IMG/VR virus record: IMGVR_UViG_3300007735_000746
Location: 1-47,362 of that record
Origin: a virus
Taxonomy: Duplodnaviria > Caudoviricetes
Reading direction: 5' to 3' (one strand)
DNA: 47,362 nucleotides
Below, piece after piece: positions 1-47,362 of this stretch. Numbering within the stretch: position 1 is the stretch's first letter; every line of letters begins with the position of its first letter. Both the position numbers and the translations under genes were made by a program. The notes under the pieces were generated by a model that worked only from the letters and a program-made list of their open reading frames with translations, was not told where the DNA came from and searched no databases.

Positions 1-2256
1 TCGCTCTTGTGGAATATTAGTAATACCTCCAGCCATAGGTTTTGCTGCTGGTGCTTGTGGTACTACAGGTTGCATAGTAGTAACTCTTGTATTTACAGGC
101 CCCATTTGTGTAACAGGACGTTGTTGTTGTACAGGTGGTTTATTAAAATCATTTGCAGTTTTAATACCTGCTTTTTCAAATTCAGATTGTACTTGTTTAG
201 ATTCTTCAATCGCCTTTAATCCTTCTTCAGAATTAACATATCCCTCATCAATTAATCTACCTACTAAATTTCTAAATAGTACACCTGATTTAGCTGGAGA
301 TATTTTACCAATGTTTTGTTTAGTTGTTTCTTCAAATAATAATTTATTAACTTTTGGGTTTAACATAATTTTTGTAAAAGCAGCAGGAGCAATTAAAATA
401 GTTGCAAGACCTTTATCTGCTAATAAACCTGTTAAATTTCCAGCAGCACCATAACTTAAAGCATTACCAATTGCACCTGCTTGTTTTAATTGAATGAATA
501 CTCCTCCAGGTAATCCTGTCTTCTTGTCTATTGTTCCTTGTGAGTATGCTAAATTTTTTAAAAGTTTATCTAAATCTTTTCTTTCGTTAGCATCTCTAAA
601 AATTAAATTATATGTTTTTTTAGCATCAACTGTTCCTTCTAAATTTTCAGCAACTTTAGCTGCATCAATAAAATTTGTATAAAGAGGAGAACCCGCTTGA
701 GAACCTAATTTTGAACGTTCAAATATATTTGAAAGATATTGACCTTTTAATGAATCATTTAATTCAACAGCTTTTGCTTTATCTAAATATCCTCTACTAA
801 CAAGACTATCAATTTTATCTTTAGTTACTTTAATTAATTCTGGTTTAGATTTTCCTTTTACAATTGCATTAAATATTTCATCTACACCACCATCTTTATT
901 TCCTTTTTTTAAAATATCTGCAAGAATTCCATCTTCAAACAAAGGTTGTGTTTCTCTATATTCTTGTCGTATTCTTTTTACTTGTTTAACAGCGCTTTCT
1001 GGTATGTTATATTTTTTTAATAATTCTTGGTTATCTAATAAATCATCTATAGATTGTCTCATCTTGTCATATGCTTGACCCATTTTACTATTACCAGTTC
1101 TATAGGCATCTCTTGAATTTGCAATTAACTCTCCTCTTAATTGTTCTAAAGCTTTAAAATCAAAACGTTTATCTACTAATCTTTTACTAATATCTTTTTG
1201 TAAAGATAAAAGGTCTTTAGATGGTAGTTGTAAATCTTTAACATAAGTATTTAATGAATCTAAAATTGGTTTACCCTCTATTAATTTTGGAACAGCTTGT
1301 TCAGTTCTAAGACCTAGCTCACTTCTTACTAATGCATCTAGTCCATCATATTGTCCTTTAAAGTATGCTTTTCTTGCATTTTGAGCACCAGTTATACTAT
1401 CAAAAAATAAAGTGCCTAAATCTGTTTTATCTAATCCTTTAGTTAAATTTTCAATGTAATCTTTTTGTGCTGTTTGTCCAATAAAAGCTAATGCTTCTTT
1501 TCTTCCAATTAATTCTTCTGCACCAAAAAATGATTTAGATGCAATGTTTTCCATTGTATCTAAAAATCTAGATTCAGTTTTCATTCCTGGTGTTAAACCT
1601 TTTTTAGCTTCGGTTGCTAGTTCTATAACTTTATTTACATCATAAAATTTATTTGTATATTTTTCTGGATTAGCTAATACAGCATCTGCTTGAGAAGGCA
1701 TACCTTTTGAACCTTTAGTAAATAATATTTCTTCTGCTTGAACAGCATCTTCAAATGGTTTTAAAAATTCTCTAGGACCTGATTTATTAAATGTTTTTGA
1801 AATTAATTGTCCGCCTTTAATAACAACTGGAGCACCTATTGCCTCTCCAACAGCTCCTTCAACTCCACCTCTAACTATTTCTCTAACAATATCATCTTTA
1901 GGGTCAAATACTTGTGAAACTCCAGCTCCTGTAGCTCCACCTACTCCAGATCCTAATGAGCTTTGTGCAAGTCTAGTTAAAAATGGTCTAGCTAATATAC
2001 CGCCTCTAACAGCTAATGCAGGTAATGCTAAACCTCCTGTAGCAACTGTACCTAATATTGAAAGACCTACTTCAGTTGCAAACCTTGCAACTTTTGGAGC
2101 AGTAAAAAATGTATCTGCTACTTTTTCAGCTTGTGGAAGAAGTTGATTATCTCTGTTTTGTTCTACAGCTTTTGCAATCGCTTTTGATTCTATTTCGTTA
2201 GGAGTGTCTCCTTGTATTTCAACAGTGCCTAAACCTTCTACAAAAATTTGGCCCAT
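1..2256 (-). CDS. Large internal virion/ejection protein (partial, runs off window start)
   Basis: Not in ORF track. ATG at 2256 (MGQIFVEGLGTVEIQGDTPNEIE...); frame checked open at both ends (1-240 and 5' part). Gly/Ala-rich hydrophobic N-terminal segments; last gene of the ejection-protein block. Confidence 0.7.
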   Translation of the reverse strand, partial: MGQIFVEGLGTVEIQGDTPNEIESKAIAKAVEQNRDNQLLPQAEKVADTFFTAPKVARFATEVGLSILGTVATGGLALPALAVRGGILARPFLTRLAQSSLGSGVGGATGAGVSQVFDPKDDIVREIVRGGVEGAVGEAIGAPVVIKGGQLISKTFNKSGPREFLKPFEDAVQAEEILFTKGSKGMPSQADAVLANPEKYTNKFYDVNKVIELATEAKKGLTPGMKTESRFLDTMENIASKSFFGAEELIGRKEALAFIGQTAQKDYIENLTKGLDKTDLGTLFFDSITGAQNARKAYFKGQYDGLDALVRSELGLRTEQAVPKLIEGKPILDSLNTYVKDLQLPSKDLLSLQKDISKRLVDKRFDFKALEQLRGELIANSRDAYRTGNSKMGQAYDKMRQSIDDLLDNQELLKKYNIPESAVKQVKRIRQEYRETQPLFEDGILADILKKGNKDGGVDEIFNAIVKGKSKPELIKVTKDKIDSLVSRGYLDKAKAVELNDSLKGQYLSNIFERSKLGSQAGSPLYTNFIDAAKVAENLEGTVDAKKTYNLIFRDANERKDLDKLLKNLAYSQGTIDKKTGLPGGVFIQLKQAGAIGNALSYGAAGNLTGLLADKGLATILIAPAAFTKIMLNPKVNKLLFEETTKQNIGKISPAKSGVLFRNLVGRLIDEGYVNSEEGLKAIEESKQVQSEFEKAGIKTANDFNKPPVQQQRPVTQMGPVNTRVTTMQPVVPQAPAAKPMAGGITNIPQER

Positions 2257-2258
2257 GA

Positions 2259-3176
2259 TTACTCCGTTCTTACAGCTATACCGTCTATAACTTTATACTT
2301 ACCTAAAACAGGTTGTTTAGCATAATCTAAAATTGAAACACCTTTACTTTCTAATGCTTTAGCAGCTAATCCAATATTTTGTAAACCTTGAGCTTCTTTA
2401 ATTTTTATTAAATCTGAATAATAATTTTTAAGTGCTGATGTTTTTGCTTCAAATGCAGATTCTGTATCACTTGCTGATGGTAAGAATTTTTTTAAATTTT
2501 CTCTTTCTTTATCAGAAACTGTTAATCCAGAAGTTAGTTTAATATAATCTGTTTCAAATCTTGAAAGATCAGAATTAAATTGTTTTACTTGTTTTCCATA
2601 TTCTCCACCAAATATACCACTTACAAAACCACCTATTTTTTCTGGATCTAAGTTATACCAAGGACCAACGGGTTTACCTAATTTTACATAATCTGATTGT
2701 ATTTTATTTAATGTATTTATATTTGATAATAAAGATTCACTTTCTTGTATTTCTTTTTCACTAGGCTTATTTATAATATTAATTTTTCCTGATGAATCTA
2801 TTTGAGCAATAGTACCTGCAGGTAAATTTCTAATTTTAATTTCTTCAGGACTTAAAGTTCTAACTTGTTCTACTGGCTTTGGTTGACCAGCTAGTTCTAA
2901 TTTTTTAATAGCTACTGCAATAGCAGGTGTTTTGGAAATACCTTCTCCAACAGCACTAAATAAAGAAGATAATTGTGATTCACCTGGTTTTTGTTTTGCT
3001 TGTAATAAACTAGCAGCAACTGGTGCTAACATATAACCAAGTTTTTCACCCTCAGTGAATACTTCTCCACCTGTTGCAAGTTTTAATGTAGCAATACCAC
3101 CCTTATTAGTAGAACGAGGTTTTATTTCTTCTACATATTTCTGGCGAAATAATTTTCTTGATAAAACTGAATCCAT
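2259..3176 (-). CDS. Putative internal virion (ejection) protein
   Basis: Position after pilot-like gene; helical; N-terminal TNKGG and LATGG motifs. Confidence 0.6.
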   Translation of the reverse strand: MDSVLSRKLFRQKYVEEIKPRSTNKGGIATLKLATGGEVFTEGEKLGYMLAPVAASLLQAKQKPGESQLSSLFSAVGEGISKTPAIAVAIKKLELAGQPKPVEQVRTLSPEEIKIRNLPAGTIAQIDSSGKINIINKPSEKEIQESESLLSNINTLNKIQSDYVKLGKPVGPWYNLDPEKIGGFVSGIFGGEYGKQVKQFNSDLSRFETDYIKLTSGLTVSDKERENLKKFLPSASDTESAFEAKTSALKNYYSDLIKIKEAQGLQNIGLAAKALESKGVSILDYAKQPVLGKYKVIDGIAVRTE

Positions 3177-4048
3177 TATTTTTTCGCAATGTTATAAGCC
3201 GCATATGCACCTAGACCAGCGCCTGCTGCTTGAGCTAATGGATTAGCTCCAGGAGCCGTGGTTGCTGTTATAGAGCTCTGCGTAGTTGGTAAGTTAGTCA
3301 TTATATTCTTTAAGAATTCTGTTCTTTGATAAGGTTCATAAGCTTGTTGCAATTGTGTTTGTCTTGCAGCTTCTAAAGCTTGTTGACCTAATTGTTGTTG
3401 GATTCCTCCAGCTTGTAATAAACTTTGTATATCTCCTTGTTGCATAGTTTGTTGTTGTGCTCCTGCTCCAAGTAATGCTTGACCAGCACTTAAACCTGTT
3501 TGTGCTTGTAAATTTTGTTGAGCTTGTGCAGCTTGTAATGCAGACTGATAACCAGCAGCTTGTGCTTGTCCTATTTGTCCAAGTCTTGCTCTTTCTTGTT
3601 CTGCTCTTTGTACACCTTCTCTTCCTCCACCAAATGCACCAGCACTAACAGCTTGTGCAGATAATTGATTTTGAGCTTGTTGAGCTTGTCTATTAATTTC
3701 ATCTAATACATATGATTGATATGGATTATAAAATTGAGAAATATTTGGTCCACCATAAGCAGCACCTAATCCAGCTTGTAAACTTTGTATACCTTGTCCA
3801 ACAGCTTGTTGTCCAACACCTGTTTGTCCAGCCATAGTAAAGCCTTGTTGTTGTAATGCACTTGGTGCAGCAACTTGTACCGCTGGTAATGAAATAGGTT
3901 GTTGTGCTAATTGTACAGCTTGATCATATAAAGCAAGCTTACGGGCTTCAACGCCTGGTGCTTCTCTAGCTATTGTTTCCTGAGTTCCAGAAGTAGCTCC
4001 GCCGCCACCGCCACCGCCGCTTCCTCCTCCTCCAAATATACCACCCAT
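3176..4048 (-). CDS. DNA transfer/pilot-like ejection protein
   Basis: Gln/Ala/Gly-rich, NPYQ and AGAFGGGR motifs typical of podovirus DNA-transfer proteins; poly-Gly N-terminus. Confidence 0.65.
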   Translation of the reverse strand: MGGIFGGGGSGGGGGGGATSGTQETIAREAPGVEARKLALYDQAVQLAQQPISLPAVQVAAPSALQQQGFTMAGQTGVGQQAVGQGIQSLQAGLGAAYGGPNISQFYNPYQSYVLDEINRQAQQAQNQLSAQAVSAGAFGGGREGVQRAEQERARLGQIGQAQAAGYQSALQAAQAQQNLQAQTGLSAGQALLGAGAQQQTMQQGDIQSLLQAGGIQQQLGQQALEAARQTQLQQAYEPYQRTEFLKNIMTNLPTTQSSITATTAPGANPLAQAAGAGLGAYAAYNIAKK

Positions 4049-4506
4049 TAAAATAACTCCTTTTGTAATTCTACGTGTTTAACTTTCCAGCCATATTTTT
4101 TTACTACTTTACTCCAGCCTGGTCTAGCCAACATACATAATCTTTTGCAATCATTTTGTATTGCAAAATTCTCAATCATAGCAGCCATATCATCTTGCCA
4201 CAATTCTCTTTTTTCTCCAGTTAAAATAATACCTTCTAACTGTCTTAAATTAGGTTGGTCCGTGATCCGTGTAACGAGGCAACCGAATACTTTTTGTTTA
4301 ACCCCATCATCAGAACCAAATACCAAGAATAGTTGCATACTACCCTCTATTAAATAATCTTTAATATGATGAGCATTAGCAAATCCTCCTGAATACTTTA
4401 AAGCCTCGGCAATCATAAAATTTACCAATGGCCAAAATCTTTCTACATCATGATTATGGATGTGAAGGACGTCTATTCTTTTTTCAATTAGTCTTTCTGC
4501 TTGCAT
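4048..4506 (-). CDS. GNAT-like virion assembly protein (position of T7 gp13/P22 gp14)
   Basis: 152 aa alpha/beta protein with C-terminal GC..L...RPGW.K-like pattern, directly upstream of ejection genes. Confidence 0.45.
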   Translation of the reverse strand: MQAERLIEKRIDVLHIHNHDVERFWPLVNFMIAEALKYSGGFANAHHIKDYLIEGSMQLFLVFGSDDGVKQKVFGCLVTRITDQPNLRQLEGIILTGEKRELWQDDMAAMIENFAIQNDCKRLCMLARPGWSKVVKKYGWKVKHVELQKELF

Positions 4507-5491
4507 CTAATAAATCAAATATTCTTTTAAATTTAGCTTGTTGATCATAGAAGTACGAAGCACCTAATTTTCTCATTTCTCTCATATTGTTTGGTGATGC
4601 ACCTGCCATAATTCCAGCTCCTAATACTGCATCAGAACGAGATACAAATTCTCCATCAGCTAATTGTGCAAGAATAGTATCTTCATCTTTGTCACCGTTT
4701 CCTGATCCATCTTCCACGTATCCTGAAGCTCTAACATAATTGTTTTCGTCTTCTTCATCATGTGTAATTTTTGATGGCATATAATTAACTCCACCTACTG
4801 AAAACTTTGGTAAAGCATCTACGATACCACCTTTGTTAAATGTATACATTGGATTTTGATTATAATTATATAAATTTGTTGCAGACGTATATCTTGGTTG
4901 AGTAATTGTTCCTAAGCCTTTTAATTTTTCTGACTCAGTTGCATATTCTTTTTCGTAATCTTCTTTTGAATATAGTGGTTTTGTTGGTTCTGGTTCTTCA
5001 GCAAAAGCGGACATTACAACTGGTGCTGCAACTGTACCCGCAAGAAATTTTTCTCCTGGACTTAATGATTGAAAACCTGTTGCTGGTACTGCTGGTACTC
5101 CAGCTACTGCTGGTTGATATAGTCTTTCTGGTTGTAATACTTGTCCAGTTGTTTTATCAATAATAGCTTCTCTATAAGTTTGTTCTGGAATAGGTGCTGT
5201 GCCTGGTGTTCCTTTTGTTCCGATTAAAGATTTAATACCTTCTCCTGCGAATGTAGAACCTAATTGTTCCATTATACCGCCGCCTGGAAGAAAACTTCCT
5301 GTCATTCCTGGTAATGAAGTTGAACCGAATGCTTGTGGTGCAAATGAACCTAATCCTTGACCAACTCCGCCCATACCTGCTAACTGAACTCCTCCAGCTG
5401 CTAATAATGCATCTCTAAATGATCTACCTGTGGATTTACCCCTTAATTTCTGTATGCCAAATACGGCTAATGCGACTGTGAATGGATCCAT
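4484..5491 (-). CDS. Virion protein with C-terminal 'GG...D.I.A.L.DGEFV' domain
   Basis: FNKGG, FSVGG then GSGNGDKDEDTILAQLADGEFV, a motif also seen in tape-measure C-termini; hydrophobic N-terminus. Confidence 0.55.
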   Translation of the reverse strand: MDPFTVALAVFGIQKLRGKSTGRSFRDALLAAGGVQLAGMGGVGQGLGSFAPQAFGSTSLPGMTGSFLPGGGIMEQLGSTFAGEGIKSLIGTKGTPGTAPIPEQTYREAIIDKTTGQVLQPERLYQPAVAGVPAVPATGFQSLSPGEKFLAGTVAAPVVMSAFAEEPEPTKPLYSKEDYEKEYATESEKLKGLGTITQPRYTSATNLYNYNQNPMYTFNKGGIVDALPKFSVGGVNYMPSKITHDEEDENNYVRASGYVEDGSGNGDKDEDTILAQLADGEFVSRSDAVLGAGIMAGASPNNMREMRKLGASYFYDQQAKFKRIFDLLDASRKTN

Positions 5492-5516
5492 ATTTTTATT
5501 TAGTTAACTAATGGTT

Positions 5517-5545
5517 ATTATAACTAAATAATGAAATATGTACAA
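5517..5545 (-). promoter_or_regulatory. Putative sigma70-type promoter TTGTAC-17-TATAAT
   Basis: Intergenic, 17-bp spacer, upstream of ejection-gene block. Confidence 0.5.
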
Positions 5546-5553
5546 TATCCTTG

Positions 5554-6372
5554 CTATTTAGGTAAATCTTTAGGATCTATATCACTATTAATAATAGTGC
5601 TTGATACTTCAGCTTTATCCTCAGAAACTATAAATTCATCTATTAATCTACCTGTATAACCAAATTCTCCATAATGAGATATATATTCATCTACTAAAGC
5701 ATACATTTTAATACCTGCATGTTTAGCTAGTTTACAAAAATAAAAGTCTTCTCCTGTATAAGTCTTTTCATTAGGATCCCAATAAGTATCAAAGAAATTA
5801 TACATATGTTCTCTTTCTACTAATTTACCATCAATTAAAGTATGTTGTTTAATTGTAAACTCTGGATATTCTTTTATTAATTTTTCTATAGCTTCTCTTT
5901 TAATTAACATAAAACCTGCTGGGCCTCTTTCAACTTCTATAAATCCATTTTCCATTTTTATATTTTTAGAATCTACAATGGACATTGTATATTGATTACC
6001 CATAACCATTGGATCTAATTTAGAGCCACCTTCTATTTTCTTTTTAATCTTTTGAAAGTCCATAGATTTAATTGGATATGGAACCATACAAATATCTTTG
6101 TCATAAGCAACCATCTTTTCAAACATTTTAAATGAATAAGCAATATCAGAATCTACAAATAATAAATGTGTACAAGCAGATGATAAAAAAGCAGATACAC
6201 ATAATTGTCTTCCTTGTGTAACTAAACTACTTTTCATCACTTGAAACATTACAGGTATTTTTCTAACATAACATTCTTTTTGAAATTCTAATGATGCTTT
6301 AAAATAATGAATTGAAACGTCTGAATGAACTGGTGTGCCTACAAATAACTTTATATCTTTACTTGATACCAT
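5554..6372 (-). CDS. Glycosyltransferase, GT-A fold
   Basis: THLLFVDSD (DxD), GFMLIKR, GEDFYFC motifs. Confidence 0.75.
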   Translation of the reverse strand: MVSSKDIKLFVGTPVHSDVSIHYFKASLEFQKECYVRKIPVMFQVMKSSLVTQGRQLCVSAFLSSACTHLLFVDSDIAYSFKMFEKMVAYDKDICMVPYPIKSMDFQKIKKKIEGGSKLDPMVMGNQYTMSIVDSKNIKMENGFIEVERGPAGFMLIKREAIEKLIKEYPEFTIKQHTLIDGKLVEREHMYNFFDTYWDPNEKTYTGEDFYFCKLAKHAGIKMYALVDEYISHYGEFGYTGRLIDEFIVSEDKAEVSSTIINSDIDPKDLPK

Positions 6373-7276
6373 TTAAAAAATTCTCCCAATATTGTTTGAT
6401 AACGTCCCAATGATAAAATTGCTTATAATACTGCATTTGAAATTTTAACTTATCATCTTGTATATTATTAAGTATCTTAGGTAAAGTATCTATTACATAA
6501 GCAAACTGATGTGCTAACTTTTCTTTATCTTTTAAATAAGGTACATAGATTGGAAAGTCTGCGCAGGTTTCATATAAAGCACCGAGGTCCGTGGTCACTG
6601 CTACAAGTCCACAGGCTAACGCTTCAATAGCAGCGATACATGAAGTTTCTTCCCAAATATTAGGATAAACAAATACATCATAATTATGAAGTATCTTTAC
6701 TAATTCATCATGATGACAATAGCCTTTATAATTAACATTCTTTAAACTTTTAGCTTTATCATATAAAGGTTTATATTGATCATCTGCCATTTCTTTAAAT
6801 TGGTCTCCATATATTTGTGTGCTGGAATATATGTCTAATTCTATATTGTCTGATTTAACAAGTTCCATGGCTCTTAGTAATACTTCTAAACCACGCCAAG
6901 GAGTTGAGGTATATACTAATCTTATTTTATCTTTACGTTTAAAATCTTTTCTTAATATTAAATCATCCGTGAAACCATTTTTGATGACCATGGATTGTTC
7001 AGTTGGAATATCAAAAAAGTATCTATATTTCTCATAAACCCAATGAGAGTTGAATACATACCAATCATATTTGCCATGATTTAATTTGTTTTTAAACCAA
7101 GGATGTAAATTAGGTTGATCATAACTATTTTGAATCCATAATACGTTTGTTTTATCTACAACGACTGGACTTCTTTCTGGTACAGAAAGTTCTAATTTAA
7201 TTTTAGAAAGTAATTCTTTAGATACGTATTTATATAAATACGCTAATTGTATTTCACTTCCACCAAAAGGTTGCAT
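6359..7276 (-). CDS. Glycosyltransferase, GT-B/family 4-like
   Basis: N-terminal GGSE, YTSTPWRGL, ETSCIAAIEALACG (E-x7-E). Confidence 0.85.
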   Translation of the reverse strand: MQPFGGSEIQLAYLYKYVSKELLSKIKLELSVPERSPVVVDKTNVLWIQNSYDQPNLHPWFKNKLNHGKYDWYVFNSHWVYEKYRYFFDIPTEQSMVIKNGFTDDLILRKDFKRKDKIRLVYTSTPWRGLEVLLRAMELVKSDNIELDIYSSTQIYGDQFKEMADDQYKPLYDKAKSLKNVNYKGYCHHDELVKILHNYDVFVYPNIWEETSCIAAIEALACGLVAVTTDLGALYETCADFPIYVPYLKDKEKLAHQFAYVIDTLPKILNNIQDDKLKFQMQYYKQFYHWDVIKQYWENFLNGIK

Positions 7277-7497
7277 TACTTAGTTCTACCAACTACCTGT
7301 AAAGATGCAACTGTTATTTTTAAATCTCTTTGTAAATGTTCTGCTTTAGTCGGTGTATTAGGATCAGCTACATCTGCATGAAAGTCATCTATAGTTGCAT
7401 ATGTTTGTCCTGTAACTTTATTCTTAATTATTTCTTCTGCTTTTGCAGGTACGACTGGAACTTCTACTCCGTCTATAATTACTGTTTTATTTGCCAT
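7276..7497 (-). CDS. Hypothetical phage protein
   Basis: 73 aa ORF, TAATG-coupled to glycosyltransferase. Confidence 0.6.
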   Translation of the reverse strand: MANKTVIIDGVEVPVVPAKAEEIIKNKVTGQTYATIDDFHADVADPNTPTKAEHLQRDLKITVASLQVVGRTK

Positions 7498-7515
7498 AAG
7501 ATTTACTATATACTA

Positions 7516-7647
7516 TTATCGTCTACCTTGTCCACGATACTCTTTACGATCATTTCTTTTATTAGGTCTTTTTGAATGTCTACCAGGTCTTTTTTTATTG
7601 GTATGTTTAATAAAAGTACCAGATCCTGATTGTACTTTTCTAGCCAT
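7516..7647 (-). CDS. Small basic protein (43 aa, ...KEYRGQGRR)
   Basis: Not in ORF track; MARKVQSGSGTFIKHTNKKRPGRHSKRPNKRNDRKEYRGQGRR fills the gap; YRGQG ending is common in aquatic phages. Confidence 0.65.
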   Translation of the reverse strand: MARKVQSGSGTFIKHTNKKRPGRHSKRPNKRNDRKEYRGQGRR

Positions 7648-7978
7648 TCTGATCGTTTCTATTCATTTCTAATATCGCAAGTGTTCCTGATATGTTAGAT
7701 ATATTAGATGAAGATATACCAATCGTATCACTTTCTTGCAATATAATAGGTCCGTTTGCTAGATTACAAGTGGTAGGACCAGTAATAGATGCATAAGCAA
7801 CTATAAAGTTAGTACTTGTAGATGCTTGATTAATAGTAACTGTAACATTCTTAGAACCAGAAGTATTTGCTACTTGTATATTTTGAATAACGGCTCTTGA
7901 ATTAGATGGGCATGAATATACTGTAACAGTATTGGTAGTTGTCGGTGCGTAAAATTTACTTATATAATAATTAGCCAT
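7640..7978 (-). CDS. Small beta-rich structural protein
   Basis: 112 aa, Thr/Ser/Asn-rich, tail-module context. Confidence 0.55.
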   Translation of the reverse strand: MANYYISKFYAPTTTNTVTVYSCPSNSRAVIQNIQVANTSGSKNVTVTINQASTSTNFIVAYASITGPTTCNLANGPIILQESDTIGISSSNISNISGTLAILEMNRNDQNG

Positions 7979-7982
7979 AGTT

Positions 7983-9248
7983 TTATTGTGTTAAATCAAA
8001 AAATGAAATTGTACCAACACCATCTCCTTTAGTAGCACCAGAAATAGTTCTAACTCCTAAAGTATAGATATCACTAACTCCTGCAAGAGATGATCCTAAT
8101 TGTAAATCAAAATTATAACCAGTTGGTTCTACAGTACTTGTTTGTCCACCTCCTCCTGTATTTGCAATATAGCCATTTTGTACCAAAGTTCCAGCAGCAG
8201 ATATAGCTGTAGCACTTACGTCCATTTCAACGTTTGCATCACTTGATACTGCTGACCAAGATGCTCCTGTTAAAGTTGGATTTTTAATTAATGCTATTTC
8301 GTAGTTTTGTAATGTTGTTGGTTGAAATTGAATTGATTTTGGAACTACAACTGCATTTAATGCAGTAGATGCTAAACGTATAGAAACAATTGGATAAAAA
8401 TTAGCTGCTGTATCAATGTTGGCAAAAGCAGTTGTTCTTCTTGCTAAATGTTCTACAGATACTTGTTCAAATCCAGCTTCTGATACAACAGATGAACATA
8501 TTTGTTTTAAAGTAGAACTACTTGCGGTTGCTGCTGTATTAGTTATTTCATATCTTACTGGTAATGTTGCAGTTGTCATATAAACTGAATTTCCATAAAC
8601 GTTTGCATTATTATATGTATGACAAACTATATAAGTTCCATTAATAATAAATCCACATCTAACAGATCCAACACCTAACCATTCAAAATCCATCCATAAT
8701 ATTTGAGGATGTGTTAAATCTAATGTTAAACCACTTGGTCCAGTACCATCTAATTTATCTCCATTCCAAGAAGATTGTTCAACTCTTCTTGTTGTATTAT
8801 CTACAGAACCACTAATATAAGTTCTAAGTACAAAAGCTCTAGTTCCAGGAGAAGCTCCTGTTAATTCAAAATAAACTCCATTCTGAGTTCCAAAATATCC
8901 AACACGTTGTCTTAGATTTGCTTTAGGATCATTCATTTGAAATGTCATTAAAGCTAGTAATCCTTTACCAGGTTGGTAAGGCATACATCTATAAGTTTGT
9001 CTAACTACTTCAGCTCCAGATGCTGTTGTATTAATCATAGCAACAGAAGCTTCATTAGTTAAAAAACTAGTGCTTCCACCAGTTACAGTTGAAGTATTAA
9101 ACTGATTATCTATTGCATATCTATTTGAAGAATCAAATAATGTATAAGGTTCAGATACTCTTATTCTTCCAAACGCATCAGTATTAGTTCCATTTATTGC
9201 AACATAGATTGGATTGCTTGGACCTGAATTTACATTAGCACAACTCAT
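7983..9248 (-). CDS. Structural (tail-associated) beta-sandwich protein
   Basis: DAFGRIRVSEPYTLFDS, YQPGKG, WLGVGSVRCG motifs; start placed at ATG 9248 (TAATG overlap with upstream gene). Confidence 0.65.
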   Translation of the reverse strand: MSCANVNSGPSNPIYVAINGTNTDAFGRIRVSEPYTLFDSSNRYAIDNQFNTSTVTGGSTSFLTNEASVAMINTTASGAEVVRQTYRCMPYQPGKGLLALMTFQMNDPKANLRQRVGYFGTQNGVYFELTGASPGTRAFVLRTYISGSVDNTTRRVEQSSWNGDKLDGTGPSGLTLDLTHPQILWMDFEWLGVGSVRCGFIINGTYIVCHTYNNANVYGNSVYMTTATLPVRYEITNTAATASSSTLKQICSSVVSEAGFEQVSVEHLARRTTAFANIDTAANFYPIVSIRLASTALNAVVVPKSIQFQPTTLQNYEIALIKNPTLTGASWSAVSSDANVEMDVSATAISAAGTLVQNGYIANTGGGGQTSTVEPTGYNFDLQLGSSLAGVSDIYTLGVRTISGATKGDGVGTISFFDLTQ

Positions 9249-9427
9249 TAGCAACTACCCGATCTCATACTAAACCAGATATTTCTTTCAATCTCTTGTG
9301 TATTATCTGTTTGAAAAGATGTGTTTAATTGATTTTGTAAAGTTTCTAATACCTGGTTGATCTGTCTAAAGTTATCCACAGTATAAGGTTCTCTTGGTTC
9401 TGGTATGTATAAATTAATTTTTGCCAT
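9248..9427 (-). CDS. Small tail-associated protein (59 aa)
   Basis: Not in ORF track; MAKINLYIPEPREPYTVDNFRQINQVLETLQNQLN... fills the gap after the nozzle gene. Confidence 0.65.
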   Translation of the reverse strand: MAKINLYIPEPREPYTVDNFRQINQVLETLQNQLNTSFQTDNTQEIERNIWFSMRSGSC

Positions 9428-9429
9428 AA

Positions 9430-11385
9430 TTATGTTTGAGGGAAACTACCACCTCTTCCATCTGGTTGTATATCTACTCTAAATATTCCATAACGCCAGT
9501 TATCATTAATAGCATCACTTTCTATTTTAAGACTAGCTAATCGTGCTCTAGCACGTGTATCTACCTTATCAGTTGAGGTATCTATTGTAAATGGTCCAAT
9601 ATAAGTTTCTCCTTTAGCAACTGTTGTATCTGCTGGATAAGATCTTAAATAAATTGTAACATCAGCACTACCTTCTAAATTTTTAAAGTCTGGAATAAAT
9701 CTTCTAATCTTTAAAAAGTATTCTCCATTACCTTCAACATCTAATTCAAAATCTCCTGATCTAATATAACAAGATATTGCATTAGTAGATGTTGCACCTG
9801 TAGATAAATTTAATACTTCATTTTTACCTTTTTCTTGTGCAAAGTAATAAGATGCACCAGCGGTTACACCATTAATAACTGGAACTGTTGGTAATAAAGA
9901 TGTTTCATATTTAGTAGCATATGGAAATTTAAATACTTTAGAATCTTCATAAGTTGTTCTAGCTAAATCTCCAGTGACCCAAGTACCGTCTTCATAATTT
10001 AAAGTCACTATTCTATCTATATTATTAGAACCTGCTTTACAATAAAACCAATTAATTTCTGTATATAAAGTATTTAACCCACAATATACTTGTGCACCTT
10101 GTGCAAAGTTAATTCCAAGATTTTCAGTACCAACTGTTTTAAATACAAAATCTTCTACTAAACAAGATACATCACTAACAGTACCATCAAATTTAAAAAA
10201 TCCTCCAGAATCACCCATCCACCAAACTGCACCATTAACGAATCCTAAAGCATGTTTACCAATTAATCCGCAGTTAGAACCTACTTTTCTAATACTAAAT
10301 GTAAATGGAGTTCCAACATATTGAATAGTATAAGCTGCCGTATCTGTAATAACTAATATATAATCTTTTGCTCTAACAGCACCAATAATTGTTGTACCAT
10401 CATCTAATCTAAATGTACCTGCTGTGTTAGTAGAAGTTGGATCATATTGTTCTATATCTTCTTGATCAGAAAATCTTATAAACATTGGATCTTGAGTTGA
10501 AGGATTACCAATAGTTGTTTCTGTTCCAAGATGTAATAAATGTCTATCTCTATCGGATACAATTGTTTGAATACTTGCTGTTGGGTTATTTGGTACAACC
10601 GTTGCTCTTGTACTTACACCAGTTCCTCCATTAGGTTCCCATTTAAATGTTTTACTATTTTTAATAGTTGCAATTAAATTTTCTCCAAAGTTATCTAGTG
10701 ACCAATCTGCACCTTCAATCGTTGCATTAGATGTAGTTCTTGGTGTTCCCCAAGTTCCATCTCCCCATAATCCAGTTCCCCAACCATAACCTAAAGCAGA
10801 TATTAATGGACCTACAACATAATAAGGAGTTACTGTAGAAGATCCTTGGGCCGTCATTCCTGTTCCAGTTTCCGTTACAGCCATAGTCACTGTAAATGTA
10901 CCACTAGTAGGTACTGAATTAACTTCGAATGTATTTGTTGTAAAATCAGCTGCAACAAAACTTGTTGCTCCTCCACCTGGTAAAGTTACAGAAGTAAATA
11001 CAATATATTCACCAATCTCTAAATTGTGTGATGCTTTATTAACGGTTACAGTTTTAGATCCTGTTGTAGATGTAAAAGTACAAGATGTTAATTGTCTATC
11101 GGTATCTAATGGAGTAATATCATATAAACTATCTGCATCATAAACATATAAACATTTATTAGTTCCGAGAGCCGCGTATCGTCTACCAGTTAGATCGGTC
11201 CACGACCACTGTGCTCTTGCAGCACCTGCAATTAATTTATCTGTAATTTGTTCCCAACCACCAATCTTTTCAGGTGAACCATATCTAAATCTTACATTAT
11301 TTCCATCAATCCATTCACCCATAGCTTGTGAAGCTGTGGCTTGTTTATTGAATCCAGGTTTTAAAGGTATCTTTGCTAGTGGCAT
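9430..11385 (-). CDS. Tail nozzle/packaged-DNA stabilization protein (P22 gp10-like)
   Basis: 651 aa; NVRFRYGSPEKIGGW N-terminus, IRFSDQE, beta-propeller-like pattern, C-terminal DIQPDGR. Confidence 0.75.
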   Translation of the reverse strand: MPLAKIPLKPGFNKQATASQAMGEWIDGNNVRFRYGSPEKIGGWEQITDKLIAGAARAQWSWTDLTGRRYAALGTNKCLYVYDADSLYDITPLDTDRQLTSCTFTSTTGSKTVTVNKASHNLEIGEYIVFTSVTLPGGGATSFVAADFTTNTFEVNSVPTSGTFTVTMAVTETGTGMTAQGSSTVTPYYVVGPLISALGYGWGTGLWGDGTWGTPRTTSNATIEGADWSLDNFGENLIATIKNSKTFKWEPNGGTGVSTRATVVPNNPTASIQTIVSDRDRHLLHLGTETTIGNPSTQDPMFIRFSDQEDIEQYDPTSTNTAGTFRLDDGTTIIGAVRAKDYILVITDTAAYTIQYVGTPFTFSIRKVGSNCGLIGKHALGFVNGAVWWMGDSGGFFKFDGTVSDVSCLVEDFVFKTVGTENLGINFAQGAQVYCGLNTLYTEINWFYCKAGSNNIDRIVTLNYEDGTWVTGDLARTTYEDSKVFKFPYATKYETSLLPTVPVINGVTAGASYYFAQEKGKNEVLNLSTGATSTNAISCYIRSGDFELDVEGNGEYFLKIRRFIPDFKNLEGSADVTIYLRSYPADTTVAKGETYIGPFTIDTSTDKVDTRARARLASLKIESDAINDNWRYGIFRVDIQPDGRGGSFPQT

Positions 11386-11386
11386 A

Positions 11387-12310
11387 TTATAATGATTGTA
11401 ATGGATATTGAATATAAACTATTCCTTGTTGACCAGAAGAACCTCTTCCTCCGCCACCTCCATAGCTTCCTCCGTTTAAAGCATCTCCTGAATTACCAGC
11501 AGATCCTCCAGATCCACCAGAACTTCCTGTGCTACCGTTTGTAACTGTTGGTCCTAAATTTGTACCTCCACCTCCTCCACCTGTTGGTGAAAAGTCATAA
11601 CCAGGTTCTGTACCAGCACTTCCTCCATATAATCCTCCAGCTCCACCACCTCCAGAACTAAAGTCTCCACCACCTGGTGCTCTACCACTTCCTCCATTTG
11701 AACTTGGATTTTGTGCGCCAGCATATCCTTGATATCCATAAGAACTTTGACCATCTTGTGCAGATCCTCCACCACCTCCACCTTCATTTCCTCTTTCAGT
11801 TCCTCCAGATCCTCCACCACCTCCAGCTGCAACTAATATTGTTGTTCCTCGTATAATTAATGAAGCACCACCTCCACCTCCTCCAGATGCAGATGATCCA
11901 CCTGATCCAGCAGCTCCTCCTGTTCCACCAAATCCGTAATTTGTTCCTGAAATATTTACACCTAATCCGCCAGTACCTCCATCACTGTTACCTCCACCGT
12001 ATCGTCCACCACCTCCAACAGAGATATTTAATGTTTCAACATTAATAGATAAATTTGAATTTCTAACATACGCAGCTCCACCACCACCTCCTCCAGTTCC
12101 AGCTCCACCTCCTCCTCCGCCACCCCACATGATGACATCTACAGTGCCGTATTGGCCTGCATTAGTTATTACAAATTGATTACCACCTGCTGAAGCAAAA
12201 GTATGACGTCTCCACAGTTTTCCACCAATAGTTACATCACTGATAGTTCCACCCGTGGCTATTACGGAGTTAAATCCTCCAGAGCCTATTAAAAAAGGAT
12301 AAAGAGTCAT
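11387..12310 (-). CDS. Glycine-rich tail fibre/receptor-binding domain protein
   Basis: ATGGT...HTF...GGGGGG...GIVYIQY architecture. Confidence 0.7.
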   Translation of the reverse strand: MTLYPFLIGSGGFNSVIATGGTISDVTIGGKLWRRHTFASAGGNQFVITNAGQYGTVDVIMWGGGGGGGAGTGGGGGGAAYVRNSNLSINVETLNISVGGGGRYGGGNSDGGTGGLGVNISGTNYGFGGTGGAAGSGGSSASGGGGGGASLIIRGTTILVAAGGGGGSGGTERGNEGGGGGGSAQDGQSSYGYQGYAGAQNPSSNGGSGRAPGGGDFSSGGGGAGGLYGGSAGTEPGYDFSPTGGGGGGTNLGPTVTNGSTGSSGGSGGSAGNSGDALNGGSYGGGGGRGSSGQQGIVYIQYPLQSL

Positions 12311-12315
12311 TGTGT

Positions 12316-13233
12316 TTAACTAAGTCCACCACCTGTAATTACAAATGTGTTGGTTGTTACGCAATAAACAGTAGCTAATCCTTTTTGAGCTAGTGTTCTA
12401 TTTCCTGTGTTAGCTGTTCCTACTTGATACATAGTTACACTTGTGCTTTGTGTAATAGTTATATCTGTAGTTCCGCTATTAAAGATTACTGCATTTTGTC
12501 CTGATGAAAATATACTTGGTGGTACAATAACGTTTGAACTTGTAGATATACATTTACCGTGGTCCGTGGCTGTTAGAGTATAGGCACTTGTTGCTGTGTT
12601 TAACGGAACAAGTCTCAACTCCCCTTTAGAATCATTATTTGTTGCACCTGTTAAAGTTGTACAAGATATAGTTGTTCCTGTTAATGTAGTTGCTGTTGCA
12701 GTAGTTGCAAGAAATGTATTTGTTGAAACGTTTGTTGTTGCAATTAAATTACCAACGGTTAGACTTTGTGCAGTGGTACTACCATAAGTTAATACTTGAT
12801 CAATGGTCATTGTGCCACCTAAAGTACTTAAAGTAATTGCATTAATATTTGTGCCATCAGAATAAGCACCATTAACTTTACCTGAAGTTAATGCAAATCC
12901 TGTTCCAGAAGTTGTTTTTAATGTTAATGTATATCCAGCTCTTGTTGTTGAATCTTTTACAAAATATAATTTTTCAATACCATCAGGTACGTTAATAGTA
13001 GAATTTCCAGTTAAAGTTCCTGTTAATTCAAGCACCATATTTCTAGCATTAGAAATAGCTGCGTTACTCATTACCAAAGTAGTGGTAGTAGAAGTTAAAG
13101 CAACTGATTGATAGCCAGCGACTGCTTGTTGTATTAAGTTTAAATTGGTATTAGTTTTATCTCCCCAGGTATTCGAGTTTTCACCCGTTACCATTAATTC
13201 TAGTTTAAGATCTGTTGAATAAGATGATGCCAT
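12316..13233 (-). CDS. Tail fibre/baseplate-like protein
   Basis: MASSYSTDLKLELMVTGENSNTWGDKTN N-terminus typical of this phage group; Thr-rich. Confidence 0.7.
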   Translation of the reverse strand: MASSYSTDLKLELMVTGENSNTWGDKTNTNLNLIQQAVAGYQSVALTSTTTTLVMSNAAISNARNMVLELTGTLTGNSTINVPDGIEKLYFVKDSTTRAGYTLTLKTTSGTGFALTSGKVNGAYSDGTNINAITLSTLGGTMTIDQVLTYGSTTAQSLTVGNLIATTNVSTNTFLATTATATTLTGTTISCTTLTGATNNDSKGELRLVPLNTATSAYTLTATDHGKCISTSSNVIVPPSIFSSGQNAVIFNSGTTDITITQSTSVTMYQVGTANTGNRTLAQKGLATVYCVTTNTFVITGGGLS

Positions 13234-13241
13234 AAGTCTTT

Positions 13242-13270
13242 ATTATATAATCATTAAGCCGCTATATCAA
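13242..13270 (-). promoter_or_regulatory. Putative sigma70-type promoter TTGATA-17-TATAAT
   Basis: Near-consensus hexamers; -10 ends 8 nt before ATG 13233 (near-leaderless). Confidence 0.55.
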
Positions 13271-14099
13271 CCACGGTCCATGTATTAGTTGCGTTGATAT
13301 TAACCACTGCCCAAGCGTCTATAAATGTTTTACCAACATTTGTTGTTAATTGTACTCCAGTTACTTGAACACCAATTGAAATTACAACTGAACCTGTAGC
13401 TGTACTTAATCGACTGCCTGTAACAAAAGCTTCATTATCAATTCTAACAGATACAGTATTTGTTGTTAATGTTAATATATTAGTTGATAAATTTACAGTA
13501 GCATTTGCTGTAGTTTGTTCATTACCTAAAGATACTGTTAATAAATTAGTTGATACAAAAACATTAGCTTCAGCTGTAATACTTACAGCAGCAACTGTTG
13601 TATTTAATGTAACTCCAGTAACATTTATTAAAGACACTGCTTGAGCATCAACACTATTAACAGTTGAATATAACTGTTGTCCTATTACATATTGTTCACT
13701 TAAAATATCTATAACTACAGTATTAACTGTAGACTCAAGTTCTATTTCAGCACCTGCTGCAACGAAAACATTTCCTCCTGCTTCAATAGAAACGCTTGCA
13801 ACATTACTTTGAATTAAATTTGTAGATAGATAAATTGTTTCATCTAAAAAGAATGAAACATTACCTTGTGCTGTTGTTAATAAGTTTGTAGTAACATTAA
13901 CATCCGCATTAGCTTTGGCTGCGGCATTACCTAAAGTAATAGTTAATAAATTTGTGTTTACATTTACAATAGCATCCGCTTGTACAGATACACTTGATAT
14001 GGCTGTTGCAGCACTTACACCAGTAACTTCTACTGATTGATTTATAATACCTTCTGATGAAAAAGGTGCTTCTGCAAATGCTGTTGCTCCAAAAAACAT
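13254..14099 (-). CDS. Tail structural protein with internal beta repeats
   Basis: MFFGATAFAEAPFS N-terminus; repeated V.V.TNLLT units. Confidence 0.65.
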   Translation of the reverse strand: MFFGATAFAEAPFSSEGIINQSVEVTGVSAATAISSVSVQADAIVNVNTNLLTITLGNAAAKANADVNVTTNLLTTAQGNVSFFLDETIYLSTNLIQSNVASVSIEAGGNVFVAAGAEIELESTVNTVVIDILSEQYVIGQQLYSTVNSVDAQAVSLINVTGVTLNTTVAAVSITAEANVFVSTNLLTVSLGNEQTTANATVNLSTNILTLTTNTVSVRIDNEAFVTGSRLSTATGSVVISIGVQVTGVQLTTNVGKTFIDAWAVVNINATNTWTVVDIAA

Positions 14100-14108
14100 A
14101 ATATAATC

Positions 14109-14157
14109 CTATAGTGGGAAGGGTTGGTGTATAGGTGGAAGACCCCTCCCAATATAG
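14109..14157 (-). other. Intergenic stem-loop overlapping RBS of 14099 gene
   Basis: TGGGAAGGGT(14115-14124)/ACCCCTCCCA(14142-14151) plus outer CTATA/TATAG; mismatch becomes G-U on minus strand. Confidence 0.5.
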
Positions 14158-14164
14158 AATTATA

Positions 14165-14827
14165 TCATTTCTTAAACCAGCTCGGAAGACCTAGGTGTTT
14201 TCTTTTATCAAAGATATTGTCTTTTGCACCTTTAGTTGCAGCATTATTATAATGTAAAAATACTTGGCCACAATCTTGACCATTAAATTCATCTCGCCAA
14301 TGTTCTAATAGATTACCTCTGTAGACTAACATATCTCCAGGTTTTAAATTTACTTTAATACCTTTTGTATTATCAGAAATATAACCTTTACCTTCTACAA
14401 CTCCGCCCATTTTAGGATTTGGTTCAATATAAATTGGCCATGGGTCTCCACCTAAATTTAATGTTGTAGATATTTCACAACTAAATCTATCTTTGTGACG
14501 ATGTAATATATCTCCTTTTTTATAAATTCTTGCATAAGAATAAGTTGGAATTAATTTTACTCCTGTTTGTTTTTCCATAATAGGTTGAACTAACAATAAT
14601 AAAGTTTCCATAGCTATGTCTGAATAATGAGAATAAGTATTTGGAACTTGTTCATCATTCCATACACCAAACTCTGTAGTGAATGGAGATATGTATCTTT
14701 CATCAAACATTGTTCTTGCAACTTGCCTTTTCATTAAAAAGTAATTGTAAACAAAGTTTGCAATTTTTGGATCTATTGCTTTTTCAATTACAGTAAATCT
14801 ATCTTTTTTAAAATTATATTTAGACAT
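14165..14827 (-). CDS. 2OG-Fe(II) oxygenase family protein
   Basis: HKD (HxD), distal EHWR, QVFLHY. Confidence 0.8.
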   Translation of the reverse strand: MSKYNFKKDRFTVIEKAIDPKIANFVYNYFLMKRQVARTMFDERYISPFTTEFGVWNDEQVPNTYSHYSDIAMETLLLLVQPIMEKQTGVKLIPTYSYARIYKKGDILHRHKDRFSCEISTTLNLGGDPWPIYIEPNPKMGGVVEGKGYISDNTKGIKVNLKPGDMLVYRGNLLEHWRDEFNGQDCGQVFLHYNNAATKGAKDNIFDKRKHLGLPSWFKK

Positions 14828-15452
14828 TTACTTTTGCCATTTCTTTAGGAACTGCTTGTATATTAAAATGAATAAATCTAAAAGGTTCTTTACCATGATC
14901 TACTGCATATTCATGTTCCATGTATCCTGGAAAGAATATAAGTGTTCCTGGTTTTACTTTAAAGTGTATAAGTTCAGTACCATGAGTGATTGCATCTGGT
15001 TTTTTGAGTTTTAATTTTGTACAACGTGCACCTGTTCTAGGTTCATGAAATATTGGATAAGAAGTATTTTCACTTGCTTTAAGAAAATAAAATCCACCTA
15101 CATGTTGATTCCAATGAATATGAGCAGAATGGTGACCGCCACCATTTTTAGCAAATTCTTGTACCCAGCTTTCAGAAAAGAAAGTTGTATATAGTTGCAT
15201 ATCAAATCCTTGCCAATCTAAAAACTCCCAAGCTTTTTGACCTACATAATTATGAAAGTCTCTAAATTTAGTATCTGCAGTTAATGGTGTTGAATGATAG
15301 GATGTACCAAAATCGTTTGTTTTTTTAATATCTGCTTTTCTTAAATCTCTAGCATCTTTAATATATTTGTCTGTTGCTTTAGTAAGCGACTTTACAAATT
15401 CTGGTTTTTCTTCCATCCAGATTGGTGTTTTAAAATATTCGTTTATAAACAT
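14820..15452 (-). CDS. Putative 2OG-Fe(II) oxygenase (TIGR02466-like)
   Basis: HSAHIH, PGTLIFFPGYMEH, RFIHFN. Confidence 0.8.
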   Translation of the reverse strand: MFINEYFKTPIWMEEKPEFVKSLTKATDKYIKDARDLRKADIKKTNDFGTSYHSTPLTADTKFRDFHNYVGQKAWEFLDWQGFDMQLYTTFFSESWVQEFAKNGGGHHSAHIHWNQHVGGFYFLKASENTSYPIFHEPRTGARCTKLKLKKPDAITHGTELIHFKVKPGTLIFFPGYMEHEYAVDHGKEPFRFIHFNIQAVPKEMAKVNV

Positions 15453-15453
15453 A

Positions 15454-16101
15454 TTATTTAAATGGATATCCTAAGTTCCAAATAACTAAAGAATATCTAG
15501 TTCCTCTCGTTACAGGTTGTACTCTATGCCACACAAAAGAAGGAAACACAACGATAGAGCCTTTAGGAAGTATTTCCTTTACGGTCAACACATGTCTATC
15601 TTCATCACGCATGTGTGGATCATAATTTCTACAATCGAACTGTAATTCGCCACCTGCATATTCTGAGCCATCAGTTAACTGACAAGTTACAGATAATTTT
15701 CTAATTTTACCATGACTGTTTGGATCTTCTGGTTTATCATATGGCTTATCCCAAGAATCCGCATGCCAATCATAATATTGATTTAACTTATATTTAGTAA
15801 ATTGGCAAGACTCAGAAAAGTTCCAATCAAAATTCCAACCTGCTAATTTATTAGCTTCATGTATGTATGGATGGATTTCTTTATAAATCCAAGTATCATT
15901 TAACCATACAATATTAGAATTTCTTTTCTTTTTTAAATCTACAATTTCTTCTTCTTTTAATGGTTTATTTTTTAAGTTTCTTGTAAAACCACCTGTTAAA
16001 GCTAAATCTTCTTGATGTTGTAATCCATATTTAATAACTTCATCACAAAACTTTGGAGTTAAAGCTGATTTAAAGTACCAGTAATAATTAGATAAATTCA
16101 T
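15454..16101 (-). CDS. Prolyl-4-hydroxylase-like 2OG-Fe(II) oxygenase
   Basis: YDWHAD, RKLS, FPSFVWHRVQPVTRGTRYSLV. Confidence 0.85.
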   Translation of the reverse strand: MNLSNYYWYFKSALTPKFCDEVIKYGLQHQEDLALTGGFTRNLKNKPLKEEEIVDLKKKRNSNIVWLNDTWIYKEIHPYIHEANKLAGWNFDWNFSESCQFTKYKLNQYYDWHADSWDKPYDKPEDPNSHGKIRKLSVTCQLTDGSEYAGGELQFDCRNYDPHMRDEDRHVLTVKEILPKGSIVVFPSFVWHRVQPVTRGTRYSLVIWNLGYPFK

Positions 16102-16597
16102 AAGTCGTGGTTAATATAAAATTTAATTGTTCTGATGTATTAGCAGTTATATGATATCTTTGTGTAGATGGGAACATTACAAAATCATTATTGTTTAAAG
16201 GTATTTCCCAACTTCTACCTTTTCTTCTATTATCATCATATTCAATAAATACTCTACAAGAATCTTTTCCAACATTTACTCCATAAAGCATTACGTAATC
16301 TGGTGAATGTCTTAAATCTACAGGATCAACTTGTAGATAAGAATGTGAATGTTGTCTTGGTTTATAAATATTACCAATTGTTTTTTTATGAACTAATGTG
16401 AAACCATATTCTAAATTAATATGTTCTCTTAAATATGTTTGTAACATATCCCAAGACCTAGAAAATGGAAATTCTCTATTATAAATTACGGAGGATAAAA
16501 TATCTGCTCCTAATTTTTCTCGGTCTATTTCAAAACCTTTAGGCATTTCTACTTGACCGAAATGTAGGTCTATTTGAGATAATATTTTCTTATGCAT
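16088..16597 (-). CDS. Divergent 2OG-Fe(II) oxygenase-like protein
   Basis: FVMFPSTQRYHI C-terminal pattern; proximal metal motif atypical. Confidence 0.55.
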   Translation of the reverse strand: MHKKILSQIDLHFGQVEMPKGFEIDREKLGADILSSVIYNREFPFSRSWDMLQTYLREHINLEYGFTLVHKKTIGNIYKPRQHSHSYLQVDPVDLRHSPDYVMLYGVNVGKDSCRVFIEYDDNRRKGRSWEIPLNNNDFVMFPSTQRYHITANTSEQLNFILTTTYEFI

Positions 16598-16643
16598 AAC
16601 ACCGTATGCAATAGATATATACTGTTTAATTAAAAGTCAACAA

Positions 16644-17078
16644 TTAAGAGATAGTCTTTAAATCCCAAGACTGTCCAGCTTCATTCCACTGATAGTAAGA
16701 TTTAGCTGCAATTTGTTCTTCAGTTAATGCTGGTGCATCACCAATTGGTGATTTCCAAGATGCTGTTGGAATATGTTTTACCCATGAAGCATAAGGTTTT
16801 TTTGGCCAAAAGATTTGATCATCTTCATCCCAAGTATAACCAATACCTGCATAATTTCCTCTAAATGCTTTTGTATTATCACCAGAAGAATGTTTTCCAC
16901 CAGATGTATTATAAGATGTTTGAATCCACATCTGAGCTGGCCAGTTATTGTGTCTTTCTAAATATTGTTGACCAACTGATTCGTCTTCAACTCCAGAAGC
17001 ATTTAGCATATCACTGTTGTTCAGTGTTAATACTGCTATAACTTTTCCGTTAGCTCCTAATTTTGCAAAATGTGCCAT
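16644..17078 (-). CDS. Conserved tail-fibre-associated protein
   Basis: MAHFAKL..., WIQTSYN, FRGNYAGIGYT, KPYASW motifs; follows Gly-rich fibres. Confidence 0.65.
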   Translation of the reverse strand: MAHFAKLGANGKVIAVLTLNNSDMLNASGVEDESVGQQYLERHNNWPAQMWIQTSYNTSGGKHSSGDNTKAFRGNYAGIGYTWDEDDQIFWPKKPYASWVKHIPTASWKSPIGDAPALTEEQIAAKSYYQWNEAGQSWDLKTIS

Positions 17079-17089
17079 AATTTTCTCCT

Positions 17090-17118
17090 ATTATAATTTA
17101 GTTTTTGTTAATTGTAAA
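17090..17118 (-). promoter_or_regulatory. Putative sigma70-type promoter TTTACA-17-TATAAT
   Basis: Intergenic, followed by AGGAG RBS and ATG 17078. Confidence 0.55.
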
Positions 17119-17128
17119 TCCATAATTT

Positions 17129-18592
17129 TTACTGAAATTTATATCTAATAACAACTATTCCTGAACCTCCAGCCCCTGAATTACCACCAGATATACTAAA
17201 ATTATTTGCTCCACCTCCTCCACCTGTGTTAGTAACTCCTGGATCACCTCCATTATTTGCTCCTGTACCACCACCTCCAGCTCCACCTGTTGAAGATGTC
17301 CCTCCAGGAATAAAAGCAGATCCTCCTCCACCTCCTGCAAAATATCTTCCAGGGGCTGGTCCTGGAGTTCCATATGAAGGTGCTGTTGGTCCAAAGAATG
17401 CTGTTGCTATTGGTGAACCTGCTCCGCCATTTCCTGCATTAATTCCATTAGAATTACTACCAGCAACACTAGCTCCACCTCCTCCTGCACCAGCAGCACC
17501 TGGAGCAGTTCCTCCAGGATTACCTTGTGAAGGACTTGTTGGTGGTGAATTTCCTGCTCCACCTGCTCTTCCACCAGGTCTTGTTTCTGCCATAGCTCCT
17601 CCACCTGAACCACCTGCTTTACCAACACCATCTAAAGGTCCGTTAAATCTTCCACCTCCTCCACCACCATTAGACGTTATAGTTGAAAAAACTGAATTAT
17701 TTCCATTAACTCCTTCTCCTAAAGGAACACTAGAACTACATCCTGCTGCTCCTCCAGCTCCAACTGTAATTGGATAAGCTGTTGCTGTAACTGGTAATCC
17801 TGCTGTTGCTGGACTTGGATAGTTTTGACGATATCCTCCAGCTCCACCTCCACCAGCGGCATTATAACCAGCTCCTCCACCTCCAGCTACTACTAAATAT
17901 TCTACTGAATTAGAACCTAATGTATTACCAGCACAAGAAACTGTAAAAGTACCTGGTCCTGTAAATACGTGAGTTTTATAATCTCCACATGTTAAAACTG
18001 TTCCACCTGTTGCTGCAACGAATAATGAACTATTAACATTAGAAAAAGCTCCAGTATTAACTAATCTCCATCCCTCTGTAGCATCTACGTAAATAAAAAA
18101 TGCTGTACTGTTACTTACATTACATGTAAAATTTGAAGCAGCTCCATTAATATTAGAACTATTTCTTCCAATAGTTAAATTATTAGTTGCCCATGTTCCT
18201 GTGTAATCTGAAAAAGCAACTATATCTCCAGCTGAAGGTGTTGCTGGAAGTGTTGCTGTGAATGCAGCACTAGTAGTATCACAAAAATATCCATTGCTAC
18301 TTACCGCTGTAAATCCTGTCGTTTTTTTAGTAGTATCCCAGTTTACTGTTCCTGTTCTTCCAAAACCTGTTTGAGAAGCACCTGAAGCAACAGCAATGGT
18401 TGCGCCACTAAATCCTAATGTAATAGTTGTAGCATTGGTTTGAGTAATAATTGAACTTGTACTTAAATTTTTAATTGCATCTGTATTTAAATTAACACCT
18501 GTTGGTACAATAATTGTATCTCCACTGTCGCCCAATGTTAATTGAGTACATGTTTGTTTAGGACTAATTTTATTTACTTTTATTTCACTCAT
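17129..18592 (-). CDS. Glycine-rich tail fibre protein, paralog 3
   Basis: WDTTKKT...GYFCDTT...LPATPSAG domain plus ATGGT/HVFTGPG/YLVVAGGG Gly-rich domain. Confidence 0.8.
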   Translation of the reverse strand: MSEIKVNKISPKQTCTQLTLGDSGDTIIVPTGVNLNTDAIKNLSTSSIITQTNATTITLGFSGATIAVASGASQTGFGRTGTVNWDTTKKTTGFTAVSSNGYFCDTTSAAFTATLPATPSAGDIVAFSDYTGTWATNNLTIGRNSSNINGAASNFTCNVSNSTAFFIYVDATEGWRLVNTGAFSNVNSSLFVAATGGTVLTCGDYKTHVFTGPGTFTVSCAGNTLGSNSVEYLVVAGGGGAGYNAAGGGGAGGYRQNYPSPATAGLPVTATAYPITVGAGGAAGCSSSVPLGEGVNGNNSVFSTITSNGGGGGGRFNGPLDGVGKAGGSGGGAMAETRPGGRAGGAGNSPPTSPSQGNPGGTAPGAAGAGGGGASVAGSNSNGINAGNGGAGSPIATAFFGPTAPSYGTPGPAPGRYFAGGGGGSAFIPGGTSSTGGAGGGGTGANNGGDPGVTNTGGGGGANNFSISGGNSGAGGSGIVVIRYKFQ

Positions 18593-18601
18593 AATTTTAT
18601 T

Positions 18602-19858
18602 TTATTGGTATCTATATCTTATTACAACCACTCCACTACCAGAATTATTTCCATTTTTATTTCCACCAAAACCTCTATTTGTAGGTGGACCTAAAGGTGC
18701 ACTAGGAGATGGCGAATTATCACCAAATCCTCCGTATGCATAATTAAGAGGTGAACCAGTAATTGATGAAGCAACACCATTTCCATAAACTCCAGCAGAT
18801 GTACCAGCGGTTGCTGCCCCTCCTCCTCCACCAGCACATTCACTACTACCCCCAGCTCCTGGTCCTCCATTATTACCTTGAGGCGGACTTACAGGCGGTG
18901 TATTTCCAGATCCTCCTGCACTTCCAGTAAAATCACCTGCTCCACCACCAGAACCACCAGATTGTCCAGCAGTTCCTCTATCTCCTCCTCCACCTCCTGC
19001 TGTAGATGTAATTCCTAAACCTGTTGAAGGAGTTCCTGGACCACCACTTGACCCAAGACTTCCTGATGAAGGTCCTCCAGCACCAATTGTAATTGGATAA
19101 GAAGTTGCTGTGACTGGTATTGCCGAAACACCTGAAGTTAATGGGGCAGGTCCAGCTGTATAACAACCAGTAGCTGTTCCAGAGGATGCTCTAAATCCAC
19201 CAGCACCTCCACCAGACACAGCAGAAGATCCACCTCCACCAGCTACTACTAAATAATCTACAACATTATTAGTTGGACTACTTGCAGTAGAAGTAACTGT
19301 AAAAGTTCCTGGGCCTGTAAATGTATGAATTTTGTAATTACCAGAAGTTGTTATTGTTCCACCTGTTGCTGCTACATACGTAGCACCAGTAACATAAGTA
19401 GCATCTCCTACGTTAACCCAACCTCTTGTTGAATCTACATAAACAAAAGTTACTGACTGACCTTGTGTATTTAAACTTGCTGGAGCCGCAACTCCTCCAA
19501 TTTTTTCTGATCCATTAGCATTTAATGTAACATTATTTGTATTCCAGGTCCCTGCATAATCAGATAAAGCAACAACAGATCCTGCAGATCCAGCAGGTAA
19601 ATTTACTGTAACTGCTCCAGATGTTGTATTAATAAAATAACCTACACCTGACGCTGCTGTCACTGTTGTAGTTTTAGCTGTAGTGTCCCAATTAATTGCA
19701 CCATTATAAGTTGCACCAAAACCAGAAGACGATGCCCCTGATGCAAGAGCAACGGTTTGTCCAGATGTACCAATAGTAATTGTTGTACTATTCGTTTGAG
19801 TAATGAGAGTACTCGTATTTGAATTCTGTATTGTATCTGTTCTTAATATTCCTGCCAT
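18602..19858 (-). CDS. Glycine-rich tail fibre protein, paralog 2
   Basis: Same two-domain architecture as neighbours. Confidence 0.8.
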   Translation of the reverse strand: MAGILRTDTIQNSNTSTLITQTNSTTITIGTSGQTVALASGASSSGFGATYNGAINWDTTAKTTTVTAASGVGYFINTTSGAVTVNLPAGSAGSVVALSDYAGTWNTNNVTLNANGSEKIGGVAAPASLNTQGQSVTFVYVDSTRGWVNVGDATYVTGATYVAATGGTITTSGNYKIHTFTGPGTFTVTSTASSPTNNVVDYLVVAGGGGSSAVSGGGAGGFRASSGTATGCYTAGPAPLTSGVSAIPVTATSYPITIGAGGPSSGSLGSSGGPGTPSTGLGITSTAGGGGGDRGTAGQSGGSGGGAGDFTGSAGGSGNTPPVSPPQGNNGGPGAGGSSECAGGGGGAATAGTSAGVYGNGVASSITGSPLNYAYGGFGDNSPSPSAPLGPPTNRGFGGNKNGNNSGSGVVVIRYRYQ

Positions 19859-19865
19859 AAATTAC

Positions 19866-21242
19866 CTATTGAAATTTGTACCTAATAACCACGATTCCCG
19901 AACCGCCAGTTTCACCATTAGCTGCATCATAAGCAGCTCCTCCTCCGCCACCTCCTGTATTAACTGTTCCTGGTGATCCAAAACTTTTAGTTCTAACATT
20001 ACCTGTACCACCTCCACCTGATCCACCTGCACCTCCAGGATTACAAGTGTCTCCAGATCCTCCTCCACCTCCTGCAAAATATCTACCAGGAGCTGGTCCT
20101 GGAGTTCCATAAGAAGGTGCTGTTGGTCCAAAGAATGCTGTAGCTATTGGTGAGCCTACTCCACCATTACCAGATAATGTAGTAGAACTAGCTCCTCCAA
20201 CTGCACCTGCTCCACCACCACCTGAACCTCCATAAACTGGACCCCCTGCTGGAGTAGCACTTGTACCACCCGCACTACCTTGAGGAGGAGATACTGGTGG
20301 TGTATTTCCTGCTCCACCAGCAGCAATTGGTGAATTAGATATTCCTCCACCTCCGCCACCACCAGAACCTCCACTATTAGCTGCTGTTCCTGCTCCTGGT
20401 CCTGATCCACCTGATCCATAACCACCACCAGCAGAAGTTATTGTACTAAATATAGAAGGATTACCATTACTACCTACACCTGGATTAGTTGGGGTAGTTG
20501 CTCCACCTGCTCCAACTGTAATTGGATATGTTGTTGCTGTAACTGGTAAACCTGTTGTTGTTGGACTTGGATAATTTTGTCTAAAACCTCCTGCTCCACC
20601 ACCTCCAGCAGCTGTTCTTCCACCTGCTCCTCCTCCAGCTACTACTAAATATTCTACTGAATTTGATCCTAAAGAATTTCCAGCTGAAGATACTATAAAA
20701 GAACCAGGACCTGTAAATATATGAGTTTTAAAATTTCCACATGTTAAAACTGTTCCACCAGTTGCTGTTACATATGTAGGTTGTGGTAAATCTGATCTAT
20801 TTCCTGAATCTGTAACAATCCAACCTTGTGTTGCGTCTACATATACAAAAGTTACAGAAATTCCATTAGTTGATAAAACTGAATTAATTGTACTTCCAGC
20901 AATTTTTGAACCATTTCTATCTACTGTTAAATTATTCGTTGCAAAAGTATTTGCATAATCACAAAGACCAACTACTGCTCCTGCAGACGGTGTTGCTGGT
21001 AATGTTACTGTAAATGCTGCTGAAGTAGTATCACAAAAATAACCAACTCCTGATACTGCTGTAAATCCTGTAGTCTTTTTTGTTGTATCCCAAGATACTG
21101 CTCCTGTAGGACCAAATCCTGCAGCTGTTCCTGAATTAGAAATTGTTGCACCAGCAGGGATAGTAATTGTATCCCCAGAAGCACCTAACGTTAAGGTAGT
21201 TCCTGTTTGTGGTTCAATTGCATTAACTTCTATTTTAGACAT
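19866..21242 (-). CDS. Glycine-rich tail fibre protein, paralog 1
   Basis: Same architecture; shares an identical 34-aa block with 17129-18592. Confidence 0.8.
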   Translation of the reverse strand: MSKIEVNAIEPQTGTTLTLGASGDTITIPAGATISNSGTAAGFGPTGAVSWDTTKKTTGFTAVSGVGYFCDTTSAAFTVTLPATPSAGAVVGLCDYANTFATNNLTVDRNGSKIAGSTINSVLSTNGISVTFVYVDATQGWIVTDSGNRSDLPQPTYVTATGGTVLTCGNFKTHIFTGPGSFIVSSAGNSLGSNSVEYLVVAGGGAGGRTAAGGGGAGGFRQNYPSPTTTGLPVTATTYPITVGAGGATTPTNPGVGSNGNPSIFSTITSAGGGYGSGGSGPGAGTAANSGGSGGGGGGGISNSPIAAGGAGNTPPVSPPQGSAGGTSATPAGGPVYGGSGGGGAGAVGGASSTTLSGNGGVGSPIATAFFGPTAPSYGTPGPAPGRYFAGGGGGSGDTCNPGGAGGSGGGGTGNVRTKSFGSPGTVNTGGGGGGAAYDAANGETGGSGIVVIRYKFQ

Positions 21243-21243
21243 A

Positions 21244-21687
21244 TTATATTACTACCAAAGTTCCTGTTACTGTTAAAGTACTTGTTACAGTTACTGGTCC
21301 TGCAAGTACTCCTGATTGAATTGTTTGAATATCTGTAATTGTTGTTGCATGCGTATTTACAAATGTTTGTGGATCCATCACTGGTGATGGTGTTTCTCTT
21401 GCAGGCAAAGAACAAAATATATCTTTTACACCTGTGCTAAAACTTACTAATGAACTAGCATTAGAACTTGAAATGACTGTGTCTCTTGTAAAGGTAGTAG
21501 CGTTCGTTAAAGATCCAATACCCACTTCCCACTGACTGCCTAAAGCAATCGTGTAATAACATGAGTTACCTGATCCAATGCCAGAAGAAAAACTTTGAAA
21601 ACCTAACTGAGCACCTGTTAGTGTAACTGTGCCTGTTCCAGTTGTCGAAGTAGTTTCTTTGACTCTGTCGTTAATAACGAACGCCAT
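21244..21687 (-). CDS. Tail fibre attachment protein
   Basis: NDRVKETTSTTGTG...WEVGIG motif common at phage fibre N-termini. Confidence 0.65.
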   Translation of the reverse strand: MAFVINDRVKETTSTTGTGTVTLTGAQLGFQSFSSGIGSGNSCYYTIALGSQWEVGIGSLTNATTFTRDTVISSSNASSLVSFSTGVKDIFCSLPARETPSPVMDPQTFVNTHATTITDIQTIQSGVLAGPVTVTSTLTVTGTLVVI

Positions 21688-21697
21688 AAAACTACCT

Positions 21698-22126
21698 CTA
21701 TGATATTCTTAATATTGCATTCGCTGATGTAAACGCTGGAAACACAATTGTAAATGTTCCTGCTGTTGCTGTTTTATCTCCACCAAAATCTAGAACGCAA
21801 ACGGCTTTGTTAGAAGCTGATGTGTTGTAAATTAGAGCTCCCGCTGCTGTTAGCGTAACTCCTGTGAATGATAAATCTGCAAAGTCAACAATTGCTACAC
21901 CTGTATCAAGTGAAGTTTGTTGTCCAGTTAAAGTACCACCTCCAGCTGAATACTGACCAGTGTTTGCTACTTCATTTGTTGAAGTATAAACAGTTGTTGA
22001 AGCTGATAAGTTTGCTGCTGATGTATAAAGGGATAATTTAAAAACGTTTCCGCCTGTTGCGAAGTTATGTTGTCCTTCTAAAATCTGCTGTTTAAAAGAA
22101 TTACATACTGCTTGTGCTATTGCCAT
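21698..22126 (-). CDS. Tail structural protein
   Basis: CNSFK...FKLSLYT...YSAGG...GALIYN...VLDFGGDK conserved pattern. Confidence 0.65.
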   Translation of the reverse strand: MAIAQAVCNSFKQQILEGQHNFATGGNVFKLSLYTSAANLSASTTVYTSTNEVANTGQYSAGGGTLTGQQTSLDTGVAIVDFADLSFTGVTLTAAGALIYNTSASNKAVCVLDFGGDKTATAGTFTIVFPAFTSANAILRIS

Positions 22127-22147
22127 ATATTGTACTCCTTATAGTTT

Positions 22148-22831
22148 TTATGGTGATGGTGAATTAATTTTAATTCTTAATGAACCATCAAAATACTCGT
22201 CTCTACGTCTTCTACCTGTTTGTTCAATCGTAAAGCCTTGTAATGCTGTATTATACTTGTCTTGATACAATTTGTACATATCCATAGGTCCTTTTAGATA
22301 TGCAAAAGCTTCCACTAAACAAGCATATAATAATAATTCTGGAGCGTTTTGACTAATATAAGTTGTAGTATTTGTTGAACTTAAATTATCAGGTGTGTAA
22401 ACATAGTCTAATGTAACTGCATATGCAGCATCTGGAGTTGGAGCTACTTGAATAGCATTCTCCCTATACATTGAATAATATTTAGGAAATCCTGTTGCAC
22501 CACTTGCGTTGTATTCAGTTATAAATGTATCATCTCTAGGGTCTAAAGCTACTTGATTAGAAGAAGTATTAGTTACAATTACAGATCTTACTATAAAAGC
22601 TCTTCTTATAGTTGTTGTTCCTTCATCTGTATTATCATCTGGCAAAAGTAAATATTTATTACCAGAGTTAAAACTTGATGTAGCATATTCTCTAGAATAA
22701 TCTGCATCTGCTTCTCTGAATATTCTATATTCAGCATTTTTAATAAAAGTATCACAAATACTATTTGTAAGTACTGATGAATCTACTTCTGTATAATCTC
22801 TTATTTGTTGTAATAGTTCTGAATAAGTCAT
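22148..22831 (-). CDS. Head-tail adaptor/connector protein
   Basis: MTYSEL...AEYRI...APTPD...LLLYACLVEA. Confidence 0.7.
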   Translation of the reverse strand: MTYSELLQQIRDYTEVDSSVLTNSICDTFIKNAEYRIFREADADYSREYATSSFNSGNKYLLLPDDNTDEGTTTIRRAFIVRSVIVTNTSSNQVALDPRDDTFITEYNASGATGFPKYYSMYRENAIQVAPTPDAAYAVTLDYVYTPDNLSSTNTTTYISQNAPELLLYACLVEAFAYLKGPMDMYKLYQDKYNTALQGFTIEQTGRRRRDEYFDGSLRIKINSPSP

Positions 22832-23184
22832 GATATTACTATTGTTACATTACCAACACTTGCAAGTGCTGATCTTCTACTATTAATTACGTCTCCACTA
22901 ATTCCAGGTTGCATACTATTATTTACAGTTAAAAATTGTCCTGGCCAATAATATAAATCTAATTGTACTTCAACGCCTCCTCCTGGTCTAATATCTGCTC
23001 TTGGCATAATTAATGCTTCAGGATCTGCTGGATGATATGGAGGATCTAATTGAGGATGTTTTGGTTCATATTCGGTAAAATGAACAATAGAACCATTCCA
23101 TTCTTTTCTCATTTCTCTATATGGAAATTGAGCTCCACTTCTATCTGAAATAGCTAATGATTTTTTTCCTCTCGCGAATGACAT
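22828..23184 (-). CDS. Conserved hypothetical (neck module)
   Basis: ISDRSG...EWNG...EPKHPQ. Confidence 0.6.
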   Translation of the reverse strand: MSFARGKKSLAISDRSGAQFPYREMRKEWNGSIVHFTEYEPKHPQLDPPYHPADPEALIMPRADIRPGGGVEVQLDLYYWPGQFLTVNNSMQPGISGDVINSRRSALASVGNVTIVIS

Positions 23185-23873
23185 TAATATCTATCTCCAA
23201 AATAAGTATAAGGTGAAATAAATACAGAAGTTCTTTGAGAATCTTCTTCTAAAGCTCTTTGTAATTCATCTTCATATAATAATTTTAAATCTTGAATTCT
23301 TTCTGGTGCATATTTTTGTGAAATATAAAAGGCAAGTCCAGAAACCATACATGGTAAAAATCTATATGGTAAATCTGCTTGGTTGGTATAAGAACCAGCA
23401 TCTTGAATTCTTTGTATGTAATAATATTTTAAATAAGTGTAAGTTGTACAATCTGGTGCAAGATATAAACTAATTTCTGGTGTGATTTGTCTATTCACAT
23501 AATATTGTGAAGGCTGACCCGTTTGTCCTTTATTAGGAAGAGCCGCATAAGCTGATCTATCAATTTTATTTAATGATATATCATTTGTACTTGAAGTTAC
23601 TGTTTCAGAAGTTGAAACATAAGCTTCTAATACATCACTGCAATCTTGTGGTGTAGTATAAGTAATTGTACCAGCAGTCATTAACTGGTTTTTTAATTCT
23701 ACTTTAAAAAGATGAACACCTCTATTTCCCCATTCGGAAAATAATAAATTTAAACTTCTTCTTGATGATTTTAAATCGTAACCTTTAGTATTACGAATGC
23801 CACATCTTTCGTAAGCTTCTTCAATGACATCATCGATGTCTAAATTAAATGTTGTTGTTCCAGATGTAGCCAT
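23184..23873 (-). CDS. Head-tail adaptor (P22 gp4-like)
   Basis: IEEAYERCG...RRSLNLLFSEWGNRG...RFLPCMVSGLA. Confidence 0.7.
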   Translation of the reverse strand: MATSGTTTFNLDIDDVIEEAYERCGIRNTKGYDLKSSRRSLNLLFSEWGNRGVHLFKVELKNQLMTAGTITYTTPQDCSDVLEAYVSTSETVTSSTNDISLNKIDRSAYAALPNKGQTGQPSQYYVNRQITPEISLYLAPDCTTYTYLKYYYIQRIQDAGSYTNQADLPYRFLPCMVSGLAFYISQKYAPERIQDLKLLYEDELQRALEEDSQRTSVFISPYTYFGDRY

Positions 23874-23884
23874 AAGTCATAACC

Positions 23885-23989
23885 TTACTTTTTCTTTACT
23901 GGCTTTTTACTGTTCATGCCAGGAACTTTTCCTGTAAGTTTATAAGGCTTATGTGCTCCGCCCATTGGTTGTTTTGTTGCTACGCTCAT
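23885..23989 (-). CDS. Small basic protein (34 aa)
   Basis: Not in track; MSVATKQPMGGAHKPYKLTGKVPGMNSKKPVKKK; TAATG-coupled, GAGG RBS. Confidence 0.55.
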   Translation of the reverse strand: MSVATKQPMGGAHKPYKLTGKVPGMNSKKPVKKK

Positions 23990-24165
23990 TATCTAATCCT
24001 CGACATTTGTTTTTTGACTTGAAAAGGTTTTTGACCTCTTGGTTCAAAAATACCGCCTTCAGCCATACTGCTTTTTAATGCTTGAAAATCTGCACCAGTA
24101 ATTTTATCTCTTGGTTCAGCTGCTTCAGCAATTTTTAGTTGTTTTGGTGATAGTTCTTTTTTCAT
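23989..24165 (-). CDS. Small GG-tagged protein (58 aa)
   Basis: Not in track; MKKELSPKQLKIA...KITGADF...SMAEGGIFEPRGQKPFQVKK; ATGA-coupled. Confidence 0.7.
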   Translation of the reverse strand: MKKELSPKQLKIAEAAEPRDKITGADFQALKSSMAEGGIFEPRGQKPFQVKKQMSRIR

Positions 24166-24428
24166 GCTTCTATCATACCACCATAATACTTTTTAGTAAA
24201 TGTCTTAACAAAAGTAGGTTTTGGGCCAGTATTACCAGCTGCTCTTTTTCTTTGAACTGCTGATCTTCTTTGGCCTTCTGTCATTCTTCTTGCCTTTGCT
24301 AATGGTACACACTTTGGATAACCTTTTCTTTTTTCTCCTTTAGACCTTCCACAAGGAGCAAAAGAACCATCTTTACGTTTAGAACCTATATCTACCCATT
24401 TTTCTGCTACCCATTTACGTAAGCTCAT
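24162..24428 (-). CDS. Small basic protein
   Basis: LRKW...WVDI...CGR...YPKCVP motif; C-terminal KYYGG. Confidence 0.7.
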   Translation of the reverse strand: MSLRKWVAEKWVDIGSKRKDGSFAPCGRSKGEKRKGYPKCVPLAKARRMTEGQRRSAVQRKRAAGNTGPKPTFVKTFTKKYYGGMIEA

Positions 24429-24429
24429 A

Positions 24430-24660
24430 TTAATATTTTTTAGTAACTTTTCTTCTATTACTCATTACATCTCCACAACCTTTTGCAATTCCACCTTGTT
24501 TATAATTAGATGTTTCTTTTCTTTGTTGAGATTTACTTTTACCACCTGGTTTTATTTTTCCAGAACAAACTGCAGATGCATACATATTTGCATAGGCGCT
24601 TGGATAGACTTTAAATTTTCTTTTAGCCGCAGCTTTTCCTCTTGGACAAAGTTTACCCAT
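24430..24660 (-). CDS. Small basic protein
   Basis: KFKVYPSAYAN motif; C-terminal YKQGGIAKGCG. Confidence 0.7.
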   Translation of the reverse strand: MGKLCPRGKAAAKRKFKVYPSAYANMYASAVCSGKIKPGGKSKSQQRKETSNYKQGGIAKGCGDVMSNRRKVTKKY

Positions 24661-24764
24661 TATTTTTTCTTTTTCTTTTTTGCAGCAAGCATGGCTCTTG
24701 ATGGTTTTGCACCTCTAAGCTTACCTTCTATTTGTTGTGGTATTTGTGATCTTCCTATTGGCAT
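24660..24764 (-). CDS. Small basic peptide (34 aa)
   Basis: Not in track; MPIGRSQIPQQIEGKLRGAKPSRAMLAAKKKKKK; TAATG-coupled to next gene. Confidence 0.6.
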   Translation of the reverse strand: MPIGRSQIPQQIEGKLRGAKPSRAMLAAKKKKKK

Positions 24765-24768
24765 ATAA

Positions 24769-25227
24769 TTAATCTAATACAGTATATACAATTCTACCAT
24801 TCAATTTTTCAGCCTTCAAGTATTGCTTTCTGTTACTGTTAGATGAATAACTACAATGCACCCATCCACTATTAGGCTCGTTTTCATTCCAAAACTCAAG
24901 TATACATTGATCATATTCTAAATTTTTTACAATAAATTCTGCAACCTCTTTATTAGGCACTCCAAATATTTCAAAATCTGCGGCTTGTCCTTTGGTATGT
25001 TGACTCTTGGCTGACGAACCTATAGCTTCACATAGTGCAGCTGATCTATACCCTGAAGATACAGATAAAGGCATTCCATAAAAATCTCTAATAGGTTGTA
25101 ATATTTTTTCACAAAGTATTTTAAGATTTTGTATTTGTTCTTCGTTTGGAGTATTATCTATACCAAGTCTAGTTGCTTCTTGTGACTTTGTTAATTCATT
25201 TAATGTAAAACTTTTACTTAATTGCAT
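24769..25227 (-). CDS. Peptidase M15A endolysin
   Basis: SSGYRS, SQHTKGQAAD, WVH Zn-ligand motifs. Confidence 0.85.
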   Translation of the reverse strand: MQLSKSFTLNELTKSQEATRLGIDNTPNEEQIQNLKILCEKILQPIRDFYGMPLSVSSGYRSAALCEAIGSSAKSQHTKGQAADFEIFGVPNKEVAEFIVKNLEYDQCILEFWNENEPNSGWVHCSYSSNSNRKQYLKAEKLNGRIVYTVLD

Positions 25228-25715
25228 TATAAATAATTTAAATTAATAACTATACGTCTTGATGTATCAGTTTGACTGACCATCGCATGTTCTATATTTG
25301 AATTAAATATCAAAATTTTATTAGCTTCGCAAGGTACTTTAATTTGTTTCTCTCTATCTATTAAAGTATAACCATTATTTGTATTTACGTAATAAATAGC
25401 AGTCTTACATTCAAAGTGTTTATCTATATGAAATTCAGATTGAAAAGGTTTATCTTTAGCTAATACTAAATTAGCTTTAATTGTAATAGGTGCAATACAA
25501 TTTAACTTTTTTAATATAGGTCTAGCAATGGTATCAAAGCCTTTTGAGAATGATACATGATCACCATATAAAATATGTCTAAAATAAAAGTTATCTGTAT
25601 TAGTCATATTCTCTCTGTAATACCAAGGAAGATCATATTCAGGAGACATTAACTGTGCTTGAATATTTAAGAACTGTTCTGGTTCTAAAAAATTTTCTAT
25701 TATTTCGTAATCCAT
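25227..25715 (-). CDS. 2OG-Fe(II) oxygenase family protein
   Basis: FHID, TAIYYVNTNNGYT, EH...RIVINLNY. Confidence 0.75.
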   Translation of the reverse strand: MDYEIIENFLEPEQFLNIQAQLMSPEYDLPWYYRENMTNTDNFYFRHILYGDHVSFSKGFDTIARPILKKLNCIAPITIKANLVLAKDKPFQSEFHIDKHFECKTAIYYVNTNNGYTLIDREKQIKVPCEANKILIFNSNIEHAMVSQTDTSRRIVINLNYL

Positions 25716-26317
25716 TATTTATTTTCTCTAAGCTTATGTATAACCTCAATTACATGCTTTTCATACTCTTTATTTGTAGAAAAATTATCTAAAGTTTTAG
25801 CCATTGCAATAGGATTTCTATTTGCTGTAATTTCTCTAACTTTTCTAAATTCAGCATATGCTCTTTTTGTATTTAGAATTTCTATATAGTACTTAACAGA
25901 TTCACATTTGTTTTTAAATACTCTTACACGCCAATCAATAGTATCAGGTTGTTTAAGAGGTAACATACCCTCTTTTGACCATACTCGTATACCAAACAGA
26001 TTGTGCCCCTCGCGCGCGAAGCGTGATGTTCCATAATTAGATTCAACAATAGCTTGTGCAATAATTAGTTCGGTGTTTACTCTTTGGCGTCTTGGGATAT
26101 TAAAATTAAGGTAATTGATGCAGTGGGTGAGGGAAGTGATGAATTCTTTATTGTTTGAGTACTCAAACCTCGGGATTCCAAACCCGAGTTTCACGGCCCA
26201 GTTAACTGTCTCAACCTGGACCTTCCGTTTGGCGGCGGGGTTGGGAAAAAATGTACCTAATACAAATGCTGCTAGAGCTATGATCAAATACTTTATTAAC
26301 ATAATCTTTGTTGTCAT
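25715..26317 (-). CDS. Glucosaminidase (GH73/Bax-like) with N-terminal membrane anchor
   Basis: AQAIVESNYGTSRFAREGHNLFGI; hydrophobic N-terminus. Confidence 0.8.
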   Translation of the reverse strand: MTTKIMLIKYLIIALAAFVLGTFFPNPAAKRKVQVETVNWAVKLGFGIPRFEYSNNKEFITSLTHCINYLNFNIPRRQRVNTELIIAQAIVESNYGTSRFAREGHNLFGIRVWSKEGMLPLKQPDTIDWRVRVFKNKCESVKYYIEILNTKRAYAEFRKVREITANRNPIAMAKTLDNFSTNKEYEKHVIEVIHKLRENK

Positions 26318-26370
26318 AACATTTACAGTGATTTAGTAAGCAGCATCCAACTGCTAATTTGTTAATACAA

Positions 26371-26610
26371 TTATTTGCAATTACAGTTTTTGTCGTCATC
26401 ACTAGCTTTTAATTTTACGCCAGCTAAAAGTCCAATAAAGCCCCCGACAATAGTTTGAAAAGCAGGGCTAATTAATTTAAATATTTCGGCATTATCTACT
26501 TTTTCATCAAATAGACCAGTCATAAGAGTCATAACCATACTTAACACAACAATACATAAAGTAGTTGTTACTAATGTAGTTACTACGAATGTTAATTTTT
26601 CTTTATTCAT
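26371..26610 (-). CDS. Small two-TM membrane protein
   Basis: Two hydrophobic segments; PAFQTIVGGFIGLLAG. Confidence 0.65.
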   Translation of the reverse strand: MNKEKLTFVVTTLVTTTLCIVVLSMVMTLMTGLFDEKVDNAEIFKLISPAFQTIVGGFIGLLAGVKLKASDDDKNCNCK

Positions 26611-27259
26611 TTTTATCTATTATATCATAAAAAAATTTGTCTGTGTCATCAGTTACAAATTTTTTATTTTCAACATTCCACTCTGTAGTTTGTACTTTAT
26701 AATCTGGCCAATGTGTTGAAGTTGTAAAGCTAGGAATACTCCACAGAATACGATTATTAGGCTGAGCTGCAAAATTGCCGTTATCAAGAGCCAAAACGTG
26801 AGCACACTTATGCTGATCGGGAATTTCAGAATGTTCAGTATCGAGTATATTAGGTTCTGGATGTGCCCAATCCAAAGTGAATAAATATTCTCCATGAATA
26901 AATTTTTTATCCTTTCCTAAATATTTACAACGTTGTCCTATTAAAAAATCAAAAGTAGTAACAGCAGGATAATAACTAAATGAATTCCATAGCTGAAGAT
27001 CTTCGAGATCTTGATGTTCCATTTCTCGTTGATGCAAAGAAGTGCTGTTTCCTCTTTGAAGAAAAGCAGAGATAGGAAGCCTCCAGAATATTGCACCATT
27101 CGTAAGTAAAGCATGAAATAAGATTGCACGCCCTGGAATACTTGCAATAGCAAAGACCACACAATCTTCAGTTTCGCCATGATGTTCTCGTAAGTCATAT
27201 AAATATTCTCTCCTTATCTTGCAATAGATAGGTGGAATATTAGCATTTAAATAAGACAT
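26603..27259 (-). CDS. Conserved phage hypothetical protein
   Basis: YLNANIPP...RLPISA...HSE.PDQHKCAH...QPNNR. Confidence 0.7.
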   Translation of the reverse strand: MSYLNANIPPIYCKIRREYLYDLREHHGETEDCVVFAIASIPGRAILFHALLTNGAIFWRLPISAFLQRGNSTSLHQREMEHQDLEDLQLWNSFSYYPAVTTFDFLIGQRCKYLGKDKKFIHGEYLFTLDWAHPEPNILDTEHSEIPDQHKCAHVLALDNGNFAAQPNNRILWSIPSFTTSTHWPDYKVQTTEWNVENKKFVTDDTDKFFYDIIDKNE

Positions 27260-27266
27260 TGCAAGC

Positions 27267-27665
27267 TTAACATTTCCATCTTCGTCTTGCTTGTCTTAAT
27301 CTAGAATTGGGGTCTTTTGCTGCTTTTGGAAACATTTTCATTTGTCCAGCAGATCTTGCACAATATGATTTTCTTCTTGCAGCTCTTTTTGGGCCTGGTT
27401 TATCTTCTGTTACAGCTGTAGATAACTTTGAACCTGGATTCATTCTTCTGTATGCTTTAACACCAGCTTGTGTCATACCTGCACCAGCTTCTGTAGATCT
27501 AAAATTTTTTTTATTTCTTGGTGGCATCCCGCCTTTAGCAAGATCAACCATGAGACCTAAATTTGCTCTTAATTGTTTTGATTTTTTATTTTTATCAGAT
27601 TCTTCACCAAGACCATAATAGTCTTGTAATGTATCGTAGTAAGTGCCTGATCGTATAATAGGCAT
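27267..27665 (-). CDS. Basic protein with RRKSYCARS...RRWKC domain
   Basis: Widespread phage basic domain; preceded by LAKGG. Confidence 0.7.
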   Translation of the reverse strand: MPIIRSGTYYDTLQDYYGLGEESDKNKKSKQLRANLGLMVDLAKGGMPPRNKKNFRSTEAGAGMTQAGVKAYRRMNPGSKLSTAVTEDKPGPKRAARRKSYCARSAGQMKMFPKAAKDPNSRLRQARRRWKC

Positions 27666-27674
27666 TTTAAAATG

Positions 27675-28004
27675 TTACGGTTGTGGTTGATACATTGGGC
27701 CTGGACCCGAATATTTATCTGTAAGTAATGTTACTGCTGCAATGCTAGTAAATGTTGAAACATAAATTCCTTGTGGAAATAAAATTCCATCTTCTGGAAA
27801 ATTTAAATTAATAATATCTCCTGCTGGAACATCTGCAACAAATAAAGTTGTACCAGTAGCACTTGCTGTTTTTAATTCAACAGTTCCAGTTCCACCGCCT
27901 GACGATGCAACTATAATTCCTCTTAATCTTATTGATGGAGCAACTACTACAGTTGATGTAGCCGCTGTAATTCTTGTAGCTTGTATATCTGATTTAAAAC
28001 CCAT
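27675..28004 (-). CDS. Small beta-rich virion protein (decoration-like)
   Basis: PEDGILFPQGIYV motif; directly downstream of MCP. Confidence 0.55.
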   Translation of the reverse strand: MGFKSDIQATRITAATSTVVVAPSIRLRGIIVASSGGGTGTVELKTASATGTTLFVADVPAGDIINLNFPEDGILFPQGIYVSTFTSIAAVTLLTDKYSGPGPMYQPQP

Positions 28005-28020
28005 AATTCCTATTGTACCT

Positions 28021-28053
28021 AAAAAATACTGGGGCGTAAAGACGCCCCAGTAT
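28021..28053 (-). terminator. Rho-independent terminator after major capsid gene
   Basis: 12-bp perfect stem ATACTGGGGCGT/ACGCCCCAGTAT, 4-nt loop, T-run on minus strand. Confidence 0.85.
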
Positions 28054-28065
28054 AATAATTAGTTC

Positions 28066-28992
28066 TTAAGCTCCTGCTGAACCGAAGATTCCTCTAGGGT
28101 CTGACCAGCCGTAGCTGTATCTTTCTCTAGCTTTGAATCTAACGTTTCCAGTGTCAAAATCACCTTCGATAGCCGTTTTAATTGGCGATCTTACAAAGTG
28201 TTTTAAACCATTTGGTGCGTCAGTTATGATGAAAAATGCATCAGTGTCTGTTAAGAAATGGTTAACTCTGTAACCTTCTGGGATCATTCCCATATTTAAC
28301 ATAGCGTTGATGTCGTTTTTCGCGAACGCATTTGAACCACCTGGAGTTGTTGATAAAGGAGTTCTTAAAATTCTCTCAGCAGTAAATTGTAATTCTTTTG
28401 GAATTACTAATTTTCTACCTTGTAGAGCGATTTTTAATCCTCTTTCATCTACAAACGCAGCAATATCAATTAATGATTGCTCAAGTGATGTTTCTGATAA
28501 GTCAGCAGCTGTCGAAAGAATGTTTCTAAACGTTCCTCCGTTAGCAAGTGGGTGATCGTTAGCTAATAAAGCTTTTCCATCGCCACCTGTGTAAGATGAA
28601 CTAAAACCATTGTTCAAGATGTTAGCCGCAATCGTTTGCTTAGTTTGCGACATTGATCTTGCCAATGCTCTAGTGTATCTCGCAGCAAGTCTGTCATACA
28701 AGTTATCTTCAATAGCTTCCTCAGTAATTGCGAATGCTAAAGCAATCGTATTATGAGTGTATCTAGAAGTGTATGCTTCTGTAGCATTATCAAATACTAC
28801 TGGAGCACCTTCTTGTTTGATTTCAGCGCCTGCAAATCCTGTTAACATAACTTCTTCTTCGAAAGCTCGATCTGAAGTTTCTGTTATAAAGATTTCTGCG
28901 TCTTCGTTATCGTATCTATTGTATTCCAGGCCGAATAGTGCATTCAATCCTGGCTCTAGTTCTTTAACTAGCTGTGAACGTGATATAGCCAT
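28066..28992 (-). CDS. Major capsid protein
   Basis: MAISRSQLVKELEPGLNALFGLEY...ITEEAIEDNLY...KARERYSYGWSDPRG, HMO-2011/HTVC023P-like; strong RBS and terminator. Confidence 0.9.
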   Translation of the reverse strand: MAISRSQLVKELEPGLNALFGLEYNRYDNEDAEIFITETSDRAFEEEVMLTGFAGAEIKQEGAPVVFDNATEAYTSRYTHNTIALAFAITEEAIEDNLYDRLAARYTRALARSMSQTKQTIAANILNNGFSSSYTGGDGKALLANDHPLANGGTFRNILSTAADLSETSLEQSLIDIAAFVDERGLKIALQGRKLVIPKELQFTAERILRTPLSTTPGGSNAFAKNDINAMLNMGMIPEGYRVNHFLTDTDAFFIITDAPNGLKHFVRSPIKTAIEGDFDTGNVRFKARERYSYGWSDPRGIFGSAGA

Positions 28993-29005
28993 AAATTATC
29001 TCCTA

Positions 29006-29584
29006 TTATAGACCTGTTTGGTTTTGTTTATAGAAGTGATTATTAATTCTCACTACTATGTTAGCGTTAGCAGCAGCTGTATCACTATTATTTGGATCTT
29101 GTGATATATCAATTGCCATTAACGGTAACGTGTTTGTTGTGTTTGCTGAACCTTGATCTAACTGAACAAAAGAAATACCAGTTTGTGTATTTCCAGTTAC
29201 GTTAGTTACATCATAGTTTGAAAACAGACCAGTAACGGCCACTGTGCCGCTAGCATTGATTTCATAAACCGTGTCTGGACCATCAATCACGAACGCTGTA
29301 ATGTCTGAAGCGTTTGTACTTGCTGGATAATAATTTTTCCATGTCGGTTTTTGAGTCGTTGGGTCTGTATAAAAGCAACCATTGAAAACACCCACAACAG
29401 AAGTTGTAGTACCCGCAACATATCTTGTGATTGTTCCAGCAGTAGTTGGTATAACCAAATCTCCTTGGAAAATCGCAGTAGTATTATTTGCAGATATTCT
29501 ATATCTGTTCTGAGCATTAATAAATGGGCTGCCATTTAGTTGTCTAGATGGTCTAAGACCAAACTTTTCTAGTACATTGGGCAT
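29006..29584 (-). CDS. Capsid cement/decoration protein
   Basis: FGLRP...IFQGDLV...GVFNGC; directly upstream of MCP. Confidence 0.7.
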   Translation of the reverse strand: MPNVLEKFGLRPSRQLNGSPFINAQNRYRISANNTTAIFQGDLVIPTTAGTITRYVAGTTTSVVGVFNGCFYTDPTTQKPTWKNYYPASTNASDITAFVIDGPDTVYEINASGTVAVTGLFSNYDVTNVTGNTQTGISFVQLDQGSANTTNTLPLMAIDISQDPNNSDTAAANANIVVRINNHFYKQNQTGL

Positions 29585-29639
29585 TATTTATACTCCTTGT
29601 TTATAGTTTATATTTACTTTGGTTGGTATTACAAAAAAA

Positions 29640-30113
29640 TTACTTTTTAGTCCCACCACCAAAAGTTACGCGAGATTGTCTATTAATATTAATAGGCATC
29701 TCAGGTCGTTGTTCCTTCATTAGATCGGCATCTATCGCGTTTATTCTATCTTGAGTAACTCTTCTAAAGTACTCCGCGCGAGATTTAACGATCTCTTCAG
29801 GTATCCTAGCCAACACTAGGCCAGCAACCCCGATCAACCCTGCGTATTTTCCGTCATGGATAACTGGGTATGCGTTTTTACCGAATCTATTTAAAATTTC
29901 TTCGGCTCTAACGAACTCCCAACCTTCTCTCATTTTCTTCGATACATTTGCTGTATCTTGAAAACCCATTGACTCGACTCTGATCCATCTGTGGACAAAG
30001 CCTTCTGGCGCAGGTGGTGCATCCAGAGATGATGGTGGCGTCCAAGGTTTATTTCTATCAACCTTAATTTCTTCTGACGCGCGTGAAGATCTTTTGTTTT
30101 CTTTATCGCTCAT
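29640..30113 (-). CDS. Conserved head-module protein
   Basis: WTPPSSLDAP...HRWIR...REGWEFV...GLVLARIP. Confidence 0.7.
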   Translation of the reverse strand: MSDKENKRSSRASEEIKVDRNKPWTPPSSLDAPPAPEGFVHRWIRVESMGFQDTANVSKKMREGWEFVRAEEILNRFGKNAYPVIHDGKYAGLIGVAGLVLARIPEEIVKSRAEYFRRVTQDRINAIDADLMKEQRPEMPININRQSRVTFGGGTKK

Positions 30114-30114
30114 A

Positions 30115-31125
30115 CTAATTTGCCTCCTTCACGTATTTAGCGTATTCTTCTAGTGGCACCCCTAATTTTTTAGCAATAGCAACTTGTGATTTGGTGAGTC
30201 TCACAGTTCTGCGTCCCTCCTGTTTTCTTCCAGCGGAAGCAACAGTTTGAACGGGTTTACGTTGTTCTTCAACAGTAAACTTATGAGGGAAATAACCCTT
30301 CATACGTTTATCTATCTCATTATAATACTCATCGCTCTCAACTTCAACACCACTGCCAACTAGTTCTTCATGGATTGAAAAAGCGGCTTGGGTCATGATT
30401 TTATCATCGCCAAACCAAGTATTTTTAGTAGCCCAAGACTTAGCTTTTTCGCTAGGTTTAGGTACTACAACGTTTTCTTTTTGTGTTTTAGCTTCTTCAA
30501 CTTCAAGTTTTTTCTGTTCTTCAAGTTGTTTAGCTCTTAACTGACGATCAGCCATTTGCAATTTAGCTTTTTCTTTTTGAACGGCTAATTGCGTTAACTC
30601 ATCGTTAGCTTCCATGATCTTATTAGGATCATTAGCTTCAATAGCTGCTTTTAATTTGATTTTTACTTGTTCTCTTTGAGCATCTACTCTTGCATCAAAT
30701 TCTTTCAAGTAATTCTCATCAGCAGTATCAAATTTCTTCTCGTAATCGCTGTATTTCTTTTGCAAACCTTTTGCAAATTCTAAAGCAGCTTGTTCTCTTC
30801 TTTCTGCTTCTCTGTATCTACGAGTTAGTTTATCGATTCGCTTTTGAACAGATTCAGAAATTTCTGATAAGTCATCAGTTTTAACTTCTTCTTTCTGTTC
30901 TATAGGTTTAGTTTCAACTACAGTAGGTTTTTCTTCTACTTGTTCAACTTCAACCTTTTCTTTTTTCTGATCTTTAGAGTGAGATGTATAACCAAGATCA
31001 ACTTCACCAACATTTAAACTTGGCGCTTTCTTCTCGGACTTTGTCTCCTCTTTTATTTGTATTTCTTGTTCTTTAACATCGTCAAGATCAAGCTCCACTT
31101 CTGGAGTCTTCTTTTCGTCTACCAT
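30115..31125 (-). CDS. Capsid scaffolding protein
   Basis: Acidic coiled coil, VQKRIDKLT, C-terminal AIAKKLGVPLEEYAK. Confidence 0.75.
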   Translation of the reverse strand: MVDEKKTPEVELDLDDVKEQEIQIKEETKSEKKAPSLNVGEVDLGYTSHSKDQKKEKVEVEQVEEKPTVVETKPIEQKEEVKTDDLSEISESVQKRIDKLTRRYREAERREQAALEFAKGLQKKYSDYEKKFDTADENYLKEFDARVDAQREQVKIKLKAAIEANDPNKIMEANDELTQLAVQKEKAKLQMADRQLRAKQLEEQKKLEVEEAKTQKENVVVPKPSEKAKSWATKNTWFGDDKIMTQAAFSIHEELVGSGVEVESDEYYNEIDKRMKGYFPHKFTVEEQRKPVQTVASAGRKQEGRRTVRLTKSQVAIAKKLGVPLEEYAKYVKEAN

Positions 31126-31136
31126 TTATGTTCTCC

Positions 31137-31583
31137 TTAGTATAGGTGGAGAATATCTTGAGGACGTTTAACAATACCTATGATTTCATCATCATTCAAA
31201 ATACGATGTTCACCATATTTTGTTTTAAAACGAGATCCAGCATATCTTCCATACATTACGAACTGGCCTTCTTTGCACCAAGCTCCTGTAGGAAATTTAT
31301 CTTTATCTAAATAACAAAGATCTCCCATTTTAACTACAATTCCAATAACTGTAGTCATAGCAATTGTATCTTGAGTTTGTTCGGATAAAATAATTCCGCC
31401 TTTAGTTTTCGCCTCTCCAGCAAATGGTCGTATTAACATACGGTAACCAATTGGATCTGGAAGCGAGTCTAAATACTCCTTGATGCCTTTTGCGTCTGTT
31501 GGGATTTTTGTGGATGTCTCGTTAGATTTTTCAGAACCATTAGTTGGAAGAACTAATTTCTGATTCGGTACCACTATCGTCAT
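31137..31583 (-). CDS. groES: Co-chaperonin GroES-like protein
   Basis: PIGYRMLIRP...KTKGGIIL...GIVVKMG...YAG...ILNDDEII. Confidence 0.85.
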   Translation of the reverse strand: MTIVVPNQKLVLPTNGSEKSNETSTKIPTDAKGIKEYLDSLPDPIGYRMLIRPFAGEAKTKGGIILSEQTQDTIAMTTVIGIVVKMGDLCYLDKDKFPTGAWCKEGQFVMYGRYAGSRFKTKYGEHRILNDDEIIGIVKRPQDILHLY

Positions 31584-31770
31584 CTATACTCTCCTCTTTA
31601 TGTTGCAGGTCTTTTAGATCCTGTAGCAGCGTCTCTAATGCGCTGAGCCTGCCCTTAGCATAGTGGAGCCTATCTAGTGTGTCTATACCATAGCAAATAT
31701 CATGACGAGTTTCTTCTATACGTTTTTTCACGTATTTTCTTATATATTGCAGGGTATTTATGTCCATCAT
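31540..31770 (-). CDS. Small helical conserved protein
   Basis: YAKGRLSALE motif; usual position upstream of phage GroES. Confidence 0.6.
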   Translation of the reverse strand: MMDINTLQYIRKYVKKRIEETRHDICYGIDTLDRLHYAKGRLSALETLLQDLKDLQHKEESIDDDSGTESEISSSN

Positions 31771-31782
31771 AAATTTATTTTA

Positions 31783-31890
31783 CTAAATTAATTTATCTTT
31801 TTTAAATCTTTTTATTTTTTTCTTCAATTCTTGCCGCCAAATCCAATAATCTAATTTAGCAGATAACTTTTTAATTAAGTTAAATAACAT
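31783..31890 (-). CDS. Small amphipathic basic protein (35 aa)
   Basis: Not in track; MLFNLIKKLSAKLDYWIWRQELKKKIKRFKKDKLI fills the gap. Confidence 0.45.
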   Translation of the reverse strand: MLFNLIKKLSAKLDYWIWRQELKKKIKRFKKDKLI

Positions 31891-32074
31891 TCTTATCTCT
31901 TTTGATGTGACCTAAAACGGTACCTTTATGAGAACCTTCTTTGATTGTATAACCAGAAGTTCCATTACCATTAATCTCAACTTCTTTTCTGCTTCTAAGT
32001 AAAGCATTATTTTTCTTTTCTATTTCTTTAGAAGAAAAATTTTTAGCTATTAAATCTTTTAATCTTTCTAACAT
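31880..32074 (-). CDS. Hypothetical protein
   Basis: 64 aa, TAATG-coupled. Confidence 0.55.
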   Translation of the reverse strand: MLERLKDLIAKNFSSKEIEKKNNALLRSRKEVEINGNGTSGYTIKEGSHKGTVLGHIKRDKNVI

Positions 32075-32172
32075 TAAAATGCCTTTTCTATTTTTAATAT
32101 TGGTTTATCTATATTTGGTGAATTTACATTATTGCATGAAAAAAGCAATAATAAAACAACTAGGTATTTCAC
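32074..32172 (-). CDS. 32-aa lipoprotein (spanin-like?)
   Basis: Not in track; GTG overlaps holin stop (TAGTG), stop overlaps next ATG (TAATG); MKYLVVLLLLFS-CNNVNSPNIDKPILKIEKAF. Confidence 0.6.
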   Translation of the reverse strand: MKYLVVLLLLFSCNNVNSPNIDKPILKIEKAF

Positions 32173-32600
32173 TAGCCGTTTTCTTGGTCTTTTGGTTGAG
32201 GTTTGTTTGCCATAGTTCTAGCAACCGATTCTGCAGATCTTCCTACCACATATCCACCTAAACCTATTTGTAATAATGTCCAAACATCTCCTGGTAAAGT
32301 TATAGTAATGGAAGCTTTAAAAAAGAATAAGATTACTGGTCCTAATACATAATTCCATACTAATATAAATATTAGTACATACATTAGTAATGGTCTCCAA
32401 CTTGCTGCAAACCATCCTGCTTTTGCTTCTGCTTCTATAATTTTAGCTGCTGCAGTTAACTCTTGCGTATGAGACTGCAACATTTGAGTTTGCAGATCAT
32501 TTTTTAATTTAGCTGCGAGGTCTTTGTCGGCAACTGCTTTATCAACGGTGTTGAATAAGATTTTTGCAAGGGGTGCGACTGCTTGTAAAACTGGTAACAT
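32172..32600 (-). CDS. Holin (3TM, GTA-type)
   Basis: EAKAGW...SWRP, two TM segments, LGGYVVGRSAE. Confidence 0.8.
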   Translation of the reverse strand: MLPVLQAVAPLAKILFNTVDKAVADKDLAAKLKNDLQTQMLQSHTQELTAAAKIIEAEAKAGWFAASWRPLLMYVLIFILVWNYVLGPVILFFFKASITITLPGDVWTLLQIGLGGYVVGRSAESVARTMANKPQPKDQENG

Positions 32601-32926
32601 TCTGTAAATTTCTCCTGTCTCCTTATACCAAGATATGGAATAAGTTGCAACATCACATCTATAGCTCTATCTCCTGAAACCGTCCATGTCCATGATCTAC
32701 TATGCTTATTATTCTTTGGTAAATGAGTACTAATTGATCCTAATTTAAAATAATTAATAAATCTTACAACAATATCTTCATCACACATTCTTATTTGTGC
32801 TCTAAGATATCTATTTGATTTACCTACTTTTCCCCAAAAACCAAATGATCCTTCACCTTCAAATACTCCTGCAAGAAATATTAATTTTTGTTCTTTTGAT
32901 AACGATTTATATTTTTGTTCTAGCAT
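32504..32926 (-). mobile_element. Free-standing LAGLIDADG homing endonuclease
   Basis: FLAGVFEGEGSF single LAGLIDADG motif; inserted between portal region and holin. Confidence 0.8.
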
Positions 32927-32955
32927 ATATCCCTTTTGTTTTTAAGAAATGTATA

Positions 32956-33138
32956 CTATTTATTTTTATTTTGTCTAGAAATATATCCACCTAATTTCAT
33001 ACCTTGAGAAGCAGGTCCTTTTTTAGGAGGTGGGCCAAATCTTACGCCTGGCATTTTAATCTTTTTGATTTTTTGTATTGATGGTTTTTTAATTTTACTA
33101 ATTTTAGGCTGTTTAATCTTAGGAATACCAATTTTCAT
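32956..33138 (-). CDS. Small Lys-rich protein
   Basis: KI.KP repeats, GPPPKKGP, MKLGG. Confidence 0.65.
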   Translation of the reverse strand: MKIGIPKIKQPKISKIKKPSIQKIKKIKMPGVRFGPPPKKGPASQGMKLGGYISRQNKNK

Positions 33139-33140
33139 GG

Positions 33141-35486
33141 TTATCTTTTAGGAACAAACGCTTGTTGTTGTTTTTCTCTAGCAATTTTTAATTTTTCTTC
33201 TGCAACTTTAATTCTTTGTGCAGCTTGTTGCTCTTGATTTTCTACTTTCATCTTCTCAACATCAATTCTATCTTCAAATTCAAAAGATTTTCTCTCCATT
33301 TCTTGTTGAGACTCTCTTGCACGTCTTTGAATATCTAAAGCTTTAAGATCTAACTCTCTTTGTTTCAACATTACTAACGGATCTTGTTGTTGTCCACCTT
33401 CTGCTTGTACTAATTGTTGAGTTAATTCTACAATTCGCTTAGCAACTAGTGAATTAAATTGAACTTGATAGCCATTTGGATCTTGTTGTTGCATTATAGC
33501 GTTCTGTGGGTTCTCTGACATCGCTGCTCCAACCTCTCCATGAGCTTGATATGCGATATGATCTGAAATATGTCCTTGAAGTAGAGCATAAACCATTGGA
33601 TTTGTTTGTACCATTCTACTTTGCATGAAGATTGCATGCGCACTAATGTGAGAAACATGATCTTGCTCTGGAAAAACTTTTAATAATTCCATTCTTAATG
33701 CTTTAGAGTTCTCCGTTGCTGGATCTTCTGGCGTTGGTTCTTGTTCTGGAATTAATAAATCATCAATTTGTCTAGTTCCTAATGCTTCATACACTCTTCT
33801 GTACGCTTCTCTTAGGTTATGCATCTGTGGATTTGACATTGCAATCTTTAAATTTTCATTTGCAAGAGTTACTCTTTGTGCCATTGAGTAAATACTTGGA
33901 TCTGCAACTGGAATTACATCTACTCTATCATTAAAATCTTCTTGTTTAATGTTTCTATCTGCACCATAAACTGCGTATGGATATTCTGGTGGTAAGTAAT
34001 CTGCAAAAACTCCAGCTAAAATTCTAAATTCTTGTTTCATTGCGTAGTAACATCGCTTATGAATAGCTGACATTACACGTGATCCTCGTTCTAATAATGC
34101 GATTGTAGTACCAACAGCTGCTTGTTGATTACCATCTCCTACTTGCATGTCGGCGATGGATGCAAATCTTTGTCCAGCTTGTACTACAAATCCTAATAAT
34201 TGAAATAAAGTTTGACTTGGTTCCTTAAATGGTAGTATTTGGAACTGATCTTTTATGTTTCCGCCTGGTGCATCTACGTCTCTGAACTCACCTGGCTGGA
34301 ATGGTTGGTCATCATCCCTGATTCTAATACCACGGCTCTTGAATCCTGCTGGTAAATTAGCAAGAGTACCTGCATCTAATAACTGTCTTAAGCTAGAAGT
34401 AGCAGTTCTAGATAATCCACCAATCATATGAATTAATCCAAAGCCATAGAATCCTAAACCTGGTAAAAATTTATAATGTACAAAGTATTCTTTTCTAGTT
34501 TTTAATGGATCATCTTGATCATAATTTCTATATACAGATAAAACTTGTTGTGAACCTTCATCAATTGTTACTACATAAGGTACTTTTATATTTTTTTCTT
34601 CTTTATCAGCTGTTGTTTCATATTCACTTAAATCTAAGTCAACATGCATTTCTAAAATATTATATTGATAAGTTGTATCTCCACTTGGTTTAACACCTTC
34701 AATCTCTGATAATTTTTGTTGTATTGCTGTTTGTTCTGGTTGTTTTGGAATTAATTCTACATCTAAATAGAATCCAGCTTTTTGATATTTAATAACATCA
34801 TTCTCATTCATCTTAACAAGGTGAGTAATACGCTCACAATCTTTAAGATCAGTTGCATAATATGGAACTACTAAATCATCTGCAGGTACAAATTTAGATA
34901 CTGCTCTTTGTAGTATTTCATCATAATAAACTTTTTTAAATGCAGATCCTGATAATGGTAAATAAAATAATAATTGGTCAAAGTCTGGAGTATATTCTTC
35001 CATTTTTTCCATCAACATATAGTTCATGAAATCTTTAACTCTTTCTGCTTGTCTTAAAATATCTGGTGTCTCTAATCCAACAACCTCTGCTCTTACAGGG
35101 CCTTCTGCTGGTAATAATTCTTTATATGCTTGTGCTTGAAATTGTGTAACTGATTCTGCAAGTAAAGGATGTGTAACTCCTGTTGCTCCTTGGAACGGTC
35201 TAGTCATGTCTTGGTATTTAAATCCTAATAGATCTAAACCTTGAACATAAGTTTGTTCCCAATCTAATCTTGATACTCTATCTTTTTTATAGTCGGCAAT
35301 AAGATCTAATGCTAGACGACTCAATACTCTTTCGTCCATATCTTCAGCAAGGTTCTTGTAAAAGTTTTCTTCTACAACTTCTTGCGGAACTGACTCTTCT
35401 TCAGGAAGAACAACTTCTAATCCTTCTTCAGGAATAGAGTTGTCCTCCGTTAGAATTTCTTCATTAATCTTTTCGACTTCAGCCAT
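33141..35486 (-). CDS. Portal protein
   Basis: 781 aa; HPLLAES..QFQAQAYKELLP, GSAFKKVYYD, GFYGFGL, C-terminal coiled coil; between TerL and head genes. Confidence 0.9.
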   Translation of the reverse strand: MAEVEKINEEILTEDNSIPEEGLEVVLPEEESVPQEVVEENFYKNLAEDMDERVLSRLALDLIADYKKDRVSRLDWEQTYVQGLDLLGFKYQDMTRPFQGATGVTHPLLAESVTQFQAQAYKELLPAEGPVRAEVVGLETPDILRQAERVKDFMNYMLMEKMEEYTPDFDQLLFYLPLSGSAFKKVYYDEILQRAVSKFVPADDLVVPYYATDLKDCERITHLVKMNENDVIKYQKAGFYLDVELIPKQPEQTAIQQKLSEIEGVKPSGDTTYQYNILEMHVDLDLSEYETTADKEEKNIKVPYVVTIDEGSQQVLSVYRNYDQDDPLKTRKEYFVHYKFLPGLGFYGFGLIHMIGGLSRTATSSLRQLLDAGTLANLPAGFKSRGIRIRDDDQPFQPGEFRDVDAPGGNIKDQFQILPFKEPSQTLFQLLGFVVQAGQRFASIADMQVGDGNQQAAVGTTIALLERGSRVMSAIHKRCYYAMKQEFRILAGVFADYLPPEYPYAVYGADRNIKQEDFNDRVDVIPVADPSIYSMAQRVTLANENLKIAMSNPQMHNLREAYRRVYEALGTRQIDDLLIPEQEPTPEDPATENSKALRMELLKVFPEQDHVSHISAHAIFMQSRMVQTNPMVYALLQGHISDHIAYQAHGEVGAAMSENPQNAIMQQQDPNGYQVQFNSLVAKRIVELTQQLVQAEGGQQQDPLVMLKQRELDLKALDIQRRARESQQEMERKSFEFEDRIDVEKMKVENQEQQAAQRIKVAEEKLKIAREKQQQAFVPKR

Positions 35487-36007
35487 TAGTAAAGTTTTGT
35501 AGGTTTACTTCTTGCTAATTTGTTTCCTCTTGCAACGACTGATCCACCTTTAGATGCTTTAATCATTTTACCTTTTTTAGCACCTGTCATAGAACGGTTA
35601 TATGCTCTAACTTTTTCATCAAAAGCAGATAGAGCCATTTTTCTATCAGACATTTGACTTCCTCGTAATGCTTCTATTCTAGCTCTTCTTGCTGCTTCAG
35701 AAGCTCTGAATCCTTCTAAAGAACCTCTTGGTGACGTTGTTGATGCTGCCATTGATTGTTTATCTGCACCTTCTATTTGATTAAATGCAGTGTCTCTTGC
35801 TTCTCTTCTTGCAATATCAATACTAGATTGTGGTCCTGCGTACATTGATCTACGCGCTGGTCCTTCCATTGCGTTGATATCTGCTTCTGCGCCTTCAAGC
35901 TTAGCTATATCCATAGGACTTTTTTGTCCTAATACTTTAGATGCGCCATATGCGGCTGCTAACCCTAAACCAATCTTAGCTAAATCTTGTAATTTTTTTC
36001 TTGCCAT
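35486..36007 (-). CDS. GG-tagged hypothetical virion protein
   Basis: Hydrophobic N-terminus; C-terminal ASKGGSVVARG. Confidence 0.65.
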   Translation of the reverse strand: MARKKLQDLAKIGLGLAAAYGASKVLGQKSPMDIAKLEGAEADINAMEGPARRSMYAGPQSSIDIARREARDTAFNQIEGADKQSMAASTTSPRGSLEGFRASEAARRARIEALRGSQMSDRKMALSAFDEKVRAYNRSMTGAKKGKMIKASKGGSVVARGNKLARSKPTKLY

Positions 36008-36071
36008 GGTTGTTTCTCCTTGTTGTTATAACAAGTTTATTCTAACATGCAATGATAATTAGGACTATACT

Positions 36072-36242
36072 TTACAGTAAATCGTTAATATATCCGCCAC
36101 CTTTTACCTTGATTTCTCCACCTTCTTGCTTCTTGTCTTTCATGGTAAAAAGCTCTTGTTCTAATATACCGACCTGATCGGTATCTCCTTTAATTTTAGC
36201 TTCTTCTAATAACTGTAATAATTGTTTTAATCTACTTGGCAT
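36072..36242 (-). CDS. Small GG-tagged protein (56 aa)
   Basis: Not in track; MPSRLKQLLQLLEEAK...KQEGGEIKVKGGGYINDLL; TAATG-coupled. Confidence 0.7.
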   Translation of the reverse strand: MPSRLKQLLQLLEEAKIKGDTDQVGILEQELFTMKDKKQEGGEIKVKGGGYINDLL

Positions 36243-36634
36243 TATATTAAATCCTTAATGTAATCTTTTCCTTTTCCAACTTCAACTTCTCCACCTGATT
36301 TAAATTTTTTAGTAATACCAAATCTGATTTCTTTTCCTTGTGGATTTTTTGATACACCAAAACCAGCAATAGTTGATTTATCTTCTGAAGTATATTGTGC
36401 ACCAAGTCCGAGGTCCGTGGAGCTTGATCCTGCAATACCGTATTCTGTTTGACCCTTCTTAACAGTTGCTCCTATGACTGGTTTTTGTTTTTCAATATCC
36501 AAACCACCACCAATGTTTGCGTATTCTCCTTTTGACTTGTCTAATAAATCTGGTCCTACTAAATCAGTAATATCAATTCCAGATCCTACAACTTTATCGC
36601 CAAGTGTTCTAGAAATTTTATTTAGTATTCCCAT
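36242..36634 (-). CDS. GG-tagged beta-strand protein
   Basis: Alternating amphipathic strands; C-terminal FKSGGEVEVGKGKDYIKDLI. Confidence 0.65.
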   Translation of the reverse strand: MGILNKISRTLGDKVVGSGIDITDLVGPDLLDKSKGEYANIGGGLDIEKQKPVIGATVKKGQTEYGIAGSSSTDLGLGAQYTSEDKSTIAGFGVSKNPQGKEIRFGITKKFKSGGEVEVGKGKDYIKDLI

Positions 36635-36886
36635 TTAGAATATTCCTCTGAATGGAACCTTTTTAATTTGAATTGGTTTTTGTCCTCGAGCAAATCCACC
36701 TTCAACATAACCTGCTGCATCTTCCATCATTTTTGTATCAGGATCAACAGTTGGATACTCAAGTTGTTTTTTAGTTCCTTTACCATACATTGTTTCTGCA
36801 GTAATAGGAGGTTTATCTTTTTGGTCGTAGAATCCTTCTTTGAATTCATTGCGACTCATGTAAGGATCTTTTTTCTTTTTAGCCAT
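36635..36886 (-). CDS. Small GG-tagged protein
   Basis: C-terminal YVEGGFARGQKPIQIKK. Confidence 0.65.
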   Translation of the reverse strand: MAKKKKDPYMSRNEFKEGFYDQKDKPPITAETMYGKGTKKQLEYPTVDPDTKMMEDAAGYVEGGFARGQKPIQIKKVPFRGIF

Positions 36887-37248
36887 TATGATAATTTAGC
36901 TGCTCTAATTCCTTTGATCGCGGCACCCGTTCCACGGACCATGCCACCTGTTGCCATCTTTTGTGATTTAGATTTACCAGCTTCAGATAATGCAATAGCA
37001 ATTGCTTGTTTAGGATTTTTTACAACTGGACCTTTTTTTCCAGAATGTAATTTACCAGCTTTGAATTCTCTCATGACTTTACCAATTTTCTTTTGAGCTT
37101 TAGTCATACCACCTTTAGCTGATTTAACCATTTTACCAGATTCAGTTTCTTCGTAACCTTCTTCTTCCATTTTATATTCTTTAGCTTCTTCAGCTTTTGA
37201 TTCCATAGACTCGTGTTCTTTAGACATGTCTTTTGCTTTTTTCTTCAT
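36886..37248 (-). CDS. Small protein with KVMREFK.GKLHSG...QAIAIALSEA domain, GG-tagged
   Basis: Widespread phage basic domain flanked by SAKGG and MATGG. Confidence 0.7.
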   Translation of the reverse strand: MKKKAKDMSKEHESMESKAEEAKEYKMEEEGYEETESGKMVKSAKGGMTKAQKKIGKVMREFKAGKLHSGKKGPVVKNPKQAIAIALSEAGKSKSQKMATGGMVRGTGAAIKGIRAAKLS

Positions 37249-37256
37249 AAGGGCTC

Positions 37257-38747
37257 CTAATAATATTTATATTCTTTTGGCACTCGATCCATAGGGTCTT
37301 TCCAATCGGACCCTGTTTCAATAAAGTTACCTTGACGGTATCTTAACACAGCTTGTGTAGTACTATCAACATAGTCATCATACTCTCCATGAGGAAACGC
37401 AGCACATTCCTCAATAACCTCTTCTGCAAAGTGAGCTCCCTCTGGATACCATACGGACCCTGCTTCAAATACAGGCGCACACGCATTTACTCTGGTATGT
37501 TTATCTTTTCCACGAGATGGCATAAAAGGAATTACTGGAATACCCATTCTTCTAAACTCATGGGTCAAAGGCTCACCAGAAGCTTTCGCTTCAATAATAA
37601 CAGATTCAGGTTCCCAATATTTATATTGATCCATTGCAACTGCTTTTAATTCTGGAAAATCATATTTACCTTTCATAGCATCTAACAATATTAAATTAGG
37701 TGCGCCTCCTTCTTCTGGAGTAAATATACCCCACGTAGTAATAGCAGAATAATCGGCAGATTCTTTTGCACTAAATGCAGTATCATAACTTTGTATAACA
37801 TGTTGTAGATGTGGTATTGCTTCTTTCTCCCAAGGTCTCCACCAATCACGTTTTAATATTGCACCTTCTTCTGATGTTGGGTTCTGCATATATTGTGCAG
37901 ACCAGTTACGAACTGGTAATGTTGCTTTAACTCTTTCAAGTTCTTCCAATTGCCAGAACTCTGGCCACAAAGGTTGACCTGATTCTAATATTGCAGGAAA
38001 AGATATTAGTTTCCATTTGTCTGCTTTATTTTCTTTTTGTCCTCTAATTAACATCCCTGTTAAATCGTTCTCGGCCCATCTTGTCATAACAAGAACTATA
38101 GATCCGCCAGGTTGTAAACGTTGTCTGGGTCCTGATGTATACCACTCATAAGTTCGCTCCATAGCTTTCTTAGACAATGAGTCTTGTTCTGTATGTGGAT
38201 CATCTATAATTAATAAATCAGCACCTCGTCCAGTAATCGCTCCACCAACACCCGCAGCAAAATATTCACCGCCATGATTGGTTTCCCATCTACCTTTAGC
38301 CTTAGAATCTTCTCGTAACTTAACATCCCCAAATATTTGTTTGTATTCTTTTGAATCAATTAGATTACGGATCTTCGCTCCGAACCTTGCTGATAATTCA
38401 GCATTATGTGTTACTTGCATTAATTTTAATTTTGGAAACTTACCCATCATCCACGCTGGAAAGAACACGGATGCAAATTCTGATTTGGTATGTCGGGGAG
38501 GCATGTTAACAATAAGGCGCCCCTTTTTCTGATTAGCAATAGAAGTGAACTCTTTAGCCATGATTTGGTGATGGCCCCACTTTGAAGAGTCCTTTTCTTT
38601 ACGCATGATAATATCAGGCCAAACCTCTTGAACAAAATATAGAAAATTATCCTGACAGAGCTGGATATGTTTTATCCATTTCTTTTCTACTTCTTCTCTT
38701 AATCGCTCAGTTGTTAAGAATTCTTTTTCCATGGGTCCTATTTTCAT
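37257..38747 (-). CDS. terL: Terminase large subunit
   Basis: Walker A MPPRHTKS, Walker B LLIIDDP, nuclease SYDTA and DDYVDS; true start may be ATG 38732. Confidence 0.95.
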   Translation of the reverse strand: MKIGPMEKEFLTTERLREEVEKKWIKHIQLCQDNFLYFVQEVWPDIIMRKEKDSSKWGHHQIMAKEFTSIANQKKGRLIVNMPPRHTKSEFASVFFPAWMMGKFPKLKLMQVTHNAELSARFGAKIRNLIDSKEYKQIFGDVKLREDSKAKGRWETNHGGEYFAAGVGGAITGRGADLLIIDDPHTEQDSLSKKAMERTYEWYTSGPRQRLQPGGSIVLVMTRWAENDLTGMLIRGQKENKADKWKLISFPAILESGQPLWPEFWQLEELERVKATLPVRNWSAQYMQNPTSEEGAILKRDWWRPWEKEAIPHLQHVIQSYDTAFSAKESADYSAITTWGIFTPEEGGAPNLILLDAMKGKYDFPELKAVAMDQYKYWEPESVIIEAKASGEPLTHEFRRMGIPVIPFMPSRGKDKHTRVNACAPVFEAGSVWYPEGAHFAEEVIEECAAFPHGEYDDYVDSTTQAVLRYRQGNFIETGSDWKDPMDRVPKEYKYY

Positions 38748-39010
38748 TATACCGTGCTAATTCTGACCTTACTACGTTTATGAATCCTGCTCAAGCTCAT
38801 CTTGCCTGAGCCTTACTAATTCTCGTTTAGGTTGTATTTTTGGAATTTTTTAAAAAGTATAAGGTCAACTGAGTTATGACCCTTAGGACATTGGCTCGCG
38901 TGCCACGCCTCGCGCCTCTATGTTCTTACATGAATATACGTGAAGTTATTGTAAGTGATAATTATGATTATCGGAAGTAATACGCCATGTTCGCACAATG
39001 TCACACAACA

Positions 39011-39385
39011 TCACACAACGCGCTGCACTAAATCAGTTAGTAGGTATTCGATACCTTGCGCGGTATCGGGCGCACACGCTAGCAACCTCGCGCCTATCGG
39101 CTCAAGTCTATAAGTTTTAAGGCCTCCTTGCTTGCCTACTTTAACTAAGTTAAAAACGTGCCCACCGTGTTTTATTAGTTTTAATTGCCACGCGACTTGG
39201 TACTTGCTTAGTCCTAAATTCTTAGCTGTTGTATGCTTAAATTCAATCCAAAAAGAGCGCCCGTTTATCACACAAAAACAGTCCGCAACGCCCGCGCTTG
39301 TGTAGGTCTCAATTCGTTGAAAATAGTAGTTTTTATTTAGGTTTTTAACGCGATTTAAAAAAGTGTTTTCTGGTTTTCTTGACAC
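39011..39385 (-). CDS. VRR-NUC/Holliday junction resolvase-like nuclease
   Basis: RIE...GVAD...FWIEFK...QVAW PD-(D/E)xK pattern; GTG start. Confidence 0.75.
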   Translation of the reverse strand: MSRKPENTFLNRVKNLNKNYYFQRIETYTSAGVADCFCVINGRSFWIEFKHTTAKNLGLSKYQVAWQLKLIKHGGHVFNLVKVGKQGGLKTYRLEPIGARLLACAPDTAQGIEYLLTDLVQRVV

Positions 39386-39419
39386 GCCTTAGAATACAAC
39401 TAAGGCGTGTATAATGCAA
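39382..39419 (-). promoter_or_regulatory. Promoter TTGCAT-17-TATTCT overlapped by 11-bp inverted repeat
   Basis: ACACGCCTTAG(39382-39392)/CTAAGGCGTGT(39400-39410); -10 ends 6 nt before the GTG. Confidence 0.5.
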
Positions 39420-39426
39420 GGTAAGG

Positions 39427-39756
39427 CTAAGCTGTTTTTTGATAGTTTTCTAAATAATCAAAAAAATAAGCGTCCGCAATTTGATAATAGTTTACCGAAC
39501 GAATAGAGGCGCTTAAAACGTCCGAATAAAAGCCGTTTTCTAATTTTGGCGCGTTGTCGTGAGCGTATTCCTCTAAAAATTTTTGTATATAGTGGATAGC
39601 ATCGGAATTCTTATCCATTTTAGAGGCGAATTTAACAACGTTTAAAACCATTTCTTGAGTATTTTGGTCATTATCCAACCACAACTTGAAATTCCAAGTA
39701 TCATAATTAGACCAACCACAATAACTTTCGCTTGTGTTTTTTGGTGTCATTTTCAT
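39427..39756 (-). CDS. Conserved early phage protein
   Basis: Y.GW.NY.TW...LW.DND motif; AAGGA RBS. Confidence 0.7.
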   Translation of the reverse strand: MKMTPKNTSESYCGWSNYDTWNFKLWLDNDQNTQEMVLNVVKFASKMDKNSDAIHYIQKFLEEYAHDNAPKLENGFYSDVLSASIRSVNYYQIADAYFFDYLENYQKTA

Positions 39757-39822
39757 TTTTTTTACGTCCTTAGTTGATTTGTTTATTGTGCGAATTTACG
39801 TGAATATATGTGATTGTCAACT

Positions 39823-39857
39823 AAAAAAATAAAGCGGGTTTTTAAGCCCGCTTTATT
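39823..39857 (-). terminator. Rho-independent terminator after ardC-like gene
   Basis: AATAAAGCGGG/CCCGCTTTATT stem, T-run on minus strand. Confidence 0.75.
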
Positions 39858-39866
39858 GTGTGATAT

Positions 39867-40811
39867 TTATGCAACTTTACGTAGTTGCGCGGGATATTCT
39901 TTTAACTTGCCTTTATTAAGCAAAAATTCGCTTGCGCGGTATGATTGCGAAAGCGCGCTTATTAAAAATTTATTATCATTTTGCAACGCGGATATCCACG
40001 ATTTTAAATAAGCTAAATTATTGCGATTAATCGTTTTTTGTATGTTAAAACGTTGTGACAATAAAACCGCGCCAATTTCGGCAATTAATTCCTCGTGCGC
40101 GTATTCAAGTTGCGCGTTGTCTTTAAAACGTTTTTTGTATTTCTCGAAACGCGCTAGGCGGTTTTTAGCGCCCGTCCAATGTATCAACTCGTGAAATAAA
40201 ACGCTGTAATAATTAACCGTTGCGCTATTATCGGGCGTATCTACAAAGGTTTTTTTGTCACTCATAACGATTTTATCGGCCGTCAAATTATAGTGACAAG
40301 TACCGTCGTTAGTGTGATGTAAATGCAAGCCCTCGATTGAATTAATAAAGTTTTCAATTTCTTGATTATCAATAACTTTACTTTCGGGCAATTCGTTAGG
40401 CACGTGGTAAGTTGAATTTTTTAAATCAACTTGCGCAACGTTATAAACGTAAGAAATTTTTAAAAACGCGAAATTTTTCTCTTCGTTTTTATCATTTTTT
40501 TGTACGTTTTTTTTAAACGTGCTATAGTAAAATATTGCGCGCCCGTTTTTTTCTTGACCCTCTAAGATATTCGCGCCGACACTTAGCCACGCTTTTTTAG
40601 TTGCCCACAAATTAGATTTAAAATCTAATGCGCGTTTTTGGATATTTAAAGACCAAAAATTAATACCGTTATACTCTTTTAAAGTTAACGCGTTTTTTGG
40701 ATATCCATAACCAGAAAACGATTTAAAATATTTTAAACCGTCTTTTTGTAAGCCGTTAACAATTTCATTTTGTAAAACTGTTAACGCGTCCTTAGTATAT
40801 TTACTGAACAT
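39867..40811 (-). CDS. ardC: ArdC-like antirestriction protein (ssDNA-binding + zincin metallopeptidase)
   Basis: Y.GIN...L, W.T.K.W, VYNVAQ, YYSVLFHELIHWTG...RL.R, YAHEELIAEIGA, YLKSW. Confidence 0.85.
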   Translation of the reverse strand: MFSKYTKDALTVLQNEIVNGLQKDGLKYFKSFSGYGYPKNALTLKEYNGINFWSLNIQKRALDFKSNLWATKKAWLSVGANILEGQEKNGRAIFYYSTFKKNVQKNDKNEEKNFAFLKISYVYNVAQVDLKNSTYHVPNELPESKVIDNQEIENFINSIEGLHLHHTNDGTCHYNLTADKIVMSDKKTFVDTPDNSATVNYYSVLFHELIHWTGAKNRLARFEKYKKRFKDNAQLEYAHEELIAEIGAVLLSQRFNIQKTINRNNLAYLKSWISALQNDNKFLISALSQSYRASEFLLNKGKLKEYPAQLRKVA

Positions 40812-40950
40812 AACGTCCTTTCATTTTGTTTATATTAATTTGTAAAATACTTATTAATTAATAGTTGTCAACCATTATTTTAAATTATTTTTATTGACAA
40901 AAATTAAGGCTTAATTTAATCACTCTTTTAAAGAAATTACGTGAATATAT

Positions 40951-41652
40951 ATGAATTATAAACCACAAAAAAAGTTATTAAGTTTTAATAACTTTAAAAT
41001 GCAAAAATCAGTTAAATTTGGATATTTAACGGCAATACTACATTTAGCGCCTTACAACTTAAGCGGGTACAACGTTTGCCCGAAAGCGTCACAAGGGTGC
41101 GCGCTCGCGTGCTTAAATACGGCGGGACGCGGTCAAATGAATTGTGTTCAAAAATCACGAATTAATAAAACTTTATATTTTTTAAAAGACCGCCAAAAAT
41201 TTTTAGAGCATTTATATAAAGAAATAACAACATATGAAAAATTGGCACAAAGTAAAAATTTGAAATTGGCCGTAAGATTAAACGGCACGAGCGATTTACC
41301 GTTCGAACGATACAAATTTAAAGACAATAAAAATTTAATGGAATTATTTCCGAATATTCCATTTTACGATTACACAAAAATATTAAATCGTTTTAATCAA
41401 GTATTGCCAAAAAATTACAGTCTTACGTTTTCTAGGAGCGAAAGCAACGAAAACGAAGTTAAAGAATTAATAACAACTGATAATAATATTGCGGTTGTTT
41501 TTAATAAATTGCCTAAGACATACTTAGGCCGTCGCGTTGTGACGGGAGATGAAAGCGATTTACGTTTTCTTGACCCGAAAAAAACAATAATCGGTTTACT
41601 AGCTAAGGGACGCGCAAAAAAAGACAATAGCGGGTTTACGGTTATTAATTAA
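40951..41652 (+). CDS. GP88-like protein
   Basis: CPKASQGCALACLNTAGRG Cys cluster, VRLNGTSD, FYDYTK, GDESDLRFLD. Confidence 0.75.
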   Translation: MNYKPQKKLLSFNNFKMQKSVKFGYLTAILHLAPYNLSGYNVCPKASQGCALACLNTAGRGQMNCVQKSRINKTLYFLKDRQKFLEHLYKEITTYEKLAQSKNLKLAVRLNGTSDLPFERYKFKDNKNLMELFPNIPFYDYTKILNRFNQVLPKNYSLTFSRSESNENEVKELITTDNNIAVVFNKLPKTYLGRRVVTGDESDLRFLDPKKTIIGLLAKGRAKKDNSGFTVIN

Positions 41653-41666
41653 AAGGACATAAAAAA

Positions 41667-41792
41667 ATGAAAGCCTACACACTTAAAGAAATAAAAAAAG
41701 CGTGGAGTAATGCATATAACGAGGATATAAAAACTGAATACAAGGGTTTTATTACTTTGTTAAAACAATTAAAAAAGGAAGTAAAAAAATGA
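41667..41792 (+). CDS. Small hypothetical (41 aa)
   Basis: Not in track; AAGGA RBS; MKAYTLKEIKKAWSNAYNEDIKTEYKGF... Confidence 0.6.
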   Translation: MKAYTLKEIKKAWSNAYNEDIKTEYKGFITLLKQLKKEVKK

Positions 41793-41959
41793 CTAAGTTA
41801 AATGAGTATACAAGCACAATTACAGTTAGTTTCGCAATTAATAATCACGAGGCTATTTCAAAAGAACATTATATAGAAATTCTTAAATTGCAGTTTAAAG
41901 AGCAATATGGAATTGATTTAATGGATAGCGAAATAACTGAAATAGAAAAAATTAATTAA
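41789..41959 (+). CDS. Small hypothetical (56 aa)
   Basis: Not in track; ATGA-coupled; MTKLNEYTSTITVSFAINNHEAISKEHYIE... Confidence 0.6.
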   Translation: MTKLNEYTSTITVSFAINNHEAISKEHYIEILKLQFKEQYGIDLMDSEITEIEKIN

Positions 41960-41963
41960 CAAT

Positions 41964-42179
41964 AAAGGAGTAAATTAAAATGAGACAGTTAACAAAAAAG
42001 CAGAAAAAAATATTAGATGTTTATAAAAACATTTATAGACTTGAGGACTTACCTAACGGGGTTTTTGAGCAATTAGAAAAAATAAACGATACAGAAATTT
42101 TATGGAGTGAGACAAATAGATATTTGTCAGATAATTACTATAAAAATTTGTATAACAACAAAGGAGTAAATTAAAATGA
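41964..42179 (+). repeat. 20-bp exact direct repeat AAAGGAGTAAATTAAAATGA
   Basis: Copies at 41964-41983 and 42160-42179 flank one gene. Confidence 0.8.
41980..42174 (+). CDS. Hypothetical protein
   Basis: AAGGAG RBS; 64 aa. Confidence 0.65.
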   Translation: MRQLTKKQKKILDVYKNIYRLEDLPNGVFEQLEKINDTEILWSETNRYLSDNYYKNLYNNKGVN

Positions 42180-42436
42180 AAACTAAAAAAATAAATGCAG
42201 TTGAGACGGTGCGCGGATATAAGAATATATCTTTAAAATTAGATACCTATTCAAAGTTATTTGATTTGTCGCAAAAAGTTTTTGGCGTGCCTATAAGTAT
42301 TGCAAAAACAGTTGAGTTTTTAGCAGATAATTACACCAACGGCGCAAGGGTCAATAACCACGTGCCAAGTAATTATAACGTTGTAGTGCCTCAATATTTA
42401 CCAAAACCAATTAAAAAAATAGGGGTTAAAAAATAA
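42176..42436 (+). CDS. Putative ribbon-helix-helix DNA-binding protein
   Basis: YKNISLKLDTYSKL...ISIAKTVEFL strand-helix-helix pattern. Confidence 0.45.
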   Translation: MKTKKINAVETVRGYKNISLKLDTYSKLFDLSQKVFGVPISIAKTVEFLADNYTNGARVNNHVPSNYNVVVPQYLPKPIKKIGVKK

Positions 42437-42774
42437 TGGCGGGACATACGTCAATTAAACATTATTTAAACGAAGATTGGTTATTTAATTTAATAGATAA
42501 ATGTAAGACAGTTGCATGGCAATATAAAGAGGTGGAAAACAGTAGTAATTATTTTAAAAAAATAAGTAATGACGTAGAACTATTGCCGATTGAATACGCT
42601 TGCGATTATAACAAAAAACCAGAATTTTTAAGACAAGTTAATAAAGTTTTTAGTTATAAGTGCGATATAAATGAGCCATTAACTAAAGATTGCGACAATC
42701 TTTTAGTAAGTGATTGCGGTATAGAAATACATTTAGATAAAAATAAAATAGTTGATATTTTTATAGTTGCTTAA
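42436..42774 (+). CDS. Hypothetical protein
   Basis: TAATG-coupled, 112 aa. Confidence 0.55.
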   Translation: MAGHTSIKHYLNEDWLFNLIDKCKTVAWQYKEVENSSNYFKKISNDVELLPIEYACDYNKKPEFLRQVNKVFSYKCDINEPLTKDCDNLLVSDCGIEIHLDKNKIVDIFIVA

Positions 42775-43067
42775 ATCTTTTTAATATCAATTATTACAGC
42801 AGTCGGAATTAAAGTTGTATTGGCAATTTCATCAATTACGCCCGTTTTTTCATCTTTTAAGGCGTAGTCACTAAATACCCGCGCAATACCTTTATTGTGA
42901 CTTAATAAATGTCCCTTTGTTGTGCATATAGGTAATTTTGCATTAGTTAAATCTTCTATAGATTGCCAAGCGCTATCGCTTGTTATGTCATACCATTTAA
43001 TAACTACTAATGGATATTTTTCAATTTCTTTTTTTGCTTTTTTATTAATTAGTTTTCTTTTTATCAT
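42771..43067 (-). CDS. Conserved hypothetical protein downstream of terS
   Basis: LVVIKWYDI...W...TTKG.L...IP motif. Confidence 0.65.
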   Translation of the reverse strand: MIKRKLINKKAKKEIEKYPLVVIKWYDITSDSAWQSIEDLTNAKLPICTTKGHLLSHNKGIARVFSDYALKDEKTGVIDEIANTTLIPTAVIIDIKKI

Positions 43068-43153
43068 TTATTCTAATGGCTACAATTCCAAGTTTCGCGT
43101 TTAAATGGCTATTGTGAACTTTGTTGAAAGCGTCAATAAAGTTTTCCCAAGAA

Positions 43154-43675
43154 CTATTTAATAATTTCTGTTTCAGCTGTGATGTCAATAATCGCTTTGT
43201 TTTCATTTAACTTGTTTTCTAATTCGTCTAATCTTTTTTCAAGTTGCTCGCGTGACATACCCTCTAATCCAATATGAGATACTTCTTTTTTATCAATATA
43301 AAAACCAGATAATTGCCCCATACGAAATTCGCCTTGTATTGCAGAATTAAATTGATTTTTCTCTTCGGCTTTATTTCGTAAACGTTCTAAAGTTTTATAA
43401 GAACGTAATTTATCTTTTTCATATTTTTGTAATTCTTGTGATAATCTTTTTTCTAAATATCTTACAACGTGAGGATTTAATTCTGGGTTTGTTAATTTAC
43501 TCGCGGTTTCATATGGCTTGCGCCCGTCCTTAGTCGTATATCCCGCCTCAATACAAGCGTCCGCCTTTGTTATATTGCCCCAATTTGTCGCTAAAATATC
43601 AACAAATTTTCTTTGTTTAGGTGTTAAATCTATTATGGTTTTTAAAGTATTTCTTTTAGACGGCATAACAATCAT
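43154..43675 (-). CDS. terS: Terminase small subunit
   Basis: LTPKQRKFV...ADACIEAGY...ASKL HTH; SAIQGE..MGQLSG; likely start ATG 43666. Confidence 0.75.
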   Translation of the reverse strand: MIVMPSKRNTLKTIIDLTPKQRKFVDILATNWGNITKADACIEAGYTTKDGRKPYETASKLTNPELNPHVVRYLEKRLSQELQKYEKDKLRSYKTLERLRNKAEEKNQFNSAIQGEFRMGQLSGFYIDKKEVSHIGLEGMSREQLEKRLDELENKLNENKAIIDITAETEIIK

Positions 43676-43683
43676 TTTAACTG

Positions 43684-44107
43684 TTTTCCCTAAAGTAATC
43701 TATATACAAATATTTTTTTAAAAATTTTTTTGCATACATTTGTTTCCGTTTAGTAATCATTTGTTTACTAATTTTGTTGACTAAAAATCAATAAATGGCT
43801 ATTTTATTGACTTTTCCCAGAAATGACAAAAAACTGGGAAAAAATAAGTGTTGATTTTATTGGCTTTTCCCAGTATCTAGGAAAAAACTGGGAATGATTA
43901 AACCATTGATATATATAGATAATTTGGCATTTTTGTCAATTTTTCCTAGTTTTTGACCTAAATCCACACATACTTTTTAAAATTTTTTTGTATACAAACT
44001 ACCTTAGTGGGTACATTTCTGGGAAAATTGGCGTGTTTCCTAGCTTATTTTTTCCGAAAATTCCTAAAATTTCCCAGTTTTAAAAATACATATAAATCAA
44101 TGACTTA
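43684..44107. repeat. Array of TTTCC(C/T)AG repeats in both orientations with two IHF-consensus sites
   Basis: Copies at about 43812, 43834r, 43865, 43877r, 43888r, 43941, 44019r, 44036, 44070; IHF matches 43899-43911 and 44095-44107. Confidence 0.7.
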
Positions 44108-44149
44108 TCCAAGAGCCGTGAGCCGTGTATCGTTTTCCTTGATTTTTGA

Positions 44150-44422
44150 CTAGGGTACTTTTTACAGTACCCTAGACTGACGGGTATTGTTAATAGATGA
44201 ATATTAACAGCACACGATTATTTTATAAAAATTAAAATGTCAAGTGAAACAATACACACGGAACAAGGAACTTGATAAACTAGGGGCAGAATAAACTACC
44301 CCTAGCCAAGAAAGGACGTAAAAATGAATGAACTCAATTTTTACACTCAAATATTATTATTTTTTAATAAAAGTGTCAAGAAATAATTTAATACAACTTA
44401 CACGCTATACTCGTGTAAGTTG
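44150..44422. repeat. Series of four inverted repeats
   Basis: 44150-44175 (10 bp), 44188-44209 (8 bp), 44280-44305 (10 bp, one mismatch), 44394-44422 (11 bp). Confidence 0.7.
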
Positions 44423-44622
44423 CACAACTTAAACGTGTGTGTATTTATGCAACAAAACTGTGTCTTTTATGCAACCTACTAATAGTGGTCAAATTATCCA
44501 CACCCACTAATTGATATAAAATAAATTTTAAAAATCTTTTTTAAAACACAAAATTGCCTTAATTGTGCCACATTTGTCAAGGATAATAGGTATTAAGAAA
44601 AACAAAAAAAAGGAAAATAAAA

Positions 44623-45162
44623 ATGAATGAAATAATACTACACAGTAAACCAAGTGTAAAAAAAATTGAACTCGGTCGAAAAGACGGGATTGATTTTAGA
44701 AAAGAATATTACACTTTGGAATATAAGTACAATGACGGTGGTAGAAAAGAGGCGGGGTACAAAGGCAATGCGGGGGATTGCGTGACAAGAGCAATTTCAA
44801 TCGTTGCGAATTTACCTTATCAAAAAGTATATGATGATTTAACAAATTTAACTCGTCATATTAGATTAACCTCAAATAAAAAATGGACTTATAATGCAAG
44901 TCCAAAAGATGACACAGCAAGAACTGGAATTAAAAAAGATGTTTATAGAAAATATCTTTTAGATTTAGGTTTTAAGTGGACACCGACAATGTTTATCGGA
45001 CAAGGTTGCAAAGTACATTTAAGACAGAATGAACTACCAATGGGAAGATTGATAGTTAGAGTATCAGGTCATTTAGTTGCAGTAATAAATGGAGTGATTA
45101 ATGATACTTATGATTGTTCAAGAGACGCAACAAGATGTGTCTACGGATATTTTCAAAAATAA
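44623..45162 (+). CDS. Conserved phage protein with papain-like Cys-His-Asp pattern
   Basis: YNDGGR...GDCVTRAI...GHLVAV..G...DTYD. Confidence 0.6.
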   Translation: MNEIILHSKPSVKKIELGRKDGIDFRKEYYTLEYKYNDGGRKEAGYKGNAGDCVTRAISIVANLPYQKVYDDLTNLTRHIRLTSNKKWTYNASPKDDTARTGIKKDVYRKYLLDLGFKWTPTMFIGQGCKVHLRQNELPMGRLIVRVSGHLVAVINGVINDTYDCSRDATRCVYGYFQK

Positions 45163-45172
45163 TTAAACTTTT

Positions 45173-45196
45173 GTACCCCCTTATTTTAGGGGGTAC
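45173..45196. terminator. GC-rich hairpin after 44623 gene (terminator-like, no clear U-tract)
   Basis: GTACCCCCT/AGGGGGTAC. Confidence 0.45.
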
Positions 45197-45288
45197 TACA
45201 CCTCATCAAGACCCCAACTTAAGCATATCCGTTCATTTAAACAAGATTTTTATACAACTAAATAGTGAAAAATACTGTTATTTTAATG

Positions 45289-45306
45289 TTTGACAAATTT
45301 GTCAAA
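45289..45306. promoter_or_regulatory. Perfect 18-bp palindrome containing TTGACA (operator-like)
   Basis: TTTGACAAATTTGTCAAA upstream of the small-gene operon. Confidence 0.55.
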
Positions 45307-45403
45307 TTGTGCGATTTGTCAATTCGTGATTAATACGAGAATTAAATTTCGTCAAAATAGGAGTAGCCCTAGACTTTAATCACACAAACAAAAAGGAGTA
45401 AAA

Positions 45404-45571
45404 ATGAAAGAAGATATACAAGTCATTAAACAGTACATTAAAACTTTTAACGACAGAAAGTTAAGAGAGGAATATAGATTATATACCTCACTTGAAAAGC
45501 CAACGATACTTGAAAACTATTTTAAAGATTTCATTAAACAAGAAATAGACACAAGGGGGATTGGAGTATGA
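45404..45571 (+). CDS. Small hypothetical (55 aa)
   Basis: Not in track; AAGGAG RBS; MKEDIQVIKQYIKTFNDRKL... Confidence 0.65.
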   Translation: MKEDIQVIKQYIKTFNDRKLREEYRLYTSLEKPTILENYFKDFIKQEIDTRGIGV

Positions 45572-45849
45572 AAAAAGAAAAGACATTATTACGTTTTAGA
45601 ATTTATGACGGCGACAGAGAATATACTGATTATGCAATCATAGATAACAAAAAACTATTAACTTTAAATTACAAAGAAATAATTTCAGTTTTTTTCTGTG
45701 ATGATAAAGTTGATGATGAACAATTCTTATCGGACGGCAGAGCCGTTAGAATTGAAAGCGAAATACCTATAACTGATATAGAGGCAGAGAAATTAGAAAA
45801 ATTAAGTATAGCCTTTTTATTAGAATTTAAATTAATGGAGGTTGCATAA
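45568..45849 (+). CDS. Hypothetical protein
   Basis: GGAG RBS, ATGA-coupled. Confidence 0.65.
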   Translation: MKKEKTLLRFRIYDGDREYTDYAIIDNKKLLTLNYKEIISVFFCDDKVDDEQFLSDGRAVRIESEIPITDIEAEKLEKLSIAFLLEFKLMEVA

Positions 45850-46032
45850 ATGACTAAAAAACTAAAAGAATATACTGTTGTATTACAGTACGATGTTCAA
45901 AAAACTTATACTGTGTCCGCAAAAAATGAAGAACAAGCCGAACAACTTGTTATGGATGGCAAAGGTTATTCAGAAAAATCGGACGAACATTGGGACTATG
46001 AAGAAGTTATAGAAGTAAGTGAGGTTGCGTAA
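45850..46032 (+). CDS. Small acidic protein (DpnD/PcfM-like pattern)
   Basis: KEYTV.......Y.V.A.NEEQA pattern. Confidence 0.55.
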   Translation: MTKKLKEYTVVLQYDVQKTYTVSAKNEEQAEQLVMDGKGYSEKSDEHWDYEEVIEVSEVA

Positions 46033-46217
46033 TGATACTTAAAGAAGAAAACAAAGATAGGTTGATAGACGCCTTAATAGATTGGCACACGGAGGCTTAT
46101 TATAACAACAGAAGTTCGTTTGATGTAGATGATGACGGAAATGTAATTGGAAAAAATTATCGTTCCTTTGAGGCTATGTTAAAAATAATTAAACGATTAA
46201 TTAGGAGGGCAAAATGA
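46032..46217 (+). CDS. Hypothetical protein
   Basis: GAGG RBS, TAATG-coupled. Confidence 0.6.
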   Translation: MILKEENKDRLIDALIDWHTEAYYNNRSSFDVDDDGNVIGKNYRSFEAMLKIIKRLIRRAK

Positions 46218-46387
46218 AAACTTTTATAATAACAGAATATCCAAAGCTAATAAGAAAATGGAAAGTCATAGGCAAAAATAAAAAAGAGGCCTATGAAAAT
46301 TGGCTAAACGATAAAATAGAATTCATAGGAAAAGACTATGATGATGAGGAGTGGGATAACTTAACAATGGAAGAAATAAAACAATGA
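46214..46387 (+). CDS. Small acidic hypothetical (57 aa)
   Basis: Not in track; AGGAGG RBS; MKTFIITEYPKLIRKWKVIGKNKKEAYE... Confidence 0.65.
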   Translation: MKTFIITEYPKLIRKWKVIGKNKKEAYENWLNDKIEFIGKDYDDEEWDNLTMEEIKQ

Positions 46388-46668
46388 TTGATATTAAATT
46401 AATAAATGAGGCCGATACAAAATTAATGAATGCAGTAAATGATTTAGATGATGTATTAGTGGCACAAAGAAAAATTGCAAGTAAACTCATAAAAGAACAC
46501 AAACAATTACAAGAGGCATTAGCAATAATGTGTAGTAATGCAGATGAAGATTGTCCACCAGAATTTAGAACTGAACATTTTAGATCAGCTATAACTGATG
46601 GTTATGACTTACTTAAAAAAGTAGGATACTTTAAAAATAAAAAGAGGGTATATAAATGGGACATTTAA
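46384..46668 (+). CDS. Hypothetical protein
   Basis: ATGA-coupled; ADEDCPPEFRTEHF motif. Confidence 0.65.
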   Translation: MIDIKLINEADTKLMNAVNDLDDVLVAQRKIASKLIKEHKQLQEALAIMCSNADEDCPPEFRTEHFRSAITDGYDLLKKVGYFKNKKRVYKWDI

Positions 46669-46901
46669 AACCTAACAAACATTGTAAAACTTGTGACGTA
46701 AAAGGCAACTACACTTGTTTAGAGTGTGAAAGCATACAAATAAAAAATAAAGGCCATTATGTTTTAGAGTGTGAATATTGTATGGAATATCCATTAAAAT
46801 CTTATGTTGAAGATGAACTAGGTGGAATATTCTGTAATGAATATTGTTTTAAACAAATGCCTTATGAAAATGAATGGAAAATAATAAGGAGGTCAGTATG
46901 A
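46656..46901 (+). CDS. Zn-finger-like protein
   Basis: CKTC, CLEC, CEYC, FCNEYC. Confidence 0.6.
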   Translation: MGHLKPNKHCKTCDVKGNYTCLECESIQIKNKGHYVLECEYCMEYPLKSYVEDELGGIFCNEYCFKQMPYENEWKIIRRSV

Positions 46902-47146
46902 GCATACCAGATGTAGATGTTCCTATTGGTTTTCTTTATGAGACAACACTAATGAAATATGCAAGTGGCAAGTTAACTAAAAATGGAATGATTATGACAC
47001 CAGAGGACGCTTTGCAAGATTTTATTGAAAAAGCAAAAGACGAGGGCTTTGATGAAAATACAATAGAAAATTCGGCAGAGGAACTTTTATGTGATTTAGA
47101 GGACATAGAAGAACAAAAATTTAATGAATACAAGGAGGAACTATGA
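46898..47146 (+). CDS. Highly acidic small protein
   Basis: AGGAGG RBS supports ATG 46898; about 22 D/E vs 7 K in 82 aa. Confidence 0.65.
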   Translation: MSIPDVDVPIGFLYETTLMKYASGKLTKNGMIMTPEDALQDFIEKAKDEGFDENTIENSAEELLCDLEDIEEQKFNEYKEEL

Positions 47147-47362
47147 AAAAACTAAATTTTGTAAAATGGTTTGAAACATATAAACCTATTCCAAACCACA
47201 TTGATAAAAATGGAACATACTGTGGAATAGATAGTGTTAATTATAGTTTTGAAACATACGGCGCAGAAAAAGAATTTGTTGCAAACCAAGACCATAGTAA
47301 AATTTGGACATTGGTTGAGGGCGACAAATATAGGTGGATACAAAATGGTGCGTGGCTCGTGA
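47143..47362 (+). CDS. Conserved phage hypothetical (partial)
   Basis: AGGAGG RBS; MKKLNFVKWFETYKPIPNH...FETYG.E...IWT; open to window end. Confidence 0.65.
   Translation, partial: MKKLNFVKWFETYKPIPNHIDKNGTYCGIDSVNYSFETYGAEKEFVANQDHSKIWTLVEGDKYRWIQNGAWLV

Follow-up and report, generated by a model that had tools for sequence, protein, structure and literature searches.

A Gly-Gly tag on late proteins of an HTVC023P-type podophage and a tape-measure-type end module as its candidate partner

Introduction

Short peptides that send proteins headward have been described in phages T4 and P1. According to passages of PMC9024508, such a peptide is proposed to bring unrelated proteins that are injected later (T4 internal protein IPIII, P1 DarB) into the head, and short peptides are enough for this loading in both phages. 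These capsid targeting sequences are N-terminal and, in the same passages, proven with reporter fusions, whereas the Gly-Gly tag described here is known from sequence alone. The tag also differs in position, lying at either end, internally or in tandem, and mostly C-terminally or internally. Unlike the P1 Dar proteins, which those passages describe as lacking a common consensus, it has a clear GG consensus and a dedicated module.

Two further systems resemble this arrangement. Residues 1022-1066 of the JBD30 tape measure gp46 form a predicted 'hook', proposed in passages of PMC11445458 to anchor the protein next to a cut. The JBD30 hook, Douge gp16 (PDB 8ZDO) and, weakly, lambda gpH 733-782 have the same core as our module, with a tag in front. 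In contrast to the JBD30 and Douge hooks, the module studied here ends a 335-aa short-tailed-phage protein and has an additional long helix at its C-terminus; a dozen other proteins share its tags, whereas the passages of PMC11445458 do not mention tags. For crAss001, PMC10172136 describes a domain of cargo protein C1 gp45 that sits on the portal within the head. This internal virion protein resembles our locus in its eight look-alike tags and its tag-bracketed G..GE-V domain (PF25725), with small basic modules between tags and a bracketing that is kept in relatives; however, crAss001 has one polyprotein where our locus has separate genes. No significant profile match links our module to the gp45 domain (hhalign 0.1-0.3%; Atlas lead 0.79 only), and none of our proteins matches PF25725.

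Gly-Gly consensus sequences are also known from ASFV pS273R and C39 double-Gly leaders, both of which need a cysteine protease. The adenovirus protease AVP, with pVIc, has a Gly-Gly consensus and a basic C-terminal peptide (passages of PMC4246237). All three systems need a cysteine protease, and none, whether of clan CE or C39, was found among the proteins scanned here from a partial genome, so that the likeness to them drawn in an earlier, sequence-only reading fails on this point.

Results

The window, as we call the whole stretch of 47,362 nucleotides that was analysed, is a partial genome of an aquatic podophage of the HTVC023P type. Orthology and synteny tie its capsid, portal, GroES and ejection-block genes to HTVC023P, and the capsid protein is 76% identical, with gene order alike. 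Passages of PMC9599517 list GroES as a core gene of HTVC023P-type pelagiphages, and neither tag nor cassette was found in the text passages of that paper that were searched; the literature searched likewise yielded no description of the tag among the matches listed. The head genes lie as follows:

28066..35486, minus strand: untagged head-gene context (capsid protein, two core genes of no named type, scaffold-like, GroES, portal)
28066-28992, minus strand: capsid protein, untagged
33141-35486, minus strand: portal, untagged

For capsid protein and portal, searches turned up no relative of known structure at a useful E-value, and core gene 29640 has no named look-alike. This core gene was dropped as a possible tag reader, tag-less genomes sharing it by gene order.

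Twelve late window proteins carry a tag of the form [FYMK]-x-[KET]-G-G-x-[VIA]. All 16 motif sites proposed in the sequence-only reading were confirmed in minus-strand ORFs, and of its approximately 13 tagged proteins only one is doubtful, a 34-aa ORF whose weak QPMGG falls below the matrix score. The hydrophobic-x-x-G-G form given there needs a correction: position -3 is often Lys instead of hydrophobic, and Val/Ile three residues past the first Gly is as typical of the tag. The small tagged ORFs include those of a cassette between terL and portal:

23885..23989, minus strand: 34-aa basic ORF, weak tag QPMGG, doubtful member (below score with the 140-site matrix)
23989..24165, minus strand: 58-aa ORF, tag MAEGG and RGQK-type tail
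24162..24428, minus strand: 88-aa basic ORF, C-terminal tag KYYGG (phrog_23735)
24430..24660, minus strand: 76-aa basic ORF, tag YKQGG and KGCG-type tail (phrog_27331)
27267..27665, minus strand: 132-aa basic ORF, tag LAKGG before DUF6321
32956..33138, minus strand: 60-aa basic ORF past the portal, C-terminal tag MKLGG
35486..36007, minus strand: cassette ORF, tags AKKGK and ASKGG, ARGNKLARSKPTKLY tail
36072..36242, minus strand: cassette ORF, tag KQEGG and neutral YI-x-DLL tail
36242..36634, minus strand: cassette ORF, tag FKSGG and neutral YIKDLI tail
36635..36886, minus strand: cassette ORF, tag YVEGG and ARGQK-type tail
36886..37248, minus strand: cassette ORF (DUF6496), tags SAKGG and MATGG, RG-x-GAA-x-x-G tail

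HTVC023P gp52 has the same end as the 24162 ORF, and the strict motif occurs in 15 of 33 orthologs of the 27267 ORF, some of which are without the tagged leader. FATGG in the 21698 protein was rejected as a tag, being internal, likely structural and found in 6 of 18 orthologs; GFAKGG in MW202785, preceded by an HExxH motif, was not counted.

In the ejection block, the tag is present on three of four large proteins, the remaining one serving as an internal control:

1..2256, minus strand: large ejection-block protein, HTVC023P gp83 ortholog (752-aa open frame, cut by the window edge)
2259..3176, minus strand: ejection-block protein, gp82 ortholog (25-aa conserved leader, then tandem tags)
3096-3110 and 3066-3080, minus strand: tandem tags of the gp82 ortholog, at aa 23 and aa 33
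3176..4048, minus strand: DNA ejection protein, untagged (phrog_4287, E 1e-4)
4484..5491, minus strand: gp79 ortholog (tandem tags, then a tape-measure-type end module)
4826-4840 and 4790-4804, minus strand: tandem tags of the gp79 ortholog, at aa 218 and aa 230
4487..4855, minus strand: end module, aa 213-335 of the 4484 protein, candidate tag reader or carrier
4643-4663, minus strand: LADGEFV of the end module

The C-terminal tag of the gp83-type protein lies beyond the window edge; 10 of 13 complete orthologs have a tag at the end, and the C-terminus of HTVC023P gp83 reads LFNRGGIADVRRK. This protein was overlooked in the earlier list.

Enrichment of the motif was measured against shuffled controls. 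Across 57 late proteins, phi-x-x-GG was observed 100 times versus 58.6 in within-protein shuffles and phi-x-x-GG-x-phi 23 times versus 11.5; with four Gly-rich fibre proteins left out the count was 16 versus 5.6, and in late proteins of ≤180 aa (n=32) it was 9 versus 1.8 (2000 shuffles, p≤0.002). These loose patterns were picked after the sites had been seen, and held-out matrix tests weigh more. A matrix built from 15 window sites scored in 21 of 802 dereplicated ORFs from relatives, none of them a BLAST homolog of a training protein, where shuffling gives 3.15 (100 shuffles, maximum 10). Conversely, a matrix from 140 sites in IMG/VR relatives, with near-identical loci left out and 4484 and 2259 orthologs kept, recovered 7 sites, spread over 6 of the window's 56 late ORFs, versus 0.51. 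The 16 early proteins bear no tag, but only 0.03-1.16 hits are expected there, so that this absence carries no statistical power.

The tag is conserved among orthologs. The strict motif occurs in 24 of 25 gp82 and 75 of 78 gp79 orthologs, and in 2/80 MCP, 1/26 portal, 1/64 scaffold-like and 0/50 GroES orthologs (loci not dereplicated in either set); the DNA ejection protein at 3176 has it in 3 of 64. Aligned gp82 leaders keep GG invariant in 19 of 19. Loose patterns do also match Gly-rich fibres and the structural protein 21698, but the held-out and shuffled controls together with ortholog conservation contradict a chance product of Gly content, which we regard as extremely improbable. The tag is real: on a dozen late proteins that are otherwise unlike one another, and in relatives, it occurs far more often than chance predicts.

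Placement is less uniform than first described. Eleven of the 16 sites lie within 25 aa of a terminus and 5 farther inside, and the basic tail said to follow the tag was seen in five checked tails (net +4 to +5), whereas those of 36242 (-1) and 36072 (0) are neutral. Among 1499 small dereplicated ORFs of relatives, [FYM]xxGG was found near the C-end 99 times versus 23.4 expected, internally 69 times versus 60.4, and near the N-end 33 times. Tandem tags are spaced 11-12 aa apart in 43 of 56 cases. The terL-portal cassette exists in 18 distinct versions of 0-6 ORFs each, and 48 of 56 cassette ORFs carry a loose tag, with about five tail types at their ends: the N-terminal parts are exchanged while tag and tail stay constant. 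A rough count over cassette tails gave 120 synonymous versus 133 non-synonymous codon differences; it was set aside, coming from non-independent pairs with paralogs possibly mixed. Held-out enrichment, ortholog conservation and the variable cassette thus uphold the idea that interchangeable late proteins have a modular tag in common.

Tails alike in length and register, on cassette genes that are tandem neighbours, could also reflect spread of one small gene end by duplication or recombination with no shared reader, but the tag is fixed in unrelated contexts (gp82 N-end, gp83 C-end, ahead of the module). A mimic of the GroES mobile loop that binds host GroEL was likewise considered, as KTKGGIIL of the window GroES is near TNKGGIAT and FNKGGIVD; against it, GroES is present in the tag-less CRP-901, QDWS535, MW202785 and MW202796, and tape measures are tagged. 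We judge this pair of explanations very unlikely.

The end module of the 4484 protein has the core G-x-G-x4-D-x-I-x-A-x-L-x-D-G-E-F-V followed by two helices, and shows the hook core G-x-G-T-x-x-S-D-x-I-x-A-x-L-S-x-G-E-F/Y-V after a tag. It matches the tape measures of Douge (8zdo, E 3e-14) and JBD30 (8rk3 1022-1058, E 2e-4), and has no family match in Pfam or NCBIfam; neither lambda H nor crAss gp45 was picked up by its HMM. An intermediate homolog matches 330 phage records, nearly all tape measures among the 60 listed. The 4484 product itself is a 335-aa protein of a podophage-type ejection block, not the long helical protein of a long tail that defines a tape measure. In the aligned, listed homologs a tag stands nearly always directly in front of the module, and siphophage tape measures bracket it with tags. 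Across 58 aligned modules D59, D67 and E69 are invariant, with no conserved Cys, His or Ser. AlphaFold2 monomers (mean pLDDT 61.7 and 66.9, pTM 0.38 and 0.46) gave two confident helices and an uncertain hairpin, with pLDDT ≤59 over residues 1-70 (tag and core), and Foldseek found no PDB match to the model at E≤0.001. A prediction that paired the tagged gp82 leader with two copies of the module core (residues 24-123) scored 0.00; run without controls and with an uncertain partner fold, it speaks neither for nor against binding.

The module tracks the tag across genomes. Among 11 genomes of the capsid family, which are not independent and were compared without a tree, the module is present in 6. 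Five of these six show tag enrichment under one or more of three scorings, against 0 of the 5 module-less genomes. HTVC023P is enriched under one scoring only and MinM2 only under another, while in Caulobacter phage RW, which encodes the module, tags occur on the module's own chain alone. This co-occurrence makes the 4484 domain, singled out in the sequence-only reading, the best candidate partner. Heads are built without tag or module in CRP-901, QDWS535 and three further genomes, so the system is dispensable.

Maturation cleavage at the tag, as the earlier reading proposed, has no support so far. Scans agree with its statement that the window holds no recognisable canonical prohead protease: no protease family was found in late proteins of this partial genome (62 window proteins against Pfam, 42 against PHROGs, 21 against NCBIfam), and the protease-like genes seen are limited to an M15 endolysin and, among the early genes, an ArdC-type zincin. 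A tag that is cut, by an oligomer of the module with its invariant Asp/Glu residues or by an unrecognised protease acting at or just before the tag, would set leaders, tails and ejection proteins free as the virion matures or at ejection. The leader-like layout of gp82, with its invariant GG after a conserved 25-aa leader, fits this idea, as do the D59, D67 and E69 of the module and the tags that part modules in polyprotein-like chains (8 in crAss gp45, 8 in L253:29802-31151). No catalytic motif occurs among late proteins, however, the module conserves no Cys, His or Ser, and a cut at tags 9 residues from the C-end would free almost nothing.

Published structures bear on both sides. In favour of cleavage, PMC10172136 places two tag-separated gp45 pieces on opposite portal sides. 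The modelled piece 425-552 starts A-F-G-G, uncut after GG; because this look-alike tag (425-428) is modelled intact in the mature virion, cleavage after GG is disfavoured. The first modelled residue is the tag's second, compatible with a cut before A-x-G-G; cleavage is nowhere mentioned in the main-text parts covered. In lambda, gpH is cleaved within a Gly-rich stretch some 14 kDa from the end, enzyme and site being unknown (PMC12617516), and FATGG (733-737) and YATGG (778-782) lie around its G..GEFV element. Against a cut at the tag, a piece released after FATGG would weigh 12.2 kDa, while cuts in the plain GG runs at 709-721 would give 13.8-14.6 kDa, and the match of the module to gpH is weak and not significant (hhalign 4%; PHROG E 0.014). 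On this balance we consider cleavage at the tag unlikely and hold docking, in one form or another, to be probable.

Discussion

Our leading explanation, offered tentatively and at somewhat less than even odds, is that the tag acts as an uncut docking clasp that binds the 4484 end module, with tagged proteins likely gathered into the head during assembly. The tag would be a conserved portable peptide on three ejection-block proteins and on variable small late proteins. The module might act as an oligomer (12 portal-bound copies, if crAss001 gp45 is a guide) and would bind tags in cis and in trans, while small basic proteins may travel along as DNA-binding or accessory cargo. Tagged proteins would then be in the virion, the module inside the head, and the tag would stay uncut. 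We infer the head location from gene context only. Since tail tape measures carry tag and module and need no head address, the tag probably serves in the first place to clasp ejected proteins and only secondarily to address them to the head. Tape measures bear both elements without head loading, which speaks against gathering into the head, and the portal analogy rests on a shared tag layout, the kinship of module and gp45 being non-significant.

Alternatively, the tag and its 14-20-aa tail could dock directly on the capsid inner face, scaffold or portal, the 4484 module being another tagged carrier. The small-protein tails are of few fixed types with hydrophobic last residues (KDLL, TKLY/F, GVF), which suits binding to a structural surface, and RW combines the module with cis tags only. 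Against this, tag-less genomes share the capsid, scaffold-like and portal genes while the module tracks the tag, and tagged tape measures have no capsid surface to bind; we think direct docking rather unlikely.

A broader proposal, to which we give little credence, is that tag and module form one system, so far undescribed, common to the ejection proteins of podophages, the tape measures of siphophages and the cargo of crassviruses, in which an oligomeric module with acidic residues would bind the tag, load swappable cargo and cut beside the tag. Were this true, the long-missing enzyme and site of lambda gpH processing would be named. Tag and module in tape measures offer a concrete, cheap test of where and how gpH is cut (PMC12617516).

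Capsid-protein patterns of this family match about 24,000 stored IMG/VR stretches, and the phage group with the tag is very abundant. How short-tailed phages choose proteins for packing and injection is largely open, and a tag of five to seven residues bears on that question. It would predict virion content from sequence, suggest what many unnamed small ORFs probably do, and provide a loading handle for engineering.

Genome identity and organization

The 47,362-nt window (34% G+C) covers part of a podophage genome. Its capsid protein shares 76% identity with that of Pelagibacter phage HTVC023P, and its late genes follow the HTVC023P order: terL, portal, GroES, scaffold-like protein, two unknown core genes, capsid, neck, fibres and ejection block. 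The 3176 protein (minus-strand ORFs are named by lowest coordinate) matches a DNA ejection protein family, and the host is probably SAR11-like.

4484, 4048, 3176, 2259, 1-2256: ejection block, by gene order versus HTVC023P
29006-30113 (-): two core genes without a name, lying between the scaffold-like gene and the capsid gene and conserved in 69-76 of the loci compared
31395-31409 (-): GroES loop KTKGGIIL, similar to the tag; relatives have GroES in the head module whether or not they carry the tag
32504-32926 (-): gene for a LAGLIDADG/HNH-like endonuclease within the head module; it overlaps that of the holin
39867-40811 (-), 40951-41652 (+): early ArdC-type protein with zincin domain (ArdcN, MPTase-PolyVal); GP88 family protein
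5554-7276 and 14165-16597 (-): glycosyltransferase and 2OG-Fe(II) oxygenase genes within the late operon

Enrichment, conservation and anatomy of the tag

The sequence-only reading had placed 16 copies of a hydrophobic-x-x-G-G tag on mostly unrelated late proteins, and all 16 lie at the positions given; the tag is approximately [FYMK]-x-[KET]-G-G-x-[VIA]. Relative to within-protein shuffles, phi-x-x-GG-x-phi occurred 23 times in 57 late proteins (11.5 expected) and nine times in 32 small late proteins (1.8 expected). Because such patterns were fitted after the sites were known, two held-out tests were done. A window-trained matrix scored 21 of 802 dereplicated, non-homologous ORFs of relatives as positive versus 3.15 expected (maximum of 10 in 100 shuffles). 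In the converse test, training on 140 sites from relatives gave a matrix that recovered seven window sites versus 0.51 expected. The tag exceeds shuffled-control expectation and is real and widespread; the early-gene comparison has no statistical power. Some details of the original description required revision: 11 of the 16 sites lie within 25 aa of an end and five do not, two of the supposedly basic tails are neutral, Lys is common at the -3 position described as hydrophobic, and 23885 is doubtful as a tagged protein.

Across loci that were not dereplicated, the strict motif is kept in 24/25 orthologs of 2259 (HTVC023P gp82), 75/78 of 4484 (gp79), 15/33 of 27267, 4/11 of 24162 and 4/14 of 24430, versus 2/80, 1/26 and 3/64 for the untagged capsid, portal and 3176 genes. 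Many small-protein orthologs missing it have variants, such as A-x-K-G-G or G-K. The tag also forms the end of 10 of the 13 complete orthologs of the large protein cut by the window edge (1-2256).

Among 1499 small dereplicated ORFs of relatives, the motif was four-fold enriched near the C-terminus (99 versus 23.4), little enriched near the N-terminus (33 versus 23.2) and not enriched internally; tandem tags were spaced by 11-12 aa in 43 of 56 cases. From 80 portal loci we obtained 18 distinct terL-portal cassettes of 0-6 ORFs each, the remainder being duplicates or lacking terL or portal in the stretch examined. A loose tag occurs on 48 of 56 cassette ORFs, which end in about five tail types. 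The portable unit of the small proteins is thus the tag together with a tail of 14-20 aa, attached to N-terminal parts that are unrelated. Past its capsid gene, MW202545 encodes a basic protein of 449 aa (L253:29802-31151) that has eight tags and resembles fused small tagged genes.

A tape-measure-type module in 4484

The last 123 aa of 4484 (aa 213-335, the module) match no named family in Pfam or NCBIfam. They do match tape measures: two matches fall in Douge gp16 (E 3e-14) and one in JBD30 gp46 at 1022-1058 (E 2e-4), the latter stretch being predicted in PMC11445458 to form a 'hook' by which the tape measure is anchored next to a putative cut. Proteins of 2,268 and 2,482 aa, with a tag before each copy, were reached by profile search, and an intermediate homolog matched 330 phage records, nearly all tape measures among the 60 listed, and many tape-measure PHROGs. 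AlphaFold2 gave a confident fold for two C-terminal helices only. In MW202545 (L253:11333-14494) the module is duplicated, with GD replacing GE in the first copy, and the ejection-block proteins are rich in Cys runs (CCSCCC-type repeats). A 1000-aa module-bearing protein, P0262, has a Hint-like domain and several tags.

Of 22 GenBank records sharing this capsid, 10 were scored alongside the window, leaving out early stretches of four. The module was found in the window, HTVC023P, DSL-LC04, MinM2, RW and MW202545. In this small sample, with kinship ignored, tags were enriched by at least one of three scorings in every module-bearing genome except RW, whose tags are on the module protein only; HTVC023P was positive solely in the relatives-trained matrix run and MinM2 by simple pattern only. 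Neither tag enrichment nor module was detected in CRP-901, QDWS535, MW202785, MW202796 or PK1.

Candidate mechanisms

Of the readings considered, we tentatively favor one in which the module binds the tag as a clasp that stays uncut. A reading in which the tag docks on capsid, scaffold or portal differs from the clasp in its reader alone and is unlikely.

ASFV and C39 systems require a protease. No cognate protease was found among the proteins scanned in this partial genome, so the tag lies outside both and is not a member of the adenovirus-type GG system (PMC4246237). The same absence weighs against the tag being a cleavage site, which we consider somewhat unlikely, as do a lambda size fit that is better for other GG runs than for tags and the modelled piece of crAss001 gp45, which begins with an intact A-F-G-G (PMC10172136). 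Points in favor of cleavage are the leader-like layout (the conserved leader of 2259, 25 aa long, closes with a GG invariant in 19/19 aligned sequences, the window plus 18 picked from a larger ortholog set), the polyprotein-like chains, invariant Asp/Glu residues and the cut in lambda gpH that PMC12617516 leaves unexplained.

Two tags flank a module-like element in lambda gpH, which matches the module weakly. crAss001 gp45 has eight look-alike tags, and its portal-bound domain is bracketed by tags in relatives; a gp45 profile did not match the module. One gp45 relative (L297:1501-1860) has in-frame stops under table 11, and stop-codon recoding is possible. The tag would work much as T4 and P1 capsid targeting sequences do (PMC9024508) but differs from them in position and consensus. 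The tag is undescribed in the literature searched, with subscription journals outside coverage.

For the clasp, we infer that tagged proteins reside in the virion and that their tags are bound and not cut; the module would thereby gather the ejection proteins that carry tags, together with optional small ones, into the head.
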